Part shown: in pieces, positions 1-32,000 of the stretch
How the letters are laid out: each line of letters starts with the position of its first letter
Position numbering within the stretch: the stretch's first letter is position 1
NCBI GenBank assembly: GCA_963662715.1
Contig: OY759724.1
Coordinates: 2,490,001-2,522,000, forward strand
Direction: 5' to 3'
Source: Candidatus Omnitrophota bacterium
GTDB lineage: Bacteria; Omnitrophota; Gorgyraeia; Zapsychrales; JANLHA01
Length of the DNA: 32,000 nt
The notes under the pieces: model-generated
What the model was told of the DNA's origin: nothing
The model's database searches: none
Seen by the model: the letters and a program-made list of their open reading frames with translations, nothing else
Position numbers and translations under genes: made by a program

Positions 1-579
1 GATGTCCTGGATTATTCTATCGGCGCAGGCTACCGCCTTTATTTTGATCTTCCGCCCAAAGACTTTTTCTTTAAGAAGGTTCAGTTGACTTTCCTGGGCG
101 GGTATTCGTATCATGAACAAAACTTTAAAATGACGAATGGATATCAGGTCATTCCGGCAACAGGGTCTTTCTCCGGGTTGAACAGCACGTATCAGACCGA
201 ATGGGACAGCACCTGGCTGGGTGTGGATTTGAAGACCATCCGGGAAGATTTTACGGCCTTTTTGCGGTTTGAGTATCATTGGGCGGATTATTACGGGTAT
301 GGGAACTGGAATTTAAGAACAGACTTTGCCCACCCGAAGAGTTTTGAGCATTTTGCCGACGCCTACGGCCGTGTATTGAGCTTGGGCGGCAGCTATGCTA
401 TTCACGAGAATCTAGCCTTAAATTTGACGTTTGAATTTCAGGATTGGAGTACGGAGGCGGGTATTGACCGGACGAATTTTGCGGACGGGACGACCAGCGA
501 TGTTATTTTTAATACAGCGGACTGGGAATCATTCGCAACTATGATTGGGATAACCTATTATTTCCCGAATAGGAAGTAA
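1..579 (+). CDS. outer-membrane beta-barrel protein, 5'-truncated by the window edge (possibly omptin-like)
   Basis: Frame 1 is open from nt 1, so the listed start at 85 is internal. Strands are Y/W/G-rich and alternating, with an aromatic motif (GITYYF) near the C-terminus. The omptin resemblance is from memory only. Confidence 0.55.
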   Translation, partial: DVLDYSIGAGYRLYFDLPPKDFFFKKVQLTFLGGYSYHEQNFKMTNGYQVIPATGSFSGLNSTYQTEWDSTWLGVDLKTIREDFTAFLRFEYHWADYYGYGNWNLRTDFAHPKSFEHFADAYGRVLSLGGSYAIHENLALNLTFEFQDWSTEAGIDRTNFADGTTSDVIFNTADWESFATMIGITYYFPNRK

Positions 580-649
580 GCCTCACCTCAAGGTGTGGTG
601 TATAGAAAGAAGCCGTTTCATCAATTCTGTGGACAAGGATGAGTTGATT

Positions 650-1933
650 ATGAAGAGTGTATTTCGAAAAATATTTGTTTTTTCCTTTTTGAATCTTATC
701 TTAATCGGGTTAACCTCTCCGGCTGTTTATGCCGAAAGCCGGCAGGCCGTCCGGGATAAAATGATTGATAAAGAGCTTTCCTGTATTTCGCAGGCCAAGA
801 ACCAGGGGCGCTTTACCTGGAGCGATGTCTGTTATCTGGATAATCAATCTGAGGAAAAGACCCGGAAAAGCGTTAATGTCATTATGGATGAGAACGGCTT
901 GGTGACCGTGGGCAAAGAAGTTCAGCCGGATGTCGAGGAACAGGGGTCTTCGGAGGCAGATGTCCCGAAAGAGGAACCGAAATCCGGGAAAAAGAAGAAA
1001 GGAAAGCCAAAGCCGGAGGTTGCCCAGGATTTGGAAGAAGAGACATTTGCTTATGAAGGATTAGGCCTGGATTCCGATGCTTCTGTCGGGGAAAGATCTT
1101 ATTACGGACGTGACGGCAAAAAACTCAATTTTGAGTTCGGATCGGAAAATCTCTATTATAAGTTTAAATCAGATGACAATATCATAAAGAGAACAGGATC
1201 ATTATTCGGTGTTTTTGGGACGTTGACATACCGGTTCGGTCCGCAAGAAGATTTGGCCAAAGATAACAGCATCACAATGCTGAAACTGGACGGGCATCTG
1301 GCGCAGGATGTGGATGTCTTCATGTTCGACGGCCGGGGGCTGGCCGGTTATGACCTGTTGTTCAGAACCAAGGCCCGTCTGACTCCGTATATTGGTATAG
1401 GCTTCCGTTATTGGCGGGATAAGGATGGCGGGATGACCAAGGTGATCGATGATATTTATAGCCGCTGGTTTTATACAGACGGGGCGACATACGTTAAGGA
1501 AGAATTTAAGTATATTTATCTCCCGATCGGTTTCGAGTTCCACCAGCCGTTGGCTCATAAATGGGCTGTTCAGTTGACGTGTGAGTATGACATTTTTCTG
1601 CAGGGCCGGGTGACAAGACATTATTCTGAGCTTGGACCATTAATTATCAGCGCTACGGACGGGTCCGGGCATATCCCGAATGACATGGAGTTTACTCAGG
1701 ATAAAGGATACGGCTGGAGAATCGCGGTTAAATTTTTGAGAGCGGCTGAAAAAGTGGATCTTTATTTTGAACCGTTTATCCGTTTCTGGAGAACAGAAGA
1801 TTCTGATATTGAGCAATTTAAGACCGATAACGAGACGAGTTGGTATTATGCCGCAACGGGTGAGCCGGTTATTGATTGGATAAGCGGTAATAAAATCACC
1901 GAGTACGGCTTCAAAGCCGGTGTCCTTTTTTAA
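650..1933 (+). CDS. outer-membrane beta-barrel protein with signal peptide
   Basis: ATG at 650 is preceded by AGGA about 10 nt upstream. The N-terminus MKSVFRKIFVFSFLNLILIGLTSPAVYA-ES looks like a Sec signal, followed by a low-complexity K/E linker. The C-terminus ends in AGVLF, a typical OMP terminal Phe. Confidence 0.7.
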   Translation: MKSVFRKIFVFSFLNLILIGLTSPAVYAESRQAVRDKMIDKELSCISQAKNQGRFTWSDVCYLDNQSEEKTRKSVNVIMDENGLVTVGKEVQPDVEEQGSSEADVPKEEPKSGKKKKGKPKPEVAQDLEEETFAYEGLGLDSDASVGERSYYGRDGKKLNFEFGSENLYYKFKSDDNIIKRTGSLFGVFGTLTYRFGPQEDLAKDNSITMLKLDGHLAQDVDVFMFDGRGLAGYDLLFRTKARLTPYIGIGFRYWRDKDGGMTKVIDDIYSRWFYTDGATYVKEEFKYIYLPIGFEFHQPLAHKWAVQLTCEYDIFLQGRVTRHYSELGPLIISATDGSGHIPNDMEFTQDKGYGWRIAVKFLRAAEKVDLYFEPFIRFWRTEDSDIEQFKTDNETSWYYAATGEPVIDWISGNKITEYGFKAGVLF

Positions 1934-1975
1934 GATGTAAGAAACCCGTATATTCCTTATCTCGTCATGCTATAA

Positions 1976-2010
1976 GAACCCCGTTGCCGCCTGCAGCGGG
2001 GTTCTTTATA
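1976..2010 (+). terminator. intrinsic terminator after the OMP gene
   Basis: GAACCCCG (1976-1983) pairs with CGGGGTTC (1997-2004), followed by TTTATA. Confidence 0.55.
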
Positions 2011-2323
2011 TAAGAAGGGGCTGAATCCAGCTGCACGCTTCATGGCCGTGGCGTTTGTGTTTTAACGGCGAAAATTTTTAAAAAATCCTGTCGTATAACA
2101 GGCTGATAATTTATAATAAAACACCCATTAAGAATTTTTTCCGGCAGCATGTGCCGGCGGTTGTAAAAGTTAAATGTTCTTGTTGAAATAATCATGTTGT
2201 AACAAGTTTTTGTGAGCTTATGTTGAGACAAGATTTATCTTCTTTCATACCATCTCCTCAGACGGAAAGCCTTTCCGTTCATCGATATCATTCTTTAATC
2301 CTTTTAAATAATTTTAAAGCCCT

Positions 2324-4537
2324 ATGATAGATCAATACGTAGATAAAATCTCTAAGGAATTAAATATTATCCCGAAAAAAGTCGGGGCAACCATTGATTT
2401 GCTGGACGGAGGATCGACCGTCCCGTTCATTGCCCGTTACCGGAAAGAGGTTACCGGCAGCCTGGACGAAGCGCAGATTAAGAATATCCGGGACCGGCTG
2501 CATCAGTTGAGGGAACTGGATAAAAGGCGCGCGGCTATTTTGGCTTCTCTCGAGGAGCGGGATAAACTGACCGATGAACTCAAGGCCAAGATTCTCGCCG
2601 CTGAAACACTAGCGGTTTTGGAAGATATTTACCTCCCTTACCGGCCGAAACGCCGCACCAGGGCCACGGTCGCCAAAGAAAAAGGCCTGGAGCCGCTGGC
2701 GGAAATTATTTTCAAACAGGAGATCAAGGAGATTGAAAGAGAGGCGGCCAAGTATATCAATGAGGAAATGAAAGTGACGTCCGCAGAGGATGCTCTGGCC
2801 GGGGCCAGGGATATCATCGCGGAATGGATCAATGAAGACGGCGATGCCCGGGCCAAGATGCGGGAGCTTTATTTTGAGAAAGGGGAATTCCGTTCAAGAG
2901 TGATTAAGAAAAGAGAGAGCGAGGCCTCGAATTACAAGGATTACTTTGACTGGCAGGAGCCGGTGAAAACCTGCCCGTCGCACCGGGTTCTCGCTGTCCG
3001 GAGGGCCGAGAAAGAACAGTTTGTCACCCTGAGGATTGTGGTTCCGGAAGAGGAAGCGGTTCATATCCTTGTCCATCAATTCATTAAAGGGGACGGGCCG
3101 GCCTCCGAGCAGGTGCGGTTGGCCATTCAGGACGGATTCAAGCGCTTATTGTCGCTCTCCATGGAGACGGAAGTCCGCGTTGAGACGAAAGAACGGGCGG
3201 ATAAAGATGCCATCACGGTTTTTGCGGACAATCTGCGTCAGCTGCTGATGGACCCTCCGTTAGGGCACCGCAATGTCATGGCCGTCGATCCGGCTTACAG
3301 AACAGGCTGCAAGATCGCCTGCCTTAACCATGAAGGAAGACTGGTGCAGAAAGAAACGATCTTTCCTTTAGGCAGCGAACTGCAGCAGCAGGAAAGCGTG
3401 ACAACTATTAAAGATTTATGCGATATGCATCATATTGAATTTATCGCCATAGGAAACGGGACCGCCTGCCGTGAAACCGAGGATTTTATCCGCAGTCTCG
3501 ATTTGCCCGATGATATTCAGATCCTTATCGTCTCCGAAGCGGGTGCGTCCATCTATTCGGCTTCGGACCTGGCCAGAAAAGAATTCCCTGACCTGGACGT
3601 TACGATCCGCGGCGCGATTTCCATCGGGCGCCGTCTCATGGACCCTTTGGCGGAGCTTGTGAAGATTGACCCGAAAAGTATCGGTGTCGGACAATATCAG
3701 CATGACGTCGATCAGACCATGCTGAAACAGAGCCTCGATGACGTTGTTATCAGCTGCGTGAACCAGGTGGGGGTCGAGCTGAACAGCGCCAGTAAACAGT
3801 TATTAACCTACGTCTCGGGCTTGGGGCCGGTGCGCGCCAAAGCGATTATTGAATACCGGGAGAAACACGGCCTTTTTAAAAGCCGGGAACAGTTATACGA
3901 AGTGCCGCGGCTCGGCCCGAAAGCTATAGAGCAGGCGGCGGGATTTTTAAGGATACGGGACGGGATCAATCCTCTGGACTCCAGCGCCGTTCATCCGGAA
4001 AGTTATTCTGTCGTTGATGCCATGGCCCGTGATCTGGGCGTCCGTGTGCAGGAAATTATGCGCAGCGAGGAACTCCGGCAGCGTATTCAGCTGGAGAAAT
4101 ATGTCTCGGATATCATCGGGATGCCGACTTTGGAAGATATTTATGAAGAATTGGCGAAGCCGGGACGGGACCCGCGCAGGCAGTTTGAAATCATCCGGTT
4201 TAAGGAAGGGGTGCAGAAACCGGAGGATTTGACCCCGGGCATGAAGCTCCCCGGGGTGGTGACGAACATAACGCATTTCGGCGTGTTCGTCGATATCGGC
4301 GTGCATTTAGACGGTCTCGTGCACGTCAGCCAGCTGTCGGATAAATATATCAAGGACCCGCGCGATTTTGTGACGCTTCATCAGCATGTCGAGGTGACCG
4401 TTATGCAGGTTGATCTGGACCGGAAACGGATCGCTTTGACCATGAAAGCCAACCCCGACATCTATTTCGGCCAGCCGAAGAAGAAAGCTGAGAAAGCCAA
4501 GGACAAAACAAAAGCCAAGGCTAAAGCGGGAAAATAA
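2324..4537 (+). CDS. tex: Tex-like transcription accessory protein (S1 RNA-binding domain)
   Basis: 737 aa. N-terminal motif STVPFIARYRKE, a YqgF/RuvC-like central region, HhH motifs and a C-terminal S1 domain (GVVTNITHFGVFVDIG), ending in a Lys-rich tail. Confidence 0.92.
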   Translation: MIDQYVDKISKELNIIPKKVGATIDLLDGGSTVPFIARYRKEVTGSLDEAQIKNIRDRLHQLRELDKRRAAILASLEERDKLTDELKAKILAAETLAVLEDIYLPYRPKRRTRATVAKEKGLEPLAEIIFKQEIKEIEREAAKYINEEMKVTSAEDALAGARDIIAEWINEDGDARAKMRELYFEKGEFRSRVIKKRESEASNYKDYFDWQEPVKTCPSHRVLAVRRAEKEQFVTLRIVVPEEEAVHILVHQFIKGDGPASEQVRLAIQDGFKRLLSLSMETEVRVETKERADKDAITVFADNLRQLLMDPPLGHRNVMAVDPAYRTGCKIACLNHEGRLVQKETIFPLGSELQQQESVTTIKDLCDMHHIEFIAIGNGTACRETEDFIRSLDLPDDIQILIVSEAGASIYSASDLARKEFPDLDVTIRGAISIGRRLMDPLAELVKIDPKSIGVGQYQHDVDQTMLKQSLDDVVISCVNQVGVELNSASKQLLTYVSGLGPVRAKAIIEYREKHGLFKSREQLYEVPRLGPKAIEQAAGFLRIRDGINPLDSSAVHPESYSVVDAMARDLGVRVQEIMRSEELRQRIQLEKYVSDIIGMPTLEDIYEELAKPGRDPRRQFEIIRFKEGVQKPEDLTPGMKLPGVVTNITHFGVFVDIGVHLDGLVHVSQLSDKYIKDPRDFVTLHQHVEVTVMQVDLDRKRIALTMKANPDIYFGQPKKKAEKAKDKTKAKAKAGK

Positions 4538-4557
4538 ATCAACCCCTTTGTCAAACA

Positions 4558-4600
4558 GGCCGGCCGAGAGGGAGGACTTTCGGCCGGCTTTAATTTTTGC
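4558..4600 (+). terminator. intrinsic terminator after tex
   Basis: GCCGGCCGA (4559-4567) pairs with TCGGCCGGC (4580-4588), then TTTAATTTTT. Confidence 0.6.
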
Positions 4601-4685
4601 GAAGCCGTTTTAGTGTTATATTTCATTGACAACCTCCCGAATCATCATTAGCATAATGGCAGTGATATTGATGTGAATCATTGCC

Positions 4686-5705
4686 ATGAAAAGAAAATCT
4701 CTTATATTCCGTTTTTTTATCTTTACGGTTCTGCTCTGCGGACTCCTTGGCCTGACCCTGCCGCTTTTTGCCCAGAGTATCGCCATCTCCCAGCCTTTTT
4801 CTTCTGCGTCATCCGCGCCCATTGTGAACAAAGACGCGGCCCGCGCCAGTTCGATCTTTTCCGCAAGACTGCTGCAGTTAAAAGTGATCGAAACACTGTT
4901 GTTGATCATGATCGCTTATGTGATCCTTATCTCTCTCGTCGGTATTATTAATAAGCGGATCCGGGATATCCGCGCCCGGCACATCGCCCGCAAGAACACG
5001 ATTTACATTATCCATTTTTTGCTTCTTATCAGCATCGTTATTATCTGGCTGCAGAATATCAACTACATTACGATCATTCTGGGGTTTGCCAGTGCGGGGA
5101 TTGCCTTGGCCCTGCAGGAAGTGATTCTTTGTGTGGCTGGCTGGGTTTTCATTATCAGCCGTCGGCCTTTCGAGACAGGGGACCGGGTGGAAATCAACGG
5201 CATCCGCGGGGACGTCATTGATATCCGCATCATGCAGACATCTTTATTAGAGGTCGGCAACTGGGTGGAGGCTGATCAAAGCACCGGCCGGATCGTGAAC
5301 ATTCCCAACAGCAGCGTTTTTAAGACGGCGAATTTCAACTATAACCGCGGTTTCGAATTTATATGGAACGAAATTCCGATCCTGGTGACTTTTGAAAGCG
5401 ATTGGAAACGGGCCCGGGATATTATGATGACCCATGCCAAGAAACTGGTTGAAGGGTCTACAAACGAAGTGCAGCGCAAGATTGAAATCATGAAGAACCG
5501 GTACATGATCTATTACGGGAAACTGACGCCGATTGTTTATGTGACCATCCAGGACAGCGGAGTCCTTTTGACGTTGCGTTACCTCACCGAAGCCAAGAGA
5601 CGCCGGTCGACTCAAGATCAATTGAGCCAGGCTATTTTGGAGGATTTTGCCCTGGATCCCAGTGTGAATTTTGCCTATCCGACATACCGGATTGTTAAGA
5701 CATAA
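4686..5705 (+). CDS. mechanosensitive ion channel family protein (MscS-like)
   Basis: Signal/TM N-terminus, three TM helices, then an MscS beta-domain signature (PFETGDRVEINGIRGDVIDIRIMQTSLLE...IVNIPNS). Confidence 0.85.
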   Translation: MKRKSLIFRFFIFTVLLCGLLGLTLPLFAQSIAISQPFSSASSAPIVNKDAARASSIFSARLLQLKVIETLLLIMIAYVILISLVGIINKRIRDIRARHIARKNTIYIIHFLLLISIVIIWLQNINYITIILGFASAGIALALQEVILCVAGWVFIISRRPFETGDRVEINGIRGDVIDIRIMQTSLLEVGNWVEADQSTGRIVNIPNSSVFKTANFNYNRGFEFIWNEIPILVTFESDWKRARDIMMTHAKKLVEGSTNEVQRKIEIMKNRYMIYYGKLTPIVYVTIQDSGVLLTLRYLTEAKRRRSTQDQLSQAILEDFALDPSVNFAYPTYRIVKT

Positions 5706-5767
5706 AGATTGTTTTTAAAGTCCTGGATATCCTCTCCCGTGACCTTGTTGTAAGGTGAATAAAAGCG

Positions 5768-6685
5768 ATGTTTTTAAAACCCAAGATAGCCATATCCGGA
5801 TCGACCGGTCTGATCGGCAGTGCCGTGACCGAACATCTCAGTACGAAGCCGTATCAGCTTATCCGGCTTATCAGACCTTCGACGAGAATCCAAATCAAAG
5901 GGGAGAACATCCTTGTCTGGGACCCGGAAAAAGAAGCGGTGGATCCTTCCCGGCTGGAGAATCTGTTTGCTTTTATTCATCTCACCGGGGAAAACATTTC
6001 CCGGAGCCGCTGGACAGCCGAGGTTAAGCAGAGAATCCGGGCCAGCCGGGTGCGTTCGACCCGTTTCCTGGTTGACACTTTGCTGAAACTTGATTCTCCT
6101 CCGGAGGTGGTGTTAAGCGCTTCAGCCATCGGTTATTACAGCGGGTCTCAGTTCGGAAAAATCGATGAGACCACGGCCAAAGGTTCGGGATTCCTTTCTG
6201 ATGTCTGTTTCGAATGGGAACAGGCGCTGCAGCCCTTGACGGAACGGGGTGTCCGGGTGATCATCATGCGTTTTGGGGTTGTTTTAAGCGGCCAGGGAGG
6301 CGCCCTTGCAAAAATGCTGCCGATTTTTCGATTAGGCCTGGGCGGGCCGTTGGGCAAAGGAGAGCAGATGATGAGCTGGATCACCCGGGAGGAAATCCCG
6401 TTTATCGTCGAACATTTCCTTCGGCAGCCGCAGTGCCGCGGGCCCTTTAATATTGTGGCCCCGCAGCCGGTCAGCAACATGCTGATGACACGGACACTTT
6501 CCCGGATCTTGAGCCGGCCGGCCGTTCTTCCCATCCCGCTTTTTCTTATAAAAAAGACATTCGGAGAAATGGGCGAAGAATTATTGTTGAACAACCTGGA
6601 AGTTTATCCCAAACGCCTCGTGGAAAGCGGGTATACGTACCGGTTCCCCGACCTCAGCTCCGCCTTAAAGGCTGCTTTGAAATAA
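5768..6685 (+). CDS. TIGR01777/YfcH-like NAD-dependent epimerase family protein
   Basis: Rossmann motif ISGSTGLIGS at the N-terminus and a C-terminal DUF1731-like region (PKRLVESGYTYRFPDL). Confidence 0.8.
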   Translation: MFLKPKIAISGSTGLIGSAVTEHLSTKPYQLIRLIRPSTRIQIKGENILVWDPEKEAVDPSRLENLFAFIHLTGENISRSRWTAEVKQRIRASRVRSTRFLVDTLLKLDSPPEVVLSASAIGYYSGSQFGKIDETTAKGSGFLSDVCFEWEQALQPLTERGVRVIIMRFGVVLSGQGGALAKMLPIFRLGLGGPLGKGEQMMSWITREEIPFIVEHFLRQPQCRGPFNIVAPQPVSNMLMTRTLSRILSRPAVLPIPLFLIKKTFGEMGEELLLNNLEVYPKRLVESGYTYRFPDLSSALKAALK

Positions 6686-6856
6686 AGAACGCCCGGGCAG
6701 ATGCCCGCCGGGATTTAGACGGAAATGATTTCCGATTTCAGGGTTTTATGCTAAAATATGTCATCCTGACGGAAGCCTTCCTCCTCCCCGAAGAAGGGGG
6801 CTCTTAAGATAATAAAATTCATAAAGAATCATGACAGCCGTTATAAAATATATCTC

Positions 6857-8536
6857 ATGTCTTATCTTGTTTTAGCCAGAAAATACCGCCCGAATACTTT
6901 TGACGAAGTTATAGGCCAGGGACATATCACGGAGCTTTTGAAGCAGGCTATTTCTGCCGGCCGGCTGGCCCATGCCTTTTTATTCTGCGGCCCGCGGGGG
7001 ATAGGAAAAACCTCCTGCGCCCGGATCCTCGCCAAATCCTTGAACTGTTCAAAAGGCCCGACGGCAACCCCCTGCGGGACGTGTCCCGCCTGCACGGAAA
7101 TTACCTCGGGCAGCAGTTTTGATGTCCTGGAAATAGACGGCGCTTCAAACCGGGGGATTGATGAGATCCGCACCCTGCGGGAAAACGTCAAATTTGCCCC
7201 CAGCTACGGACAGTTTAAGATATACATCGTTGACGAAGTCCATATGTTGACGACCGAAGCCTTTAATGCTTTGTTGAAGACCCTGGAAGAACCGCCCGGC
7301 CATGTAAAATTTATTTTTGCCACGACAGACCCTAACAAAGTCCCCAGCACCATTATTTCCCGCTGCCAGCGCTATGATTTTAAACGCATCGCTCTTAAAG
7401 AAAGCGTAGAGGCCCTGCAGAAGATCTGCCGGAAAGAGAAGCTGCAGGTTGACCAGCAGGCTCTTTATGCCATAGCCAAGGCTGCGCAGGGAAGTTTCCG
7501 CGACGCTTTAAGTATTTTAGATCAGGTGAGCGCGTTAAGCAGCCGGGGCATTACGGACGAGGATGTTTATGCCATGCTGGGGCTGGTGGAGGTGGATTTG
7601 CTTTTTGAACTGACGGATGCTTTGGCAAAAAAGGATTGTGTCGCGGCTTTAAAGGTTTTTGACAGTATTGTGGAGAAGGGGAAAGACATCAAGCAGTTAA
7701 CCAAGGATTTGGTGGAACATTTCCGTAACCTCATGGTCATCAAAATAGGCGGAAAATCTTTAGGGAAGCTTGTCGATTATCCGGTCGCTATTAAGGAAAA
7801 ATATCTGGCGCAGTCCCAAATGTTTTCTTTAAATGAAATTCTGGACGCTATTGACATCTTTATCAAGGCTCAGGATATGGCCCGTGTCACGGAAACCTTG
7901 CGGACACCGCTGGAAATCGCTTTTGCCAGATTGTCCTGTGAAAATGATTTGCCGCGGGGGCAGGACATCGTTGTGAACGCTCAAAAGCCGGGCAAGAAAG
8001 ATTCGGTCAGAAAAACCGTTAAAAAGCATAGCCCTGCTGCTTTGAAAGAAGCTCCGCCGCCTTCCCGCAGCCCGGAAAAGGACGCAGAAGCTGATTTGAT
8101 TCCGCCGGCCGTGGAGGAAGATGACGACCCCGAGGACTCTCACGAGCCTCTTGTTCAGGAGAAAGATATCGCCCCGGTAGCTTTGGACCTGGAAAAGATC
8201 AGGCAGTCCTGGGATGCGCTCACGTACGGTGTTTCCCGGAAGAGGATGTCCCTGGCCACATATCTTCAGGAAGGGGCGCCGGTGGATTTAAAAGGAAATA
8301 AACTGACGATCGGTTTCGCCCCGGACCATTTATTTCATAAAGAAACACTGGAACAGCAGGACAATCGTCAGGTGGTCGAACAGATTTTTAACGAGAAGCT
8401 GCGAACAAAGATTATTATCGAGTATGTTATGGTCGACCAGCTGGATAGCGATCATACGGTGCTGGACGAACCGCTTATTCAGACAGCGTTGGAAAAATTC
8501 CAGGGTAAAGTTGTCAGCAAATGGCATAATGATTAG
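6857..8536 (+). CDS. dnaX: DNA polymerase III subunit gamma/tau
   Basis: MSYLVLARKYRP, Walker A GPRGIGKTS, a Zn module CxxxxxxxxCGxCxxC, DEVHML and SRC motifs. Confidence 0.95.
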   Translation: MSYLVLARKYRPNTFDEVIGQGHITELLKQAISAGRLAHAFLFCGPRGIGKTSCARILAKSLNCSKGPTATPCGTCPACTEITSGSSFDVLEIDGASNRGIDEIRTLRENVKFAPSYGQFKIYIVDEVHMLTTEAFNALLKTLEEPPGHVKFIFATTDPNKVPSTIISRCQRYDFKRIALKESVEALQKICRKEKLQVDQQALYAIAKAAQGSFRDALSILDQVSALSSRGITDEDVYAMLGLVEVDLLFELTDALAKKDCVAALKVFDSIVEKGKDIKQLTKDLVEHFRNLMVIKIGGKSLGKLVDYPVAIKEKYLAQSQMFSLNEILDAIDIFIKAQDMARVTETLRTPLEIAFARLSCENDLPRGQDIVVNAQKPGKKDSVRKTVKKHSPAALKEAPPPSRSPEKDAEADLIPPAVEEDDDPEDSHEPLVQEKDIAPVALDLEKIRQSWDALTYGVSRKRMSLATYLQEGAPVDLKGNKLTIGFAPDHLFHKETLEQQDNRQVVEQIFNEKLRTKIIIEYVMVDQLDSDHTVLDEPLIQTALEKFQGKVVSKWHND

Positions 8537-8569
8537 TGTAAAACAGGATTCCGATTTTTTATATAAGAC

Positions 8570-9169
8570 ATGGCGTATCCCCGTTTAGTCGAAAATTTGA
8601 TTGAACAGTTCAGCAAATTTCCCGGAGTGGGCCGGCGAAGTGCCGAGCGCATGGTTTTCTGGGTGCTGAACCATTCCCGGGAAGAATCGGCGACCATAGC
8701 CGAAGGCATTATGCGGCTGAAAGACGGCCTGCGTTTGTGTGAACAGTGCAACAATTTAAGCGAGACCGAGGTCTGCCCGGTCTGCCGTGATGAGAGAAGG
8801 GACCGGTCGGTGATCTGTGTGGTCGAGGATCATAAACATCTGATTTCGATTGAACGGACCGGAATTTATAAGGGGCTTTACCATGTGCTGCTCGGGGCCA
8901 TTTCTCCGGCGGAAGGCCGGGGGCCGGAAGACGTTAACGTGCAGGTTTTAAAGGATAAAGTTCTTGCGATGAACGTTCAGGAAGTGGTTATCGCCACGGA
9001 TCCGGATACGGAAGGGGAGATGACCGCTATTCACATTACAAACGAACTGCGTCCCACCGGCGTGAAAGTGACGAGGATCGGCCTGGGTATCCCTGTGGGG
9101 AGTTCGGTCGAATACGCGGACATGTCGACTTTGACCATGTCTCTCACGGCCCGGAGAGAGATCCAGTAA
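8570..9169 (+). CDS. recR: recombination protein RecR
   Basis: HhH motif PGVGRRSAERM, zinc finger CEQCNNLSETEVCPVC and a Toprim domain (ICVVED...ATDPDTEGE). Confidence 0.95.
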   Translation: MAYPRLVENLIEQFSKFPGVGRRSAERMVFWVLNHSREESATIAEGIMRLKDGLRLCEQCNNLSETEVCPVCRDERRDRSVICVVEDHKHLISIERTGIYKGLYHVLLGAISPAEGRGPEDVNVQVLKDKVLAMNVQEVVIATDPDTEGEMTAIHITNELRPTGVKVTRIGLGIPVGSSVEYADMSTLTMSLTARREIQ

Positions 9170-9313
9170 CTCTTCGGAGATATTCTGAACTTGATATTGA
9201 CTTTTTGCGAAATTCGGATATAATTTGGGATATTTCCCTGCAGGATAAAAGGGATCAAACAGAAAAGACCAGGGCCGGGCGCCCTGAAAAATAGATTTAA
9301 AGTTAAGATTTAT

Positions 9314-9389
9314 TCCCCTGTAGCTCAGCTGGTAGAGCGGTTGGCTGTTAACCAATAGGTCCGAGGTTCGAGTCCTCGCGGGGGAGCCA
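9314..9389 (+). tRNA. tRNA-Asn (anticodon GTT), CCA encoded
   Basis: The 7-bp acceptor stem pairs TCCCCTG with CGGGGGA. The D-arm is GCTCAGCTGGTAGAGC, the anticodon loop CTGTTAA and the T-arm CGAGG-TTCGAGT-CCTCG. The discriminator is G, followed by CCA. Confidence 0.9.
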
Positions 9390-9445
9390 TTTACTAACTT
9401 GCAGCGTACCAAATTAAGTTATTATGCCGCAGTTAGTTACAAAAA

Positions 9446-9490
9446 GGCCATCCCGATAATTTTTTTAGAAACAATCGGATGGCCTTTTTT
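9446..9490 (+). terminator. intrinsic terminator downstream of tRNA-Asn
   Basis: GGCCATCCCGAT pairs with ATCGGATGGCC (one bulge), followed by T6. Confidence 0.65.
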
Positions 9491-9573
9491 GATTGGGGGA
9501 GAATAGCTATAGTGCATCAAATATGCAAAAAAATTGATAATTTCATCCATTACGATACAGACACACAATATTC

Positions 9574-9602
9574 TTGACAACATGTAGCTAATAAGCTACA
9601 CT
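9574..9602 (+). promoter_or_regulatory. sigma70-like promoter with embedded palindromic operator for the higBA-like pair
   Basis: TTGACA (9574-9579), a 17-nt spacer, then TACACT (9597-9602). The 7-bp inverted repeat TGTAGCT-AATA-AGCTACA (9583-9600) spans the spacer and -10. Confidence 0.5.
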
Positions 9603-9606
9603 CTAA

Positions 9607-9940
9607 ATGATGAAAGAAAAGCGAATTCTTGTTTATAGAACACCTGCCGGCACAGAACCGTTTCTTGATTGGTTGTTCTCTTTGCGTGATAAAACGAGTC
9701 GTCATCGTATAGAGTCCCGTATTGACCGAATAAGGCAGGGAAACTATGGGGATCATAAGCGTTTCAAGGGGATCATCGAAATCCGTTTGCATTTTGGAAA
9801 GGGATATCGTCTTTATTGTGCTTAAGACGGTGACACCATTGTGATCCTTCTTCAGGGGGGGAGATAAAAGCACACAGAAAAATGATATTGACAAGGCCCT
9901 GAAATATTGGAGGAATTATCATGAACAAAACAAAACTTAG
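9607..9940 (+). pseudogene. disrupted addiction-module killer gene (HigB/RelE-like, HI1419-upstream type)
   Basis: The family-like sequence GYRLYCA is followed by an in-frame TAA (9823-9825). The reading continues as DGDTIVILLQGG, then needs a 1-nt shift at the G7 run (9855-9861) to read DKSTQKNDIDKALKYW. The restored ORF would overlap the antitoxin start. Confidence 0.7.
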
Positions 9941-10226
9941 AACATTCGAAGACGCTCAGGTCGAGCATTACAAGAAGCATCCTAAGGAACTCAAGGGTTA
10001 CCTAAAAGTCGCTCTCGAAGAGTATCAACAGGATGGAGATGAAAAGGCGTTTCTCTCTGCGTTGTCTGTTGCGGCAAAAGTCCATGGGGGTTTTAGTAAG
10101 TTGGCTGAAGAGACCGGCCTCAACCGTGAAAATTTGTACCGCGCATTATCAAAACACTCGGATCCGCGTTTCTCTACGGTAATGCAGGTTTTAGCAAATT
10201 TAGGATTTTCATTGAAAATTGCATAA
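9921..10226 (+). CDS. addiction-module antidote protein (HigA-family HTH, HI1420-downstream type)
   Basis: 101 aa with FLSALSVAAKVHGGFSKLAEETGLNRENLYRALS...PRFSTVMQVLANLGFSL, characteristic of this antitoxin family. Confidence 0.8.
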   Translation: MNKTKLRTFEDAQVEHYKKHPKELKGYLKVALEEYQQDGDEKAFLSALSVAAKVHGGFSKLAEETGLNRENLYRALSKHSDPRFSTVMQVLANLGFSLKIA

Positions 10227-10232
10227 AGCTTT

Positions 10233-10568
10233 TCATGGCCTTAATGTTCGCTCCGTAATCATTCGTTCTTTTCCAAATTTCAGGATTTCCGTTTGCCGTT
10301 CCTTCGGCAGTTTGAGGAGGGCAAGATATTGATTCACTCGCACTCGGGAGACACCCAGCTTGGGCGCCAACTGGCTTTGTGTCAGACCTTCGGTTTGCAT
10401 CATCTTCAGGTATTCCCGCGCCCGCTCAATTGGATTTACGTAGGATTTCCGGACGCTCTCTTTTCGCAGTTCCCGCTGGGTAACAACCTTCCGTTGGGGC
10501 AGGGAAGCGGGCTTTTCCCCGAATCCCAGTGCGTGTCGTTTGTCGCGCCATATGTAATAATAGGGCAC
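10233..10568 (-). CDS. small ParB-like HTH DNA-binding protein (lacks the ParB N-terminal domain)
   Basis: NPIERAREYLKMM..EGLTQSQLAPKLGVSRVRVNQYLALLKLPKERQ resembles the ParB/Spo0J HTH region. Confidence 0.5.
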   Translation of the reverse strand: MPYYYIWRDKRHALGFGEKPASLPQRKVVTQRELRKESVRKSYVNPIERAREYLKMMQTEGLTQSQLAPKLGVSRVRVNQYLALLKLPKERQTEILKFGKERMITERTLRP

Positions 10569-10731
10569 CGTTTCAGTTATGACATTTGAAAAAGTTTGCT
10601 GAGTGTTACGAGTGGGGAGCTTATTCTGGGACGGCTGTAACCAATTCTTTGAGTTGGATGCAGCTGTTTTTAATTTGAGGGATTCAAAAATTCAAGGGAT
10701 TATTCTATAAATTTTAGCAATTTAATAATAA

Positions 10732-10760
10732 TTGACATTATTTTTAATTTGCTATATAAA
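10732..10760 (+). promoter_or_regulatory. candidate sigma70-like promoter in an AT-rich spacer
   Basis: TTGACA (10732-10737), a 17-nt spacer, then TATAAA (10755-10760). Confidence 0.4.
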
Positions 10761-10826
10761 TAATCGCTACTTCAAAAATGTTGAAATGGGGATGACAAAT
10801 TTGAAGGATTCTTTATGTAAAAAATC

Positions 10827-10867
10827 AAACCTTCGTGAAAAATAATTCGCGGAGGTTTTTTGTTTTT
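10827..10867 (+). terminator. intrinsic terminator/attenuator about 100 nt downstream of the candidate promoter
   Basis: An 11-bp stem (10827-10837 with 10848-10858, 2 G-U pairs) with a 10-nt loop, followed by TTTTTGTTTTT. Confidence 0.45.
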
Positions 10868-11010
10868 CAAAATAATTGAGTTTATTAAGCTTAATTACCT
10901 ATCATTTTCCGTGAGGTCCTTATGAGTAGAAACAAAATTATTTTTTTAAATTATATTTATTTTTGTAAATAGGTCTATTTGTATGATGCAATGTAAAGGA
11001 ATTTCCAGAG

Positions 11011-12417
11011 ATGGGCTTTATAATTTATTTAAAAAAGATATTCAGTAATAAAACGATAGCGAAGTCTACTTTTGAACATAAGAAGGCAGGTACGAATGCA
11101 TCTAAAAAAATTGTCAATAAGACCACTCCGCTTCATAAAGCTGCTAACGACGGTTATCGTACGCGGATTACACAGCTTATTAAGGCAGGAGCGAATGTTA
11201 ACGCATTAGACGAGAAGGGGCGAACGCCTTTAGATCTTGCAATACAAAATTATCGTAAAAGGGCGATAAAGAAATTAAAAGAAGCTGGAGCAAAAGAAGG
11301 CATCGAGTTATTCAAGAAAAAAAATGACAAGTCCAAACTTCCCCCTAAAACATCGGTTCAAAATCAGCTTGGAGCATCAGGTCAAAATTTGCCCACTGAA
11401 TCTAAAAAATCCGAGATGCAATATTTTGAAGTTGGTAGAAATAATTCAGATGAGGGTGGTTATTGTTCGGATGACGCGTGCCCTTGTCATCCGGAGACTC
11501 CCATTCCAGTGGGACAAGGGTATCTTTACATTGATCCTGAATTAGTTGCATTTCGTCGCAATTATCCGTCAGAAGCATCTGCCAATCAAGAGATGTTGCG
11601 CCGTGTTGAGGATTTACGACGCAATAATCCGATTTATAAAAACGCACGGATGACTTGTTCAATCAAACCTGTGCTTGTCTGTGAGCAAGGAGCCAGACTG
11701 CGTAAGCTTAATTTAAAAATAGCCGCAGATGATGCACGGCATTGGTGGAAAACCGGGAAGGTTCCATTACGGCCCACACCTCTTGCTGATGGCAGTGTGC
11801 CTGATGTCGGTTCAGACACATACTTTAGACCGGATAAGTTTGCCGGGATAATAAATATGTCTATTTTAAGCCATACAGTTAGCTCAGACCACGTTCCGGT
11901 GGGCAGTACGTCTGTGATTTATAAAACGACTAAAGAGCATCTTAATCGTATCAGATCTGACATGCCGGAAATAAGTATGCAGACGATTTTTAACGAAATT
12001 GAACAGTGTGTGCTTGATAATGCCTCAGCGATTGAGGCGATGGTCCAAAAAACCATATCAGATGGTGAGCTTCATACAAAGGTGCTGGGGGGAGGGAACA
12101 CGTCAATGTTCTTGATCGTGTCCTCTTTGCCGAAAAGAATGCACGAATCTGCTGCTTTTTTTGCCGCTAAGTATCCCCCGGGTTTTGGAGGTTATTTAAA
12201 CTTTTGGCTCAACTCAGAAGTGATCTGGAAGATGAAGGGTTTAGGCCATTCTGTCATGGCCCATCTTCTTGTTTATAACGATTGTGCCGTTAGTGTAGGG
12301 GTCATCCCTCTAGATCACAAAAATTTAGACACCTGCCCACGGGGCGTGCTTCCGGAGGACTCTCTTACCAAAGAAGATCGACGACTAATGGGATTAGATA
12401 AAGTTAGGATAATATAA
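11011..12417 (+). CDS. ankyrin-repeat protein with a Cys-containing C-terminal domain of unknown function
   Basis: ANK motif TPLHKAANDGYRTRITQLIKAGANVNALDEKGRTPLDLA. The remaining ~350 aa has no motif I recognise. Confidence 0.75.
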   Translation: MGFIIYLKKIFSNKTIAKSTFEHKKAGTNASKKIVNKTTPLHKAANDGYRTRITQLIKAGANVNALDEKGRTPLDLAIQNYRKRAIKKLKEAGAKEGIELFKKKNDKSKLPPKTSVQNQLGASGQNLPTESKKSEMQYFEVGRNNSDEGGYCSDDACPCHPETPIPVGQGYLYIDPELVAFRRNYPSEASANQEMLRRVEDLRRNNPIYKNARMTCSIKPVLVCEQGARLRKLNLKIAADDARHWWKTGKVPLRPTPLADGSVPDVGSDTYFRPDKFAGIINMSILSHTVSSDHVPVGSTSVIYKTTKEHLNRIRSDMPEISMQTIFNEIEQCVLDNASAIEAMVQKTISDGELHTKVLGGGNTSMFLIVSSLPKRMHESAAFFAAKYPPGFGGYLNFWLNSEVIWKMKGLGHSVMAHLLVYNDCAVSVGVIPLDHKNLDTCPRGVLPEDSLTKEDRRLMGLDKVRII

Positions 12418-12872
12418 TGTCAAATCTGCAACATGATTTATATCTATTACAATCAAATGCTGCAAGAAGCAACTTATCTCAAGTTAAGCATATTGTATTA
12501 AGCGGAATAAATATAAATTTTCAAGCGAGAAGTTCCGTATTATGAATTAGGAGCAGATTTTTTTGATAAACGCTAGAGAGATAGAGTCGTCAAGAAATAC
12601 ATTAACAGACTAGCAGCGTTGAGGTGCGGTGTGACGGTAAAGCAATTGGCGTAAAAATTTTTGAAAAGCTCTTTAATTTAATTGATGAATATAGGAAGCA
12701 TGTTGATTTTTACTGGTGGTTACGGCTCCGACCATGAAACTGACCGGGCCGGTTCTAAGCATAAAGGAATGTTGCCAAGAGCACGCAGGTGAAATCTTTA
12801 CCTCTAACCGGATACCTATTTACATTTATCAAGGAATATTGATCAGGACGGATGTAGCAGGGTATTTCTGCC

Positions 12873-13154
12873 TTGAATATCCGTGGAGAAGAAGAATTTG
12901 TAAGGACACTTGTCAGAACTGCCGGCGATCGATATCAAAGTTCTGTCGTCAAGGCAAAGCGTGATCTTCAGCTAAGAAAAGAAAAATATAATAAGTACAG
13001 GTTCAGGGCGGTCATCTTGTTTGTCCTAGCCGCGGGTTCTCTGATTGTCACACTTTTCAAGCTGAGATTTGTTGGGTTATCTTCCCGAAGAGAAAAAGAC
13101 CGTCCAGTGTCAATAGACCGTACTGTTTCTATTTTGGGCGCTGGCCACAATTAA
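12873..13154 (+). CDS. hypothetical small membrane protein (weak call, TTG start)
   Basis: One predicted TM helix (AVILFVLAAGSLIVTLF). It has no ATG start and sits in a region full of gene remnants. Confidence 0.25.
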   Translation: MNIRGEEEFVRTLVRTAGDRYQSSVVKAKRDLQLRKEKYNKYRFRAVILFVLAAGSLIVTLFKLRFVGLSSRREKDRPVSIDRTVSILGAGHN

Positions 13155-13266
13155 AAGAAGGAGAGAATGAGGTGTGATTCAGGGAGTTTCAAACAACACG
13201 AAACCTTACGGGCAATAAGTCAAAACAGGAGGCTGGGATCATTCAGATTGAAAGGAGTATGCCCAT

Positions 13267-13650
13267 ATGAAAGTATGTGATATCTGTAACAGCAGTAGCC
13301 ATCGTGGTACAATCGTGAAAGCACAAGACATGGGCAACGCAGCCCGGCAGGGTTTCGATCCGTACACTAGTGGACGTCTCTCCGCGGATAATACTGCGCT
13401 CAATACAACGGTGAGTAAAATACTAAAGGAGCAGGGTATGTCTGAGGCACAGATACGTTCTTATATTGCCAATATGCCTAAGCCTGCTTCACCTGAACAC
13501 TGGAAGCAATCGGCGATTAGTGGGAGCTTGTCCCAGTCTGATTGGTACATCTGTGATATATGCATGGTTAAATTGAAGCCTTTCTTAGGAGACAATGCAA
13601 ATGAGCATAAAGCGCCAGCTTTACGAAAATGGTGGCAATTTTGGCGCTGA
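13267..13650 (+). CDS. hypothetical protein with two CDIC motifs (split zinc-ribbon-like)
   Basis: AGGAG lies about 10 nt upstream. CDIC occurs at residues 4-7 and again at WYICDIC near the C-terminus. Confidence 0.6.
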   Translation: MKVCDICNSSSHRGTIVKAQDMGNAARQGFDPYTSGRLSADNTALNTTVSKILKEQGMSEAQIRSYIANMPKPASPEHWKQSAISGSLSQSDWYICDICMVKLKPFLGDNANEHKAPALRKWWQFWR

Positions 13651-13653
13651 TAA

Positions 13654-13953
13654 ATGACTAGAAGAGTGTCTGTGAAGAATATGGGTATTTATAAGCATAC
13701 AGATTACAGCACGGAAGTGGAGAGGGCCATATTTGCACCTCGATTTTGTGAATATTGCGGCAAAGAATATTTAATCAAAGAAAGGTTGAAAACCCGAGGT
13801 GAAAGCAGAAGTTATGATCGAAAATATTCCAGCAGTCATGCTGGGGAAGCTTATATGAATGCCATGCAGGAAATGTATAAGTTCGCTAGGGATATGAAAA
13901 TGAACTTGCGTCAGGTTTTAGTGGGTAAAGAAAAAATATTTCATAATAATTAA
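13654..13953 (+). CDS. hypothetical protein
   Basis: Starts 3 nt after the previous stop, which suggests translational coupling. Contains a single CEYC pair. Confidence 0.45.
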   Translation: MTRRVSVKNMGIYKHTDYSTEVERAIFAPRFCEYCGKEYLIKERLKTRGESRSYDRKYSSSHAGEAYMNAMQEMYKFARDMKMNLRQVLVGKEKIFHNN

Positions 13954-14073
13954 CGACAGTTTGTCGCGTACGTGCAAAATTTGTTTTGGGCATGTCATGA
14001 TTTTTGCGTGGCTTCAACTGAGATTGATTAGTATTTTATGTCATGTCCATTGTGATTTTCCTTAAGGCTTCTT

Positions 14074-15154
14074 GTGAAAAAGGCTAAAATTAATACTTTC
14101 CGAATATCTGCATTTATTTCGATTGCATCTATTTTTTTTGCTGGGTGCGTATCTGTATCCAAGATTCATCAAGCAATTAGCGCTGATAACGCGGCAGAAG
14201 TCCGAAGAATTATTACTGATGATGAGAACGCTGTTAATGCAATTGATCAGCAAGGGAATACTCCTTTGCATGTGGCATCGGTACGTGGTGATTCGGAAAT
14301 AGTTGAGTTGCTTATCAAGAAGGGAGCCCTTATTGATGCTGTTAATACGGCTGGCCGTACTCCTTTGATGGCTGCCATTCTTTCAGGTAAGACATCTGTA
14401 GCCAACGTTCTAGTTGCAAAGGGAGCAAACGTAAATGCCAGAGATCGTCAAGGATGGACTCCGGTTCTTTTGGCAGCACAGGAAGGCACATATGAACTTT
14501 TAAAAATGCTTGTTGATGCCGGAGGAAATGTTTTTAATAAGAATAATGAGATGGTGACAGCTCTTCATGTCGCCAGCTTAAAAGGGAATGAGGAATTTGT
14601 CCATTTTTTTTATAGGAAAAGAAGTTAATGTCGATAGTGTCACGTTGCAAGGGCTTACTCCATTACATTTTGCAGTTATGAATGATCATATTTCTGTTGC
14701 TGAAATATTAATAGAAAAAGGAGCAACACCAAAATTTGCTGCATCCAATGTTTATATCACAATCAAGACCCATTTAATTTTTGCCGAATATTATAGGAAG
14801 TATTGGGATTGCGACAAGGCCGTTCATCATCTTTCTACGGCCATTAAATATCATGATGAACACAATGATTCTCAGAACATCGTGAAGTCTTTAACTGAGC
14901 TGAGGTTATGGAGATTGCAATGTTTAGCGCCTATTCTTTTTCCAATTGCTTACCTAGATGGATGCATGTCTGGGCATATCCCTCAATTGGAGAATCAATG
15001 GGAGACAGAAATCCGGAATATTGAGGCTGAACAGCTGAAACTCGTAGATAGTATTGAAGAAACTAGAAATAAACTTTTTTGTTATGAGCAATCAGATAAA
15101 CGAAACGAGATTGAAGAATGTATGGGAGAGATAGATAATCCTCTCTTTCCTTAG
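14074..15154 (+). pseudogene. ankyrin-repeat lipoprotein gene interrupted by a +1 frameshift in a T8 tract
   Basis: GTG start and lipobox FFAGC. ANK repeats continue across the two listed ORFs (14074-14628 and 14588-15154). Removing one T from T8 (14604-14611) gives the continuous reading ...GNEEFVHFFIGKEVNVDSVTLQGLTPLHFAV... Confidence 0.8.
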
Positions 15155-15340
15155 AACTAACGTATTTCGTTAAAGTTAAAATAAATTAGTTTTTGTAAGG
15201 GGAGACGGTATCTGGTGTTTTTTGATTTAAGATTTTTAGACATGAGGGAAAGGGGATACAAAATGAATTTAAGCGAATTCAGACTCAGGGATATCATAAT
15301 AAATGTGGAATCCTGTACGTTTTAAAATGAGGAGGTTGAA

Positions 15341-15673
15341 ATGATTGTATGGACTGGGAAAGGATTTGTGGTTTTTATATTCATTATGTTAGCCGTAATA
15401 TGCTCGGAATATGTCTCAGAATTTTTGACAGGGGACGAACAGTTTTATGACCAAAATCCATGGGTTCTTATGGTTGGAATGATGGTGGCTGCAGTGTGTA
15501 TCTATGTATTTCATCGTTTCTACCTTCTTCGCGAAAAGTCAAAGATCGTCATAGATAAAGAAACTGGCGAGGAGCTTGATCTAAAAGAATCGCATTCGCT
15601 TTTTTTTATGCCCGTTAAGTGGTGGCCACTAATTATGATCTTTTTGGGATTCATCTGGTCAAGGTCACCGTAA
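15341..15673 (+). CDS. small integral membrane protein (three predicted TM helices)
   Basis: Strong SD (GAGGAGG) 7 nt upstream and three hydrophobic segments. Confidence 0.6.
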   Translation: MIVWTGKGFVVFIFIMLAVICSEYVSEFLTGDEQFYDQNPWVLMVGMMVAAVCIYVFHRFYLLREKSKIVIDKETGEELDLKESHSLFFMPVKWWPLIMIFLGFIWSRSP

Positions 15674-15788
15674 TGCAGAAGACATTATCTTTATCCTTAA
15701 AATGAGATATAAAGAGGTAATCCTTATTCAAATTATAGGACAAGTATAAGATATGTATCTGCGAATACTTAGAGTAAAGGAGGCCTAT

Positions 15789-16427
15789 ATGAGGGAAAAA
15801 AGAGTGCTAGGAATTGTTTTTATTTTGGCAGTTAATTTAATGAGTAGCGGTTGCGGATTATTGCCTAGAGCAAAATTAACACTAACTCCAGAACCAAATT
15901 CCATAGTTGTCGATTATTCAAAGAAATGCGGAAGAGTACAGGTCAATAAACCTGATCTAAGTCAAATGACTGAGTTTGATAGGAAAATGATATATGGATT
16001 TGCCAATGAATTAGAGAATAGCGGACTCTGTGAAGAAGTATTTTATCACACACTACCAGAAGGCCCGGTTGATCTGGCCCTTGATCTCAGCTTTGAAGCA
16101 ACGCCTCACTTGTTTTGGGATGAAGAGAATGCTACAAATGAAGAATGGAAACAAATGAATAAACAAGTTCTTCCCAAGACTTTATTATTAACTTTGTCTT
16201 TAGGTATGATTCCTGCGCCTTATAATGAGGATTACTATTTAAAAGGCAAAGCTGTTATTTATAAGAATAATAAAGAAAAAGGAGTAGTTGATGGTCAGTT
16301 CCATGCCCATTGGCACGGTACTGCAATGGGGATCATTGCTATTGAAGAAGAAACGAAAGAAGAATTCAAAAAGGTTTTATATAAACAATTAATTACAGGA
16401 ATTACCGATTATTGTGAAAGTAAATGA
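15789..16427 (+). CDS. lipoprotein, unknown function
   Basis: AAGGAGG lies 6 nt upstream of the ATG at 15789. MREKRVLGIVFILAVNLMSSGC carries a lipobox. Confidence 0.65.
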   Translation: MREKRVLGIVFILAVNLMSSGCGLLPRAKLTLTPEPNSIVVDYSKKCGRVQVNKPDLSQMTEFDRKMIYGFANELENSGLCEEVFYHTLPEGPVDLALDLSFEATPHLFWDEENATNEEWKQMNKQVLPKTLLLTLSLGMIPAPYNEDYYLKGKAVIYKNNKEKGVVDGQFHAHWHGTAMGIIAIEEETKEEFKKVLYKQLITGITDYCESK

Positions 16428-16873
16428 AAATATATGGTTTGCAGAAGAGAGGGTCGCCGGATATGATTAATTCAACAAAAAGTCAGTTCATCTGTTTGTT
16501 TTTTTGTTTGTTTTTTCTTGGGTGCGGTTCGGTTCACAGTCAGTATATTTATGATGATTCTTACAAGGAGAATAGTCCGGTTAAGAGTGAGAAATGCTAT
16601 GATGCGGCAGTGTTGTTGAATATTGATATGGAAAAGACTAAATACATATGTCGCAGATTTTTAATGGAGAAAGGCATTACTATTACTGCGGATACCGATA
16701 TTTCTATAGAGGCTAGTCAAAAAAATGGACATATTGCAATTCAGTATGAAAAGGTTACAAAAGATTTAACATTTGTGACTGTGGGAACCGAGAAACAGGA
16801 CTTTTGGGGTGGATTCTTGGATTCATGTGAAATCGTTGACGCTATTATAGAAAAGGCCAATGGCTTAGAATGA
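16424..16873 (+). CDS. lipoprotein, unknown function (alternative start 16463)
   Basis: ATGA overlap with the upstream gene. Lipobox FFLGC in ...FICLFFCLFFLGCGS. Confidence 0.6.
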   Translation: MKIYGLQKRGSPDMINSTKSQFICLFFCLFFLGCGSVHSQYIYDDSYKENSPVKSEKCYDAAVLLNIDMEKTKYICRRFLMEKGITITADTDISIEASQKNGHIAIQYEKVTKDLTFVTVGTEKQDFWGGFLDSCEIVDAIIEKANGLE

Positions 16874-17004
16874 TCTAGAGTTAGTATCAGGAGTATTTCC
16901 TACATTATGCCTGTGGCGGCGTCTTAGTTCCCCAGGATGGGACACAAAGAATAGTTATTAAACTTGACTATTCCCTGGCATCTTGTCACAAGGTAATTGA
17001 TTAG

Positions 17005-17678
17005 TCTTCAATTCGTCCCGCCCAGGGGAGGTTTGTCCTATCTTGTACAATTGCTGAAGAACTGATCGAAAAACTTACTTGGGAAAACAGCAAAACAGCT
17101 AATACCTTGCAGGGGTATTTGAACTATTTGTCCTACTATCCTGCAGGAAAATTTTCTCAGGAGGCACAAGCCCAGGTGAGCAAGCTTTCCAAGGAGGTCC
17201 TTGGCAAACGAACGTGCGTGTTGACTTCGGAACCGCAGCCGTTTCTAGAGTTTTATATGATCGGGAATCCTTATGAGTCTGGGTTTGCGAATACAAAGAT
17301 GGTGTCCAAAGGAGAGGTCAAGGACAGGGAACCACCTGAAGGTTTTATTTATGCCCTAGTCCGATGGGAAATTGAATCTAATAAAAATTTCAGTTTTAAT
17401 AATTATGACCAAAACTTATATTTGGGAAAGGAGGAGCTGACGCGATATCTCCGGCCAATCGGCCTCCCTTCTAATATGAAGAATGGGCAGGAGGATACGA
17501 TGTGGTGCGCTTTAAACAGCATTATCTCCATATAAGTGTCAAAGTTAATGCCGGAGAACTATTGATCTACGAGAGTTTATACGAGGTCCCGAAAGACGAA
17601 GTCAATCAATGCGAACTTGGTTTCTTGGGGAATAGTTTTGCCCTGAAAGAATTAATAAGAAATAATGATGGTAAGTAA
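17005..17678 (+). pseudogene. degraded gene: start-less N-terminal fragment plus a frameshifted Ig-like (DUF4352-like?) C-terminus
   Basis: The frame is open from 17005 but has no ATG or GTG; the ORF track uses TTG at 17107. After the stop at 17535, the +2 frame continues with plausible protein sequence (GYDVVRFKQHYLHISVKVNAGELLIYESLYEVPKDE...) to 17678. Confidence 0.35.
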
Positions 17679-17946
17679 AAACAAAAACTTTGGCTACCTT
17701 ATACCCATTTGTATAATAGGTTAAGAATATTATAAAGTGACAAATGATGGAATTTTTATGAATTTATTGAATATTCAGCACTAGAGTTGTAATAACTGAA
17801 TGCAAATTAAAATTTAAGAATAAAAACGTTTTCTTATCTTGGCCGAGAAGGTATTCGTTTTATAACTGATTGTAATTATTAGAGATGTATACAAGCAAAT
17901 AATGAATTGCGTGTTTATTGTAGGTGACAAAATGAAAGGAGAAGAC

Positions 17947-18972
17947 ATGTTTATTACTCATTGCAGGAGGGCAAGCCGCTGCAAGTCAGTCGGAAAATTA
18001 TTGGTCCTTGTGATGGTCTTGTTTTTGTCTGGATGTACGACATTGTATGAAGTTAAACCGAATTTAGTTGCGAACTTCAAGCAATCGATCATTCCTAATG
18101 AGGATCAAACTCTAGTATATTTCATTCGAGGAAGTGCTTTTTCTGGTGGTGGCCGCAAGATATGGTTGGGGTGGAATGACCGAGCTATGGCGAGTTTGGC
18201 CTCGGGTACACATGCGTCTTTTTTGATGGATGCTGGCATTAATACAATTAATATCGTGGAAACCAAAATGCCGCTTCTTTTTCATAAGTTGGATAATCGA
18301 GGAGGAGAAACAATATTCCTTTCGTATGAATATAAAAATGTCAAGATCGTAGAACTTGAAAGAGATCTTGGAATTTCAATGGTTATGCAAACGAAGGAAA
18401 TACCAATCATTGAGCCACCGCGGAAAAATGATGGATATCCTTTGGATTTGCTTAACCCTGGATTAGTTGATTTGTATTTGATGAAAACGACCGACAGGCA
18501 AAAAGAACCCAACGAAAATAAAGCGATAATAACTTTTATAAGACCCATAAAATATGCAGAGGGGGTAGCATTTGGAATTTGGGATGAGAATAGTTTTCTC
18601 GGGAGTTTAAAAGAACAGACCTATTTCCAGATCGCTGTTGATCCGGGTAAGCACACGTTTTTAGGTAAAGCTGAGCAGTGGTCAGTATTACAGGCAGAAG
18701 TCGAGGCCGGTAAGAAATACTACATCGAAGTTAAGGCTAAACTGGGAATGACAGTTGTGCGTATGCAATTATTGCCTTTAAAAGCCAAGATGTCTGGGGA
18801 AATGAAGAAATGGATGAATACTTCTCAGCTATTGACGTTAGATAAAAACGCCATCAACGATGATGTGCAAGAGCGCCTGGATAAAGCATTGCCTTTAATA
18901 CGATCAATTTTAGAGAAAGTAGCAAAAGGGGAACTGAAACCCAGATTTTTAAAGGTGTCAGATGGAATATAA
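17947..18972 (+). CDS. lipoprotein with two DUF2846-like repeats
   Basis: AGGAG lies 6 nt upstream of the ATG at 17947, with lipobox LFLSGC. Two similar modules are present (LVYFIRGSAFSGG...ASLASGTHASF and AIITFIRPIKYAEG...GSLKEQTYFQIAVDPGKHTF). Confidence 0.65.
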   Translation: MFITHCRRASRCKSVGKLLVLVMVLFLSGCTTLYEVKPNLVANFKQSIIPNEDQTLVYFIRGSAFSGGGRKIWLGWNDRAMASLASGTHASFLMDAGINTINIVETKMPLLFHKLDNRGGETIFLSYEYKNVKIVELERDLGISMVMQTKEIPIIEPPRKNDGYPLDLLNPGLVDLYLMKTTDRQKEPNENKAIITFIRPIKYAEGVAFGIWDENSFLGSLKEQTYFQIAVDPGKHTFLGKAEQWSVLQAEVEAGKKYYIEVKAKLGMTVVRMQLLPLKAKMSGEMKKWMNTSQLLTLDKNAINDDVQERLDKALPLIRSILEKVAKGELKPRFLKVSDGI

Positions 18973-19279
18973 GTTAGGTTTTCGTGTTTCTGTTCCCAAG
19001 ATGTTTTCGATTAAATCAATCACAGCTTGAAGTTGTTGGGAAAAATATGCCTGTTTAACGTGATTGAAAGAAAGGAAAGCAAAGATGACACTTGCTAGAG
19101 AAGGGAAGGAATATAAAATTCATATCAACAAAATAAAATCTCAATTGGGGATCATGAGATATAATAATCTTAATGGGACATAGTTTTTTTTGATCCAAAT
19201 ACTACGGAGAAGAAATGAACAATCACGTTTTTAAGAAAAACATATTAGATCGTATAGTGAATTCTTAGAAGGAGGTTAT

Positions 19280-20500
19280 ATGTGGGAATGTCCTGATTGC
19301 AACACTACTAATTGGGATTCTGATTCAAAATGTCATCAATGTGGTTGCGACCTTTCTAATAAAGAAAAGTTAGCTAAAGTTTCTTCTCAGAAGATTAAAA
19401 GTCCTAGAGCGGATAAGCGTTCAAATTGGAAATATGCATTAGTCCATTTACTTTTAACCCCAGCGCTTTTTGTCTTAAGCATATTAATACTTAGTTTTCT
19501 TAGGGTTCCTGATGATGCATCTGTCTATTATTGTCTCTTGATTATCGGAGGCTATCCGATTGCGAAGCTTATCGGCTTTAATCCTATGTACATAGCCCTG
19601 CCGATATTTTGGCTCTATAGATATTCAGGCATGTATATATCATTTAAGGGAATGGCCTATATTGTGTTCGTGCCTTCTTATGTATCAGTTCAAGTCCATA
19701 CTCTGCTGTTGCTCATTCCAGATATGTATAAAAATTGCGTTTCTTGGCTCAAAGCTATAAAATGGCCGCTTCGCATCCTAACTGTTCTCTCTACTATCGT
19801 CATTATTTTAGGTGCCATTTCCTGGATGACAAACTGGTTCCGCCAGGGATCTTTCGATTATTATGCGAGTTCGTCTGGAGAGGACCGCATAAGATACGCT
19901 ATCGCATACAAGCGGCTTGATTTGCTGAAGAAAAGTATTAGGCACGGCATGGAGTTGGAGGACTATCTGATGTGGAAAGCCGGTTATCAGGAGAAAAACG
20001 AGAAAATTCTTGAATTTTTGATCAACAGCGGCCTGTCAGTGAATGCGGTAACCGGTTCAGGAGAAACAGCCCTTCATTCGGCAGCAGAAAGTGGAGAGGT
20101 AGAAAATATTCGGTTTCTAATAAGCCATGGTGCTGATCCTAACATTAGAGATGACGCAGGTCAGACGCCACTTCATCAAATAGTTCTTTCGGATTATATT
20201 CCAGATGAAAAGGTTGCTGAGATAATACAAATCCTAGTTGACGGTGGAGCAGATGTCAATGCTGTTACGAAACCGAACATTCATTCGGCTTACAAAAATT
20301 GGAGTGGAGGAGATATGCCTCTTCATTATGCGGTTAAGCAAAGAAAAAATTTTAAGAAAGAGCCCTATCCTCCAAAAGTTCGATCCGTTGCTACTCTTCT
20401 AGAACTGGGTGCTGACGTAAATGCCAAAAACAGCGATGGTCGTACGCCATTGGAGATTGCTACTAATGAGGAAATTAAGAAAATTCTTTTGGAACATTAA
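19280..20500 (+). CDS. zinc-ribbon / multi-TM / ankyrin-repeat protein
   Basis: GAAGGAGG SD. N-terminal CPDC-x10-CHQC, about 5 hydrophobic helices and C-terminal ANK repeats (GETALHSAAESGEVENIRFLISHGADPNIRDDAGQTPLH...). Confidence 0.8.
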   Translation: MWECPDCNTTNWDSDSKCHQCGCDLSNKEKLAKVSSQKIKSPRADKRSNWKYALVHLLLTPALFVLSILILSFLRVPDDASVYYCLLIIGGYPIAKLIGFNPMYIALPIFWLYRYSGMYISFKGMAYIVFVPSYVSVQVHTLLLLIPDMYKNCVSWLKAIKWPLRILTVLSTIVIILGAISWMTNWFRQGSFDYYASSSGEDRIRYAIAYKRLDLLKKSIRHGMELEDYLMWKAGYQEKNEKILEFLINSGLSVNAVTGSGETALHSAAESGEVENIRFLISHGADPNIRDDAGQTPLHQIVLSDYIPDEKVAEIIQILVDGGADVNAVTKPNIHSAYKNWSGGDMPLHYAVKQRKNFKKEPYPPKVRSVATLLELGADVNAKNSDGRTPLEIATNEEIKKILLEH

Positions 20501-20554
20501 GGATTCATAGGATAAAAATATTAGAAGCATAAAAAATTAGGAAGAGATATTAAT

Positions 20555-20707
20555 ATGAAGCATCATCTATTAGCAGATAAATGGATCTTGTTCAATAACG
20601 CGGGTGCAAAGCCAGAGATTATTGCTAAAAAACAGAATGAGCATATAGATGTGCTTGATTCTGATTTATTTGCTAAAATTATGAAGGAATCAGGAGCTGA
20701 AATATGA
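20555..20707 (+). CDS. tiny hypothetical ORF (50 aa), below the ORF-track cutoff
   Basis: Hand translation: MKHHLLADKWILFNNAGAKPEIIAKKQNEHIDVLDSDLFAKIMKESGAEI. AGGAAGAG lies about 10 nt upstream. Confidence 0.3.
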   Translation: MKHHLLADKWILFNNAGAKPEIIAKKQNEHIDVLDSDLFAKIMKESGAEI

Positions 20708-20847
20708 AGAAACGGATGTCGATATTAGATAAAGCGGAAATTGCCATGAAAAAGGCCGTTGAAAGAGTCATAGCAGAACATAAACGGTCTGGCAGACCTT
20801 TAGAGGTATGGAAAGACGGCAGAGTGAAAAAAATCATTGTTAAATAA
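20704..20847 (+). CDS. tiny hypothetical ORF (47 aa) overlapping the previous one by ATGA
   Basis: Hand translation: MKKRMSILDKAEIAMKKAVERVIAEHKRSGRPLEVWKDGRVKKIIVK. The 4-nt overlap suggests coupling. Confidence 0.35.
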   Translation: MKKRMSILDKAEIAMKKAVERVIAEHKRSGRPLEVWKDGRVKKIIVK

Positions 20848-20865
20848 AAAAGATTCTACGTCTAT

Positions 20866-20899
20866 CCAGTTGCAAAATTCATTTACTAGGGGGAGCCAT
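20866..20899 (+). repeat. degenerate tRNA-Asn 3'-end remnant (copy b)
   Basis: CCAGTTGCAAAATTCAT...GGGGGAGCCAT. The last 11 nt are identical to 9380-9390, and the first 17 nt are identical to 25217-25233. Confidence 0.65.
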
Positions 20900-21118
20900 A
20901 TAAAAAGGGACGCCTTTTAGGCGTCCCTTTTTATATGCTTGCTCTGCGTAACGAGATACCCAGAGAGCGAAGCGAGCGGTTCTGACCGAGCCCGCCAACA
21001 TGCGAAGCGTTCAAGAGGGCGAGGAAATGGTGGCGAGTTGGAACGAGCCACCAGAGTCCTCGCGACCGAGCATGGCGAGGGAGTGCCAACAGTCAGAGGA
21101 CTGTGGCCGGGGGAGTTA
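20890..21118. repeat. 229-nt structured repeat, copy A
   Basis: Identical to 23187-23415 except at 20947 (C vs T) and 20985 (A vs C). Contains a hairpin terminator, GCGAAGC motifs and a split tRNA-Asn 3' end. Confidence 0.9.
20902..20932. terminator. bidirectional hairpin terminator inside repeat A (also present at 23199-23229 in repeat B)
   Basis: AAAAA-GGGACGCC-TTTTA-GGCGTCCC-TTTTT. Confidence 0.7.
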
Positions 21119-21126
21119 TATAACAT

Positions 21127-21165
21127 AACCCGTTGTGAACAAGTTGTTTGCAACGGGTTTTTTTT
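21127..21165 (+). terminator. intrinsic terminator just after repeat A
   Basis: AACCCGTTG (21127-21135) pairs with CAACGGGTT (21151-21159), followed by a T-run. Confidence 0.65.
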
Positions 21166-21171
21166 GCTTGT

Positions 21172-21200
21172 TTGACGATTTTAAGGGTATGTGATAGACT
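21172..21200 (+). promoter_or_regulatory. sigma70-like promoter of the leuA leader
   Basis: TTGACG (21172-21177), a 17-nt spacer, then TAGACT (21195-21200). Confidence 0.5.
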
Positions 21201-21224
21201 TATACCACTATGCAAGATTATTCA

Positions 21225-21275
21225 ATGAAGTTAAACAACCTACTTCTCGGACTACTCCTATCTTTATTGAGATAG
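21225..21275 (+). CDS. candidate Leu-rich leader peptide MKLNNLLLGLLLSLLR
   Basis: 9 of 16 codons are Leu (TTA, CTA, CTT, CTC, CTA, CTC, CTA, TTA, TTG). It sits in the 5' arm of a long hairpin upstream of a terminator and leuA. There is no clear SD. Confidence 0.55.
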   Translation: MKLNNLLLGLLLSLLR

Positions 21276-21332
21276 GCCGTGAGAAGAGGTGTGTTTATTC
21301 ATTGAATAAAAAATAAATAATTAAAAAATGAA

Positions 21333-21369
21333 GCCACCGCTTCTTAATGAGGCAGGTGGCCTTTTTTTT
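21333..21369 (+). terminator. attenuator terminator upstream of leuA
   Basis: GCCACC (21333-21338) pairs with GGTGGC (21355-21360), followed by C and T8 (21362-21369). Confidence 0.7.
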
Positions 21370-21428
21370 GAATAGTCGACCACCTTAATCTTTAGGAAGT
21401 AGTGGTGTCAAAAGAAAGGTGGTGTATT

Positions 21429-23099
21429 ATGAAAAAAGTTGAAATGCCATTCAAGCGTTATCGCCCATATCCGCAAGTAAATCTTTTTGACCGCGAATGG
21501 CCAAATAAGACAATCGTAAAAGCTCCGATTTGGTGCAGTATTGACCTGAGGGATGGTAATCAGGCTTTGAGCAACCCAATGAATGTTGATGAAAAAATAA
21601 TAATGTTTGAGCTTCTTGTAGAAATCGGATTTAAGGAAATTGAAGTTGGTTTTCCTTCTGCGTCTGATGTTGAATATCAGTTTATCAGGAGACTTATCGA
21701 AGAAGAACGAATACCTGATGATGTTACGATTCAAGTGCTGACACAAGCCCGTGAACATTTAATAAGAAGAACTTTTGATTCCGTGCGGGACGCCCAAAAA
21801 GCAATCATTCACTTATATAATTCCACTTCAACAGTGCAAAGGGAAATTGTCTTTAGAAAAAATAAAGAGGAAATAAAAAGTATTGCCATAAACGGAACAA
21901 AGTTAATAAAGGAATTAACTGATGCAGAAAAGAATGATGGCATACGCTTTGAGTACACACCTGAAAGTTTCCCAGGGACAGAGTTGGATTATGCCTTGGA
22001 AGTTTGCTCTGCGGTAATGGATGTGTGGGGTCCATCACCTGACAATAAAATAATCATAAATTTGCCAACAACTGTTGAGATGTCAACGCCCAATATTTAC
22101 GCTGACCGCATTGAATGGTTCTCTCGTCATATTAATAAAAGAGAATCAGTTATTATCAGCGTACATACTCATAACGACAGAGGAACAGGTGTGGCTTCTG
22201 CCGAATTAGCTGTTATGGCAGGAGCTGAGCGTGTCGAAGGAGCTTTATTCGGCAATGGGGAGAGAAGTGGCAATATGGATATTGTCACAATGGCTTTAAA
22301 CCTTTTTAGCCAAGGGGTAAATCCTGAGCTTGATTTCTCGGACATCAATAGAATTGCGGATATTTACAAAAAATGTACAAGAATGGATATTCATCCTCGA
22401 CATCCCTATGTAGGAGAGTTGGTCTATACTGCTTTCTCTGGGTCACATCAAGATGCAATTAACAAAGGAATGAAAAAACAACGAGAAAATGAAAGCAATA
22501 TTTGGGATGTGCCATATCTTCCCATTGACCCCAAGGATGTTGGTCGGACTTATGAGGCCATTATCCGTATAAATAGTCAATCTGGGAAAGGCGGTGTTGC
22601 TTTTGTTTTAGAGAACGATTGGGATTTTAAGATACCCAAAGAGATGCAACCTGAATTTGCTCAGGTTATACAGCGGATGACAGAGAGTGTTAATAGCGAG
22701 TTATCATCGCAAGAAATAAAGAATTGTTTTGAAAAGGAATATATAAAAAGGACAGGACAATTTCAATTAAAATCTTGTGCCATTCATTCTGAAAATGAAA
22801 ACTCTAAAGAAACTATTGTCTGTGCTTTAATAAAAAATGAGCAACAAGAAATAACAATTCGTTCAAAAGGAAATGGTCCTGTTGATGCTTTTGTTTGCGG
22901 CACCAAGAGACATTTCAACATTATTTTCGATGTGGCATATTATTCTGAACATTCCCTTTCGCAAGGAGCCGATGCAGAAGCTGTTGCTTACATCGGGATA
23001 AAAACTGGCGAAAGCAAAATTGTCTTTGGAGTTGGGATTGATGCAAATATTAGCATAGCTTCAATTAAAGCGATTGTGAGTGCTATAAATCGTATGTAA
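21429..23099 (+). CDS. leuA: 2-isopropylmalate synthase, long form
   Basis: MKKVEMPFKRYRPYP...WCSIDLRDGNQAL...EVGFPSAS...HTHNDRGTGVA..., with a C-terminal LeuA allosteric domain. AGGTGG lies upstream of the ATG at 21429. Confidence 0.9.
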   Translation: MKKVEMPFKRYRPYPQVNLFDREWPNKTIVKAPIWCSIDLRDGNQALSNPMNVDEKIIMFELLVEIGFKEIEVGFPSASDVEYQFIRRLIEEERIPDDVTIQVLTQAREHLIRRTFDSVRDAQKAIIHLYNSTSTVQREIVFRKNKEEIKSIAINGTKLIKELTDAEKNDGIRFEYTPESFPGTELDYALEVCSAVMDVWGPSPDNKIIINLPTTVEMSTPNIYADRIEWFSRHINKRESVIISVHTHNDRGTGVASAELAVMAGAERVEGALFGNGERSGNMDIVTMALNLFSQGVNPELDFSDINRIADIYKKCTRMDIHPRHPYVGELVYTAFSGSHQDAINKGMKKQRENESNIWDVPYLPIDPKDVGRTYEAIIRINSQSGKGGVAFVLENDWDFKIPKEMQPEFAQVIQRMTESVNSELSSQEIKNCFEKEYIKRTGQFQLKSCAIHSENENSKETIVCALIKNEQQEITIRSKGNGPVDAFVCGTKRHFNIIFDVAYYSEHSLSQGADAEAVAYIGIKTGESKIVFGVGIDANISIASIKAIVSAINRM

Positions 23100-23165
23100 C
23101 CGCAAAGTCATTGGATAATTTTCTGACTTTGTCTGAGAGACAGTAAGCCCTAAACTCCTCCAAAA

Positions 23166-23196
23166 AGTTGCGAAACGCGTCCTCTTGGGGAGCCAT
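23166..23196 (+). repeat. degenerate tRNA-Asn 3'-end remnant (copy c)
   Basis: AGTTGCGAAACGCGTCCTCTTGGGGAGCCAT retains the GTCCTC and GGGGAGCCA blocks of the tRNA T-arm and acceptor. Confidence 0.55.
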
Positions 23197-23415
23197 ATAA
23201 AAAGGGACGCCTTTTAGGCGTCCCTTTTTATATGCTTGCTCTGTGTAACGAGATACCCAGAGAGCGAAGCGAGCGGTTCTGCCCGAGCCCGCCAACATGC
23301 GAAGCGTTCAAGAGGGCGAGGAAATGGTGGCGAGTTGGAACGAGCCACCAGAGTCCTCGCGACCGAGCATGGCGAGGGAGTGCCAACAGTCAGAGGACTG
23401 TGGCCGGGGGAGTTA
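23187..23415. repeat. 229-nt structured repeat, copy B
   Basis: See copy A. The offset is exactly 2297 nt. Confidence 0.9.
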
Positions 23416-23470
23416 ATATCCTAAGCCGTTGTGAGATAATGTCTTGAACATTCAAATATGTGCGATTTGA

Positions 23471-24253
23471 CTAAACGTCAGGTTTCCAAAATCTCACCAC
23501 TGAAGCCTGGCAGAAGAAATCGAGCTGTTCCATAAAAAGAAATTTGGAATTAAGAAACCAAAGTGGCATTAAGATAGGTAAGGTCATGATACGGATTTTT
23601 CCGGAATGTTTCTTCACAAAGGTCCGCAGTTTTTTCCGCTTCGGGTAAGCATTGCCATTTTCGTCATATAGTTTCGGCGTGAAAAGTGAAATATTAAAAT
23701 GAGGGAAGCAAATATCTGCTTTAAACCCATATTTCTTTCCAAATAAAGCAAGCCCGGTCGGAGTGGGGTTGTTGATATGCCCGGGAGCTATGCTTTCTAC
23801 AAAATCATATTTACAAGTCGAAGATACCCAGAAAAGTCCGTTAGGTTTAAGGACACGGAAAGCTTCACTGAAGATATTTTTATTGATATTTTGAGGAACA
23901 TGCTCATAAACATTATGGCACATAATGAAATCAATGGATGTGTCTTCAATAGGAAGGGGGTCTTTGAGGTTATGCACACGGCTGTCAATCCCGAGGTTTG
24001 CTTTTGACCATTCAACGGCACTCTTTGCCCCTTCCAAAGCAATAACATGCAGGCCGTTTTCCTGGCAGCATTTCGTGAAGAACCCTTCCCCGGCGCCCAG
24101 GTCAAGTCCAGATGCGGAATGTCCGACGTATTTGATGACTTTCTCGACAAGGGCTTGATATGTTTTCCAGCGGTCAGTAGACCAGCCTTTTATCCTCTGT
24201 TCATAATGATCGTCATTTACAATGCCGTCTGCCTGGGCATGGTTGGTTTGCAT
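23471..24253 (-). CDS. class I SAM-dependent methyltransferase
   Basis: Motif I LDLGAGEGFF and a post-I acidic residue (VIALEG), plus a Methyltransf_11/23-like core. Confidence 0.75.
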   Translation of the reverse strand: MQTNHAQADGIVNDDHYEQRIKGWSTDRWKTYQALVEKVIKYVGHSASGLDLGAGEGFFTKCCQENGLHVIALEGAKSAVEWSKANLGIDSRVHNLKDPLPIEDTSIDFIMCHNVYEHVPQNINKNIFSEAFRVLKPNGLFWVSSTCKYDFVESIAPGHINNPTPTGLALFGKKYGFKADICFPHFNISLFTPKLYDENGNAYPKRKKLRTFVKKHSGKIRIMTLPILMPLWFLNSKFLFMEQLDFFCQASVVRFWKPDV

Positions 24254-24544
24254 GTTTAATCCTGATGTATAAATGCGGGAATTTATTTAGAATATTTTAG
24301 CATGCGTAATAAAGGAATTGTATGTGAATATATTTTTTGTTGGATTTGTTTAAGAAGGTTAGTATAAGATGAGAATAAAACAAGGCGAATTAGACTGAAT
24401 TAATATTTAAGTGTTTTTATTTTGATTCCTTGTAGAGAATTTTGATAACTAAATTAAATCTGATAAGATAGTAATTGTGATTTTTTGTGGTATGATGGTT
24501 CCATATCCTTATATAATTTTAACAATTGATACATGTGAGGGAAC

Positions 24545-25060
24545 ATGAAAATAATAGATTTAGGATGTGGTCGGAGTAAAGTCCCCGGGACGATTGGAAT
24601 TGATATGGACCCGGAATCTGATGCAGATATCATTCTCGATATTGATAAGGAGCCTATACCTTTAGAAGATAATTCTGTTGATAAAGTAAGATCATCCCAA
24701 TTCTTTGAGCATTTGGAAGATCCTTTCCGTGTCTTGAGAGAAATATATCGGATTTTAAGGCCAGGTGGTGAAATTTTTATAGAAGTTCCTCATTACACAT
24801 CACACATCGCACATGGTTTTGGTCATAGGCAGTATTACTCTCATAAAGAACTCGTACGTATGCTAACATACGAAATTAGCTGTGAGATTGTAAAAGCGGA
24901 AATTACTTTTTATAAATCTTTTAGAATGGCAGGGATTCATTATCTTGCCAATAAGTTTCCTACAAATTATGAGCGTTTCTGGGCATATATTCTTCCGGCG
25001 GAAAATATAAAGATAACCGGTAGAGTTAAAAAAGATGTGCGAGCAGAGAAAGGTAAATGA
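24545..25060 (+). CDS. small class I SAM-dependent methyltransferase
   Basis: IIDLGCGRSK...GIDMD...FEHLEDPFRVLREIYRILRPGGEIFIEVP. Confidence 0.75.
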   Translation: MKIIDLGCGRSKVPGTIGIDMDPESDADIILDIDKEPIPLEDNSVDKVRSSQFFEHLEDPFRVLREIYRILRPGGEIFIEVPHYTSHIAHGFGHRQYYSHKELVRMLTYEISCEIVKAEITFYKSFRMAGIHYLANKFPTNYERFWAYILPAENIKITGRVKKDVRAEKGK

Positions 25061-25105
25061 AGATTTTGCTAGAAAAATAAGTGTGCAGAAGAAAGGAAGA
25101 AAGAA

Positions 25106-25165
25106 GAAAGTGCCAGTCCCCTCAAAGGGACAGGTCGAATGAATTGAAAAATAATTAGAAGGACA
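25106..25165. repeat. short repeat module, copy E (GCCAGTCCCC-loop-GGGAC...)
   Basis: About 60 nt that aligns by eye with 31402-31462. Its first ~20 nt also align with 27844-27863. Confidence 0.6.
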
Positions 25166-25216
25166 GTAGACGTTTTAGATATAGAATTGTGATATAGATA
25201 TTCCACTATTCCTCCC

Positions 25217-25253
25217 CCAGTTGCAAAATTCATCCACCAGGGGGAGCCATTTA
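25217..25253 (+). repeat. degenerate tRNA-Asn 3'-end remnant (copy d), candidate distal att junction
   Basis: GGGGGAGCCATTTA (25240-25253) is identical to 9380-9393. Extending to 36 nt gives 28/36 identity by hand alignment. Confidence 0.65.
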
Positions 25254-25292
25254 GAAATATCCAGCGCACCATTTTGCGACTGGTTAACAATC

Positions 25293-25325
25293 TGCCCTCT
25301 TTGAACTTCTTGTTCGAAGAGGGCA
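25293..25325 (+). terminator. long hairpin (14-bp stem) followed by ATTTTATTAT
   Basis: TGCCCTCTTTGAAC-TTCTT-GTTCGAAGAGGGCA. Confidence 0.45.
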
Positions 25326-25385
25326 ATTTTATTATCGCGAAAAAACCACGGCCATGAGGCCGTGGATGAAGTGTAATGACCCTAG

Positions 25386-26177
25386 TTAAGCAAGGATTTT
25401 TTTGTGTAGATCGAGTTCTTTGTTAATCCATCTTTTGTAAAACTCTTCAGGCGTAGCGAAGAATAATGCCTGATGAGGGAAATCGGTGTTGTAATCGTTG
25501 ATCCAACGCTTGAAGTCATCTTGAAGATCAAATGGGTTGTCCCATTCATTGATCCAAATGAAATCTTCTTTGATTCTGCGGATGACGCGTTCGGTGTCAG
25601 CATTGCCTTTGGGGTTGGACCAGGTTGAGAAGATCTGCTTGATGCCGGCCAGTGAACAATTAAGCCTGAAGCGCCCGCTGGTGGGCTGACAGCCATTGTC
25701 CGAGATCAGGTGCAGGTCATGATTCAGTGTGTCTTTGATGCCGTTTGGGAATCGGTTGTTGATGGCCATTTCCAGGGCATCCAGCCAGTCATCAGTCTTT
25801 GACTGGATGTTGAGGCTATAGCCGATAATTTCTTTGGTATACCAGTCTAGGACGATGGTCAGATAGAACCAGCCCCAGGTCGCCAGTTTGATTTTTGTCA
25901 TATCGATACCCCAGAATTGATTGGGGTGAGAAGCTCGTGGTTTCCGGCGGAGGTTGCCACGCTTGGCCTTCAAGCGATCGTTGGGTTGAACCGTTAATTG
26001 ATTTTCTTGCATGAGGCGTTGGACACAATTTTTGCCAATTTTGTAATGTTTACGGTTGTTTAAATAGGCCCAGACTGAACGGTATCCCCAGAGGGGATGT
26101 TGCTTTTTAATTTGTCGGATTTTGACTAAATGTTTTTGGTCTTGTTCGATACGCTTTAGAGAACGGCGTCTTTTCAT
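25386..26177 (-). CDS. IS3-family transposase OrfB (DDE/rve integrase core)
   Basis: FWGIDMTK (D), LISDNGCQ (D) and NADTERVIRRIKEDF (E). Probably expressed as an OrfAB fusion by a -1 frameshift. Confidence 0.85.
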   Translation of the reverse strand: MKRRRSLKRIEQDQKHLVKIRQIKKQHPLWGYRSVWAYLNNRKHYKIGKNCVQRLMQENQLTVQPNDRLKAKRGNLRRKPRASHPNQFWGIDMTKIKLATWGWFYLTIVLDWYTKEIIGYSLNIQSKTDDWLDALEMAINNRFPNGIKDTLNHDLHLISDNGCQPTSGRFRLNCSLAGIKQIFSTWSNPKGNADTERVIRRIKEDFIWINEWDNPFDLQDDFKRWINDYNTDFPHQALFFATPEEFYKRWINKELDLHKKILA

Positions 26178-26479
26178 AACTCGTACTCGTTTTTTTTTAG
26201 TTCAACGGTCAAGTCGCCGATGATGCGTTTGAGTTTGGCGTTTTCTTTTTCAAGACGTTGCTCTTTCTGGGACTGTTGTTTGATGTCAAAGGCCATATGG
26301 CATTCTTTGAGGAACTGGTCGCGCCATTTGTAATATTGGGTTTGGCCAATTTGGTATTTGTTACAAAGTTTACTGATGTCGATTTTCCCGCTGAGGCCTT
26401 CAAGCACGATTTGGGTCTTTTGTTGGCTGGTCCATTGGCGTTTTTTCATGGGAATTGGGCTCCTTTCCTTGGAACTCAA
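26174..26479 (-). CDS. IS3-family transposase OrfA (HTH plus leucine zipper)
   Basis: WTSQQKTQIVLE...YYKWRDQF plus a coiled-coil region. The slippery CTA AAA AAA AAC lies near the 3' end (minus strand, about 26190-26201). Confidence 0.85.
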   Translation of the reverse strand: MSSKERSPIPMKKRQWTSQQKTQIVLEGLSGKIDISKLCNKYQIGQTQYYKWRDQFLKECHMAFDIKQQSQKEQRLEKENAKLKRIIGDLTVELKKNEYEL

Positions 26480-26564
26480 TTCTACACCATTTGTTTAAAT
26501 TTGTTAACTAGGGTCACTATAGAAGCGTTTCCGAGGTCTTGGTTGCGTATGATACAATGGGTGC

Positions 26565-26993
26565 ATGAGATATTTGAAGCAAGGACACACAGTTTACTAT
26601 GCCAGATACCATATTGTCATTTGTACAAGATATAGGCGAAAGATATTGCGATGGGGTTCGGCGGAGTATGTCAAAAGATGCGTTTTGGGAGTGATGAGAC
26701 GGTATCCTGAGATCATCATTGAAAAAGTAAATACAGATTTAGATCATATGCATCTTTTGGCATCAATTCCGCCGAAGATGGCTGTAAGTCATGCAGTAAA
26801 TCTGATTAAGAGTAACACAGCAAAGCTGATGAGGCGGCGATATAAGTTTTTAGACAAGATGTATGTGAAAAAGGCAGGGATATGGTCAGCAGGGTATTTT
26901 GTGTCAACGGTTGGAGCCGACGAAGAATCGATAAAGCGATACATCGAATATCAAGGCCGGGAAGACCGAGGACAAACGCAGATAGAATTTTAG
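26565..26993 (+). CDS. tnpA: IS200/IS605-family Y1 (HUH) transposase
   Basis: YHIVICTRYRRKIL, HUH motif DHMHLLASIPP and catalytic Tyr context SAGYFVSTVGADEESIKRYIEYQ. Confidence 0.9.
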   Translation: MRYLKQGHTVYYARYHIVICTRYRRKILRWGSAEYVKRCVLGVMRRYPEIIIEKVNTDLDHMHLLASIPPKMAVSHAVNLIKSNTAKLMRRRYKFLDKMYVKKAGIWSAGYFVSTVGADEESIKRYIEYQGREDRGQTQIEF

Positions 26994-27195
26994 CTGCGTT
27001 TGCACAGTCAAAATAGTTAAGAAACCACGGCCGTGAGGCCGTGGAGTTTCATTTAACGGGAAAGATATAAATATTGAGGTAGTACATAAAACTATAAATA
27101 GCAAAATATTATGATAAAACGACACGGCGCTGTACTTAGCTTCCTCGTATGTTATATTAAAATAAAGAGCGGCGTAATATGAGTACGGGAGTATT

Positions 27196-27795
27196 ATGAA
27201 TAAAGAGTTTGTCATCCTATTGGTCATTTTCATTTTTAGTGTAAATATACAGAATTTTTATAATTTGTATAAATTAAGCAGATCTGAAAGCGCGATAATT
27301 AAAAGCACGCCGTATCAGAAATATCATGTTATACAAGATAAAGTTCCTTATATGGACACGGAATTAACTTTATTGGCCGAGTTCCGCTTAGACGCGATGG
27401 TCATTAGTAAAAAACGATATGTGTCGGATCTGACAGCAAAATATGCGCCTTTTGATTTGCTTTTAGGATGGGGCCCGATGTCTGATCCTGATATTTTGAA
27501 ACATATCCATATTAAGCAAGGAGGAAGAAGAGGGACCATTCGCTATAAATCGTCTTCACCCGTCCCGCATTTTTATGTGCAAAATTTTTTCTCAAATGTT
27601 CATGCCATTCCTGCGGATCGTGCCATATTAGAAATTATTTCAGTACTTCAGCCCGGAAATGTTATCCATTTGGAAGGTTATCTGGTCCATCAGCAAGGCA
27701 AAAACTGGAGCTGGAAAAGCTCGCTGAGTCGTTCGGACTCAGGGTATCGTTCCTGTGAGATTTTTTATATAAAAAAAATAGACGCTGTAGAATAA
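27196..27795 (+). CDS. membrane-anchored hypothetical protein
   Basis: N-terminal TM (FVILLVIFIFSV). Conserved-looking GWGPMSD and SRSDSGYRSCE motifs that I cannot place in any family. Confidence 0.6.
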   Translation: MNKEFVILLVIFIFSVNIQNFYNLYKLSRSESAIIKSTPYQKYHVIQDKVPYMDTELTLLAEFRLDAMVISKKRYVSDLTAKYAPFDLLLGWGPMSDPDILKHIHIKQGGRRGTIRYKSSSPVPHFYVQNFFSNVHAIPADRAILEIISVLQPGNVIHLEGYLVHQQGKNWSWKSSLSRSDSGYRSCEIFYIKKIDAVE

Positions 27796-27843
27796 GTAAA
27801 TAAAGTAGGTGCCAAATTAGGTCACAGGGTGCTGGCAGAAAGG

Positions 27844-28011
27844 AAGGGGCCAGTCCCCAAAAGAGTGGAGGGGCCGAAGTTCTGCCCGAACCCGCCAACA
27901 CGCGAAGCATTCAAACGGGCGAGGAAAAGGTGGCGAGCGACCGAGGACGAAATGTCCGAGGAAGTGCCGAAATCTCCGCGTTTCGGCCCAGAGCGAACAA
28001 CCAGAGTCCTC
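27844..28011. repeat. diverged third copy (C) of the structured repeat
   Basis: 27879-27937 aligns without gaps to 20979-21037 with 6 mismatches in 59 nt. CGACCGAG, GAGTGCC-like and CCAGAGTCCTC blocks are also shared, but in a different order. Confidence 0.75.
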
Positions 28012-28190
28012 ATTTTGAAAAATATATTCGCAAACTTTAGTAAACCTGTAATGATTTAAATAATTTACTTTGTAATTATTTTAGAGTATTATATTTTTAT
28101 CCTAAATTAATAAAATATTCCATGGTCTTTCAATGGGAGGAGCGATCTGTCTTTCCTTTGAGCCGTTTCATCCTGAGTAAATGTGCGAAC

Positions 28191-29867
28191 ATGAACTGTG
28201 TCATTTTCCAACCCCACGTTAGTGCATCCCGCTGGTTTAATAAAATCGTGATTCTTGTCATATCTTTCTGCCTCGGTGGCTGTGCAAGCTTTCCCTTGCA
28301 TACAGCGATCCGTCAGCAGGACCGAAACCGGGCTAAAGAGTTAATCAACCGGAAAAGAGGGCTTAATGACTTCAACGAGCAAGGGCTTTTGCCGATTCAT
28401 TTGGCGGCAAAAGCAGATGAGGTCGAATTGGTCAAGGTCATGCTGAACGCTGGTGTAGACATTGACGCGCGCGCTAATGATCTGGCAAAAAACGTAACCC
28501 CCTTATTTGAAGCGACGGCGGCCGGGCATACACGGATGATAGAGTTCCTGCTCAAAAATGGGGCCATTCCTGACCTGGCAACAAGCGATGGCTTGACACC
28601 AGTCATGCGTGCCGCACAAGACGGTAATATCAGTGCCCTCCAGGTTCTCTGCAGAAATAAGGCCGATCTTGATCTGCAGTTACCCAATGGGTATACGTCA
28701 TTGATGCTTGCCATACAGCACCGGCATTCACGGTGTATCCAAGAGCTTCTTGAAAACGGCGCTGATCCTGACATTTTGAATGCTGACGGCAGATCAGCTT
28801 TGTGGCTTAGTATAAAAGAAGATGAAAGTGATGTTGTTGAAATGTTGGCAAAGAACAAAGTGGATATAAACAGTATTAATAGTGGGATGGTCCCGCTTAT
28901 ACAGGCGTTTTCAGATGGAAACATAAAAATAGTAGAAACATTGATCAGGCTCGGGGCGGATGTCAATGTGCAAAGCAGTGAAGGGTGGACTCCACTGGGA
29001 TGGGCGGCGCTGAATGGAAAACCACGCTTGGTTGAATTATTGCTGCAACACGGCGCAGACATCGATGGCGCGGATATTTCCGGTCAAACTCCGCTGTATC
29101 TGGCGGCAATACAGAATAATGCCGAAGTGGTTCTTATCTTGGTCGAAAACGGAGCGGACATTAAGGCAAAGACGGATGAAAATACGACGGTTTTACACGC
29201 AGCTGCTCTGGGGGAACATCCGGATATGATTGATTTCTTTTTGAGGCTAGGACTACGCCCTCAAGTGGTTACTGGCGGGGCTGAAGATGCCTATGCAACG
29301 GCTTTGGCATATAAGCGTTATGGGCAATTAAATCTGAAAAATGGTGATACTGCCGGGGGCAGGGAAGCGTATGAAACGGCAGCTGAACAATTTTCACTCG
29401 CGGCCGGGAAGTATTCCGAACTGATTCAGGAGTATGCCCAAAAAATTCAATCAAAAAAGATGAAAGAATTTTTGGCAAAAACGGCCCTTGTTCTGGCCCA
29501 GGGGGTTGTCTATGCAGCTCAGTCGTACCAGGCTGCAAGCAATTACAAAAGTTATTCTGAGGTAGCCGCTTTAAAACAGGCATCGTCAAACGGATCTGGC
29601 GTATCCGGATATTATAGTGCCTTAAATGCCTACCGGGAGGCCTATGTCCCGGTGTCCCATACGACGGGAGGTTTCCCATCTACCATTAAGTCAGGGACCG
29701 GCGATATAAGACTGTTCACTGCTGCAAAAAACAGGTGCAACCTGCGGGCCGTAACAAGTGCCGGCTATGCACAAGAATGTTTAAGGGCCACGGAATGCTT
29801 TGCCGGAAACGATATGGCAACAGAAATTCTGGAGTGTATTCAACACGCGGAAAGAAAAAATCTTTGA
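28191..29867 (+). CDS. large ankyrin-repeat lipoprotein with an Ala/Tyr-rich helical C-terminal domain
   Basis: The ATG at 28191 gives MNCVIF...ILVISFCLGGCAS (lipobox). About 10 ANK repeats are followed by ~190 non-ANK residues. Confidence 0.8.
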   Translation: MNCVIFQPHVSASRWFNKIVILVISFCLGGCASFPLHTAIRQQDRNRAKELINRKRGLNDFNEQGLLPIHLAAKADEVELVKVMLNAGVDIDARANDLAKNVTPLFEATAAGHTRMIEFLLKNGAIPDLATSDGLTPVMRAAQDGNISALQVLCRNKADLDLQLPNGYTSLMLAIQHRHSRCIQELLENGADPDILNADGRSALWLSIKEDESDVVEMLAKNKVDINSINSGMVPLIQAFSDGNIKIVETLIRLGADVNVQSSEGWTPLGWAALNGKPRLVELLLQHGADIDGADISGQTPLYLAAIQNNAEVVLILVENGADIKAKTDENTTVLHAAALGEHPDMIDFFLRLGLRPQVVTGGAEDAYATALAYKRYGQLNLKNGDTAGGREAYETAAEQFSLAAGKYSELIQEYAQKIQSKKMKEFLAKTALVLAQGVVYAAQSYQAASNYKSYSEVAALKQASSNGSGVSGYYSALNAYREAYVPVSHTTGGFPSTIKSGTGDIRLFTAAKNRCNLRAVTSAGYAQECLRATECFAGNDMATEILECIQHAERKNL

Positions 29868-29881
29868 AAGGGGGGAGTAAA

Positions 29882-30781
29882 ATGAATTTTTCGCATCTGC
29901 GAAACGCTCTTGTGGTTTTGGGGGTGATTTTATTGAGCGGGTGTGCCGGTGCTTTGCACACGGCTGCCAAGCAAAATGACGTGCCCCGGGCTAAAATGTT
30001 AATCGAGAGCGGCGTTCAGGTTGACTGCCGGGCAAAGTGGAAAAATGAAACTCCTTTACAAATGGCGGCGGAAGCGGGGAATACAGAGGTAGTGAAATTC
30101 CTGATAGATGCTGGAGCTGACGTAAATGCGGGAGGATACAATAATTTTACCGTCTTGCACAGTGCCATTACCAGCGGAAACGAAGATGTCGTCCGTCTGC
30201 TCCTAGAAAATGGCGCCAATGTCAACGCGGTTACCGATGAGGAGTATGCTCCGATTCATCATGCGGCCTATCATGGCAATGCAAACATTATACGCTTGTT
30301 GATCAATTATGGTGCTGATCTTACACTGAAAGACAGGTGGATTAATAATATGACCCCTTATGAACTGGCATCTGTCAGGAACCATGATAGCGTCGTTCTT
30401 AATCTTTTAAGGATTGAAGATCAGAAGGCTTCTGCTGCATCTGCCGGGATGGATGTCAACCCAGAGTCTATAGCCTCAGAGATGTCTGAGAAAAAATATG
30501 CGGTGGATGAACGCCGTCCGTATGTCGTTCTTGCGGCTGAAAGGGGACAGTACAAAGTTTTGCAGGGGCTTATTGAAAATGGCGTCGATGTGAATACAGT
30601 CTTACCCGACGGCTCTACCGCTTTGATGCTTGCGGCGAAGAGAGGTCATGATGATATCGTGAAATTGCTCCTGCGACATGGCGCTGATGTCAACGTTGAG
30701 CGTAATGATGGAGAGAATGCCATGTCTCTGGCGGCAAGTGAGGAGATTCGAGAAATCTTAAGAAGTTTTGGTGCTCAATAA
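29882..30781 (+). CDS. ankyrin-repeat lipoprotein
   Basis: GGGGGGAG SD. MNFSHLRNALVVLGVILLSGCAG carries a lipobox. ANK repeats fall in two blocks. Confidence 0.8.
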   Translation: MNFSHLRNALVVLGVILLSGCAGALHTAAKQNDVPRAKMLIESGVQVDCRAKWKNETPLQMAAEAGNTEVVKFLIDAGADVNAGGYNNFTVLHSAITSGNEDVVRLLLENGANVNAVTDEEYAPIHHAAYHGNANIIRLLINYGADLTLKDRWINNMTPYELASVRNHDSVVLNLLRIEDQKASAASAGMDVNPESIASEMSEKKYAVDERRPYVVLAAERGQYKVLQGLIENGVDVNTVLPDGSTALMLAAKRGHDDIVKLLLRHGADVNVERNDGENAMSLAASEEIREILRSFGAQ

Positions 30782-30899
30782 CCTTAAAGAGTTTTGGCGT
30801 ATTGGGGATCAATAAATACGCAGAGAAAGCACACATGTATTTCCAATCGTCACTTTTAATCCCCAGCATGGGCGTGCGGGTATTTACCAAGGAGAGATT

Positions 30900-31385
30900 A
30901 TGAAAAGGATGAGGAATTTTTGTTTAATTGCCGTAACTGTCATATGTGCTGGTTGTGCATCAGCCCAGGTTTGGATGAGCCCCCTGATCAGCGCACCAGC
31001 AAGGATGTCTTATTCGATTGAAATGTTTGAAGATGCCAACGACAGAAAGGACAACGCTATCTTTCCGGATGCAGCAGAAATAGTTACTAATGCTTTTGAG
31101 ACGTCACTCTTAACGCATGGTTATCGCGTCATAAAGGAAGGAGAAGCAGACGCGATCATAAGCGGAAAAGTGTTGTCTTACCACCGCGGACGTTTATTCG
31201 GCCCTGGGCCAAACACTACGGTCGGATTTGAAGTGAATGCAAGAGATGCTGAAACAGGTGAGATGCTATGGAAAGCTTCACATTCAATTACAACTGAGTT
31301 TGACATTACTTATGACCCAAAACTTCTTGCGGATACGGTCTCTAACGAACTTGTGAAAAAATTGAGCAACTGGGCAAAAGAGTGA
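30900..31385 (+). CDS. small lipoprotein, unknown function
   Basis: GGAGAG SD. MKRMRNFCLIAVTVICAGCAS carries a lipobox. Confidence 0.7.
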   Translation: MKRMRNFCLIAVTVICAGCASAQVWMSPLISAPARMSYSIEMFEDANDRKDNAIFPDAAEIVTNAFETSLLTHGYRVIKEGEADAIISGKVLSYHRGRLFGPGPNTTVGFEVNARDAETGEMLWKASHSITTEFDITYDPKLLADTVSNELVKKLSNWAKE

Positions 31386-31401
31386 AAATGAAGGGGCGAA
31401 A

Positions 31402-31462
31402 TGAAGGGGCCAGTCCCCCAAAAGGGACAGGGCGAACGAATTGAGAAATAGATAGAAAGACA
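31402..31462. repeat. short repeat module, copy D
   Basis: GAAGGGGCCAGTCCCCCAAAAGGGACAGGGCGAACGAATTGAGAAATAG aligns with 25106-25165. It is preceded by a local tandem duplication of ATGAAGGGG. Confidence 0.6.
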
Positions 31463-31473
31463 GCTACTTATTT

Positions 31474-31501
31474 CTTGACTTAATCTGGGAAGCATGTACA
31501 A
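31474..31501 (+). promoter_or_regulatory. sigma70-like promoter of the cold-shock gene, implying a ~100-nt 5' UTR
   Basis: TTGACT (31474-31479), a 16-nt spacer, then TACAAT (31496-31501). Confidence 0.5.
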
Positions 31502-31608
31502 TAACCCATGAGTAAATAAGCAAAAAGAAATTAATTGCCGAAAATTTTTTTTGGTTTTTTTCATTCTGTCATTGTTTACTCAAGTTTGATTGAAAGGAGG
31601 GTAAATTA

Positions 31609-31812
31609 ATGGCAACAGGTAAAGTTAAGTGGTTCAATGATCAAAAGGGTTTTGGTTTCATAACTCCTGATGATGGAAGCGAAGATTGTTTTGTCCATCA
31701 TAGTGAAATTCAAGGTGACGGTTTCAAGTCCTTAAGTGAAGGACAAGCCGTTGAATTCCAGGCTGGACAAGGCCCTAAAGGTCCTCAAGCAACCAAAGTC
31801 GTAAAGGTGTAA
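31609..31812 (+). CDS. cold-shock protein, CspA family
   Basis: [17 protein letters not shown] (RNP1) and CFVHHSEI (RNP2). AGGAGG SD. Confidence 0.93.
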
Positions 31813-31826
31813 TTCCCCCGTTTTTT

Positions 31827-31860
31827 CAAGGCCCGACACATTGTGTCGGGCCTTGTTTGT
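31827..31860 (+). terminator. intrinsic terminator after the csp gene
   Basis: CAAGGCCCGACAC pairs with GTGTCGGGCCTTG, then TTTGT. Confidence 0.7.
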
Positions 31861-32000
31861 CTAGTGCTGCCTCATCAAGTTTTGCCCCCGCTAACTAAAA
31901 TCATCGGTGTCCGTTATGATGTTTATCCTTTCCTGTGAGGTTGCTGCGAAGAAAGTAGCCTCCCGAGTATACTGTTATAATGGCAAAATAAAGCAGGCAG

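Follow-up and report, generated by a model that had tools for sequence, protein, structure and literature searches.

Five ankyrin-repeat (ANK) genes, most of them predicted to encode lipoproteins, lie close together in the chromosome of a Candidatus Omnitrophota bacterium, which raises the question of whether they share a function and what that function would be. The analysis covered a 32,000-nucleotide stretch of DNA (the window). All five ORFs were above the Pfam gathering thresholds (PF00023 and PF12796; Ank_2 35-205 bits against a cut-off of 27.3), which bore out the five genes named in a first-pass annotation, with approximately two repeats in ANK1 (11011..12417), five to six in ANK2 (14074..15154), four in ANK3 (19280..20500), nine in ANK4 (28191..29867) and seven in ANK5 (29882..30781), all on the forward strand. 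An "ANK-like wreck" annotated at 12417-12600 scored 0.7 bits against the ANK consensus and had no Pfam match at E ≤ 1; the short ORF 12417-12545 fails the Pfam ANK thresholds, and the wreck is unsupported.

The clustering is not due to chance, since the window holds no ANK ORF besides these five and the comparison set, 429,798 bp of recR neighbourhood sequence taken from the genomes of 33 related Omnitrophota, contained none. ANK genes syntenic in the relatives would have pointed to a core family; there were none in the 33 neighbourhoods sampled. The description of the five genes as a paralogous set did not hold. Pairwise identity between their ANK domains was 25-38%, the same as against unrelated ANK proteins, and the best matches of each domain fell outside the window. 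As the domains are as close to unrelated ANK proteins as to each other, a recently duplicated set is unsupported. The five genes have five different architectures, and a specific non-ANK domain is common to ANK2 and ANK4 only.

Lipoprotein signals were assessed with PROSITE PS51257, which combines a lipobox pattern, with Cys at position 15-35, and K or R in the first seven residues; rules of this type are sequence predictions trained on other phyla. ANK2 (FFAGC, Cys25), ANK5 (LSGC, Cys21) and the ORFs at 15789, 16424 and 17947 matched, and ANK4 (LGGC, Cys31) and the ORF at 30900 (ICAGC) each missed the strict pattern at one position. Three ANK lipoproteins had been proposed: those of ANK2 and ANK5 passed outright, and that of ANK4, near consensus, is supported by the lipoboxes of its relatives, since 11/16 full-length homologues of its tail passed PS51257. 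Of four further lipobox proteins proposed, three passed and that at 30900 only approximates the rule.

ANK4 is a probable lipoprotein with a 200-aa helical C-terminal domain (29256-29864). When its tail alone was searched, 31 representative clusters were found at E ≤ 1e-3 among 1.8 billion representatives, and no ANK4 orthologue above ~36% identity was present among 5.8 billion clustered proteins. Nearly all full-length homologues of the tail consist of a lipobox, ANK repeats and this C-terminal domain (CTD), and in most members the first repeat begins 2-9 residues past the lipidated Cys. The best matches of the N-terminal 80 residues of ANK4 were again family members, aligned from the signal peptide. 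The CTD profile conserves a YATA hairpin, QIxAL..AS.TGTG..GYY and C-x5-C-x12-C, and ANK4 scored 203 bits over its full length. One family member is fused to a c-type cytochrome domain, which points to a periplasmic location. The AF2 model of the ANK4 domain was all helical (mean pLDDT 82); a fold search returned no significant match, the top non-significant ones being ClyA-type pore-toxin components.

ANK2 carries a shortened version of this domain. A T8 run (14604-14611) holds a +1 frameshift that breaks its reading frame, leaving ORFs at 14074-14628 and 14588-15154, so the single gene annotated there stands in its ANK repeats and lipobox and not in its frame; removal of one T restores an intact 359-aa ANK lipoprotein. 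The frameshift could be a sequencing error. On the CTD HMM, the ANK2 tail matched profile positions 4-42 and 165-192 (32 bits in total) with the middle third missing, and hhalign gave 73% probability against the first 40 profile columns. The other non-ANK segments of the window, including those of ANK5, ANK1 and ANK3, scored below 0 bits. The architecture that had been proposed as common to ANK2 and ANK4 is thus upheld by homology at both ends of their tails. Computation supports placing ANK4 and ANK2 in a rare, unnamed family with a predicted lipobox, ANK repeats and a helical Cys-containing CTD; judged by sequence, the ANK4 tail defines a new small family, here called the ANK-CTD family, of which ANK4 is the founding member.

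ANK5 has no CTD. Its start lies 14 nt beyond ANK4, to which it aligns colinearly from the signal peptide onwards (29% identity), and its matches in the PDB were mostly consensus DARPins and ankyrin-1. It is a tail-less relative, probably co-transcribed with ANK4. Downstream lies a probable lipoprotein gene (30900..31385, forward strand) with faint similarity to LptE (Pfam E = 0.0015, below the cut-off) and DUF4136 (0.06). Four genomic contexts of family homologues were inspected: two were ordinary chromosomal settings without suggestive neighbours or mobile genes, one lay beside IS fragments, and the fourth was an array of lipoprotein, DUF2846, TPR and CHAT genes. No neighbour recurred across the four.

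The remaining two ANK proteins are of other kinds. ANK1 has ANK repeats at aa 36-95, a conserved, uncharacterised Cys-motif domain at aa ~145-260 and a C-terminal domain, with 80% of the protein outside the repeats. No lipobox match, signal peptide or hydrophobic segment was predicted, consistent with a cytoplasmic protein. Proteins labelled TPR, WD40 or TerB, by precomputed Pfam domain or by source name, share 43-56% identity with its middle domain; the AF2 model reached pLDDT 70-97 over aa 135-270 and had no significant match in a fold search. In ANK3, a CxxC...CxxC zinc ribbon at the N-terminus precedes 3-5 hydrophobic segments, the ANK repeats being C-terminal and their side of the membrane ambiguous; this gene is the zinc-ribbon/multi-TM fusion of the first-pass annotation. 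ANK1, as a cytoplasmic protein, and ANK3, as a membrane protein, would be separate cargo, outside any single machine.

The setting of these genes is a mosaic, partly decayed genomic island that extends from 9.4 kb to ~31.4 kb in a chromosome of ~3.36 Mb, as supported by computation. Its left anchor is a tRNA-Asn (GTT) gene (9314..9389, forward strand; ARAGORN; Rfam 69 bits). Core genes up to recR and the tRNA-Asn are syntenic in the relatives, with the recR-tRNA-Asn arrangement also seen in L001-L003, L014, L018 and L024, and synteny stops at the tRNA. The genes between 9.4 and 31.4 kb have no homologue in the 33 related loci save IS3 transposase fragments in L015 and L024, and in L002, the nearest relative whose flank is long enough, this tRNA is followed by another element, with a serine recombinase and a primase. 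The earlier view of an accessory, tRNA-linked region is borne out by these comparisons.

The 3'-end 11-mer of the tRNA (GGGGGAGCCAT) occurs in three exact copies on the forward strand against 0.01 expected: in the tRNA itself, at 20889..20899, inside a wider 41-nt repeat (20866-20906) with extended similarity to 25217-25257, and at 25240..25250. One further 10/11 copy is formed by base 23186 and the start of a 229-nt direct repeat, whose two forward-strand copies (20890..21118 and 23187..23415, 99% identical) flank leuA on the left and right, respectively. Three extra tRNA 3'-end copies thus punctuate the accessory region, and att-like repeats delimit at least four segments of it. GC content falls from ~0.50 to 0.35-0.44 on entering the island. 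Since the ANK4-ANK5-30900 block is core-like in GC (0.44-0.49) and the right island border lies beyond the window, this block may be native rather than acquired. No integrase or recombinase gene was found in the window, where the only mobility genes were an IS3-family transposase detected by Pfam (orfA and orfB, from rve, HTH_21, rve_3 and the ORF layout; 25386..26479, reverse strand) and a 142-aa ORF read by eye, from its translation, as an IS200/IS605-type TnpA (26565..26993, forward strand); hairpin repeats at 25340-25366 and 27019-27045 flank both. A tRNA border, tRNA 3'-end direct repeats, atypical composition and absence from relatives are together the features of a tRNA-linked island, which would have been assembled by repeated integration at tRNA-Asn. 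Its mosaic nature follows from the tRNA 3'-end copies, IS elements and a dead toxin gene that interrupt it.

That toxin gene, HigB-like, is accompanied by an intact HI1420-type antitoxin (9607..10226, forward strand; toxin, PHROG 3.6e-13; antitoxin, Pfam dnstrm_HI1420 3.6e-19) and, by three-frame translation, is inactivated by an in-frame TAA and a frameshift at a G7 run (9855-9861). The other cargo, all on the forward strand, includes a small protein of no known family with three predicted transmembrane segments (15341..15673), two lipoproteins of no known family (MSSGC, Cys22, 15789..16427; FLGC, 16424..16873), and a lipoprotein with two DUF2846 stretches (LSGC, 17947..18972; Pfam PF11008 3.6e-12). 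The stop of the 15789 gene overlaps the start of the 16424 gene, and neither had a Pfam, NCBIfam or PADLOC match. The cargo consists mostly of predicted envelope proteins, lipoproteins making up 7 of ~20 genes. A search for anti-phage defence with PADLOC returned only matches of ANK stretches, to PDC-M72A and the Ankyrin model. As some of this content is frameshifted (ANK2) and the island is decaying, some of its genes may be non-functional.

Three characterised proteins offer comparisons for the lipid-anchored ANK proteins. Tli of Enterobacter cloacae is an ankyrin-repeat lipoprotein that confers immunity against the T6SS-1 phospholipase Tle and must reach the periplasm (bioRxiv 10.1101/2023.03.28.534661). 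The likeness, drawn from its description, is that ANK repeats come after a lipoprotein signal peptide; Tli acts by binding another protein. Tli, however, is encoded beside its cognate effector gene tle in a T6SS context and, as far as its paper describes, has no counterpart of the helical Cys-containing CTD, whereas the window offers neither an effector or lipase nor T6SS genes. Scans of its ORFs turned up no alpha/beta-hydrolase, VgrG or PAAR and nothing else of a T6SS, so a Tli-type context is not seen here.

Bd3460 of Bdellovibrio bacteriovorus is described as an ankyrin protein for self-protection against the predator's own peptidoglycan DD-endopeptidases (PMC4686830). It is a plausible model for a phylum with predators among its members. 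Bd3460 is reportedly a short protein encoded beside the endopeptidase gene bd3459 and is not said to be a lipoprotein; the ANK lipoproteins here are lipid-anchored, much longer and without an adjacent hydrolase. Pfam searches of the window gave neither a peptidase nor a peptidoglycan hydrolase domain, and a Bd3460-type context is likewise not seen. RARP-1 of Rickettsia parkeri is described as a periplasmic ANK protein kept in the bacterium and not injected into the host (bioRxiv 10.1101/2022.02.23.481736). The shared feature is a periplasmic location, predicted only for the window proteins; RARP-1 has a genus-wide, core-like distribution, whereas the window proteins are sporadic and island-borne.

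With the Dot/Icm Ank effectors of Legionella and Coxiella the window shares ANK repeats and the presence of multiple ANK genes per genome. An identity with these T4SS effectors was rejected, the NCBIfam T4SS_Ank models giving 13-31 bits against cut-offs of 450-1400 (best 31.5 against 600) and covering only the generic ANK stretch of ANK1. The N-terminal lipoprotein signals fit poorly with delivery from the cytoplasm to a host, and no T4SS genes are present in the window. The suggestion of eukaryote-like host interaction is unsupported: Omnitrophota are not known as associates of eukaryotes, and a lipid anchor speaks against injected effectors.

With three of the ANK proteins predicted to be lipoproteins, it is reasonable to propose that they bind proteins outside the cytoplasm, and the cytochrome c fusion and the conserved Cys residues of the CTD point the same way. 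ANK2, ANK4 and ANK5 would leave the cytoplasm, receive their lipid at the lipobox Cys and be anchored in a membrane, facing the periplasm or possibly exposed at the surface; with the first repeat only a few residues past the Cys, the repeat stack should sit right on the membrane. The ANK groove, together with the CTD in ANK4, would bind an envelope protein partner. The likeliest role would be to neutralise envelope-acting enzymes in the manner of an inhibitor or immunity protein, as experiments have shown for Tli and Bd3460; since no toxin gene lies nearby, the genes would be orphans for immunity or self-protection, gathered on a mobile region. We therefore tentatively, and with somewhat less than even confidence, read the locus as a mosaic island with lipid-tethered periplasmic ANK binders that are most plausibly inhibitor- or immunity-like. 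The export signals and the localisation are predictions, as above all is the inhibitor function. The broader proposal of a surface or periplasmic protein-binding repertoire is reasonable for the three predicted ANK lipoproteins and not for ANK1, which is cytoplasmic, or ANK3, whose orientation is ambiguous, and the likeness between the ANK domains is generic. Pfam, NCBIfam, PADLOC and PHROG scans of the window ORFs detected no lipase, peptidoglycan hydrolase, secretion system or toxin as a partner, in agreement with the earlier remark that no partner enzymes are visible, and no neighbour came up repeatedly in the four homologue contexts.

The window resembles tRNA-linked genomic islands and the arrays of orphan immunity genes that mobile elements carry: a tRNA anchors it, copies of the tRNA 3' end recur, the GC is atypical, toxin-antitoxin and IS genes are present, relatives lack it, and its cargo has no cognate toxins. 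It differs in that no integrase or recombinase is left and no cargo was found to match a named immunity family.

The same mosaic structure could mean that there is no joint function, unrelated ANK genes having been acquired at an integration hotspot where they are now being lost, so that the clustering reflects insertion history. The generic similarity of the ANK domains with best matches elsewhere, the five architectures, the repeat-delimited segments, the IS elements and two pseudogenes (the HigB-like gene and ANK2) are in keeping with this. We consider it unlikely, as ANK2 and ANK4, both from a very rare family, would have to meet in one 32-kb window, ANK4 and ANK5 are adjacent and colinear, the lipoprotein bias suggests selection for envelope cargo, and one of the pseudogenes may owe its T8 frameshift to sequencing.

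Equally doubtful is that the proteins are flipped outwards and serve on the surface as adhesins, or to recognise a host, prey or partner cell, by binding proteins of another microbe. Such a role would suit lipid-anchored, variable genes on an accessory region absent from relatives, ANK repeats being generic protein-binding modules, and would fit an uncultured phylum in which an epibiotic predator has been described and many members are inferred to be host-dependent (PMC13153191, PMC10066038). However, surface exposure is without evidence, the cytochrome c fusion points to the periplasm, the ANK stack follows the Cys within 2-9 residues in most members with no stalk to clear the outer membrane or LPS, and there are no adhesin-type domains. 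At ~3.36 Mb, the source contig is also large next to typical genomes of ultra-small, host-dependent Omnitrophota. Least likely of the three alternatives are housekeeping envelope scaffolds or chaperone-like factors native to the lineage, with the island position incidental: RARP-1 is a precedent, ANK4-ANK5-30900 is core-like in GC and ends with the LptE/DUF4136-like lipoprotein, and two homologue contexts are ordinary, but the ~36% identity ceiling of ANK4 and a family of ~31 clusters are much too sporadic a pattern for housekeeping, none of the 33 related loci sampled has the genes, and ANK2 is frameshifted.

Beyond the preferred inhibitor-like reading, there is a slim chance that the lipobox-ANK-CTD proteins (ANK4, ANK2 and ~30 metagenomic clusters) form an undescribed class of lipid-anchored periplasmic binders with a Cys-stabilised helical domain as a second module. 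These could possibly be orphan immunity or self-protection factors in a predator-rich phylum or, more speculatively, given the non-significant ClyA-type fold matches, might carry a membrane-active helical module. The mix of two family members, DUF2846 and other lipoproteins seen here has a similar counterpart at locus L049, and, if this class were real, the two loci would mark a recurring envelope-conflict gene set.

Periplasmic or lipid-anchored ankyrin proteins are an emerging class, in which two of the few characterised examples inhibit envelope-acting enzymes (Tli a phospholipase, Bd3460 peptidoglycan endopeptidases) and a third, RARP-1, has another role; no discussion of ankyrin proteins of Omnitrophota was found in the open-access literature. 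The locus extends a known kind of bacterial protein and is not a new system: a useful annotation, not a surprise. Its contribution is a small, recognisable family whose C-terminal domain is new, together with the sight of such genes being carried by a tRNA-linked island. Should the family prove to serve immunity or self-protection, it would provide a handle on the envelope-attacking enzymes that these bacteria use or face.

Pfam analysis identified ankyrin (ANK) repeats in all five genes to which the first-pass annotation had assigned them: ANK1 (11011-12417), ANK2 (14074-15154), ANK3 (19280-20500), ANK4 (28191-29867) and ANK5 (29882-30781), all on the forward strand. Scoring against a single-repeat consensus gave approximately 2, 5-6, 4, 9 and 7 repeats, respectively. 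No other ANK ORF was found in the window, or around recR in 33 related genomes (429,798 bp in total). The presence of five within 20 kb thus represents a real local enrichment, measured against core neighbourhoods around recR and not whole genomes. An additional ANK wreck that had been proposed at 12417-12600 was rejected, with a score of 0.7 bits against the ANK consensus and no Pfam match even at E ≤ 1. ANK2 did not stand as a single gene, since it comprises two ORFs in different frames; its description as an ANK lipoprotein held once the sequence was repaired. The frame is broken within a T8 run (14604-14611), and the removal of one T restored an uninterrupted 359-aa ANK lipoprotein. The frameshift may mark a pseudogene or be a sequencing error in the homopolymer.

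The five genes had also been regarded as a paralogous set, which the comparisons did not bear out. The identities among them were 25-38%, no higher than those between ANK4 and unrelated ANK proteins from many sources, including animals. When the ANK regions alone were compared, the best partners of every ANK protein in the window lay outside it. Recent local duplication is therefore unsupported. Two specific relationships were identified: ANK2 and ANK4 have a common non-ANK C-terminal domain (CTD), and ANK4 and ANK5 are adjacent, separated by 14 nt, and their alignment is colinear, beginning at the signal peptide (29% identity, E = 1e-26).

ANK1 and ANK3 are separate cargo, outside any common lipoprotein repertoire. 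ANK1 has just two repeats, at its N-terminus, and lacks an export signal. A conserved domain of ~110 aa, containing CSDxxCPCPE and LVCEQGARLR...WW.TG.VPLRPTP motifs, lies at residues ~145-260 (11440-11790). Pfam has no model for this domain, which recurs in proteins (P0123-P0130) identified as ANK, TPR, WD40 or TerB by source name or precomputed Pfam domain. The AlphaFold2 model of this domain was confident (pLDDT 70-97); the fold search gave no significant match, the top hits being PD-(D/E)xK nucleases (E 0.04-0.4, TM ≤ 0.2 on the query). ANK3 combines a zinc ribbon with 3-5 hydrophobic segments and, at the C-terminus, ANK repeats that hydropathy alone would allow on either side of the membrane. 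Between ANK1 and ANK2 (13267-13953) are two small, adjacent ORFs (127 and 99 aa) that contain CxxC zinc-ribbon-like motifs and have no family match.

The full-length ANK4 protein had no orthologue in an index of 5.8 billion clusters. Generic ANK proteins dominated this search, and the best non-self matches extended over the ANK region alone, at 25-36% identity. An exhaustive search of 1.84 billion representatives with the 203-residue ANK4 tail identified 31 proteins at E ≤ 1e-3, with the match C-terminal each time. A profile search of a large protein index with the CTD alignment gave zero matches, in conflict with the exhaustive search; the cause is probably the word prefilter, and the family size of 31 is that of the exhaustive representative search only. 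The family is metagenome-derived throughout, and the most specific name carried by its members is "ankyrin repeat protein". Nearly all of the members retrieved have a lipoprotein signal, followed by ANK repeats and then the conserved tail, and in most the first repeat begins 2-9 residues past the lipidated Cys, as in "GC-ASFPLH.AI". Three elements stand out in the CTD alignment: a helical hairpin of the YATA type, the motif Q.AQI.AL..AS.TGTG..GYY and, at the terminus, C-x5-C-x12-C. One member of 614 aa (P0138; cluster member P0161) carries the source name "ankyrin repeat / mono/diheme cytochrome c family protein" and has a CxxCH haem motif at its end, after the CTD, which argues for periplasmic localisation; the fusion possibly points to a redox-linked partner.

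The similar architecture that had been noted for ANK2 and ANK4 was borne out as homology of their tails. An HMM built from the CTD alignment scored 32 bits against the ANK2 tail, in two colinear pieces, one on the first hairpin and one on the terminal CY-x11-C motif, and below 0 against all of the remaining non-ANK segments of the window. For the first of these pieces, an independent hhalign comparison returned a probability of 73%. These matches place ANK2 in the ANK4 CTD family, as a shortened member. AlphaFold2 modelled the ANK4 tail as an all-helical bundle (mean pLDDT 82), for which Foldseek found no significant match in the PDB or among viral models. The best non-significant folds were ClyA-type pore-toxin components in the PDB (E 0.3-1) and a viral tail fibre (E 0.03); these fold matches, and those of ANK1, may serve as leads only.

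The lipobox assignments were upheld for ANK2, ANK5 and three of the four non-ANK lipobox ORFs (those starting at 15789, 16424 and 17947, the last with a DUF2846 domain), which satisfied the PROSITE rule. ANK4 (LGGC) and the ORF at 30900 (ICAGC) each missed the strict pattern by one position. Among the full-length family members, 11 of 16 passed the same rule, and most of the remainder were near the consensus. ANK lipoproteins are not rare, Tli being a characterised example; the rule was passed by 9 of 106 (about 8%) generic ANK matches beginning with Met. A correspondence between the probable lipoprotein at 30900 and the extra N-terminal domain of some family members (P0132, P0141 and P0159) was not borne out, the BLAST E-value being 0.06 and the Pfam matches faint. 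Searches of NCBIfam, PADLOC and PHROGs showed nothing beyond generic ANK, toxin-antitoxin and HTH matches.

The analysis of the surroundings supported a tRNA-linked accessory region, in the form of a mosaic island at tRNA-Asn. ANK4 itself is indexed on one contig, 3,360,633 bp long. RecR (8570-9169) shares 83-85% identity with its counterparts in three Candidatus Omnitrophota MAGs, and 57-69% with those in about 30 others. The genes from pom through tex, and from dnaX to recR, are syntenic in the closest MAGs, and the pair formed by recR and tRNA-Asn (9314-9389, forward strand) closes the block; the mscS and epimerase genes between tex and dnaX had matches solely in more distant loci. After the tRNA, the GC content falls from about 0.50 to 0.35-0.44. 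The genes of the 9.4-31.4 kb interval had no homologues 3' of recR in the related loci, with the sole exception of IS3 transposase fragments (loci L015 and L024). In L002, the closest relative with enough flank, a different element (9577-19419) occupies the same tRNA-Asn, identifying an integration hotspot. Its ORF translations were read as a small lipoprotein, a NERD-like protein, a large serine recombinase, an ImmA/XRE-like pair and a primase-helicase-like protein.

The 3' end of the tRNA-Asn, GGGGGAGCCAT, occurs again exactly at 20889 and 25240 (three copies, compared with 0.01 expected), with a 10/11 copy at 23186 and wider similarity around these sites. At least four segments are delimited by these copies, containing ANK1, ANK2, lipoproteins and ANK3; leuA, flanked by 229-nt repeats (99% identity); two methyltransferases; and an IS3, an IS200-like transposase, ANK4, ANK5 and the 30900 ORF, respectively. 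No integrase is left in the island within the window. Next to the tRNA, a HigB-like toxin gene (9607-9921) has decayed to a pseudogene: its frame is interrupted by a TAA codon and shifts at a G7 run (9855-9861). The HI1420-type antitoxin gene 3' of it is intact. The last block (ANK4, ANK5 and the 30900 ORF) has a core-like GC content of 0.44-0.49 and the right border of the island lies beyond the window, so ANK4-ANK5 may be either acquired or native.

Several further repeats were observed. Near-identical 27-nt hairpins, CCACGGCC....GGCCGTGG, at 25340-25366 and 27019-27045 flank the IS3 transposase and IS200-like TnpA genes; this may reflect insertion of the IS3 into an IS200/IS605-type element, or movement of both as one unit. 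A repeat of ~75 nt containing GCCAGTCCCC...GGGACAGG is present 3' of a methyltransferase gene (about 25085-25165) and 3' of the 30900 lipoprotein gene (31385-31460), where it lies just upstream of the csp promoter-like site, and also at 27838-27862. The leuA gene (21402-23099) is preceded (21210-21375) by a 21-codon leader ORF, MQDYSMKLNNLLLGLLLSLLR, with 9 Leu codons, and then by a strongly folding region up to a hairpin and U8 (MFE -61 kcal/mol, z = -7.85), which looks like a classic leucine attenuator in an Omnitrophota genome. The 229-nt direct repeats flanking leuA (20890-21118 and 23187-23415) have the tRNA-Asn 3'-end motif and a 41-nt palindrome at their start, and a diverged third copy of their GC-rich core lies at about 27860-27990, just upstream of ANK4. 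The 24-nt conserved core had no exact match in 50 fetched loci, and Rfam was silent on the repeat at the gathering score. The repeat may be a MITE-like or att-derived element.

The genomic context of the ANK4-tail homologues was variable. Two long contigs carried ordinary, unrelated neighbours, and one homologue adjoined IS fragments. On a metagenomic contig (L049, 1-9359), an ANK-CTD lipoprotein closes an array with six predicted lipoproteins (two DUF2846 proteins, two 218-aa paralogues that are 60% identical, and two others), a TPR protein and an M48/CHAT protease. This mix recalls the DUF2846 and orphan lipoproteins of the window, to which it showed zero sequence similarity at E ≤ 0.01; the array may represent a set of envelope genes that recurs. 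Neither a toxin nor a hydrolase was a recurrent partner in these four contexts. Scans of metagenome contigs with the CTD alignment and with the DUF2846 lipoprotein, and of viral contigs with ANK5, found nothing.

Gene structures, island context, lipobox signals and family relationships are computational observations; from these, ANK2, ANK4 and ANK5 would be exported and lipid-anchored, with the repeat stack against the membrane on the periplasmic side, and would work through binding another protein. The bound partner could lie on a host or prey cell, in which case the proteins would be surface adhesins. They could also be housekeeping envelope factors, similar to RARP-1, or accreted cargo without function. 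Two experimentally characterised proteins provide a precedent for inhibition. Tli is an ankyrin-repeat lipoprotein whose periplasmic location is required to neutralise a T6SS phospholipase (bioRxiv 10.1101/2023.03.28.534661), and Bd3460 is an ankyrin protein described as protecting Bdellovibrio from its own peptidoglycan endopeptidases (PMC4686830).

A literature search combining ankyrin with Omnitrophota or Omnitrophica found no title or abstract on ankyrin proteins of the phylum, and the words ankyrin and lipoprotein are both absent from a 2026 survey of complete Omnitrophota genomes. ANK lipoproteins in Omnitrophota, the CTD family and the presence of two members on a tRNA-Asn island thus appear to be previously undescribed in the literature searched. 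We are cautious mainly because no partner enzyme is visible in the window or next to the homologues: the overall picture of the region is tentative, falling a little short of probable, and an inhibitor function specifically is doubtful. At that strength, and on the precedent of Tli and Bd3460, both inhibitors of envelope-acting enzymes, our preferred reading is that these lipoproteins may act as inhibitors or in an immunity-like way, their genes being orphans collected on a mobile region.

Follow-up and report, generated by a model that had tools for sequence, protein, structure and literature searches.

Near-identical 229-nt repeats around leuA as probable attachment-site modules of a tandem array at an Omnitrophota tRNA-Asn gene

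In a 32,000-nt stretch of DNA from a Candidatus Omnitrophota bacterium, referred to here as the window, two near-identical 229-nt repeats bracket a leuA gene. With a probability of roughly 0.6, we regard these repeats as integrase-less attachment-site modules in a tandem array of integrated units at the 3' end of a tRNA-Asn gene. An apparently exotic repeat with a split tRNA end would then be a junction module at an integration hot spot, for which the conserved end motifs and the likely class of recombinase are now identified in a poorly studied, mostly uncultured phylum.

The tRNA-Asn gene and the units behind it

The presumed integration target is the tRNA-Asn(GTT) gene at 9314-9389 on the + strand, called by ARAGORN and scoring 69 bits with the Rfam tRNA model. 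Its last bases, GGGGGAGCCA (9380-9389), form the core that recurs downstream: GGGGAGCCAT occurs four times in the window (at 9381, 20890, 23187 and 25241) versus 0.09 times expected by chance, and six GGGGAG cores downstream of the tRNA gene lie in register with unit boundaries and divide 9390-25250 into units. Three units terminate in the right-end motif AGTTGCRAAA-N9-13-GGGGAG, whose three occurrences in the window compare with none expected, and this motif is likewise found at unit ends in 14 loci of other genomes, mostly Omnitrophota (numbered with the prefix L: L002-L004, L008, L051, L059, L060 with two occurrences, L076, L077, L087, L090, L106 and L143). Left ends are conserved as well, with a core, about 9 nt and the hairpin ATAACCCGTTGNGAAC opening units at 21119 and 23416 in the window and, ahead of different cargo, in L059, L060, L087 and L143.

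Upstream, the DnaX-RecR-tRNA-Asn synteny is kept in many Omnitrophota loci, and it is lost downstream of the tRNA gene. The first unit (9390-20895, + strand) is a low-GC island of 11.5 kb with a GC content of about 0.32-0.48 (mostly below 0.44), compared with about 0.44-0.57 for most sequence upstream of the tRNA gene, and this low GC together with the loss of synteny is a signature of foreign DNA. Its Pfam matches are a HigB/HigA-like pair, ankyrin-repeat proteins and a DUF2846 protein; small ORFs are also present, and no recombinase was detected. The left end of this unit (9390-9450) resembles those of recombinase-bearing islands in relatives, matching the flank in L067 at 77% and being near-identical at its start to the flank in L084, which precedes a serine recombinase. 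At its right end, the end motif and the core CCAGTTGCAAAATTCATTTACTAGGGGGAGCCAT form an attR-type junction (20866-20899, + strand) that is 88% identical to 25217-25257. Then follow the first repeat, the leuA unit (21119-23192, + strand), the second repeat and a unit with two methyltransferase genes (23416-25250, + strand; genes at 23471-24253 on the - strand and 24545-25060 on the + strand, from Pfam), whose right-end motif and core lie at 25217-25250.

Structure of the 229-nt module

Two 229-nt repeats with 2 differences and an offset of 2297 nt had been described before, and their coordinates and mismatches were reproduced. Copy A (20890-21118) and copy B (23187-23415), both on the + strand, are non-coding modules that reach from core to core and differ at 20947 (C/T) and 20985 (A/C); weaker similarity (94%) extends beyond them, between 20868-21138 and 23166-23434. 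Both copies have the tRNA-Asn 3' end GGGGAGCCA at their start (20890-20898 in copy A), as described before for the acceptor 3' end plus CCA, and a split version of it at their end. Inspection gives GAG|TTATATA and GAG|CCATATA as the junction sequences. Behind copy B, a unit left end (TTAATATCCTAAGCCGTTGTGAG) follows that is related to the left end after copy A.

In copy A, the first core leads into a palindromic terminator-type hairpin (20897-20937; stem GGGACGCC/GGCGTCCC, lengthened by A5/T5 and ATAT), the perfect hairpin noted originally, which a simple terminator scan did not list. This hairpin is possibly the original tRNA-Asn terminator, since relatives carry an A-tract, a hairpin and a T-tract directly after the CCA of tRNA-Asn. 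It is succeeded by a GC-rich modular segment (20938-21022), a pseudo T-arm with an expanded loop (CGAGG...GAGTCCTCG, ~21023-21064), a 44-nt hairpin insert (21065-21108) and the second core GGGGGAG (21109-21115). As predicted, the 11-mer GAGTCCTCGCG at 21054-21064 is identical to tRNA-Asn 9370-9380 and is separated from GGGGGAG by these 44 nt. An insert in this position would disrupt a normal half-site of ~20 bp.

What remains of the tRNA in the module is a CGAGG/CCTCG pseudo T-stem and two stretches, of 11 nt and 7 nt, that match the tRNA-Asn 3' end exactly; ARAGORN and the Rfam tRNA model made no tRNA call in 20860-21170 or 23160-23470. The suggested likeness of the upstream segment (TGGTGGCGAGTTGG) to the D-arm turned out to be weak and without statistical support. 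GCGAAGC does occur twice in the 229-nt unit, and the mutually exclusive helices drawn originally (GGTGGC/GCCACC, and 21047-21061 with 21096-21107) are both present in predicted folds. A coding role of the module was rejected: both strands of copy A have only short, unsupported ORFs of up to 78 aa, and the differences between A/B and a third copy do not come in threes.

Beyond the two repeats of the original prediction, the window thus has a third, partial copy C (27838-28011, + strand), and six cores where that prediction had two pairs. Copy C is a diverged relative of the GC-rich part of A and B, with ~80% identity across 81 aligned columns (27857-27937); it also has CCAGAGTCCTC in common with them and contains no core and no hairpin. 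It carries a module of a 35-nt class that is widespread in metagenomes, and 48 metagenome contigs contain an exact match to a related module.

The leuA unit

The cargo between the repeats is, as far as its predicted signals tell, a complete and self-contained leuA transcription unit with its own promoter-like site, leader-peptide attenuator and terminators. Behind a hairpin/terminator at its left end (21127-21159) come the promoter-like site (21172-21200), the Leu-rich leader peptide (~21210-21275), an attenuator terminator (21329-21368), leuA (21429-23099; Pfam HMGL-like, IPMS_D2 and LeuA_dimer) and the right-end motif AAAGTTGCGAAACGCGTCCTCTTGGGGAG (23165-23192). Nucleotide homology in relatives covers exactly 21110-23201 in L002 and L003 (82%), 21128-23098 in L005 and 21172-23117 in L001 and L006. 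It begins and ends at the cores, and no 229-mer adjoins the relatives' units. The original prediction missed that leuA is a self-sufficient unit, which relatives hold without the 229-mer. The leuA gene of L005 likewise lies between a split pseudo 3' end and GGGGAGCCA with a terminator. A core biosynthetic gene with a leader-peptide attenuator would travel as a single-gene unit in this array.

Large serine recombinases in related loci

A large serine recombinase gene with Resolvase, Recombinase and Zn_ribbon_recom domains adjoins tRNA-Asn in at least 20 of 110 tRNA-Asn loci of relatives. In the window, neither tblastn with a relative's recombinase (E >4) nor Pfam on the ORFs revealed a recombinase, and no transfer or conjugation genes were seen among the ORFs with Pfam. 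No tyrosine recombinase was found in the window ORFs by Pfam or, for 46 ORFs downstream of tRNA-Asn in relatives, among the 25 of 66 family matches listed.

The end of the array indicates where such a gene would be expected. The segment at 25251-25335 (+ strand, including a terminator at 25293-25325) is the left end of a further island, and 25233-25330 matches L050 (83%), L022 (81%) and L084 (76%). In relatives, the 25251-25335 sequence leads within ~150 nt to a convergent large serine recombinase gene, found after the shared flank in L022, L050, L084 and L100; both this segment and 9390-9410 match flanks preceding relatives' recombinases. That 25251-25330, shared by five relatives, is a native tRNA-Asn flank was rejected because the same flank precedes the serine recombinase in those four loci. 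Homology to relatives ends at 25340, at the start of an IS200-type end with a nested IS3 element (end hairpins 25340-25366 and 27019-27045, CCACGGCC..GGCCGTGG). The recombinase gene is missing from the window, with the IS200/IS3 nest in its place. The integrase-less, potentially mobilisable arrangement foreseen by the original prediction fits with serine recombinases adjoining tRNA-Asn in relatives.

Modules of the same layout in relatives

In 12 relatives, tRNA-Asn is directly followed by a terminator hairpin, then a GC-rich segment and another tRNA-Asn 3' end, and L117, L005 and L001 have the same split GTCCTCGCG / hairpin / GGGGAG. In L091, a core-to-core module of 116 nt is duplicated with 100% identity around a 660-nt unit right after tRNA-Asn. 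Repeats of ~100 nt, composed of the tRNA 3' end and its flank, surround units of 1.7-3.2 kb in L104 (89% identical) and L051 (78% identical). The cores, the end motif and the layout thus recur at Omnitrophota tRNA-Asn genes, in line with the earlier description of a remodelled pseudo-tRNA or att module bounded by GGGGGAG repeats. At the level of sequence, no homologue of the 229-mer's 80-nt core turned up in the 1.06 Mb of loci from relatives, nhmmer with the module returned nothing from 165 loci, an exact 22-mer of the conserved core is absent from the genome_contigs and metagenome_contigs collections, and plasmids and phages gave no match. Since this 80-nt core has no alignable homologue, the module is placed in this class of mini-elements by its layout and short motifs.

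Scar, small RNA or transposable element

The repeats could also be an inert scar of decayed att DNA and a pseudo-tRNA fragment, copied in one homologous-recombination or replication-error event, for example by Campbell-type insertion of a leuA circle via the 229-nt homology, with no site-specific step and no present function. The window without a recombinase, the existence of only two near-identical copies and one partial copy with no homologues in the searched collections, a second core broken by the 44-nt insert and + strand folding that is near that of shuffles when terminators are left out are all consistent with this. However, the repeat boundaries match the cores exactly at both ends, here and independently in L091, and two exact core-bounded duplications are not expected from random homologous events; the same cores moreover delimit the leuA unit in L002 and L005. 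A scar is in our view unlikely.

A structured small RNA in the GC-rich part, with a 3' end mimicking the T-arm and acceptor of tRNA-Asn and with paralogous genes between terminators, would suit the position of the segment between the terminator-type hairpins at 20897-20937 and 21127-21159. Without the terminator hairpins, the module has a modest folding advantage over shuffles (z -1.8 on the + strand and -2.9 on the - strand, the latter beating 200 of 200 shuffles). In addition, elements at the same position after tRNA-Asn in L031, L038, L087 and L098 form a three-way junction with compensatory changes in 10 of 35 pairs, which hints at a structural role beyond that of a scar. The window modules do not fit the covariance model R1 built from these four loci, though, as 21014-21073 and 23311-23370 score a non-significant 6.6 bits (E ~6), and the R1 family is small, with 5-7 members and 7 hits in all. 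Copy C folds at chance level (z -0.8), a promoter scan gave no promoter-like site inside the unit, and covariation is not assessable for the 229-mer because its core has no homologue outside the window. In the Rfam search that had been proposed, only tRNA exceeded the gathering threshold, leaving the module without a family, and hits at E up to 10 were weak and driven by the terminator hairpin. The non-coding RNA reading of the original prediction is accordingly hard to sustain, and we consider it improbable. A tmRNA, RNase P or group I intron remnant was rejected for want of any ARAGORN or Rfam signal.

It is very improbable that the module is a MITE or an IS200/IS605-derived PATE that inserts beside GGGGAG and landed on either side of leuA. 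In favour of it, the module is small, does not code for protein and has a sub-terminal hairpin near either end; each copy lies directly 3' of GGGGAG and terminates in the same hexamer, the window contains an IS200-type transposase, and part of the unit shares modules with small GC-rich repeats widespread in metagenomes. Yet terminal inverted repeats are lacking, the hairpins are unlike the resident IS200 ends, the window holds no extra copies except the partial copy C without core or hairpin, the exact 22-mer is absent from both collection scans, and the supposed target is the tRNA-Asn end, which is used by the entire array. Two further identities were set aside: an integron attC, as Pfam found no IntI in the window ORFs, R''/R' boxes are lacking and the inverse-core candidates GCGTAAC/GTGTAAC do not fit; and a Xer/dif-like site at GTTATATAACATAAC, where just one arm resembles such a site and there is no ATAA-N6-TTAT dyad.

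A model of stacked integration

In the stacked-integration reading, site-specifically integrated units would have accumulated after tRNA-Asn from 9390 to at least 25250. The module would run from the core GGGGAG|CCA to the next core GGGGGAG|TTA and would combine a strong hairpin that stops transcription arriving from the tRNA or the preceding unit, GC-rich short repeat modules and a remodelled tRNA-Asn 3' half (T-stem retained, T-loop expanded, 44-nt hairpin in the acceptor strand) that provides the second attachment core. With a core at each end, the module could be moved or duplicated by core-to-core recombination; homologous recombination inside the 229-nt sequence could be a second way. 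Both routes would yield the order module, leuA unit, module, methyltransferase unit, with leuA as a self-contained cargo unit; a 2297-bp circle would be the natural product of core-to-core recombination. All units in the window would be integrase-less, like cis-mobilizable elements, because the recombinase gene is missing and the IS200/IS3 nest lies in its place.

In canonical serine integrase systems, recombination is limited to attP with attB, and 2 bp of identity remain. A core-to-core duplication of 116-229 nt is not a single canonical event, so non-canonical site choice or homologous recombination would be needed. We infer that serine recombinases made the junctions, that the events took place in the order given and that the module may still be recombinogenic. 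The lack of a recombinase in the window is a point against activity of the array there.

A more speculative proposal, which we think doubtful, is that tRNA-Asn across Omnitrophota is followed by a structured landing pad with a decoy tRNA 3' end. One-to-few-gene units, including a housekeeping leuA with its attenuator, would be shuffled like integron cassettes by serine recombinases acting in trans, and the non-coding module would itself be a mobile cassette in a system built on a tRNA mimic. This would explain the exact core-to-core duplication in two unrelated genomes, and if the module were a functional decoy attachment site or RNA, it would constitute a new way to protect or exploit a tRNA gene. 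Islands of this kind could be sought in Omnitrophota MAGs by three signatures: GGGGAG(CCA) as the core, AGTTGCRAAA at the right end and the hairpin ATAACCCGTTG at the left end.

Comparison with known systems

The closest description concerns the ssrA islands of Dehalococcoides, which are arranged in tandem and bounded by a direct repeat of the gene 3' end; a short motif immediately before each repeat is conserved, and a large serine recombinase is encoded on the reverse strand adjoining attL (McMurdie et al., 2011; PMC3146451). Many of these islands are without an integration module and were proposed to be cis-mobilizable, and the conserved module includes a tRNA-like sequence (PMC3146451). 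The Omnitrophota array shares with them tandem islands after a small-RNA gene, 3'-end repeats, the upstream motif and units lacking an integration module. It has both the target-gene 3'-end repeat and the element-side motif of serine-type tandem islands at tRNA or tmRNA genes, and the recombinase next to attL, wholly absent from the window, is found in at least 20 relatives' loci. In contrast to the tmRNA target there, the target here is tRNA-Asn in an Omnitrophota-like lineage, the core is shorter (6-10 nt) and units can be as small as 0.2-3 kb, one of them non-coding.

In staphylococci, the serine recombinases CcrAB and CcrC insert SCC and pseudo-SCC cassettes at the 3' end of rlmH (orfX). 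Elements in SCC arrays are separated by integration-site repeats, and ccr-less members are excisable together with their neighbours. Insertion at the 3' end of one conserved gene and arrays split by site repeats are common to both systems, whereas SCC targets a protein gene, has cassettes of tens of kb and lacks a pseudo-target RNA fragment between cassettes.

Cis-mobilizable elements (CIMEs) are bounded by att sites, lack integrase and transfer genes, stand in tandem with relatives and are mobilised only by a neighbour's recombinase. The 229-nt module, the leuA unit and the methyltransferase unit likewise have cores at both ends and no recombinase or transfer genes of their own, whereas the streptococcal systems use tyrosine integrases and conjugative partners, and no conjugation genes were seen here. 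CIMEs and their accretion at tRNA or fda sites in streptococci have been reviewed (PMC5704250).

Integron cassettes resemble the array in being small, mostly single-gene, functionally unrelated units in one orientation with a recurring recombination site between them, and duplication by excision and re-insertion would give the module-unit-module order. Here, however, there is neither IntI nor attC R''/R' (RYYYAAC/GTTRRRY) boxes, the units have their own promoters and terminators, and the array is anchored on a tRNA gene. Taken together, the architecture is already known from ssrA islands, SCC and cis-mobilizable elements, and the tRNA-Asn array of Omnitrophota is a new case of it.

Units downstream of tRNA-Asn

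The sole tRNA gene in the window, tRNA-Asn(GTT) at 9314-9389, is followed by an array of units separated by copies of a short core derived from its own 3' end. GGGGAGCCAT is present at four sites in the window (9381, 20890, 23187 and 25241) against a chance expectation of 0.09, and together with two occurrences of GGGGGAG followed by TTA where the repeat copies end, these make up six cores that split the DNA 3' of tRNA-Asn. Unit 1 (9390-20895, 11.5 kb) carries toxin-antitoxin-like and ankyrin genes and is followed by copy A of a 229-nt repeat, a leuA unit (21119-23192), copy B and a two-gene methyltransferase unit (23416-25250). Three of the units in the window are closed by AGTTGCRAAA-N9-13-GGGGAG, where none would be expected, and the leuA and methyltransferase units have similar starts (TTATATAACATAACCCGTTGTGA and TTAATATCCTAAGCCGTTGTGA). 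GC content falls downstream of tRNA-Asn, and the upstream order Tex-MscS-DnaX-RecR-tRNA-Asn is kept in many relatives while nothing downstream is conserved.

Unit 1 contains a HigB/HigA-like pair (9607-10226; antidote domain PF21716 at 9921-10226), and at least six ankyrin-repeat ORFs lie within and past the island (11011-20500; 28122-30781), some of them weakly similar to Legionella Dot/Icm Ank effectors, a similarity driven by the repeats. The end of a 47-aa ORF (20809-20852) matches the tail of a 49-aa ORF in L001, an Omnitrophota relative (8532-8574; 82% over 44 nt). The match covers the final 11 codons of the 47-aa ORF and its stop (..GRVKKIIVK), the remainder of both ORFs being unrelated, and might possibly be another small shared module.

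The duplicated 229-nt module

The original observation of two near-identical repeats is borne out: copies A (20890-21118) and B (23187-23415), each of 229 nt and spaced 2297 nt apart, differ only at 20947 (C/T) and 20985 (A/C), with weaker similarity reaching about 20 nt further on either side (20868-21138 versus 23166-23434, 94%). As had also been proposed, both copies open with the last bases of tRNA-Asn, GGGGAGCCA, and continue into a palindromic hairpin (20897-20937), and a split tRNA end follows, consisting of GAGTCCTCGCG (21054-21064, equal to 9370-9380), 44 nt and then GGGGGAG. In the predicted fold, CGAGG (~21023) pairs with CCTCG (21059-21063), a pairing absent from that earlier description; it encloses the hairpin formed by GGTGGC and GCCACC, so that in this fold the module keeps the tRNA's T-stem with an expanded loop.

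The 80-nt core of the module recurs only in copy C (27857-27937, ~80% identity), a diverged partial relative at 27838-28011 that has neither the attachment core nor the hairpin, and it gave no matches in plasmids, phages, the genome and metagenome collections or 165 fetched loci. Judged by these searches, the sequence of the 229-nt unit is private to the window, and by its layout (a core and terminator hairpin, followed by a GC-rich segment and a pseudo 3' end that contains a second core) the unit is a member of a class found after tRNA-Asn in relatives. A module of the form GCGACCGAG-hairpin-CGAGGAAGTGCC is present in copy C and, in shortened form, in copies A and B. The closely related 35-mer GCGACCGAGGACGAAATGTCCGAGGAAGTGCCGAG appears to be a widespread small repeat, being found exactly in 48 metagenome contigs (copy C 27936-27978; L118-L165), mostly within small GC-rich repeats running from GTCATTGCGAG to GGCCAATCTC. 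Because this type of module is shared with metagenome repeats, the GC-rich part of the 229-nt unit seems to have been built up from short repeat modules. In locus L048, the hairpin of the 35-mer carries a compensatory variant (GGAC..GTCC to GCAC..GTGC).

A second intergenic repeat family with the head GAAGGGGCCAGTCCCC is found at 25079-25166 and 31378-31463 (77% identity) and also at 27838-27862, so that copy C, too, opens with this head; each copy lies directly 3' of a + strand ORF.

The whole 229-nt unit reaches striking fold z-scores (-7.8 and -8.0) because of its two terminator hairpins, and with these removed the + strand scores -1.8 and the - strand -2.9. No Rfam family was found for the unit, copy C or the related GC-rich modules, and the unit is neither a MITE or PATE nor a full pseudo-tRNA. 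The original reading as an att module or integrase-less mobilisable element was largely right, and the non-coding RNA reading offered beside it is unproven.

The leuA unit

Copies A and B enclose a full leuA unit. The encoded LeuA (556 aa; HMGL-like, IPMS_D2 and LeuA_dimer domains) has its nearest relatives in Candidatus Omnitrophota MAGs (74-85% identity). The gene is preceded by a classic leucine attenuator (21172-21428) comprising a promoter-like site (21172-21200), the leader peptide MQDYSMKLNNLLLGLLLSLLR (~21210-21275; 21 codons, 9 of them leucine) and an attenuator terminator (21329-21368), and the nucleotide sequence of this region is conserved in L001, L002, L005 and L006, all relatives from Omnitrophota. 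The unit occurs in five relatives in five differing gene neighbourhoods. In the closest ones, L002 and L003, 82% nucleotide homology extends over 21110-23201, that is, from the final bases of copy A through the first bases of copy B, with no 229-mer on either side of the unit. L002 carries the core variant GGTGAG at both ends, compared with GGGGAG in the window. In L005, GTCCTCGCG, a 26-nt hairpin and GGGAGCCA stand upstream of leuA, and GGGGAGCCA with a terminator directly downstream.

Related islands in other genomes

A scan with the tRNA-Asn 3' 25-mer, using one genome per species, returned 110 loci, mostly from Omnitrophota. The right-end motif CCAGTTGCGAAA..GGGGGAG ends units of unrelated cargo in 14 loci of other genomes (L002-L004, L008, L051, L059, L060 (twice), L076 from Velamenicoccus archaeovorus, L077, L087, L090, L106 and L143), and the left-end hairpin ATAACCCGTTG.. 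is found after cores in L059, L060, L087 and L143. By our own reading of the translations, the cargo of the motif-closed units comprises, among others, membrane proteins, an HD-domain protein, a hydrolase and a BrnT/BrnA-like pair; it also includes a MatE transporter, a label that comes from Pfam hits. In 12 loci tRNA-Asn runs directly into a terminator hairpin, beyond which lie a GC-rich stretch (80-350 nt) and another copy of the tRNA 3' end, and L117 shows the kind of split seen in the window (GTCCTCGCG, 39 nt, GGGGAGCCA).

A 120-nt element lies directly 3' of tRNA-Asn in L031, L038, L087 and L098 (partly in L055 and L139/L165), closed by GGAGGACTCG/CGAGTCCTC, with the final bases GCGGGGGAGCCA and a conserved loop GCCGAGCGATTAGCGAGGAAAAGG. 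In the first four loci it folds into a three-way junction with two covarying internal helices, and 10 of 35 pairs have changed in a compensatory way. The covariance model of this subfamily gave just seven hits in 650 kb and scores copies A and B at only 6.6 bits. The element, of which few members were found, could be an undescribed structured RNA or a DNA site.

The tRNA-Asn genes of eight loci (L025, L051, L067, L087, L098, L117, L143 and L148) contain a group I intron (RF00028, 71-83 bits), and that of the window is intronless; to our knowledge, a group I intron in tRNA-Asn has not been described.

In at least 20 of the 110 loci a large serine recombinase gene adjoins tRNA-Asn, in convergent orientation. 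Unit 1 begins with sequence (9390-9410) that matches the equivalent flank of one such relative, L084, and 25251-25335 matches the tRNA-to-recombinase interval of L022, L050 and L084 (76-83% identity); L100, L061 and L039 have flanks that resemble it. This homology stops at 25340, where an IS200/IS605-type element begins (25340-27045; Y1 transposase 26565-26993; matching hairpins 25340-25366 and 27019-27045) that is interrupted by an IS3-family element (25386-26479, - strand). These nested elements occupy the exact place of the serine recombinase gene in the relatives' islands, and tblastn detected no serine recombinase anywhere in the window.

Origin of the duplication

The 229-nt repeat spans exactly one core to the next, and recombination among cores is the simplest account of its duplication. 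An independent instance of the same architecture in unrelated sequence is found in L091, where a 116-nt core-to-core module immediately 3' of tRNA-Asn has a 100% duplicate beyond a 660-nt unit (oriented; 17-132 and 791-906 nt, counted from where the tRNA-Asn 3' 25-mer starts), and in L104 and L051 repeats of ~100 nt comprising the tRNA 3' end and its flank bracket units of 1.7-3.2 kb. On this account, any segment bounded by two cores could be excised as a circle and inserted at a different core, on a sister chromosome for instance, to produce the order module, unit, module. The data are compatible with three routes: a circle of the module only could have inserted downstream of the leuA unit, a 2297-bp circle of module and leuA could have inserted at or inside a resident module, or two sibling elements with the module as common left arm could have integrated in tandem.

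The only substrates of canonical serine integrases are attP with attB or, given a directionality factor, attL with attR; hence, core-to-core events would require a less strict choice of sites or else homologous recombination. The element-side arm (AGTTGCGA-AACTC-GTCC..GGGGGAG) resembles the tRNA arm (GGTTCGA-GTCC..GGGGGAG), with the outer motif ~5-6 nt farther out, and attP and attB half-sites are known to differ in geometry by such a shift. From sequence, we infer that the arm geometry would be compatible with a serine integrase.

Comparison with known systems

A literature search on genomic islands at tRNA genes of Omnitrophota, an understudied phylum, gave nothing relevant. An integron was rejected for the array, which has neither IntI nor attC boxes, and it seems unlikely that small units are shuffled in integron-like fashion at a "landing pad" that mimics a tRNA. 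Mildly unusual features are the duplicated non-coding core-to-core module and leuA as a single-gene unit. The array is of the same kind as SCC and pseudo-SCC arrays and streptococcal CIMEs, sharing the structure of such systems but missing the recombinase. Of the systems described so far, the Dehalococcoides ssrA islands come closest. They lie in tandem, flanked by a 20-bp repeat of the tmRNA gene 3' end, with a conserved 15-bp motif adjoining each repeat and a serine recombinase next to attL; 15 of them are without an integration module and have been proposed to be cis-mobilizable (PMC3146451).

Follow-up and report, generated by a model that had tools for sequence, protein, structure and literature searches.

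The question raised by this locus is how leuA of an Omnitrophota bacterium is controlled, and whether the RNA made just upstream of the gene can do it. The stretch of DNA that was analysed, called here the window, is 32,000 nucleotides long, and all the features discussed below are on its forward (+) strand. An earlier note on this DNA had described a leucine-rich leader peptide with terminator/antiterminator geometry, and the attenuator elements that it listed were all found where it had placed them, between 21172 and 21369. We think that they very probably form a ribosome-mediated (leader-peptide) transcription attenuator, by which leuA expression would depend on charged tRNA-Leu, a reading built on sequence comparison and folding models.

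The gene itself (21429–23099) is monocistronic and encodes a 2-isopropylmalate synthase of 556 amino acids, of the long 'yeast/actinobacterial' type. The protein carries the Pfam domains HMGL-like, IPMS_D2 and LeuA_dimer and matches TIGR00970 with 760.8 bits, the cut-off being 697.4. Its start at ATG 21429 is consistent with its alignment to homologues over the full length. An N-terminal extension from GTG 21402 or 21405 was considered and discarded, since L161, inspected by eye, lacks a start codon there and is interrupted by an in-frame TAA, and since the alignment with homologues begins at residue 1, ATG 21429. The GC3 of leuA is 0.31, compared to about 0.6 for core genes, and the cassette is compositionally foreign in its host genome. 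The earlier description of leuA as island-borne is therefore borne out in composition only, because the closest named relatives of the gene are, like the host, Omnitrophota. Closer relatives, with 85–75% identity, were obtained from a protein search and from their contigs, and a metagenome scan gave no relative closer than those from the genome scan.

The cassette is insulated on its upstream side by an intrinsic terminator (21127–21165), a 15-pair hairpin with a T-run identified in a terminator scan. This terminator has been kept with the cassette in L161 and L168, in which homology to the window starts at 21125 and 21111, respectively. It is followed by the sigma-70-type promoter of the earlier note (21172–21200), with a −35 box TTGACG at 21172–77, a 17-nt spacer carrying TG at 21192–93 and a −10 box TAGACT at 21195–200. 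The promoter match alone is at chance level in the window (3 sites found, 2.9 expected), yet its position is conserved, as TTGACR-(about 17)-TAnAnT occurs at the equivalent place in all 16 non-Chlorobi members of the family.

Nine nucleotides past the −10 box, ATG 21210 opens a leader reading frame of 21 codons plus UAG, MQDYSMKLNNLLLGLLLSLLR (21210–21275). The earlier note had begun this frame five codons further downstream, at the in-frame ATG 21225, from which the shorter version up to 21275 reads MKLNNLLLGLLLSLLR. Its count of nine Leu codons of five types is right (TTA twice, CTA three times, CTT once, CTC twice and TTG once); its start codon is not. The upstream ATG is invariant in 17/17 rows of alignment A4, whereas the position of ATG 21225 is taken by Ile, Val, Gln or Thr in L002, L003, L011, L083, L005 and L059. 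Judged by conservation, the leader start is ATG 21210 and not ATG 21225. The distance from the −10 box to the leader ATG is 6–9 nt, with no Shine–Dalgarno sequence (SD), in the 16 non-Chlorobi members, and because this geometry is the same in all of them, the leader is probably translated leaderless, that is, with neither a 5' leader nor an SD. Leaderless initiation in Omnitrophota is an assumption of ours. With the start at 21210, both caveats attached to the original proposal disappear: an SD is indeed absent, which a leaderless start would probably explain, and the conserved ATG is outside the long stem in which the note had found its own ATG buried.

The Leu codons are at 21231–33, 21240–48, 21252–60 and 21264–69, ahead of the stop codon at 21273–75. 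Their density, 8 Leu in a window of 10 codons, is exceptional; none of 5000 dinucleotide-preserving shuffles reached even 7, the maximum being 6, which was attained 13 times. Five of the nine are CUA (three) or CUC (two), the rarest Leu codons in the genes of the window (2.6% and 9.1%), and CUG, which makes up 24% of the Leu codons in those genes, is absent from the leader. All 43 leaders compared have an ATG-initiated frame that spans the Leu run and ends in a stop. In their core 10-mers Leu accounts for 67% of the residues and for 91% of the hydrophobic ones, and at aligned positions all six Leu codons replace one another, the amino acid being kept by synonymous switches.

This reading frame is embedded in a very stable structure. 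The minimum-energy fold of 21205–21430 has −77.2 kcal/mol (z = −8.1), and none of 200 shuffles was as stable. It confirms the long hairpin of the earlier note (21218–21309), with a 12-bp basal stem (21218–29 with 21298–309), an upper stem of CUUCUC with GAGAAG and an inner hairpin. The 5' arm, region 1 (21218–21249), comprises codons 4–14 with the first Leu triplet; the 3' arm, region 2 (21280–21309), pairs with it in the free RNA, so that the resulting 1:2 hairpin, of about −38.2 kcal/mol, overlies the Leu codons. At its tip, the inner hairpin (21257–21276) pairs CCUAUCUU at 21257–64 with GAGAUAGG at 21269–76, and contains the UAG stop together with the last Leu codons. An A-rich linker (21310–21332), unpaired in the minimum-energy fold and of variable length in the relatives, where it is likewise A-rich, separates region 2 from the terminator. 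The latter (21333–21369) is formed by region 3 (21333–21346), which pairs with region 2 when the antiterminator forms, and region 4 (21349–21360), followed by C and U8 as the attenuator termination point (21349–21369 with region 4). Its GCCACC/GGTGGC core, which had been noticed before, extends to 11 bp with −17.8 kcal/mol, and the whole lies about 60–68 nt upstream of leuA.

The 1:2 and 3:4 helices are 87.8% paired over 43 sequences, with compensatory double changes at 40 of the 48 pairs, counts that are inflated by the fitting of alignments A4, A5 and A8 to the 1:2/3:4 structure; none of 500 shuffles matched them, and slid controls gave 42–51%. Within this total, helix 1 is 82% paired, with covariation at 24 of 29 pairs, and the inner hairpin 94%, with all eight pairs covarying. 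No helix of the leader is better conserved than the 3:4 hairpin (98.9% paired, 8/11 pairs covarying), which has also kept its U-tract. RNAalifold, run on the structure-blind MAFFT alignment A2, recovered the same helices, helix 1 in its upper part.

The antiterminator strand is the first part of region 2 (21280–21291, UGAGAAGAGGUG). As had been proposed, 21281–91 can pair with 21335–45 in 10 of 11 positions, including one G-U, and the strand from 21280 to 21291 pairs with 21335–46 when the Leu codons are masked. The 2:3 duplex is worth about −14.7 to −15.4 kcal/mol, which gives the classical order of energies (1:2, −38.2; 2:3, −15.4; 3:4, −17.8 kcal/mol). Since 2:3 and the terminator share 21335–45, they are mutually exclusive. 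The duplex is predicted in every member shown, with −11 to −23 kcal/mol, and cognate duplexes have a mean of −15.08 compared to −13.13 for non-cognate ones, a value as low as the former not being reached in 5000 permutations. A count over fixed columns of alignment A2 gave no excess of 2:3 pairing over shuffles, because lineages differ in the internal loop, which can be 1x1 or 1x2. The helix was assessed instead by the comparison of cognate with non-cognate duplexes and by its register within Chlorobiaceae only, where it is 87.4% paired against 42–72% in slid controls; covariation within Chlorobiaceae alone is modest.

The switch between these pairings was simulated with a transcript cut before region 4. 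In the nascent RNA without a ribosome the 1:2 hairpin forms and none of 10 2:3 pairs is present; when a ribosome is placed as a mask on any one of Leu codons 11–20 of the window, all 10 form, and with the ribosome at the stop codon the 2:3 register is lost. Masking at the Leu codons produces the switch to 2:3 in 42 of 43 members, and in 12 of 43 the minimum-energy fold of the free RNA already has 2:3. In the equilibrium fold of the complete leader the terminator always wins, even with a masked ribosome. The switch must therefore be kinetic, like those of known attenuators. For such a switch the equilibrium fold of a full leader is no valid test, and the cut transcript was used in its place. 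A ribosome that has reached the stop codon leaves part of region 2 uncovered in the window, where the stop is 5–6 nt before this region, and in its closest relatives ('at stop' 8–10); the OFF state would therefore require the ribosome to leave and 1:2 to refold. Folding, covariation and the masked-ribosome simulation thus support the 1:2 / 2:3 / 3:4 layout that the earlier note had drawn, and its idea that stalling frees region 2 for the antiterminator is reproduced in the simulation.

The operation of the attenuator can be pictured as follows. Transcription would start a few nucleotides before AUG 21210, and a ribosome would translate the 21-codon leader, probably with no 5' leader or SD. When leucine is plentiful, it would translate all nine Leu codons, reach UAG 21273 and depart, or else no ribosome would load. 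Region 1 (21218–49) would then pair with region 2 (21280–309), leaving region 3 (21333–46) free for region 4 (21349–60), and the 3:4 hairpin with its U8 would halt RNA polymerase at about 21362–69, before leuA. When leucine is scarce, the ribosome would stall at the Leu codons between 21240 and 21269, five of which are the rare CUA or CUC, and keep region 1 open; region 2 could pair with region 3 as soon as this is made, the terminator would be blocked, and polymerase would read into leuA. We infer that leuA responds to leucine in this manner in vivo.

The leader is not peculiar to the window. An upstream ATG-initiated frame that has four or more Leu within 10 codons precedes leuA in 119 of 135 non-redundant orthologous loci, and in 98 of these 119 it is also followed by a terminator of −8 kcal/mol or better. 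The conservation of the Leu run and of the pairings that the earlier note had hoped for is therefore found, and the Leu-rich frame and the 2:3 pairing, whose loss in homologous loci it had regarded as fatal to its reading, have instead both been conserved. Two covariance models, R1 and R2, gave matches only just upstream of leuA and on the + strand, scoring 96–131 bits at other loci of the Omnitrophota type and, in Chlorobiaceae, at most 50 bits (E 1.6e-7). The high-GC loci L143–L160, which were retrieved with the window's LeuA, have LLLPR-type upstream frames and no terminator; R1 had no matches in the high-GC loci, and R2 none in the part of them that was scanned. The leucine-operon leader model of Rfam, which the earlier note had suggested as a check, does not match: at the gathering score Rfam gave nothing in the window except a tRNA, and no leader family in six relatives, and with E up to 10 the interval 20850–21500 yielded 37 sub-threshold matches at chance level, with RF00512, RF01743 and RF00230 not among them. 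The leader belongs to an uncatalogued family, common to several little-studied bacterial phyla.

Beyond the terminator, a further hairpin (21372–21430) sequesters the ribosome-binding site (RBS) of leuA, with an anti-SD, ACCACCUU (21378–85), paired with the SD, AAGGUGGU (21417–24), and a purine motif in its loop (21394–21407) that resembles region 4. Such a stable hairpin over the RBS (about 14 kcal/mol) is an observation that the classical attenuation model leaves unexplained. It brings to mind the LEU element proposed for actinobacterial leuA of the same type, in which a Leu upstream frame without an obvious terminator is drawn with a pseudoknot, the Leu codons and the SD forming its base stem (Seliverstov et al. 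2005, PMC1262725). Control could accordingly be mainly translational here as well, with translation or stalling on the leader remodelling the RNA to expose or close the SD of leuA and with the terminator secondary or constitutive. In the window, SD and start codon are indeed buried, and opening the site costs about 14–15 kcal/mol; most of the SD window is paired, with no more than 2 of 12 nt free, in seven of the eight other closest relatives folded as well, freeing region 4 lowers the cost in several relatives (in L001 from 10.0 to 1.3 kcal/mol), and the LLLPR-type loci do without a terminator. Against this, freeing region 4 in the window itself barely shifts the cost (14.9 to 14.2 kcal/mol), and the SD hairpin covaries weakly (2/11 pairs in the 8 closest sequences). 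The consensus fold of the spacer between terminator and leuA is a weak SD hairpin over those eight sequences and shows no structure over 12. Most of all, a terminator that is the best-conserved helix of the leader, with its U-tract kept, is hard to explain if it is not used. We consider predominantly translational control improbable, and translational control is better seen as a possible layer added to attenuation than as an alternative to it; the hairpin in the read-through RNA may act on leuA translation in this way.

Two other explanations seem to us more remote still. The small frame could encode a functional hydrophobic peptide, membrane-bound or type-I-toxin-like, or the terminated transcript of about 160 nt could be a trans-acting small RNA, its proximity to leuA being incidental. 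The leader peptide is in fact short and hydrophobic, there are weak sub-threshold Rfam matches to small RNAs and antitoxins (e.g., ohsC with 23.4 bits, its gathering score being 50), and in Sinorhizobium both leader peptides and the RNAs of terminated attenuators can act in trans (PMC6614838, PMC7298713). Every such match is, however, far under its threshold; the element occurs only immediately before leuA, at more than 100 loci in several phyla; its hydrophobic residues are 91% Leu and not a mixture, in a run of only about 10–12 residues broken by Gly and Ser; and the alternative pairings would be left without a role. Although a trans function on top of attenuation is possible, we find this explanation very hard to credit. 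Nor do we expect that something other than a ribosome sets the switch, be it a T-box-like contact with uncharged tRNA-Leu, a leucine riboswitch or a protein that stabilizes 1:2 or 2:3, and the chance of this appears to us very slight. T-boxes sense tRNA directly, without translation, and they often control the leucine genes of Firmicutes; the RNA of the window is also highly structured, as its z-score indicates. Yet Rfam gave no T-box, riboswitch or other cis-regulatory match, in the window with E up to 10 or in six relatives at the gathering score, and the reading frame, invariant ATG, in-frame stop and synonymous turnover of Leu codons point to translation. Moreover, the most conserved single-stranded features are codons and not a ligand pocket. 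Ribosome-mediated attenuation thus remains the reading that we prefer.

A more ambitious version of it can be formulated, which we put forward tentatively and hold to be rather unlikely as a whole. In this version, an uncatalogued family of RNA and peptide, present in Omnitrophota, Chlorobiaceae, Elusimicrobia and FCPU426, would use a leaderless Leu frame to drive a relay of six segments: OFF as 1:2/3:4/5:6, terminated and with any read-through RNA closed at the RBS, and ON as 2:3/4:5, with read-through and the RBS open. Transcription and translation of leuA would then both depend on a single stalled ribosome, and the cassette of insulating terminator, promoter, leader and leuA would be self-contained and mobile between lineages, moving horizontally because it needs no dedicated regulator. 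The critical step, pairing of region 4 with the anti-SD so that the SD is freed, has support in some relatives but not in the window, and we retain it as speculation.

For the attenuator proper, we think that there are practical consequences. With a covariance model like R2 the leader could be annotated in hundreds of metagenome-assembled genomes. The small reading frame, which gene callers overlook, would be flagged, and in uncultured lineages that offer no data on regulation leuA would be recognized as leucine-regulated. The constant succession of promoter, 6–9 nt and ATG predicts leaderless translation outside Actinobacteria, and the foreign composition of the cassette illustrates how an RNA switch that needs no regulator is able to travel with its gene.

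The mechanism as such is ordinary and will not surprise a specialist. Attenuation by leader peptides is textbook knowledge for Proteobacteria, with documented cases in Actinobacteria and in some Firmicutes. According to one survey, systems of this sort had not been shown beyond Proteobacteria and Actinobacteria, to which the survey itself then added Firmicutes (PMC2965389). Our literature search found no leader-peptide attenuator described for Omnitrophota or Chlorobiaceae, an earlier prediction for Chlorobi being possible. Lopatovskaya et al. may have predicted attenuators in further phyla in 2010.

One close analogue is the leu leader of E. coli (leuL), in which leucine is sensed by ribosome stalling on a run of Leu codons with the rare CUA, followed by alternative hairpins and an intrinsic terminator. 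The window shares with the enterobacterial leader (RF00512) the Leu-codon frame with rare CUA, the 1:2/2:3/3:4 arrangement and the terminator before the first gene of leucine biosynthesis, although homology in sequence or structure to the Rfam model is not detectable even with E up to 10. The two differ in that the window has nine Leu codons, two triplets plus extras, where leuL has four in a row; in that its frame lacks an SD and lies 9 nt from the −10 box; in the gene controlled, a monocistronic long-type leuA (TIGR00970) instead of leuABCD; and in the extra SD-sequestering hairpin after the terminator. With trpL of E. coli the window has in common the logic of four segments and a terminator more stable than the antiterminator, the decision being kinetic. 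The amino acid sensed would be a different one, and in trpL region 2 is covered by a ribosome that stands at the stop codon, whereas in the window the cover is only partial; members from Chlorobiaceae have their stop after region 2, as trpL does.

In Firmicutes, the leu/phe leader of Lactococcus (RF01743), the attenuator peptide of ilv-leu in S. aureus (PMC5794164) and the T-box (RF00230) likewise exert leucine control of branched-chain genes at the RNA level by premature termination, although neither Rfam family has a match in the window. Closer in the gene that they precede are the actinobacterial leuA leaders, such as the C. glutamicum leader peptide cg4015 with its four consecutive Leu codons (PMC4046766), and in the same species the ilvBNC leader peptide is reportedly formed without a ribosome-binding site (Morbach 2000, as cited in PMC4046766). 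Here the likeness consists of a Leu-rich frame before a long TIGR00970-type leuA and an SD engaged in RNA pairing, and the LLLPR-type frames of L143–L160 are of the actinobacterial kind. Compared with the LEU element, the window has a canonical terminator and a 2:3 antiterminator, and its SD pairs with 21378–85, no computed fold pairing the Leu codons with the SD. Homology between the leader type of the window and that of Actinobacteria is possible.

We think that the leader at 21172-21430, upstream of leuA (21429-23099, + strand), is very probably a leucine-responsive attenuator of transcription mediated by the ribosome, a prediction that is supported by a conserved Leu-rich ORF, covarying hairpins and a simulated switch. 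The RNA 21205-21430 folds with -77.2 kcal/mol (z = -8.1; none of 200 shuffles was equally stable) into three hairpins at 21218-21309, 21333-21360 and 21372-21430. The first one reproduces the basal, upper and inner stems of the earlier note without deviation, and the second one is followed by a C and U8, in agreement with the terminator that had been placed at 21333-21369 (+). The proposed alternative pairing of 21281-21291 with 21335-21345 was also obtained, with 10 of 11 pairs. Comparison of the alternative folds predicts all three pairings of the attenuation layout: 1:2, 2:3 (antiterminator) and 3:4 (terminator), regions 1 to 4 being 21218-21249, 21280-21309, 21333-21346 and 21349-21360.

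The leader ORF first proposed (21225-21275, +) translates to MKLNNLLLGLLLSLLR, with the nine Leu codons of five types that had been counted in it. The Leu run takes up 8 of 10 codons, while the best of 5000 dinucleotide-preserving shuffles reached 6. Its start has to be revised, as the only start conserved among relatives is the upstream in-frame ATG 21210, which extends the peptide to MQDYSMKLNNLLLGLLLSLLR (+). No row of the 17-sequence alignment A4 departs from this ATG, and the codon at ATG 21225 is Ile, Val, Gln or Thr in the related loci L002, L003, L011, L083, L005 and L059. With this start, both caveats of the earlier note fall away: ATG 21210 is 8 nt clear of the basal stem and 9 nt 3' of the -10 hexamer, and the absence of a Shine-Dalgarno (SD) sequence would be accounted for by a probably leaderless start. 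The promoter was found where it had been reported: TTGACG (21172-21177) and TAGACT (21195-21200) on the + strand, spaced by 17 nt and with a TG before the -10 element. Promoter-like matches to the consensus are not above chance (3 seen, 2.9 expected from shuffles), so that the call relies on conservation: TTGACR, about 17 nt, TAnAnT, 6-9 nt devoid of a purine-rich SD, and ATG recur in this arrangement in 16 of 16 non-Chlorobi members. We infer that the mRNA from which the leader ORF would be translated is leaderless or nearly so. Synthesis of a leader peptide without a ribosome-binding site has been reported for ilvBNC of Corynebacterium glutamicum (PMC4046766). In Chlorobiaceae loci (e.g., L035, L052, L087), the position of the sigma-70-type promoter is occupied by a conserved ATTTTTTTATTTTT-like element, about 45-55 nt 5' of the leader ATG. 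It may be the Chlorobi promoter, in which case these leaders would start with an untranslated stretch of about 30-40 nt and would not be leaderless.

The window's LeuA belongs to the long type defined by TIGR00970 (760.8 bits). With it as query, 80 genome loci and 80 metagenome loci were fetched, and closer relatives (85-75% identity) were obtained by protein search and contig look-ups. The Leu-rich ORF was counted at 135 non-redundant leuA loci whose upstream sequence extends over 250 nt or more, and it is conserved: in 119 of the 135, an ORF of 10-45 codons starts with ATG and reaches 4 or more Leu per 10 codons, mostly 170-250 nt 5' of leuA, and in 98 of those 119 a hairpin of -8 kcal/mol or lower plus a T-run stands between the ORF and leuA. 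Two covariance models of the leader RNA, R1 from the 7 closest sequences and R2 from 17, match only the + strand site directly upstream of leuA. R2 gives 96-131 bits for other Omnitrophota-type loci, 69.5 for an Elusimicrobia MAG and up to 50.2 (E 1.6e-7) for Chlorobiaceae. Judged by these model matches, the leaders are homologous, not just analogous. The Elusimicrobia MAG loci (L041/L103; 120-268, 744-852) have the leader about 580 nt 5' of leuA, compared with about 60 nt elsewhere; between the two there are just short ORFs (30-48 aa), and a perfect 47-nt tandem duplication (2.3 copies) takes in the leuA RBS and ATG.

Over 43 leaders, leucine specificity and translation are indicated by codons that interchange among CUN and UUR at aligned positions, the amino acid still being Leu. 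Leu accounts for 31% of the residues overall, for 67% of those in the core 10-mers and for 91% of the hydrophobic ones in the core. In the window leader, 5 of 9 Leu codons are CUA or CUC, the two rarest in the genes of the window (2.6% and 9.1%), and CUG, the commonest there (24%), does not occur in the leader ORF. Codon choice is partly bound by pairing too, that of CUUCUC with GAGAAG and of CUCCUAUCU with AGAUAGG.

In the 43-sequence alignment A5, which was fitted to the 1:2/3:4 structure and is thus biased in its favour, the 1:2 stem, inner hairpin and terminator are 87.8% paired, with both-sided changes at 40 of 48 pairs (248 cells); no shuffle attains any of the five measures, and slid controls are 42-51% paired. 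The terminator by itself is 98.9% paired and covaries at 8 of 11 pairs. Independent evidence for the terminator, the inner hairpin and the upper part of 1:2 comes from RNAalifold, which predicts them on A2, a MAFFT alignment made blind to structure. Counting by fixed columns fails for the antiterminator, as the internal loop of this helix differs in size, being 1x1 in the window's group (GAGAAG-A-GGUG with CACC-G-CUUCUU) and 1x2 elsewhere, as in L084 (GAAGAG-A-GGUG with CACC-AA-CUCUUC) and in Chlorobiaceae (AAGGGG-A-GGUG with CGCC-AG-CCUCUU); a duplex test and a register for Chlorobiaceae only were therefore used. Region 2:region 3 duplexes of -11 to -23 kcal/mol form in every member shown, and cognate partners are favoured (mean -15.08 versus -13.13 for non-cognate ones; 0 of 5000 permutations as low; -10.5 with region 2 shuffled), which bears out conservation of the 2:3 pairing. 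In the Chlorobiaceae's own register, the helix is 87.4% paired versus 42-72% when slid, with modest covariation.

When the complete window leader is folded, the terminator is thermodynamically preferred in every case, a masked ribosome making no difference, as is likewise the case in classical attenuators, and the decision must therefore be kinetic. For this reason, the switch was studied by folding the nascent transcript only as far as the terminator loop. The window energies are -38.2 (1:2), -15.4 (2:3) and -17.8 kcal/mol (3:4). Free nascent RNA forms 1:2 and no 2:3 pairs; masking to 11 nt beyond an A-site Leu codon (codons 11-20) gives 10 of 10 2:3 pairs; and a ribosome placed at the stop codon abolishes the 2:3 register. 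The simulated stall thus shifts the RNA from 1:2 to 2:3, as the proposed layout predicts. Among all members, the terminator 5' arm pairs with region 2 in 42/43 upon stalling at Leu codons, in 12/43 as free RNA and in 7/43 when the ribosome sits on the stop codon. The Chlorobiaceae ORF extends through region 2, which a terminating ribosome would therefore cover. The stop codon in the window's group is just 5' of region 2, and the OFF state would arise by ribosome release and refolding of 1:2.

The third hairpin (21372-21430, +), absent from the earlier note, buries the leuA SD and start codon in the predicted fold: ACCACCUU (21378-21385) pairs with the SD AAGGUGGU (21417-21424) and the U-tract with AUGAAAAAAG, at a computed cost of about 14-15 kcal/mol for opening the RBS. 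The SD window is mostly paired in the majority of the closest relatives, with weak covariation, and no consensus structure was obtained across 12 sequences. A relay was also modelled, in which region 4, freed in the antiterminated RNA, would pair with the anti-SD and thereby expose the RBS. Opening becomes cheaper under this model in the relatives L001 (10.0 to 1.3 kcal/mol), L165, L002, L168 and L005; in the window, the cost is hardly altered (14.9 to 14.2 kcal/mol). The loop carries a conserved purine motif, AGGAAGUAGUGGUG at 21394-21407 and UUUAAGGAGCCGUUGGCG in relatives, which by eye looks similar to region 4, with complementarity to region 3 and the Leu codons.

Regarding the origin of the locus, GC is about 50% up to tRNA-Asn(GTT) (9314-9389) and falls to about 39% directly after it; GC3, about 0.6 before, is then 0.28-0.40. 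The leuA gene is compositionally foreign to this genome (GC3 0.31 versus 0.57-0.63 for tex, dnaX, recR and mscS), and in relatives its composition follows its flanks. Tex (2324-4537) shares 87% identity with a protein of a 'Candidatus Omnitrophica' MAG, its further named matches being Omnitrophica/Omnitrophota too, which places the host in the Omnitrophota; the closest named relatives of LeuA are Omnitrophota as well, and leuA is therefore not foreign to the phylum. The low-GC stretch (9400-32000, at least 20 kb) holds at least seven ankyrin-repeat ORFs (including 11011-12417, 14074-14628, 14588-15154, 19280-20500, 28122-29867 and 29735-30781) and one IS3-type element (25386-26479, -), 2.3 kb downstream of leuA, whose orfB with HTH_21 and rve domains (25386-26177, -) overlaps an upstream ORF (26174-26479). 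Two of the ankyrin ORFs, 14074-14628 and 14588-15154, overlap and may represent a single gene with a frameshift. Only the C-terminal half of the Methyltransf_11 profile is covered by the 171-aa methyltransferase ORF 24545-25060 (+), which may be a truncated copy of the neighbouring gene type (cf. 23471-24253, -). The description of leuA as island-borne agrees with composition and lacks a defined boundary, neither an integrase nor an island border having been identified around the stretch. Homology to the relative L161 (85% identical) is confined to 21125-23189. This self-contained cassette comprises the upstream terminator, the promoter, the leader and leuA with some 90 nt past the gene. The preceding GC-rich segment (20900-21125), with short GCGAAGCG/GGCGAG-like repeats and only mechanical 78-aa ORFs on both strands, is missing from L161; it is bordered on one side by a hairpin resembling a bidirectional terminator (20904-20932) and on the other by the upstream terminator of the cassette. 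Surroundings with a fluoride riboswitch (L001, 5425-5490, 51.9 bits) or with crcB and DUF190 genes a few kb 3' of leuA (L164, 12626-13407; L166, 3986-4731) recur in relatives and are absent from the window.

In the comparison with Rfam, the leader falls in none of Leu_leader, leu/phe leader and T-box, Leu_leader being the match for which the earlier note had proposed a scan. The literature searched does not describe it for Omnitrophota or Chlorobiaceae; a 2010 comparative survey might cover further phyla. Its nearest counterparts in biology are actinobacterial leuA leaders, which stand upstream of the same leuA type. That of C. glutamicum has four consecutive Leu codons (PMC4046766; leader peptide also in PMC3890552), and the actinobacterial LEU element combines a Leu upstream ORF with SD pairing, without a terminator (PMC1262725). 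The high-GC metagenome loci L143-L160, with ORFs ending LLLPR, LLLP or ALPR about 130-170 nt 5' of leuA and no intrinsic terminator, look like this type rather than like a terminator-type leader. Functionally, the window leader would correspond to a classical leader-peptide attenuator, and its choice of CUA and CUC recalls the leu leader of E. coli with its rare CUA codons. It represents an uncatalogued member, and family, of a well-known kind of regulator.
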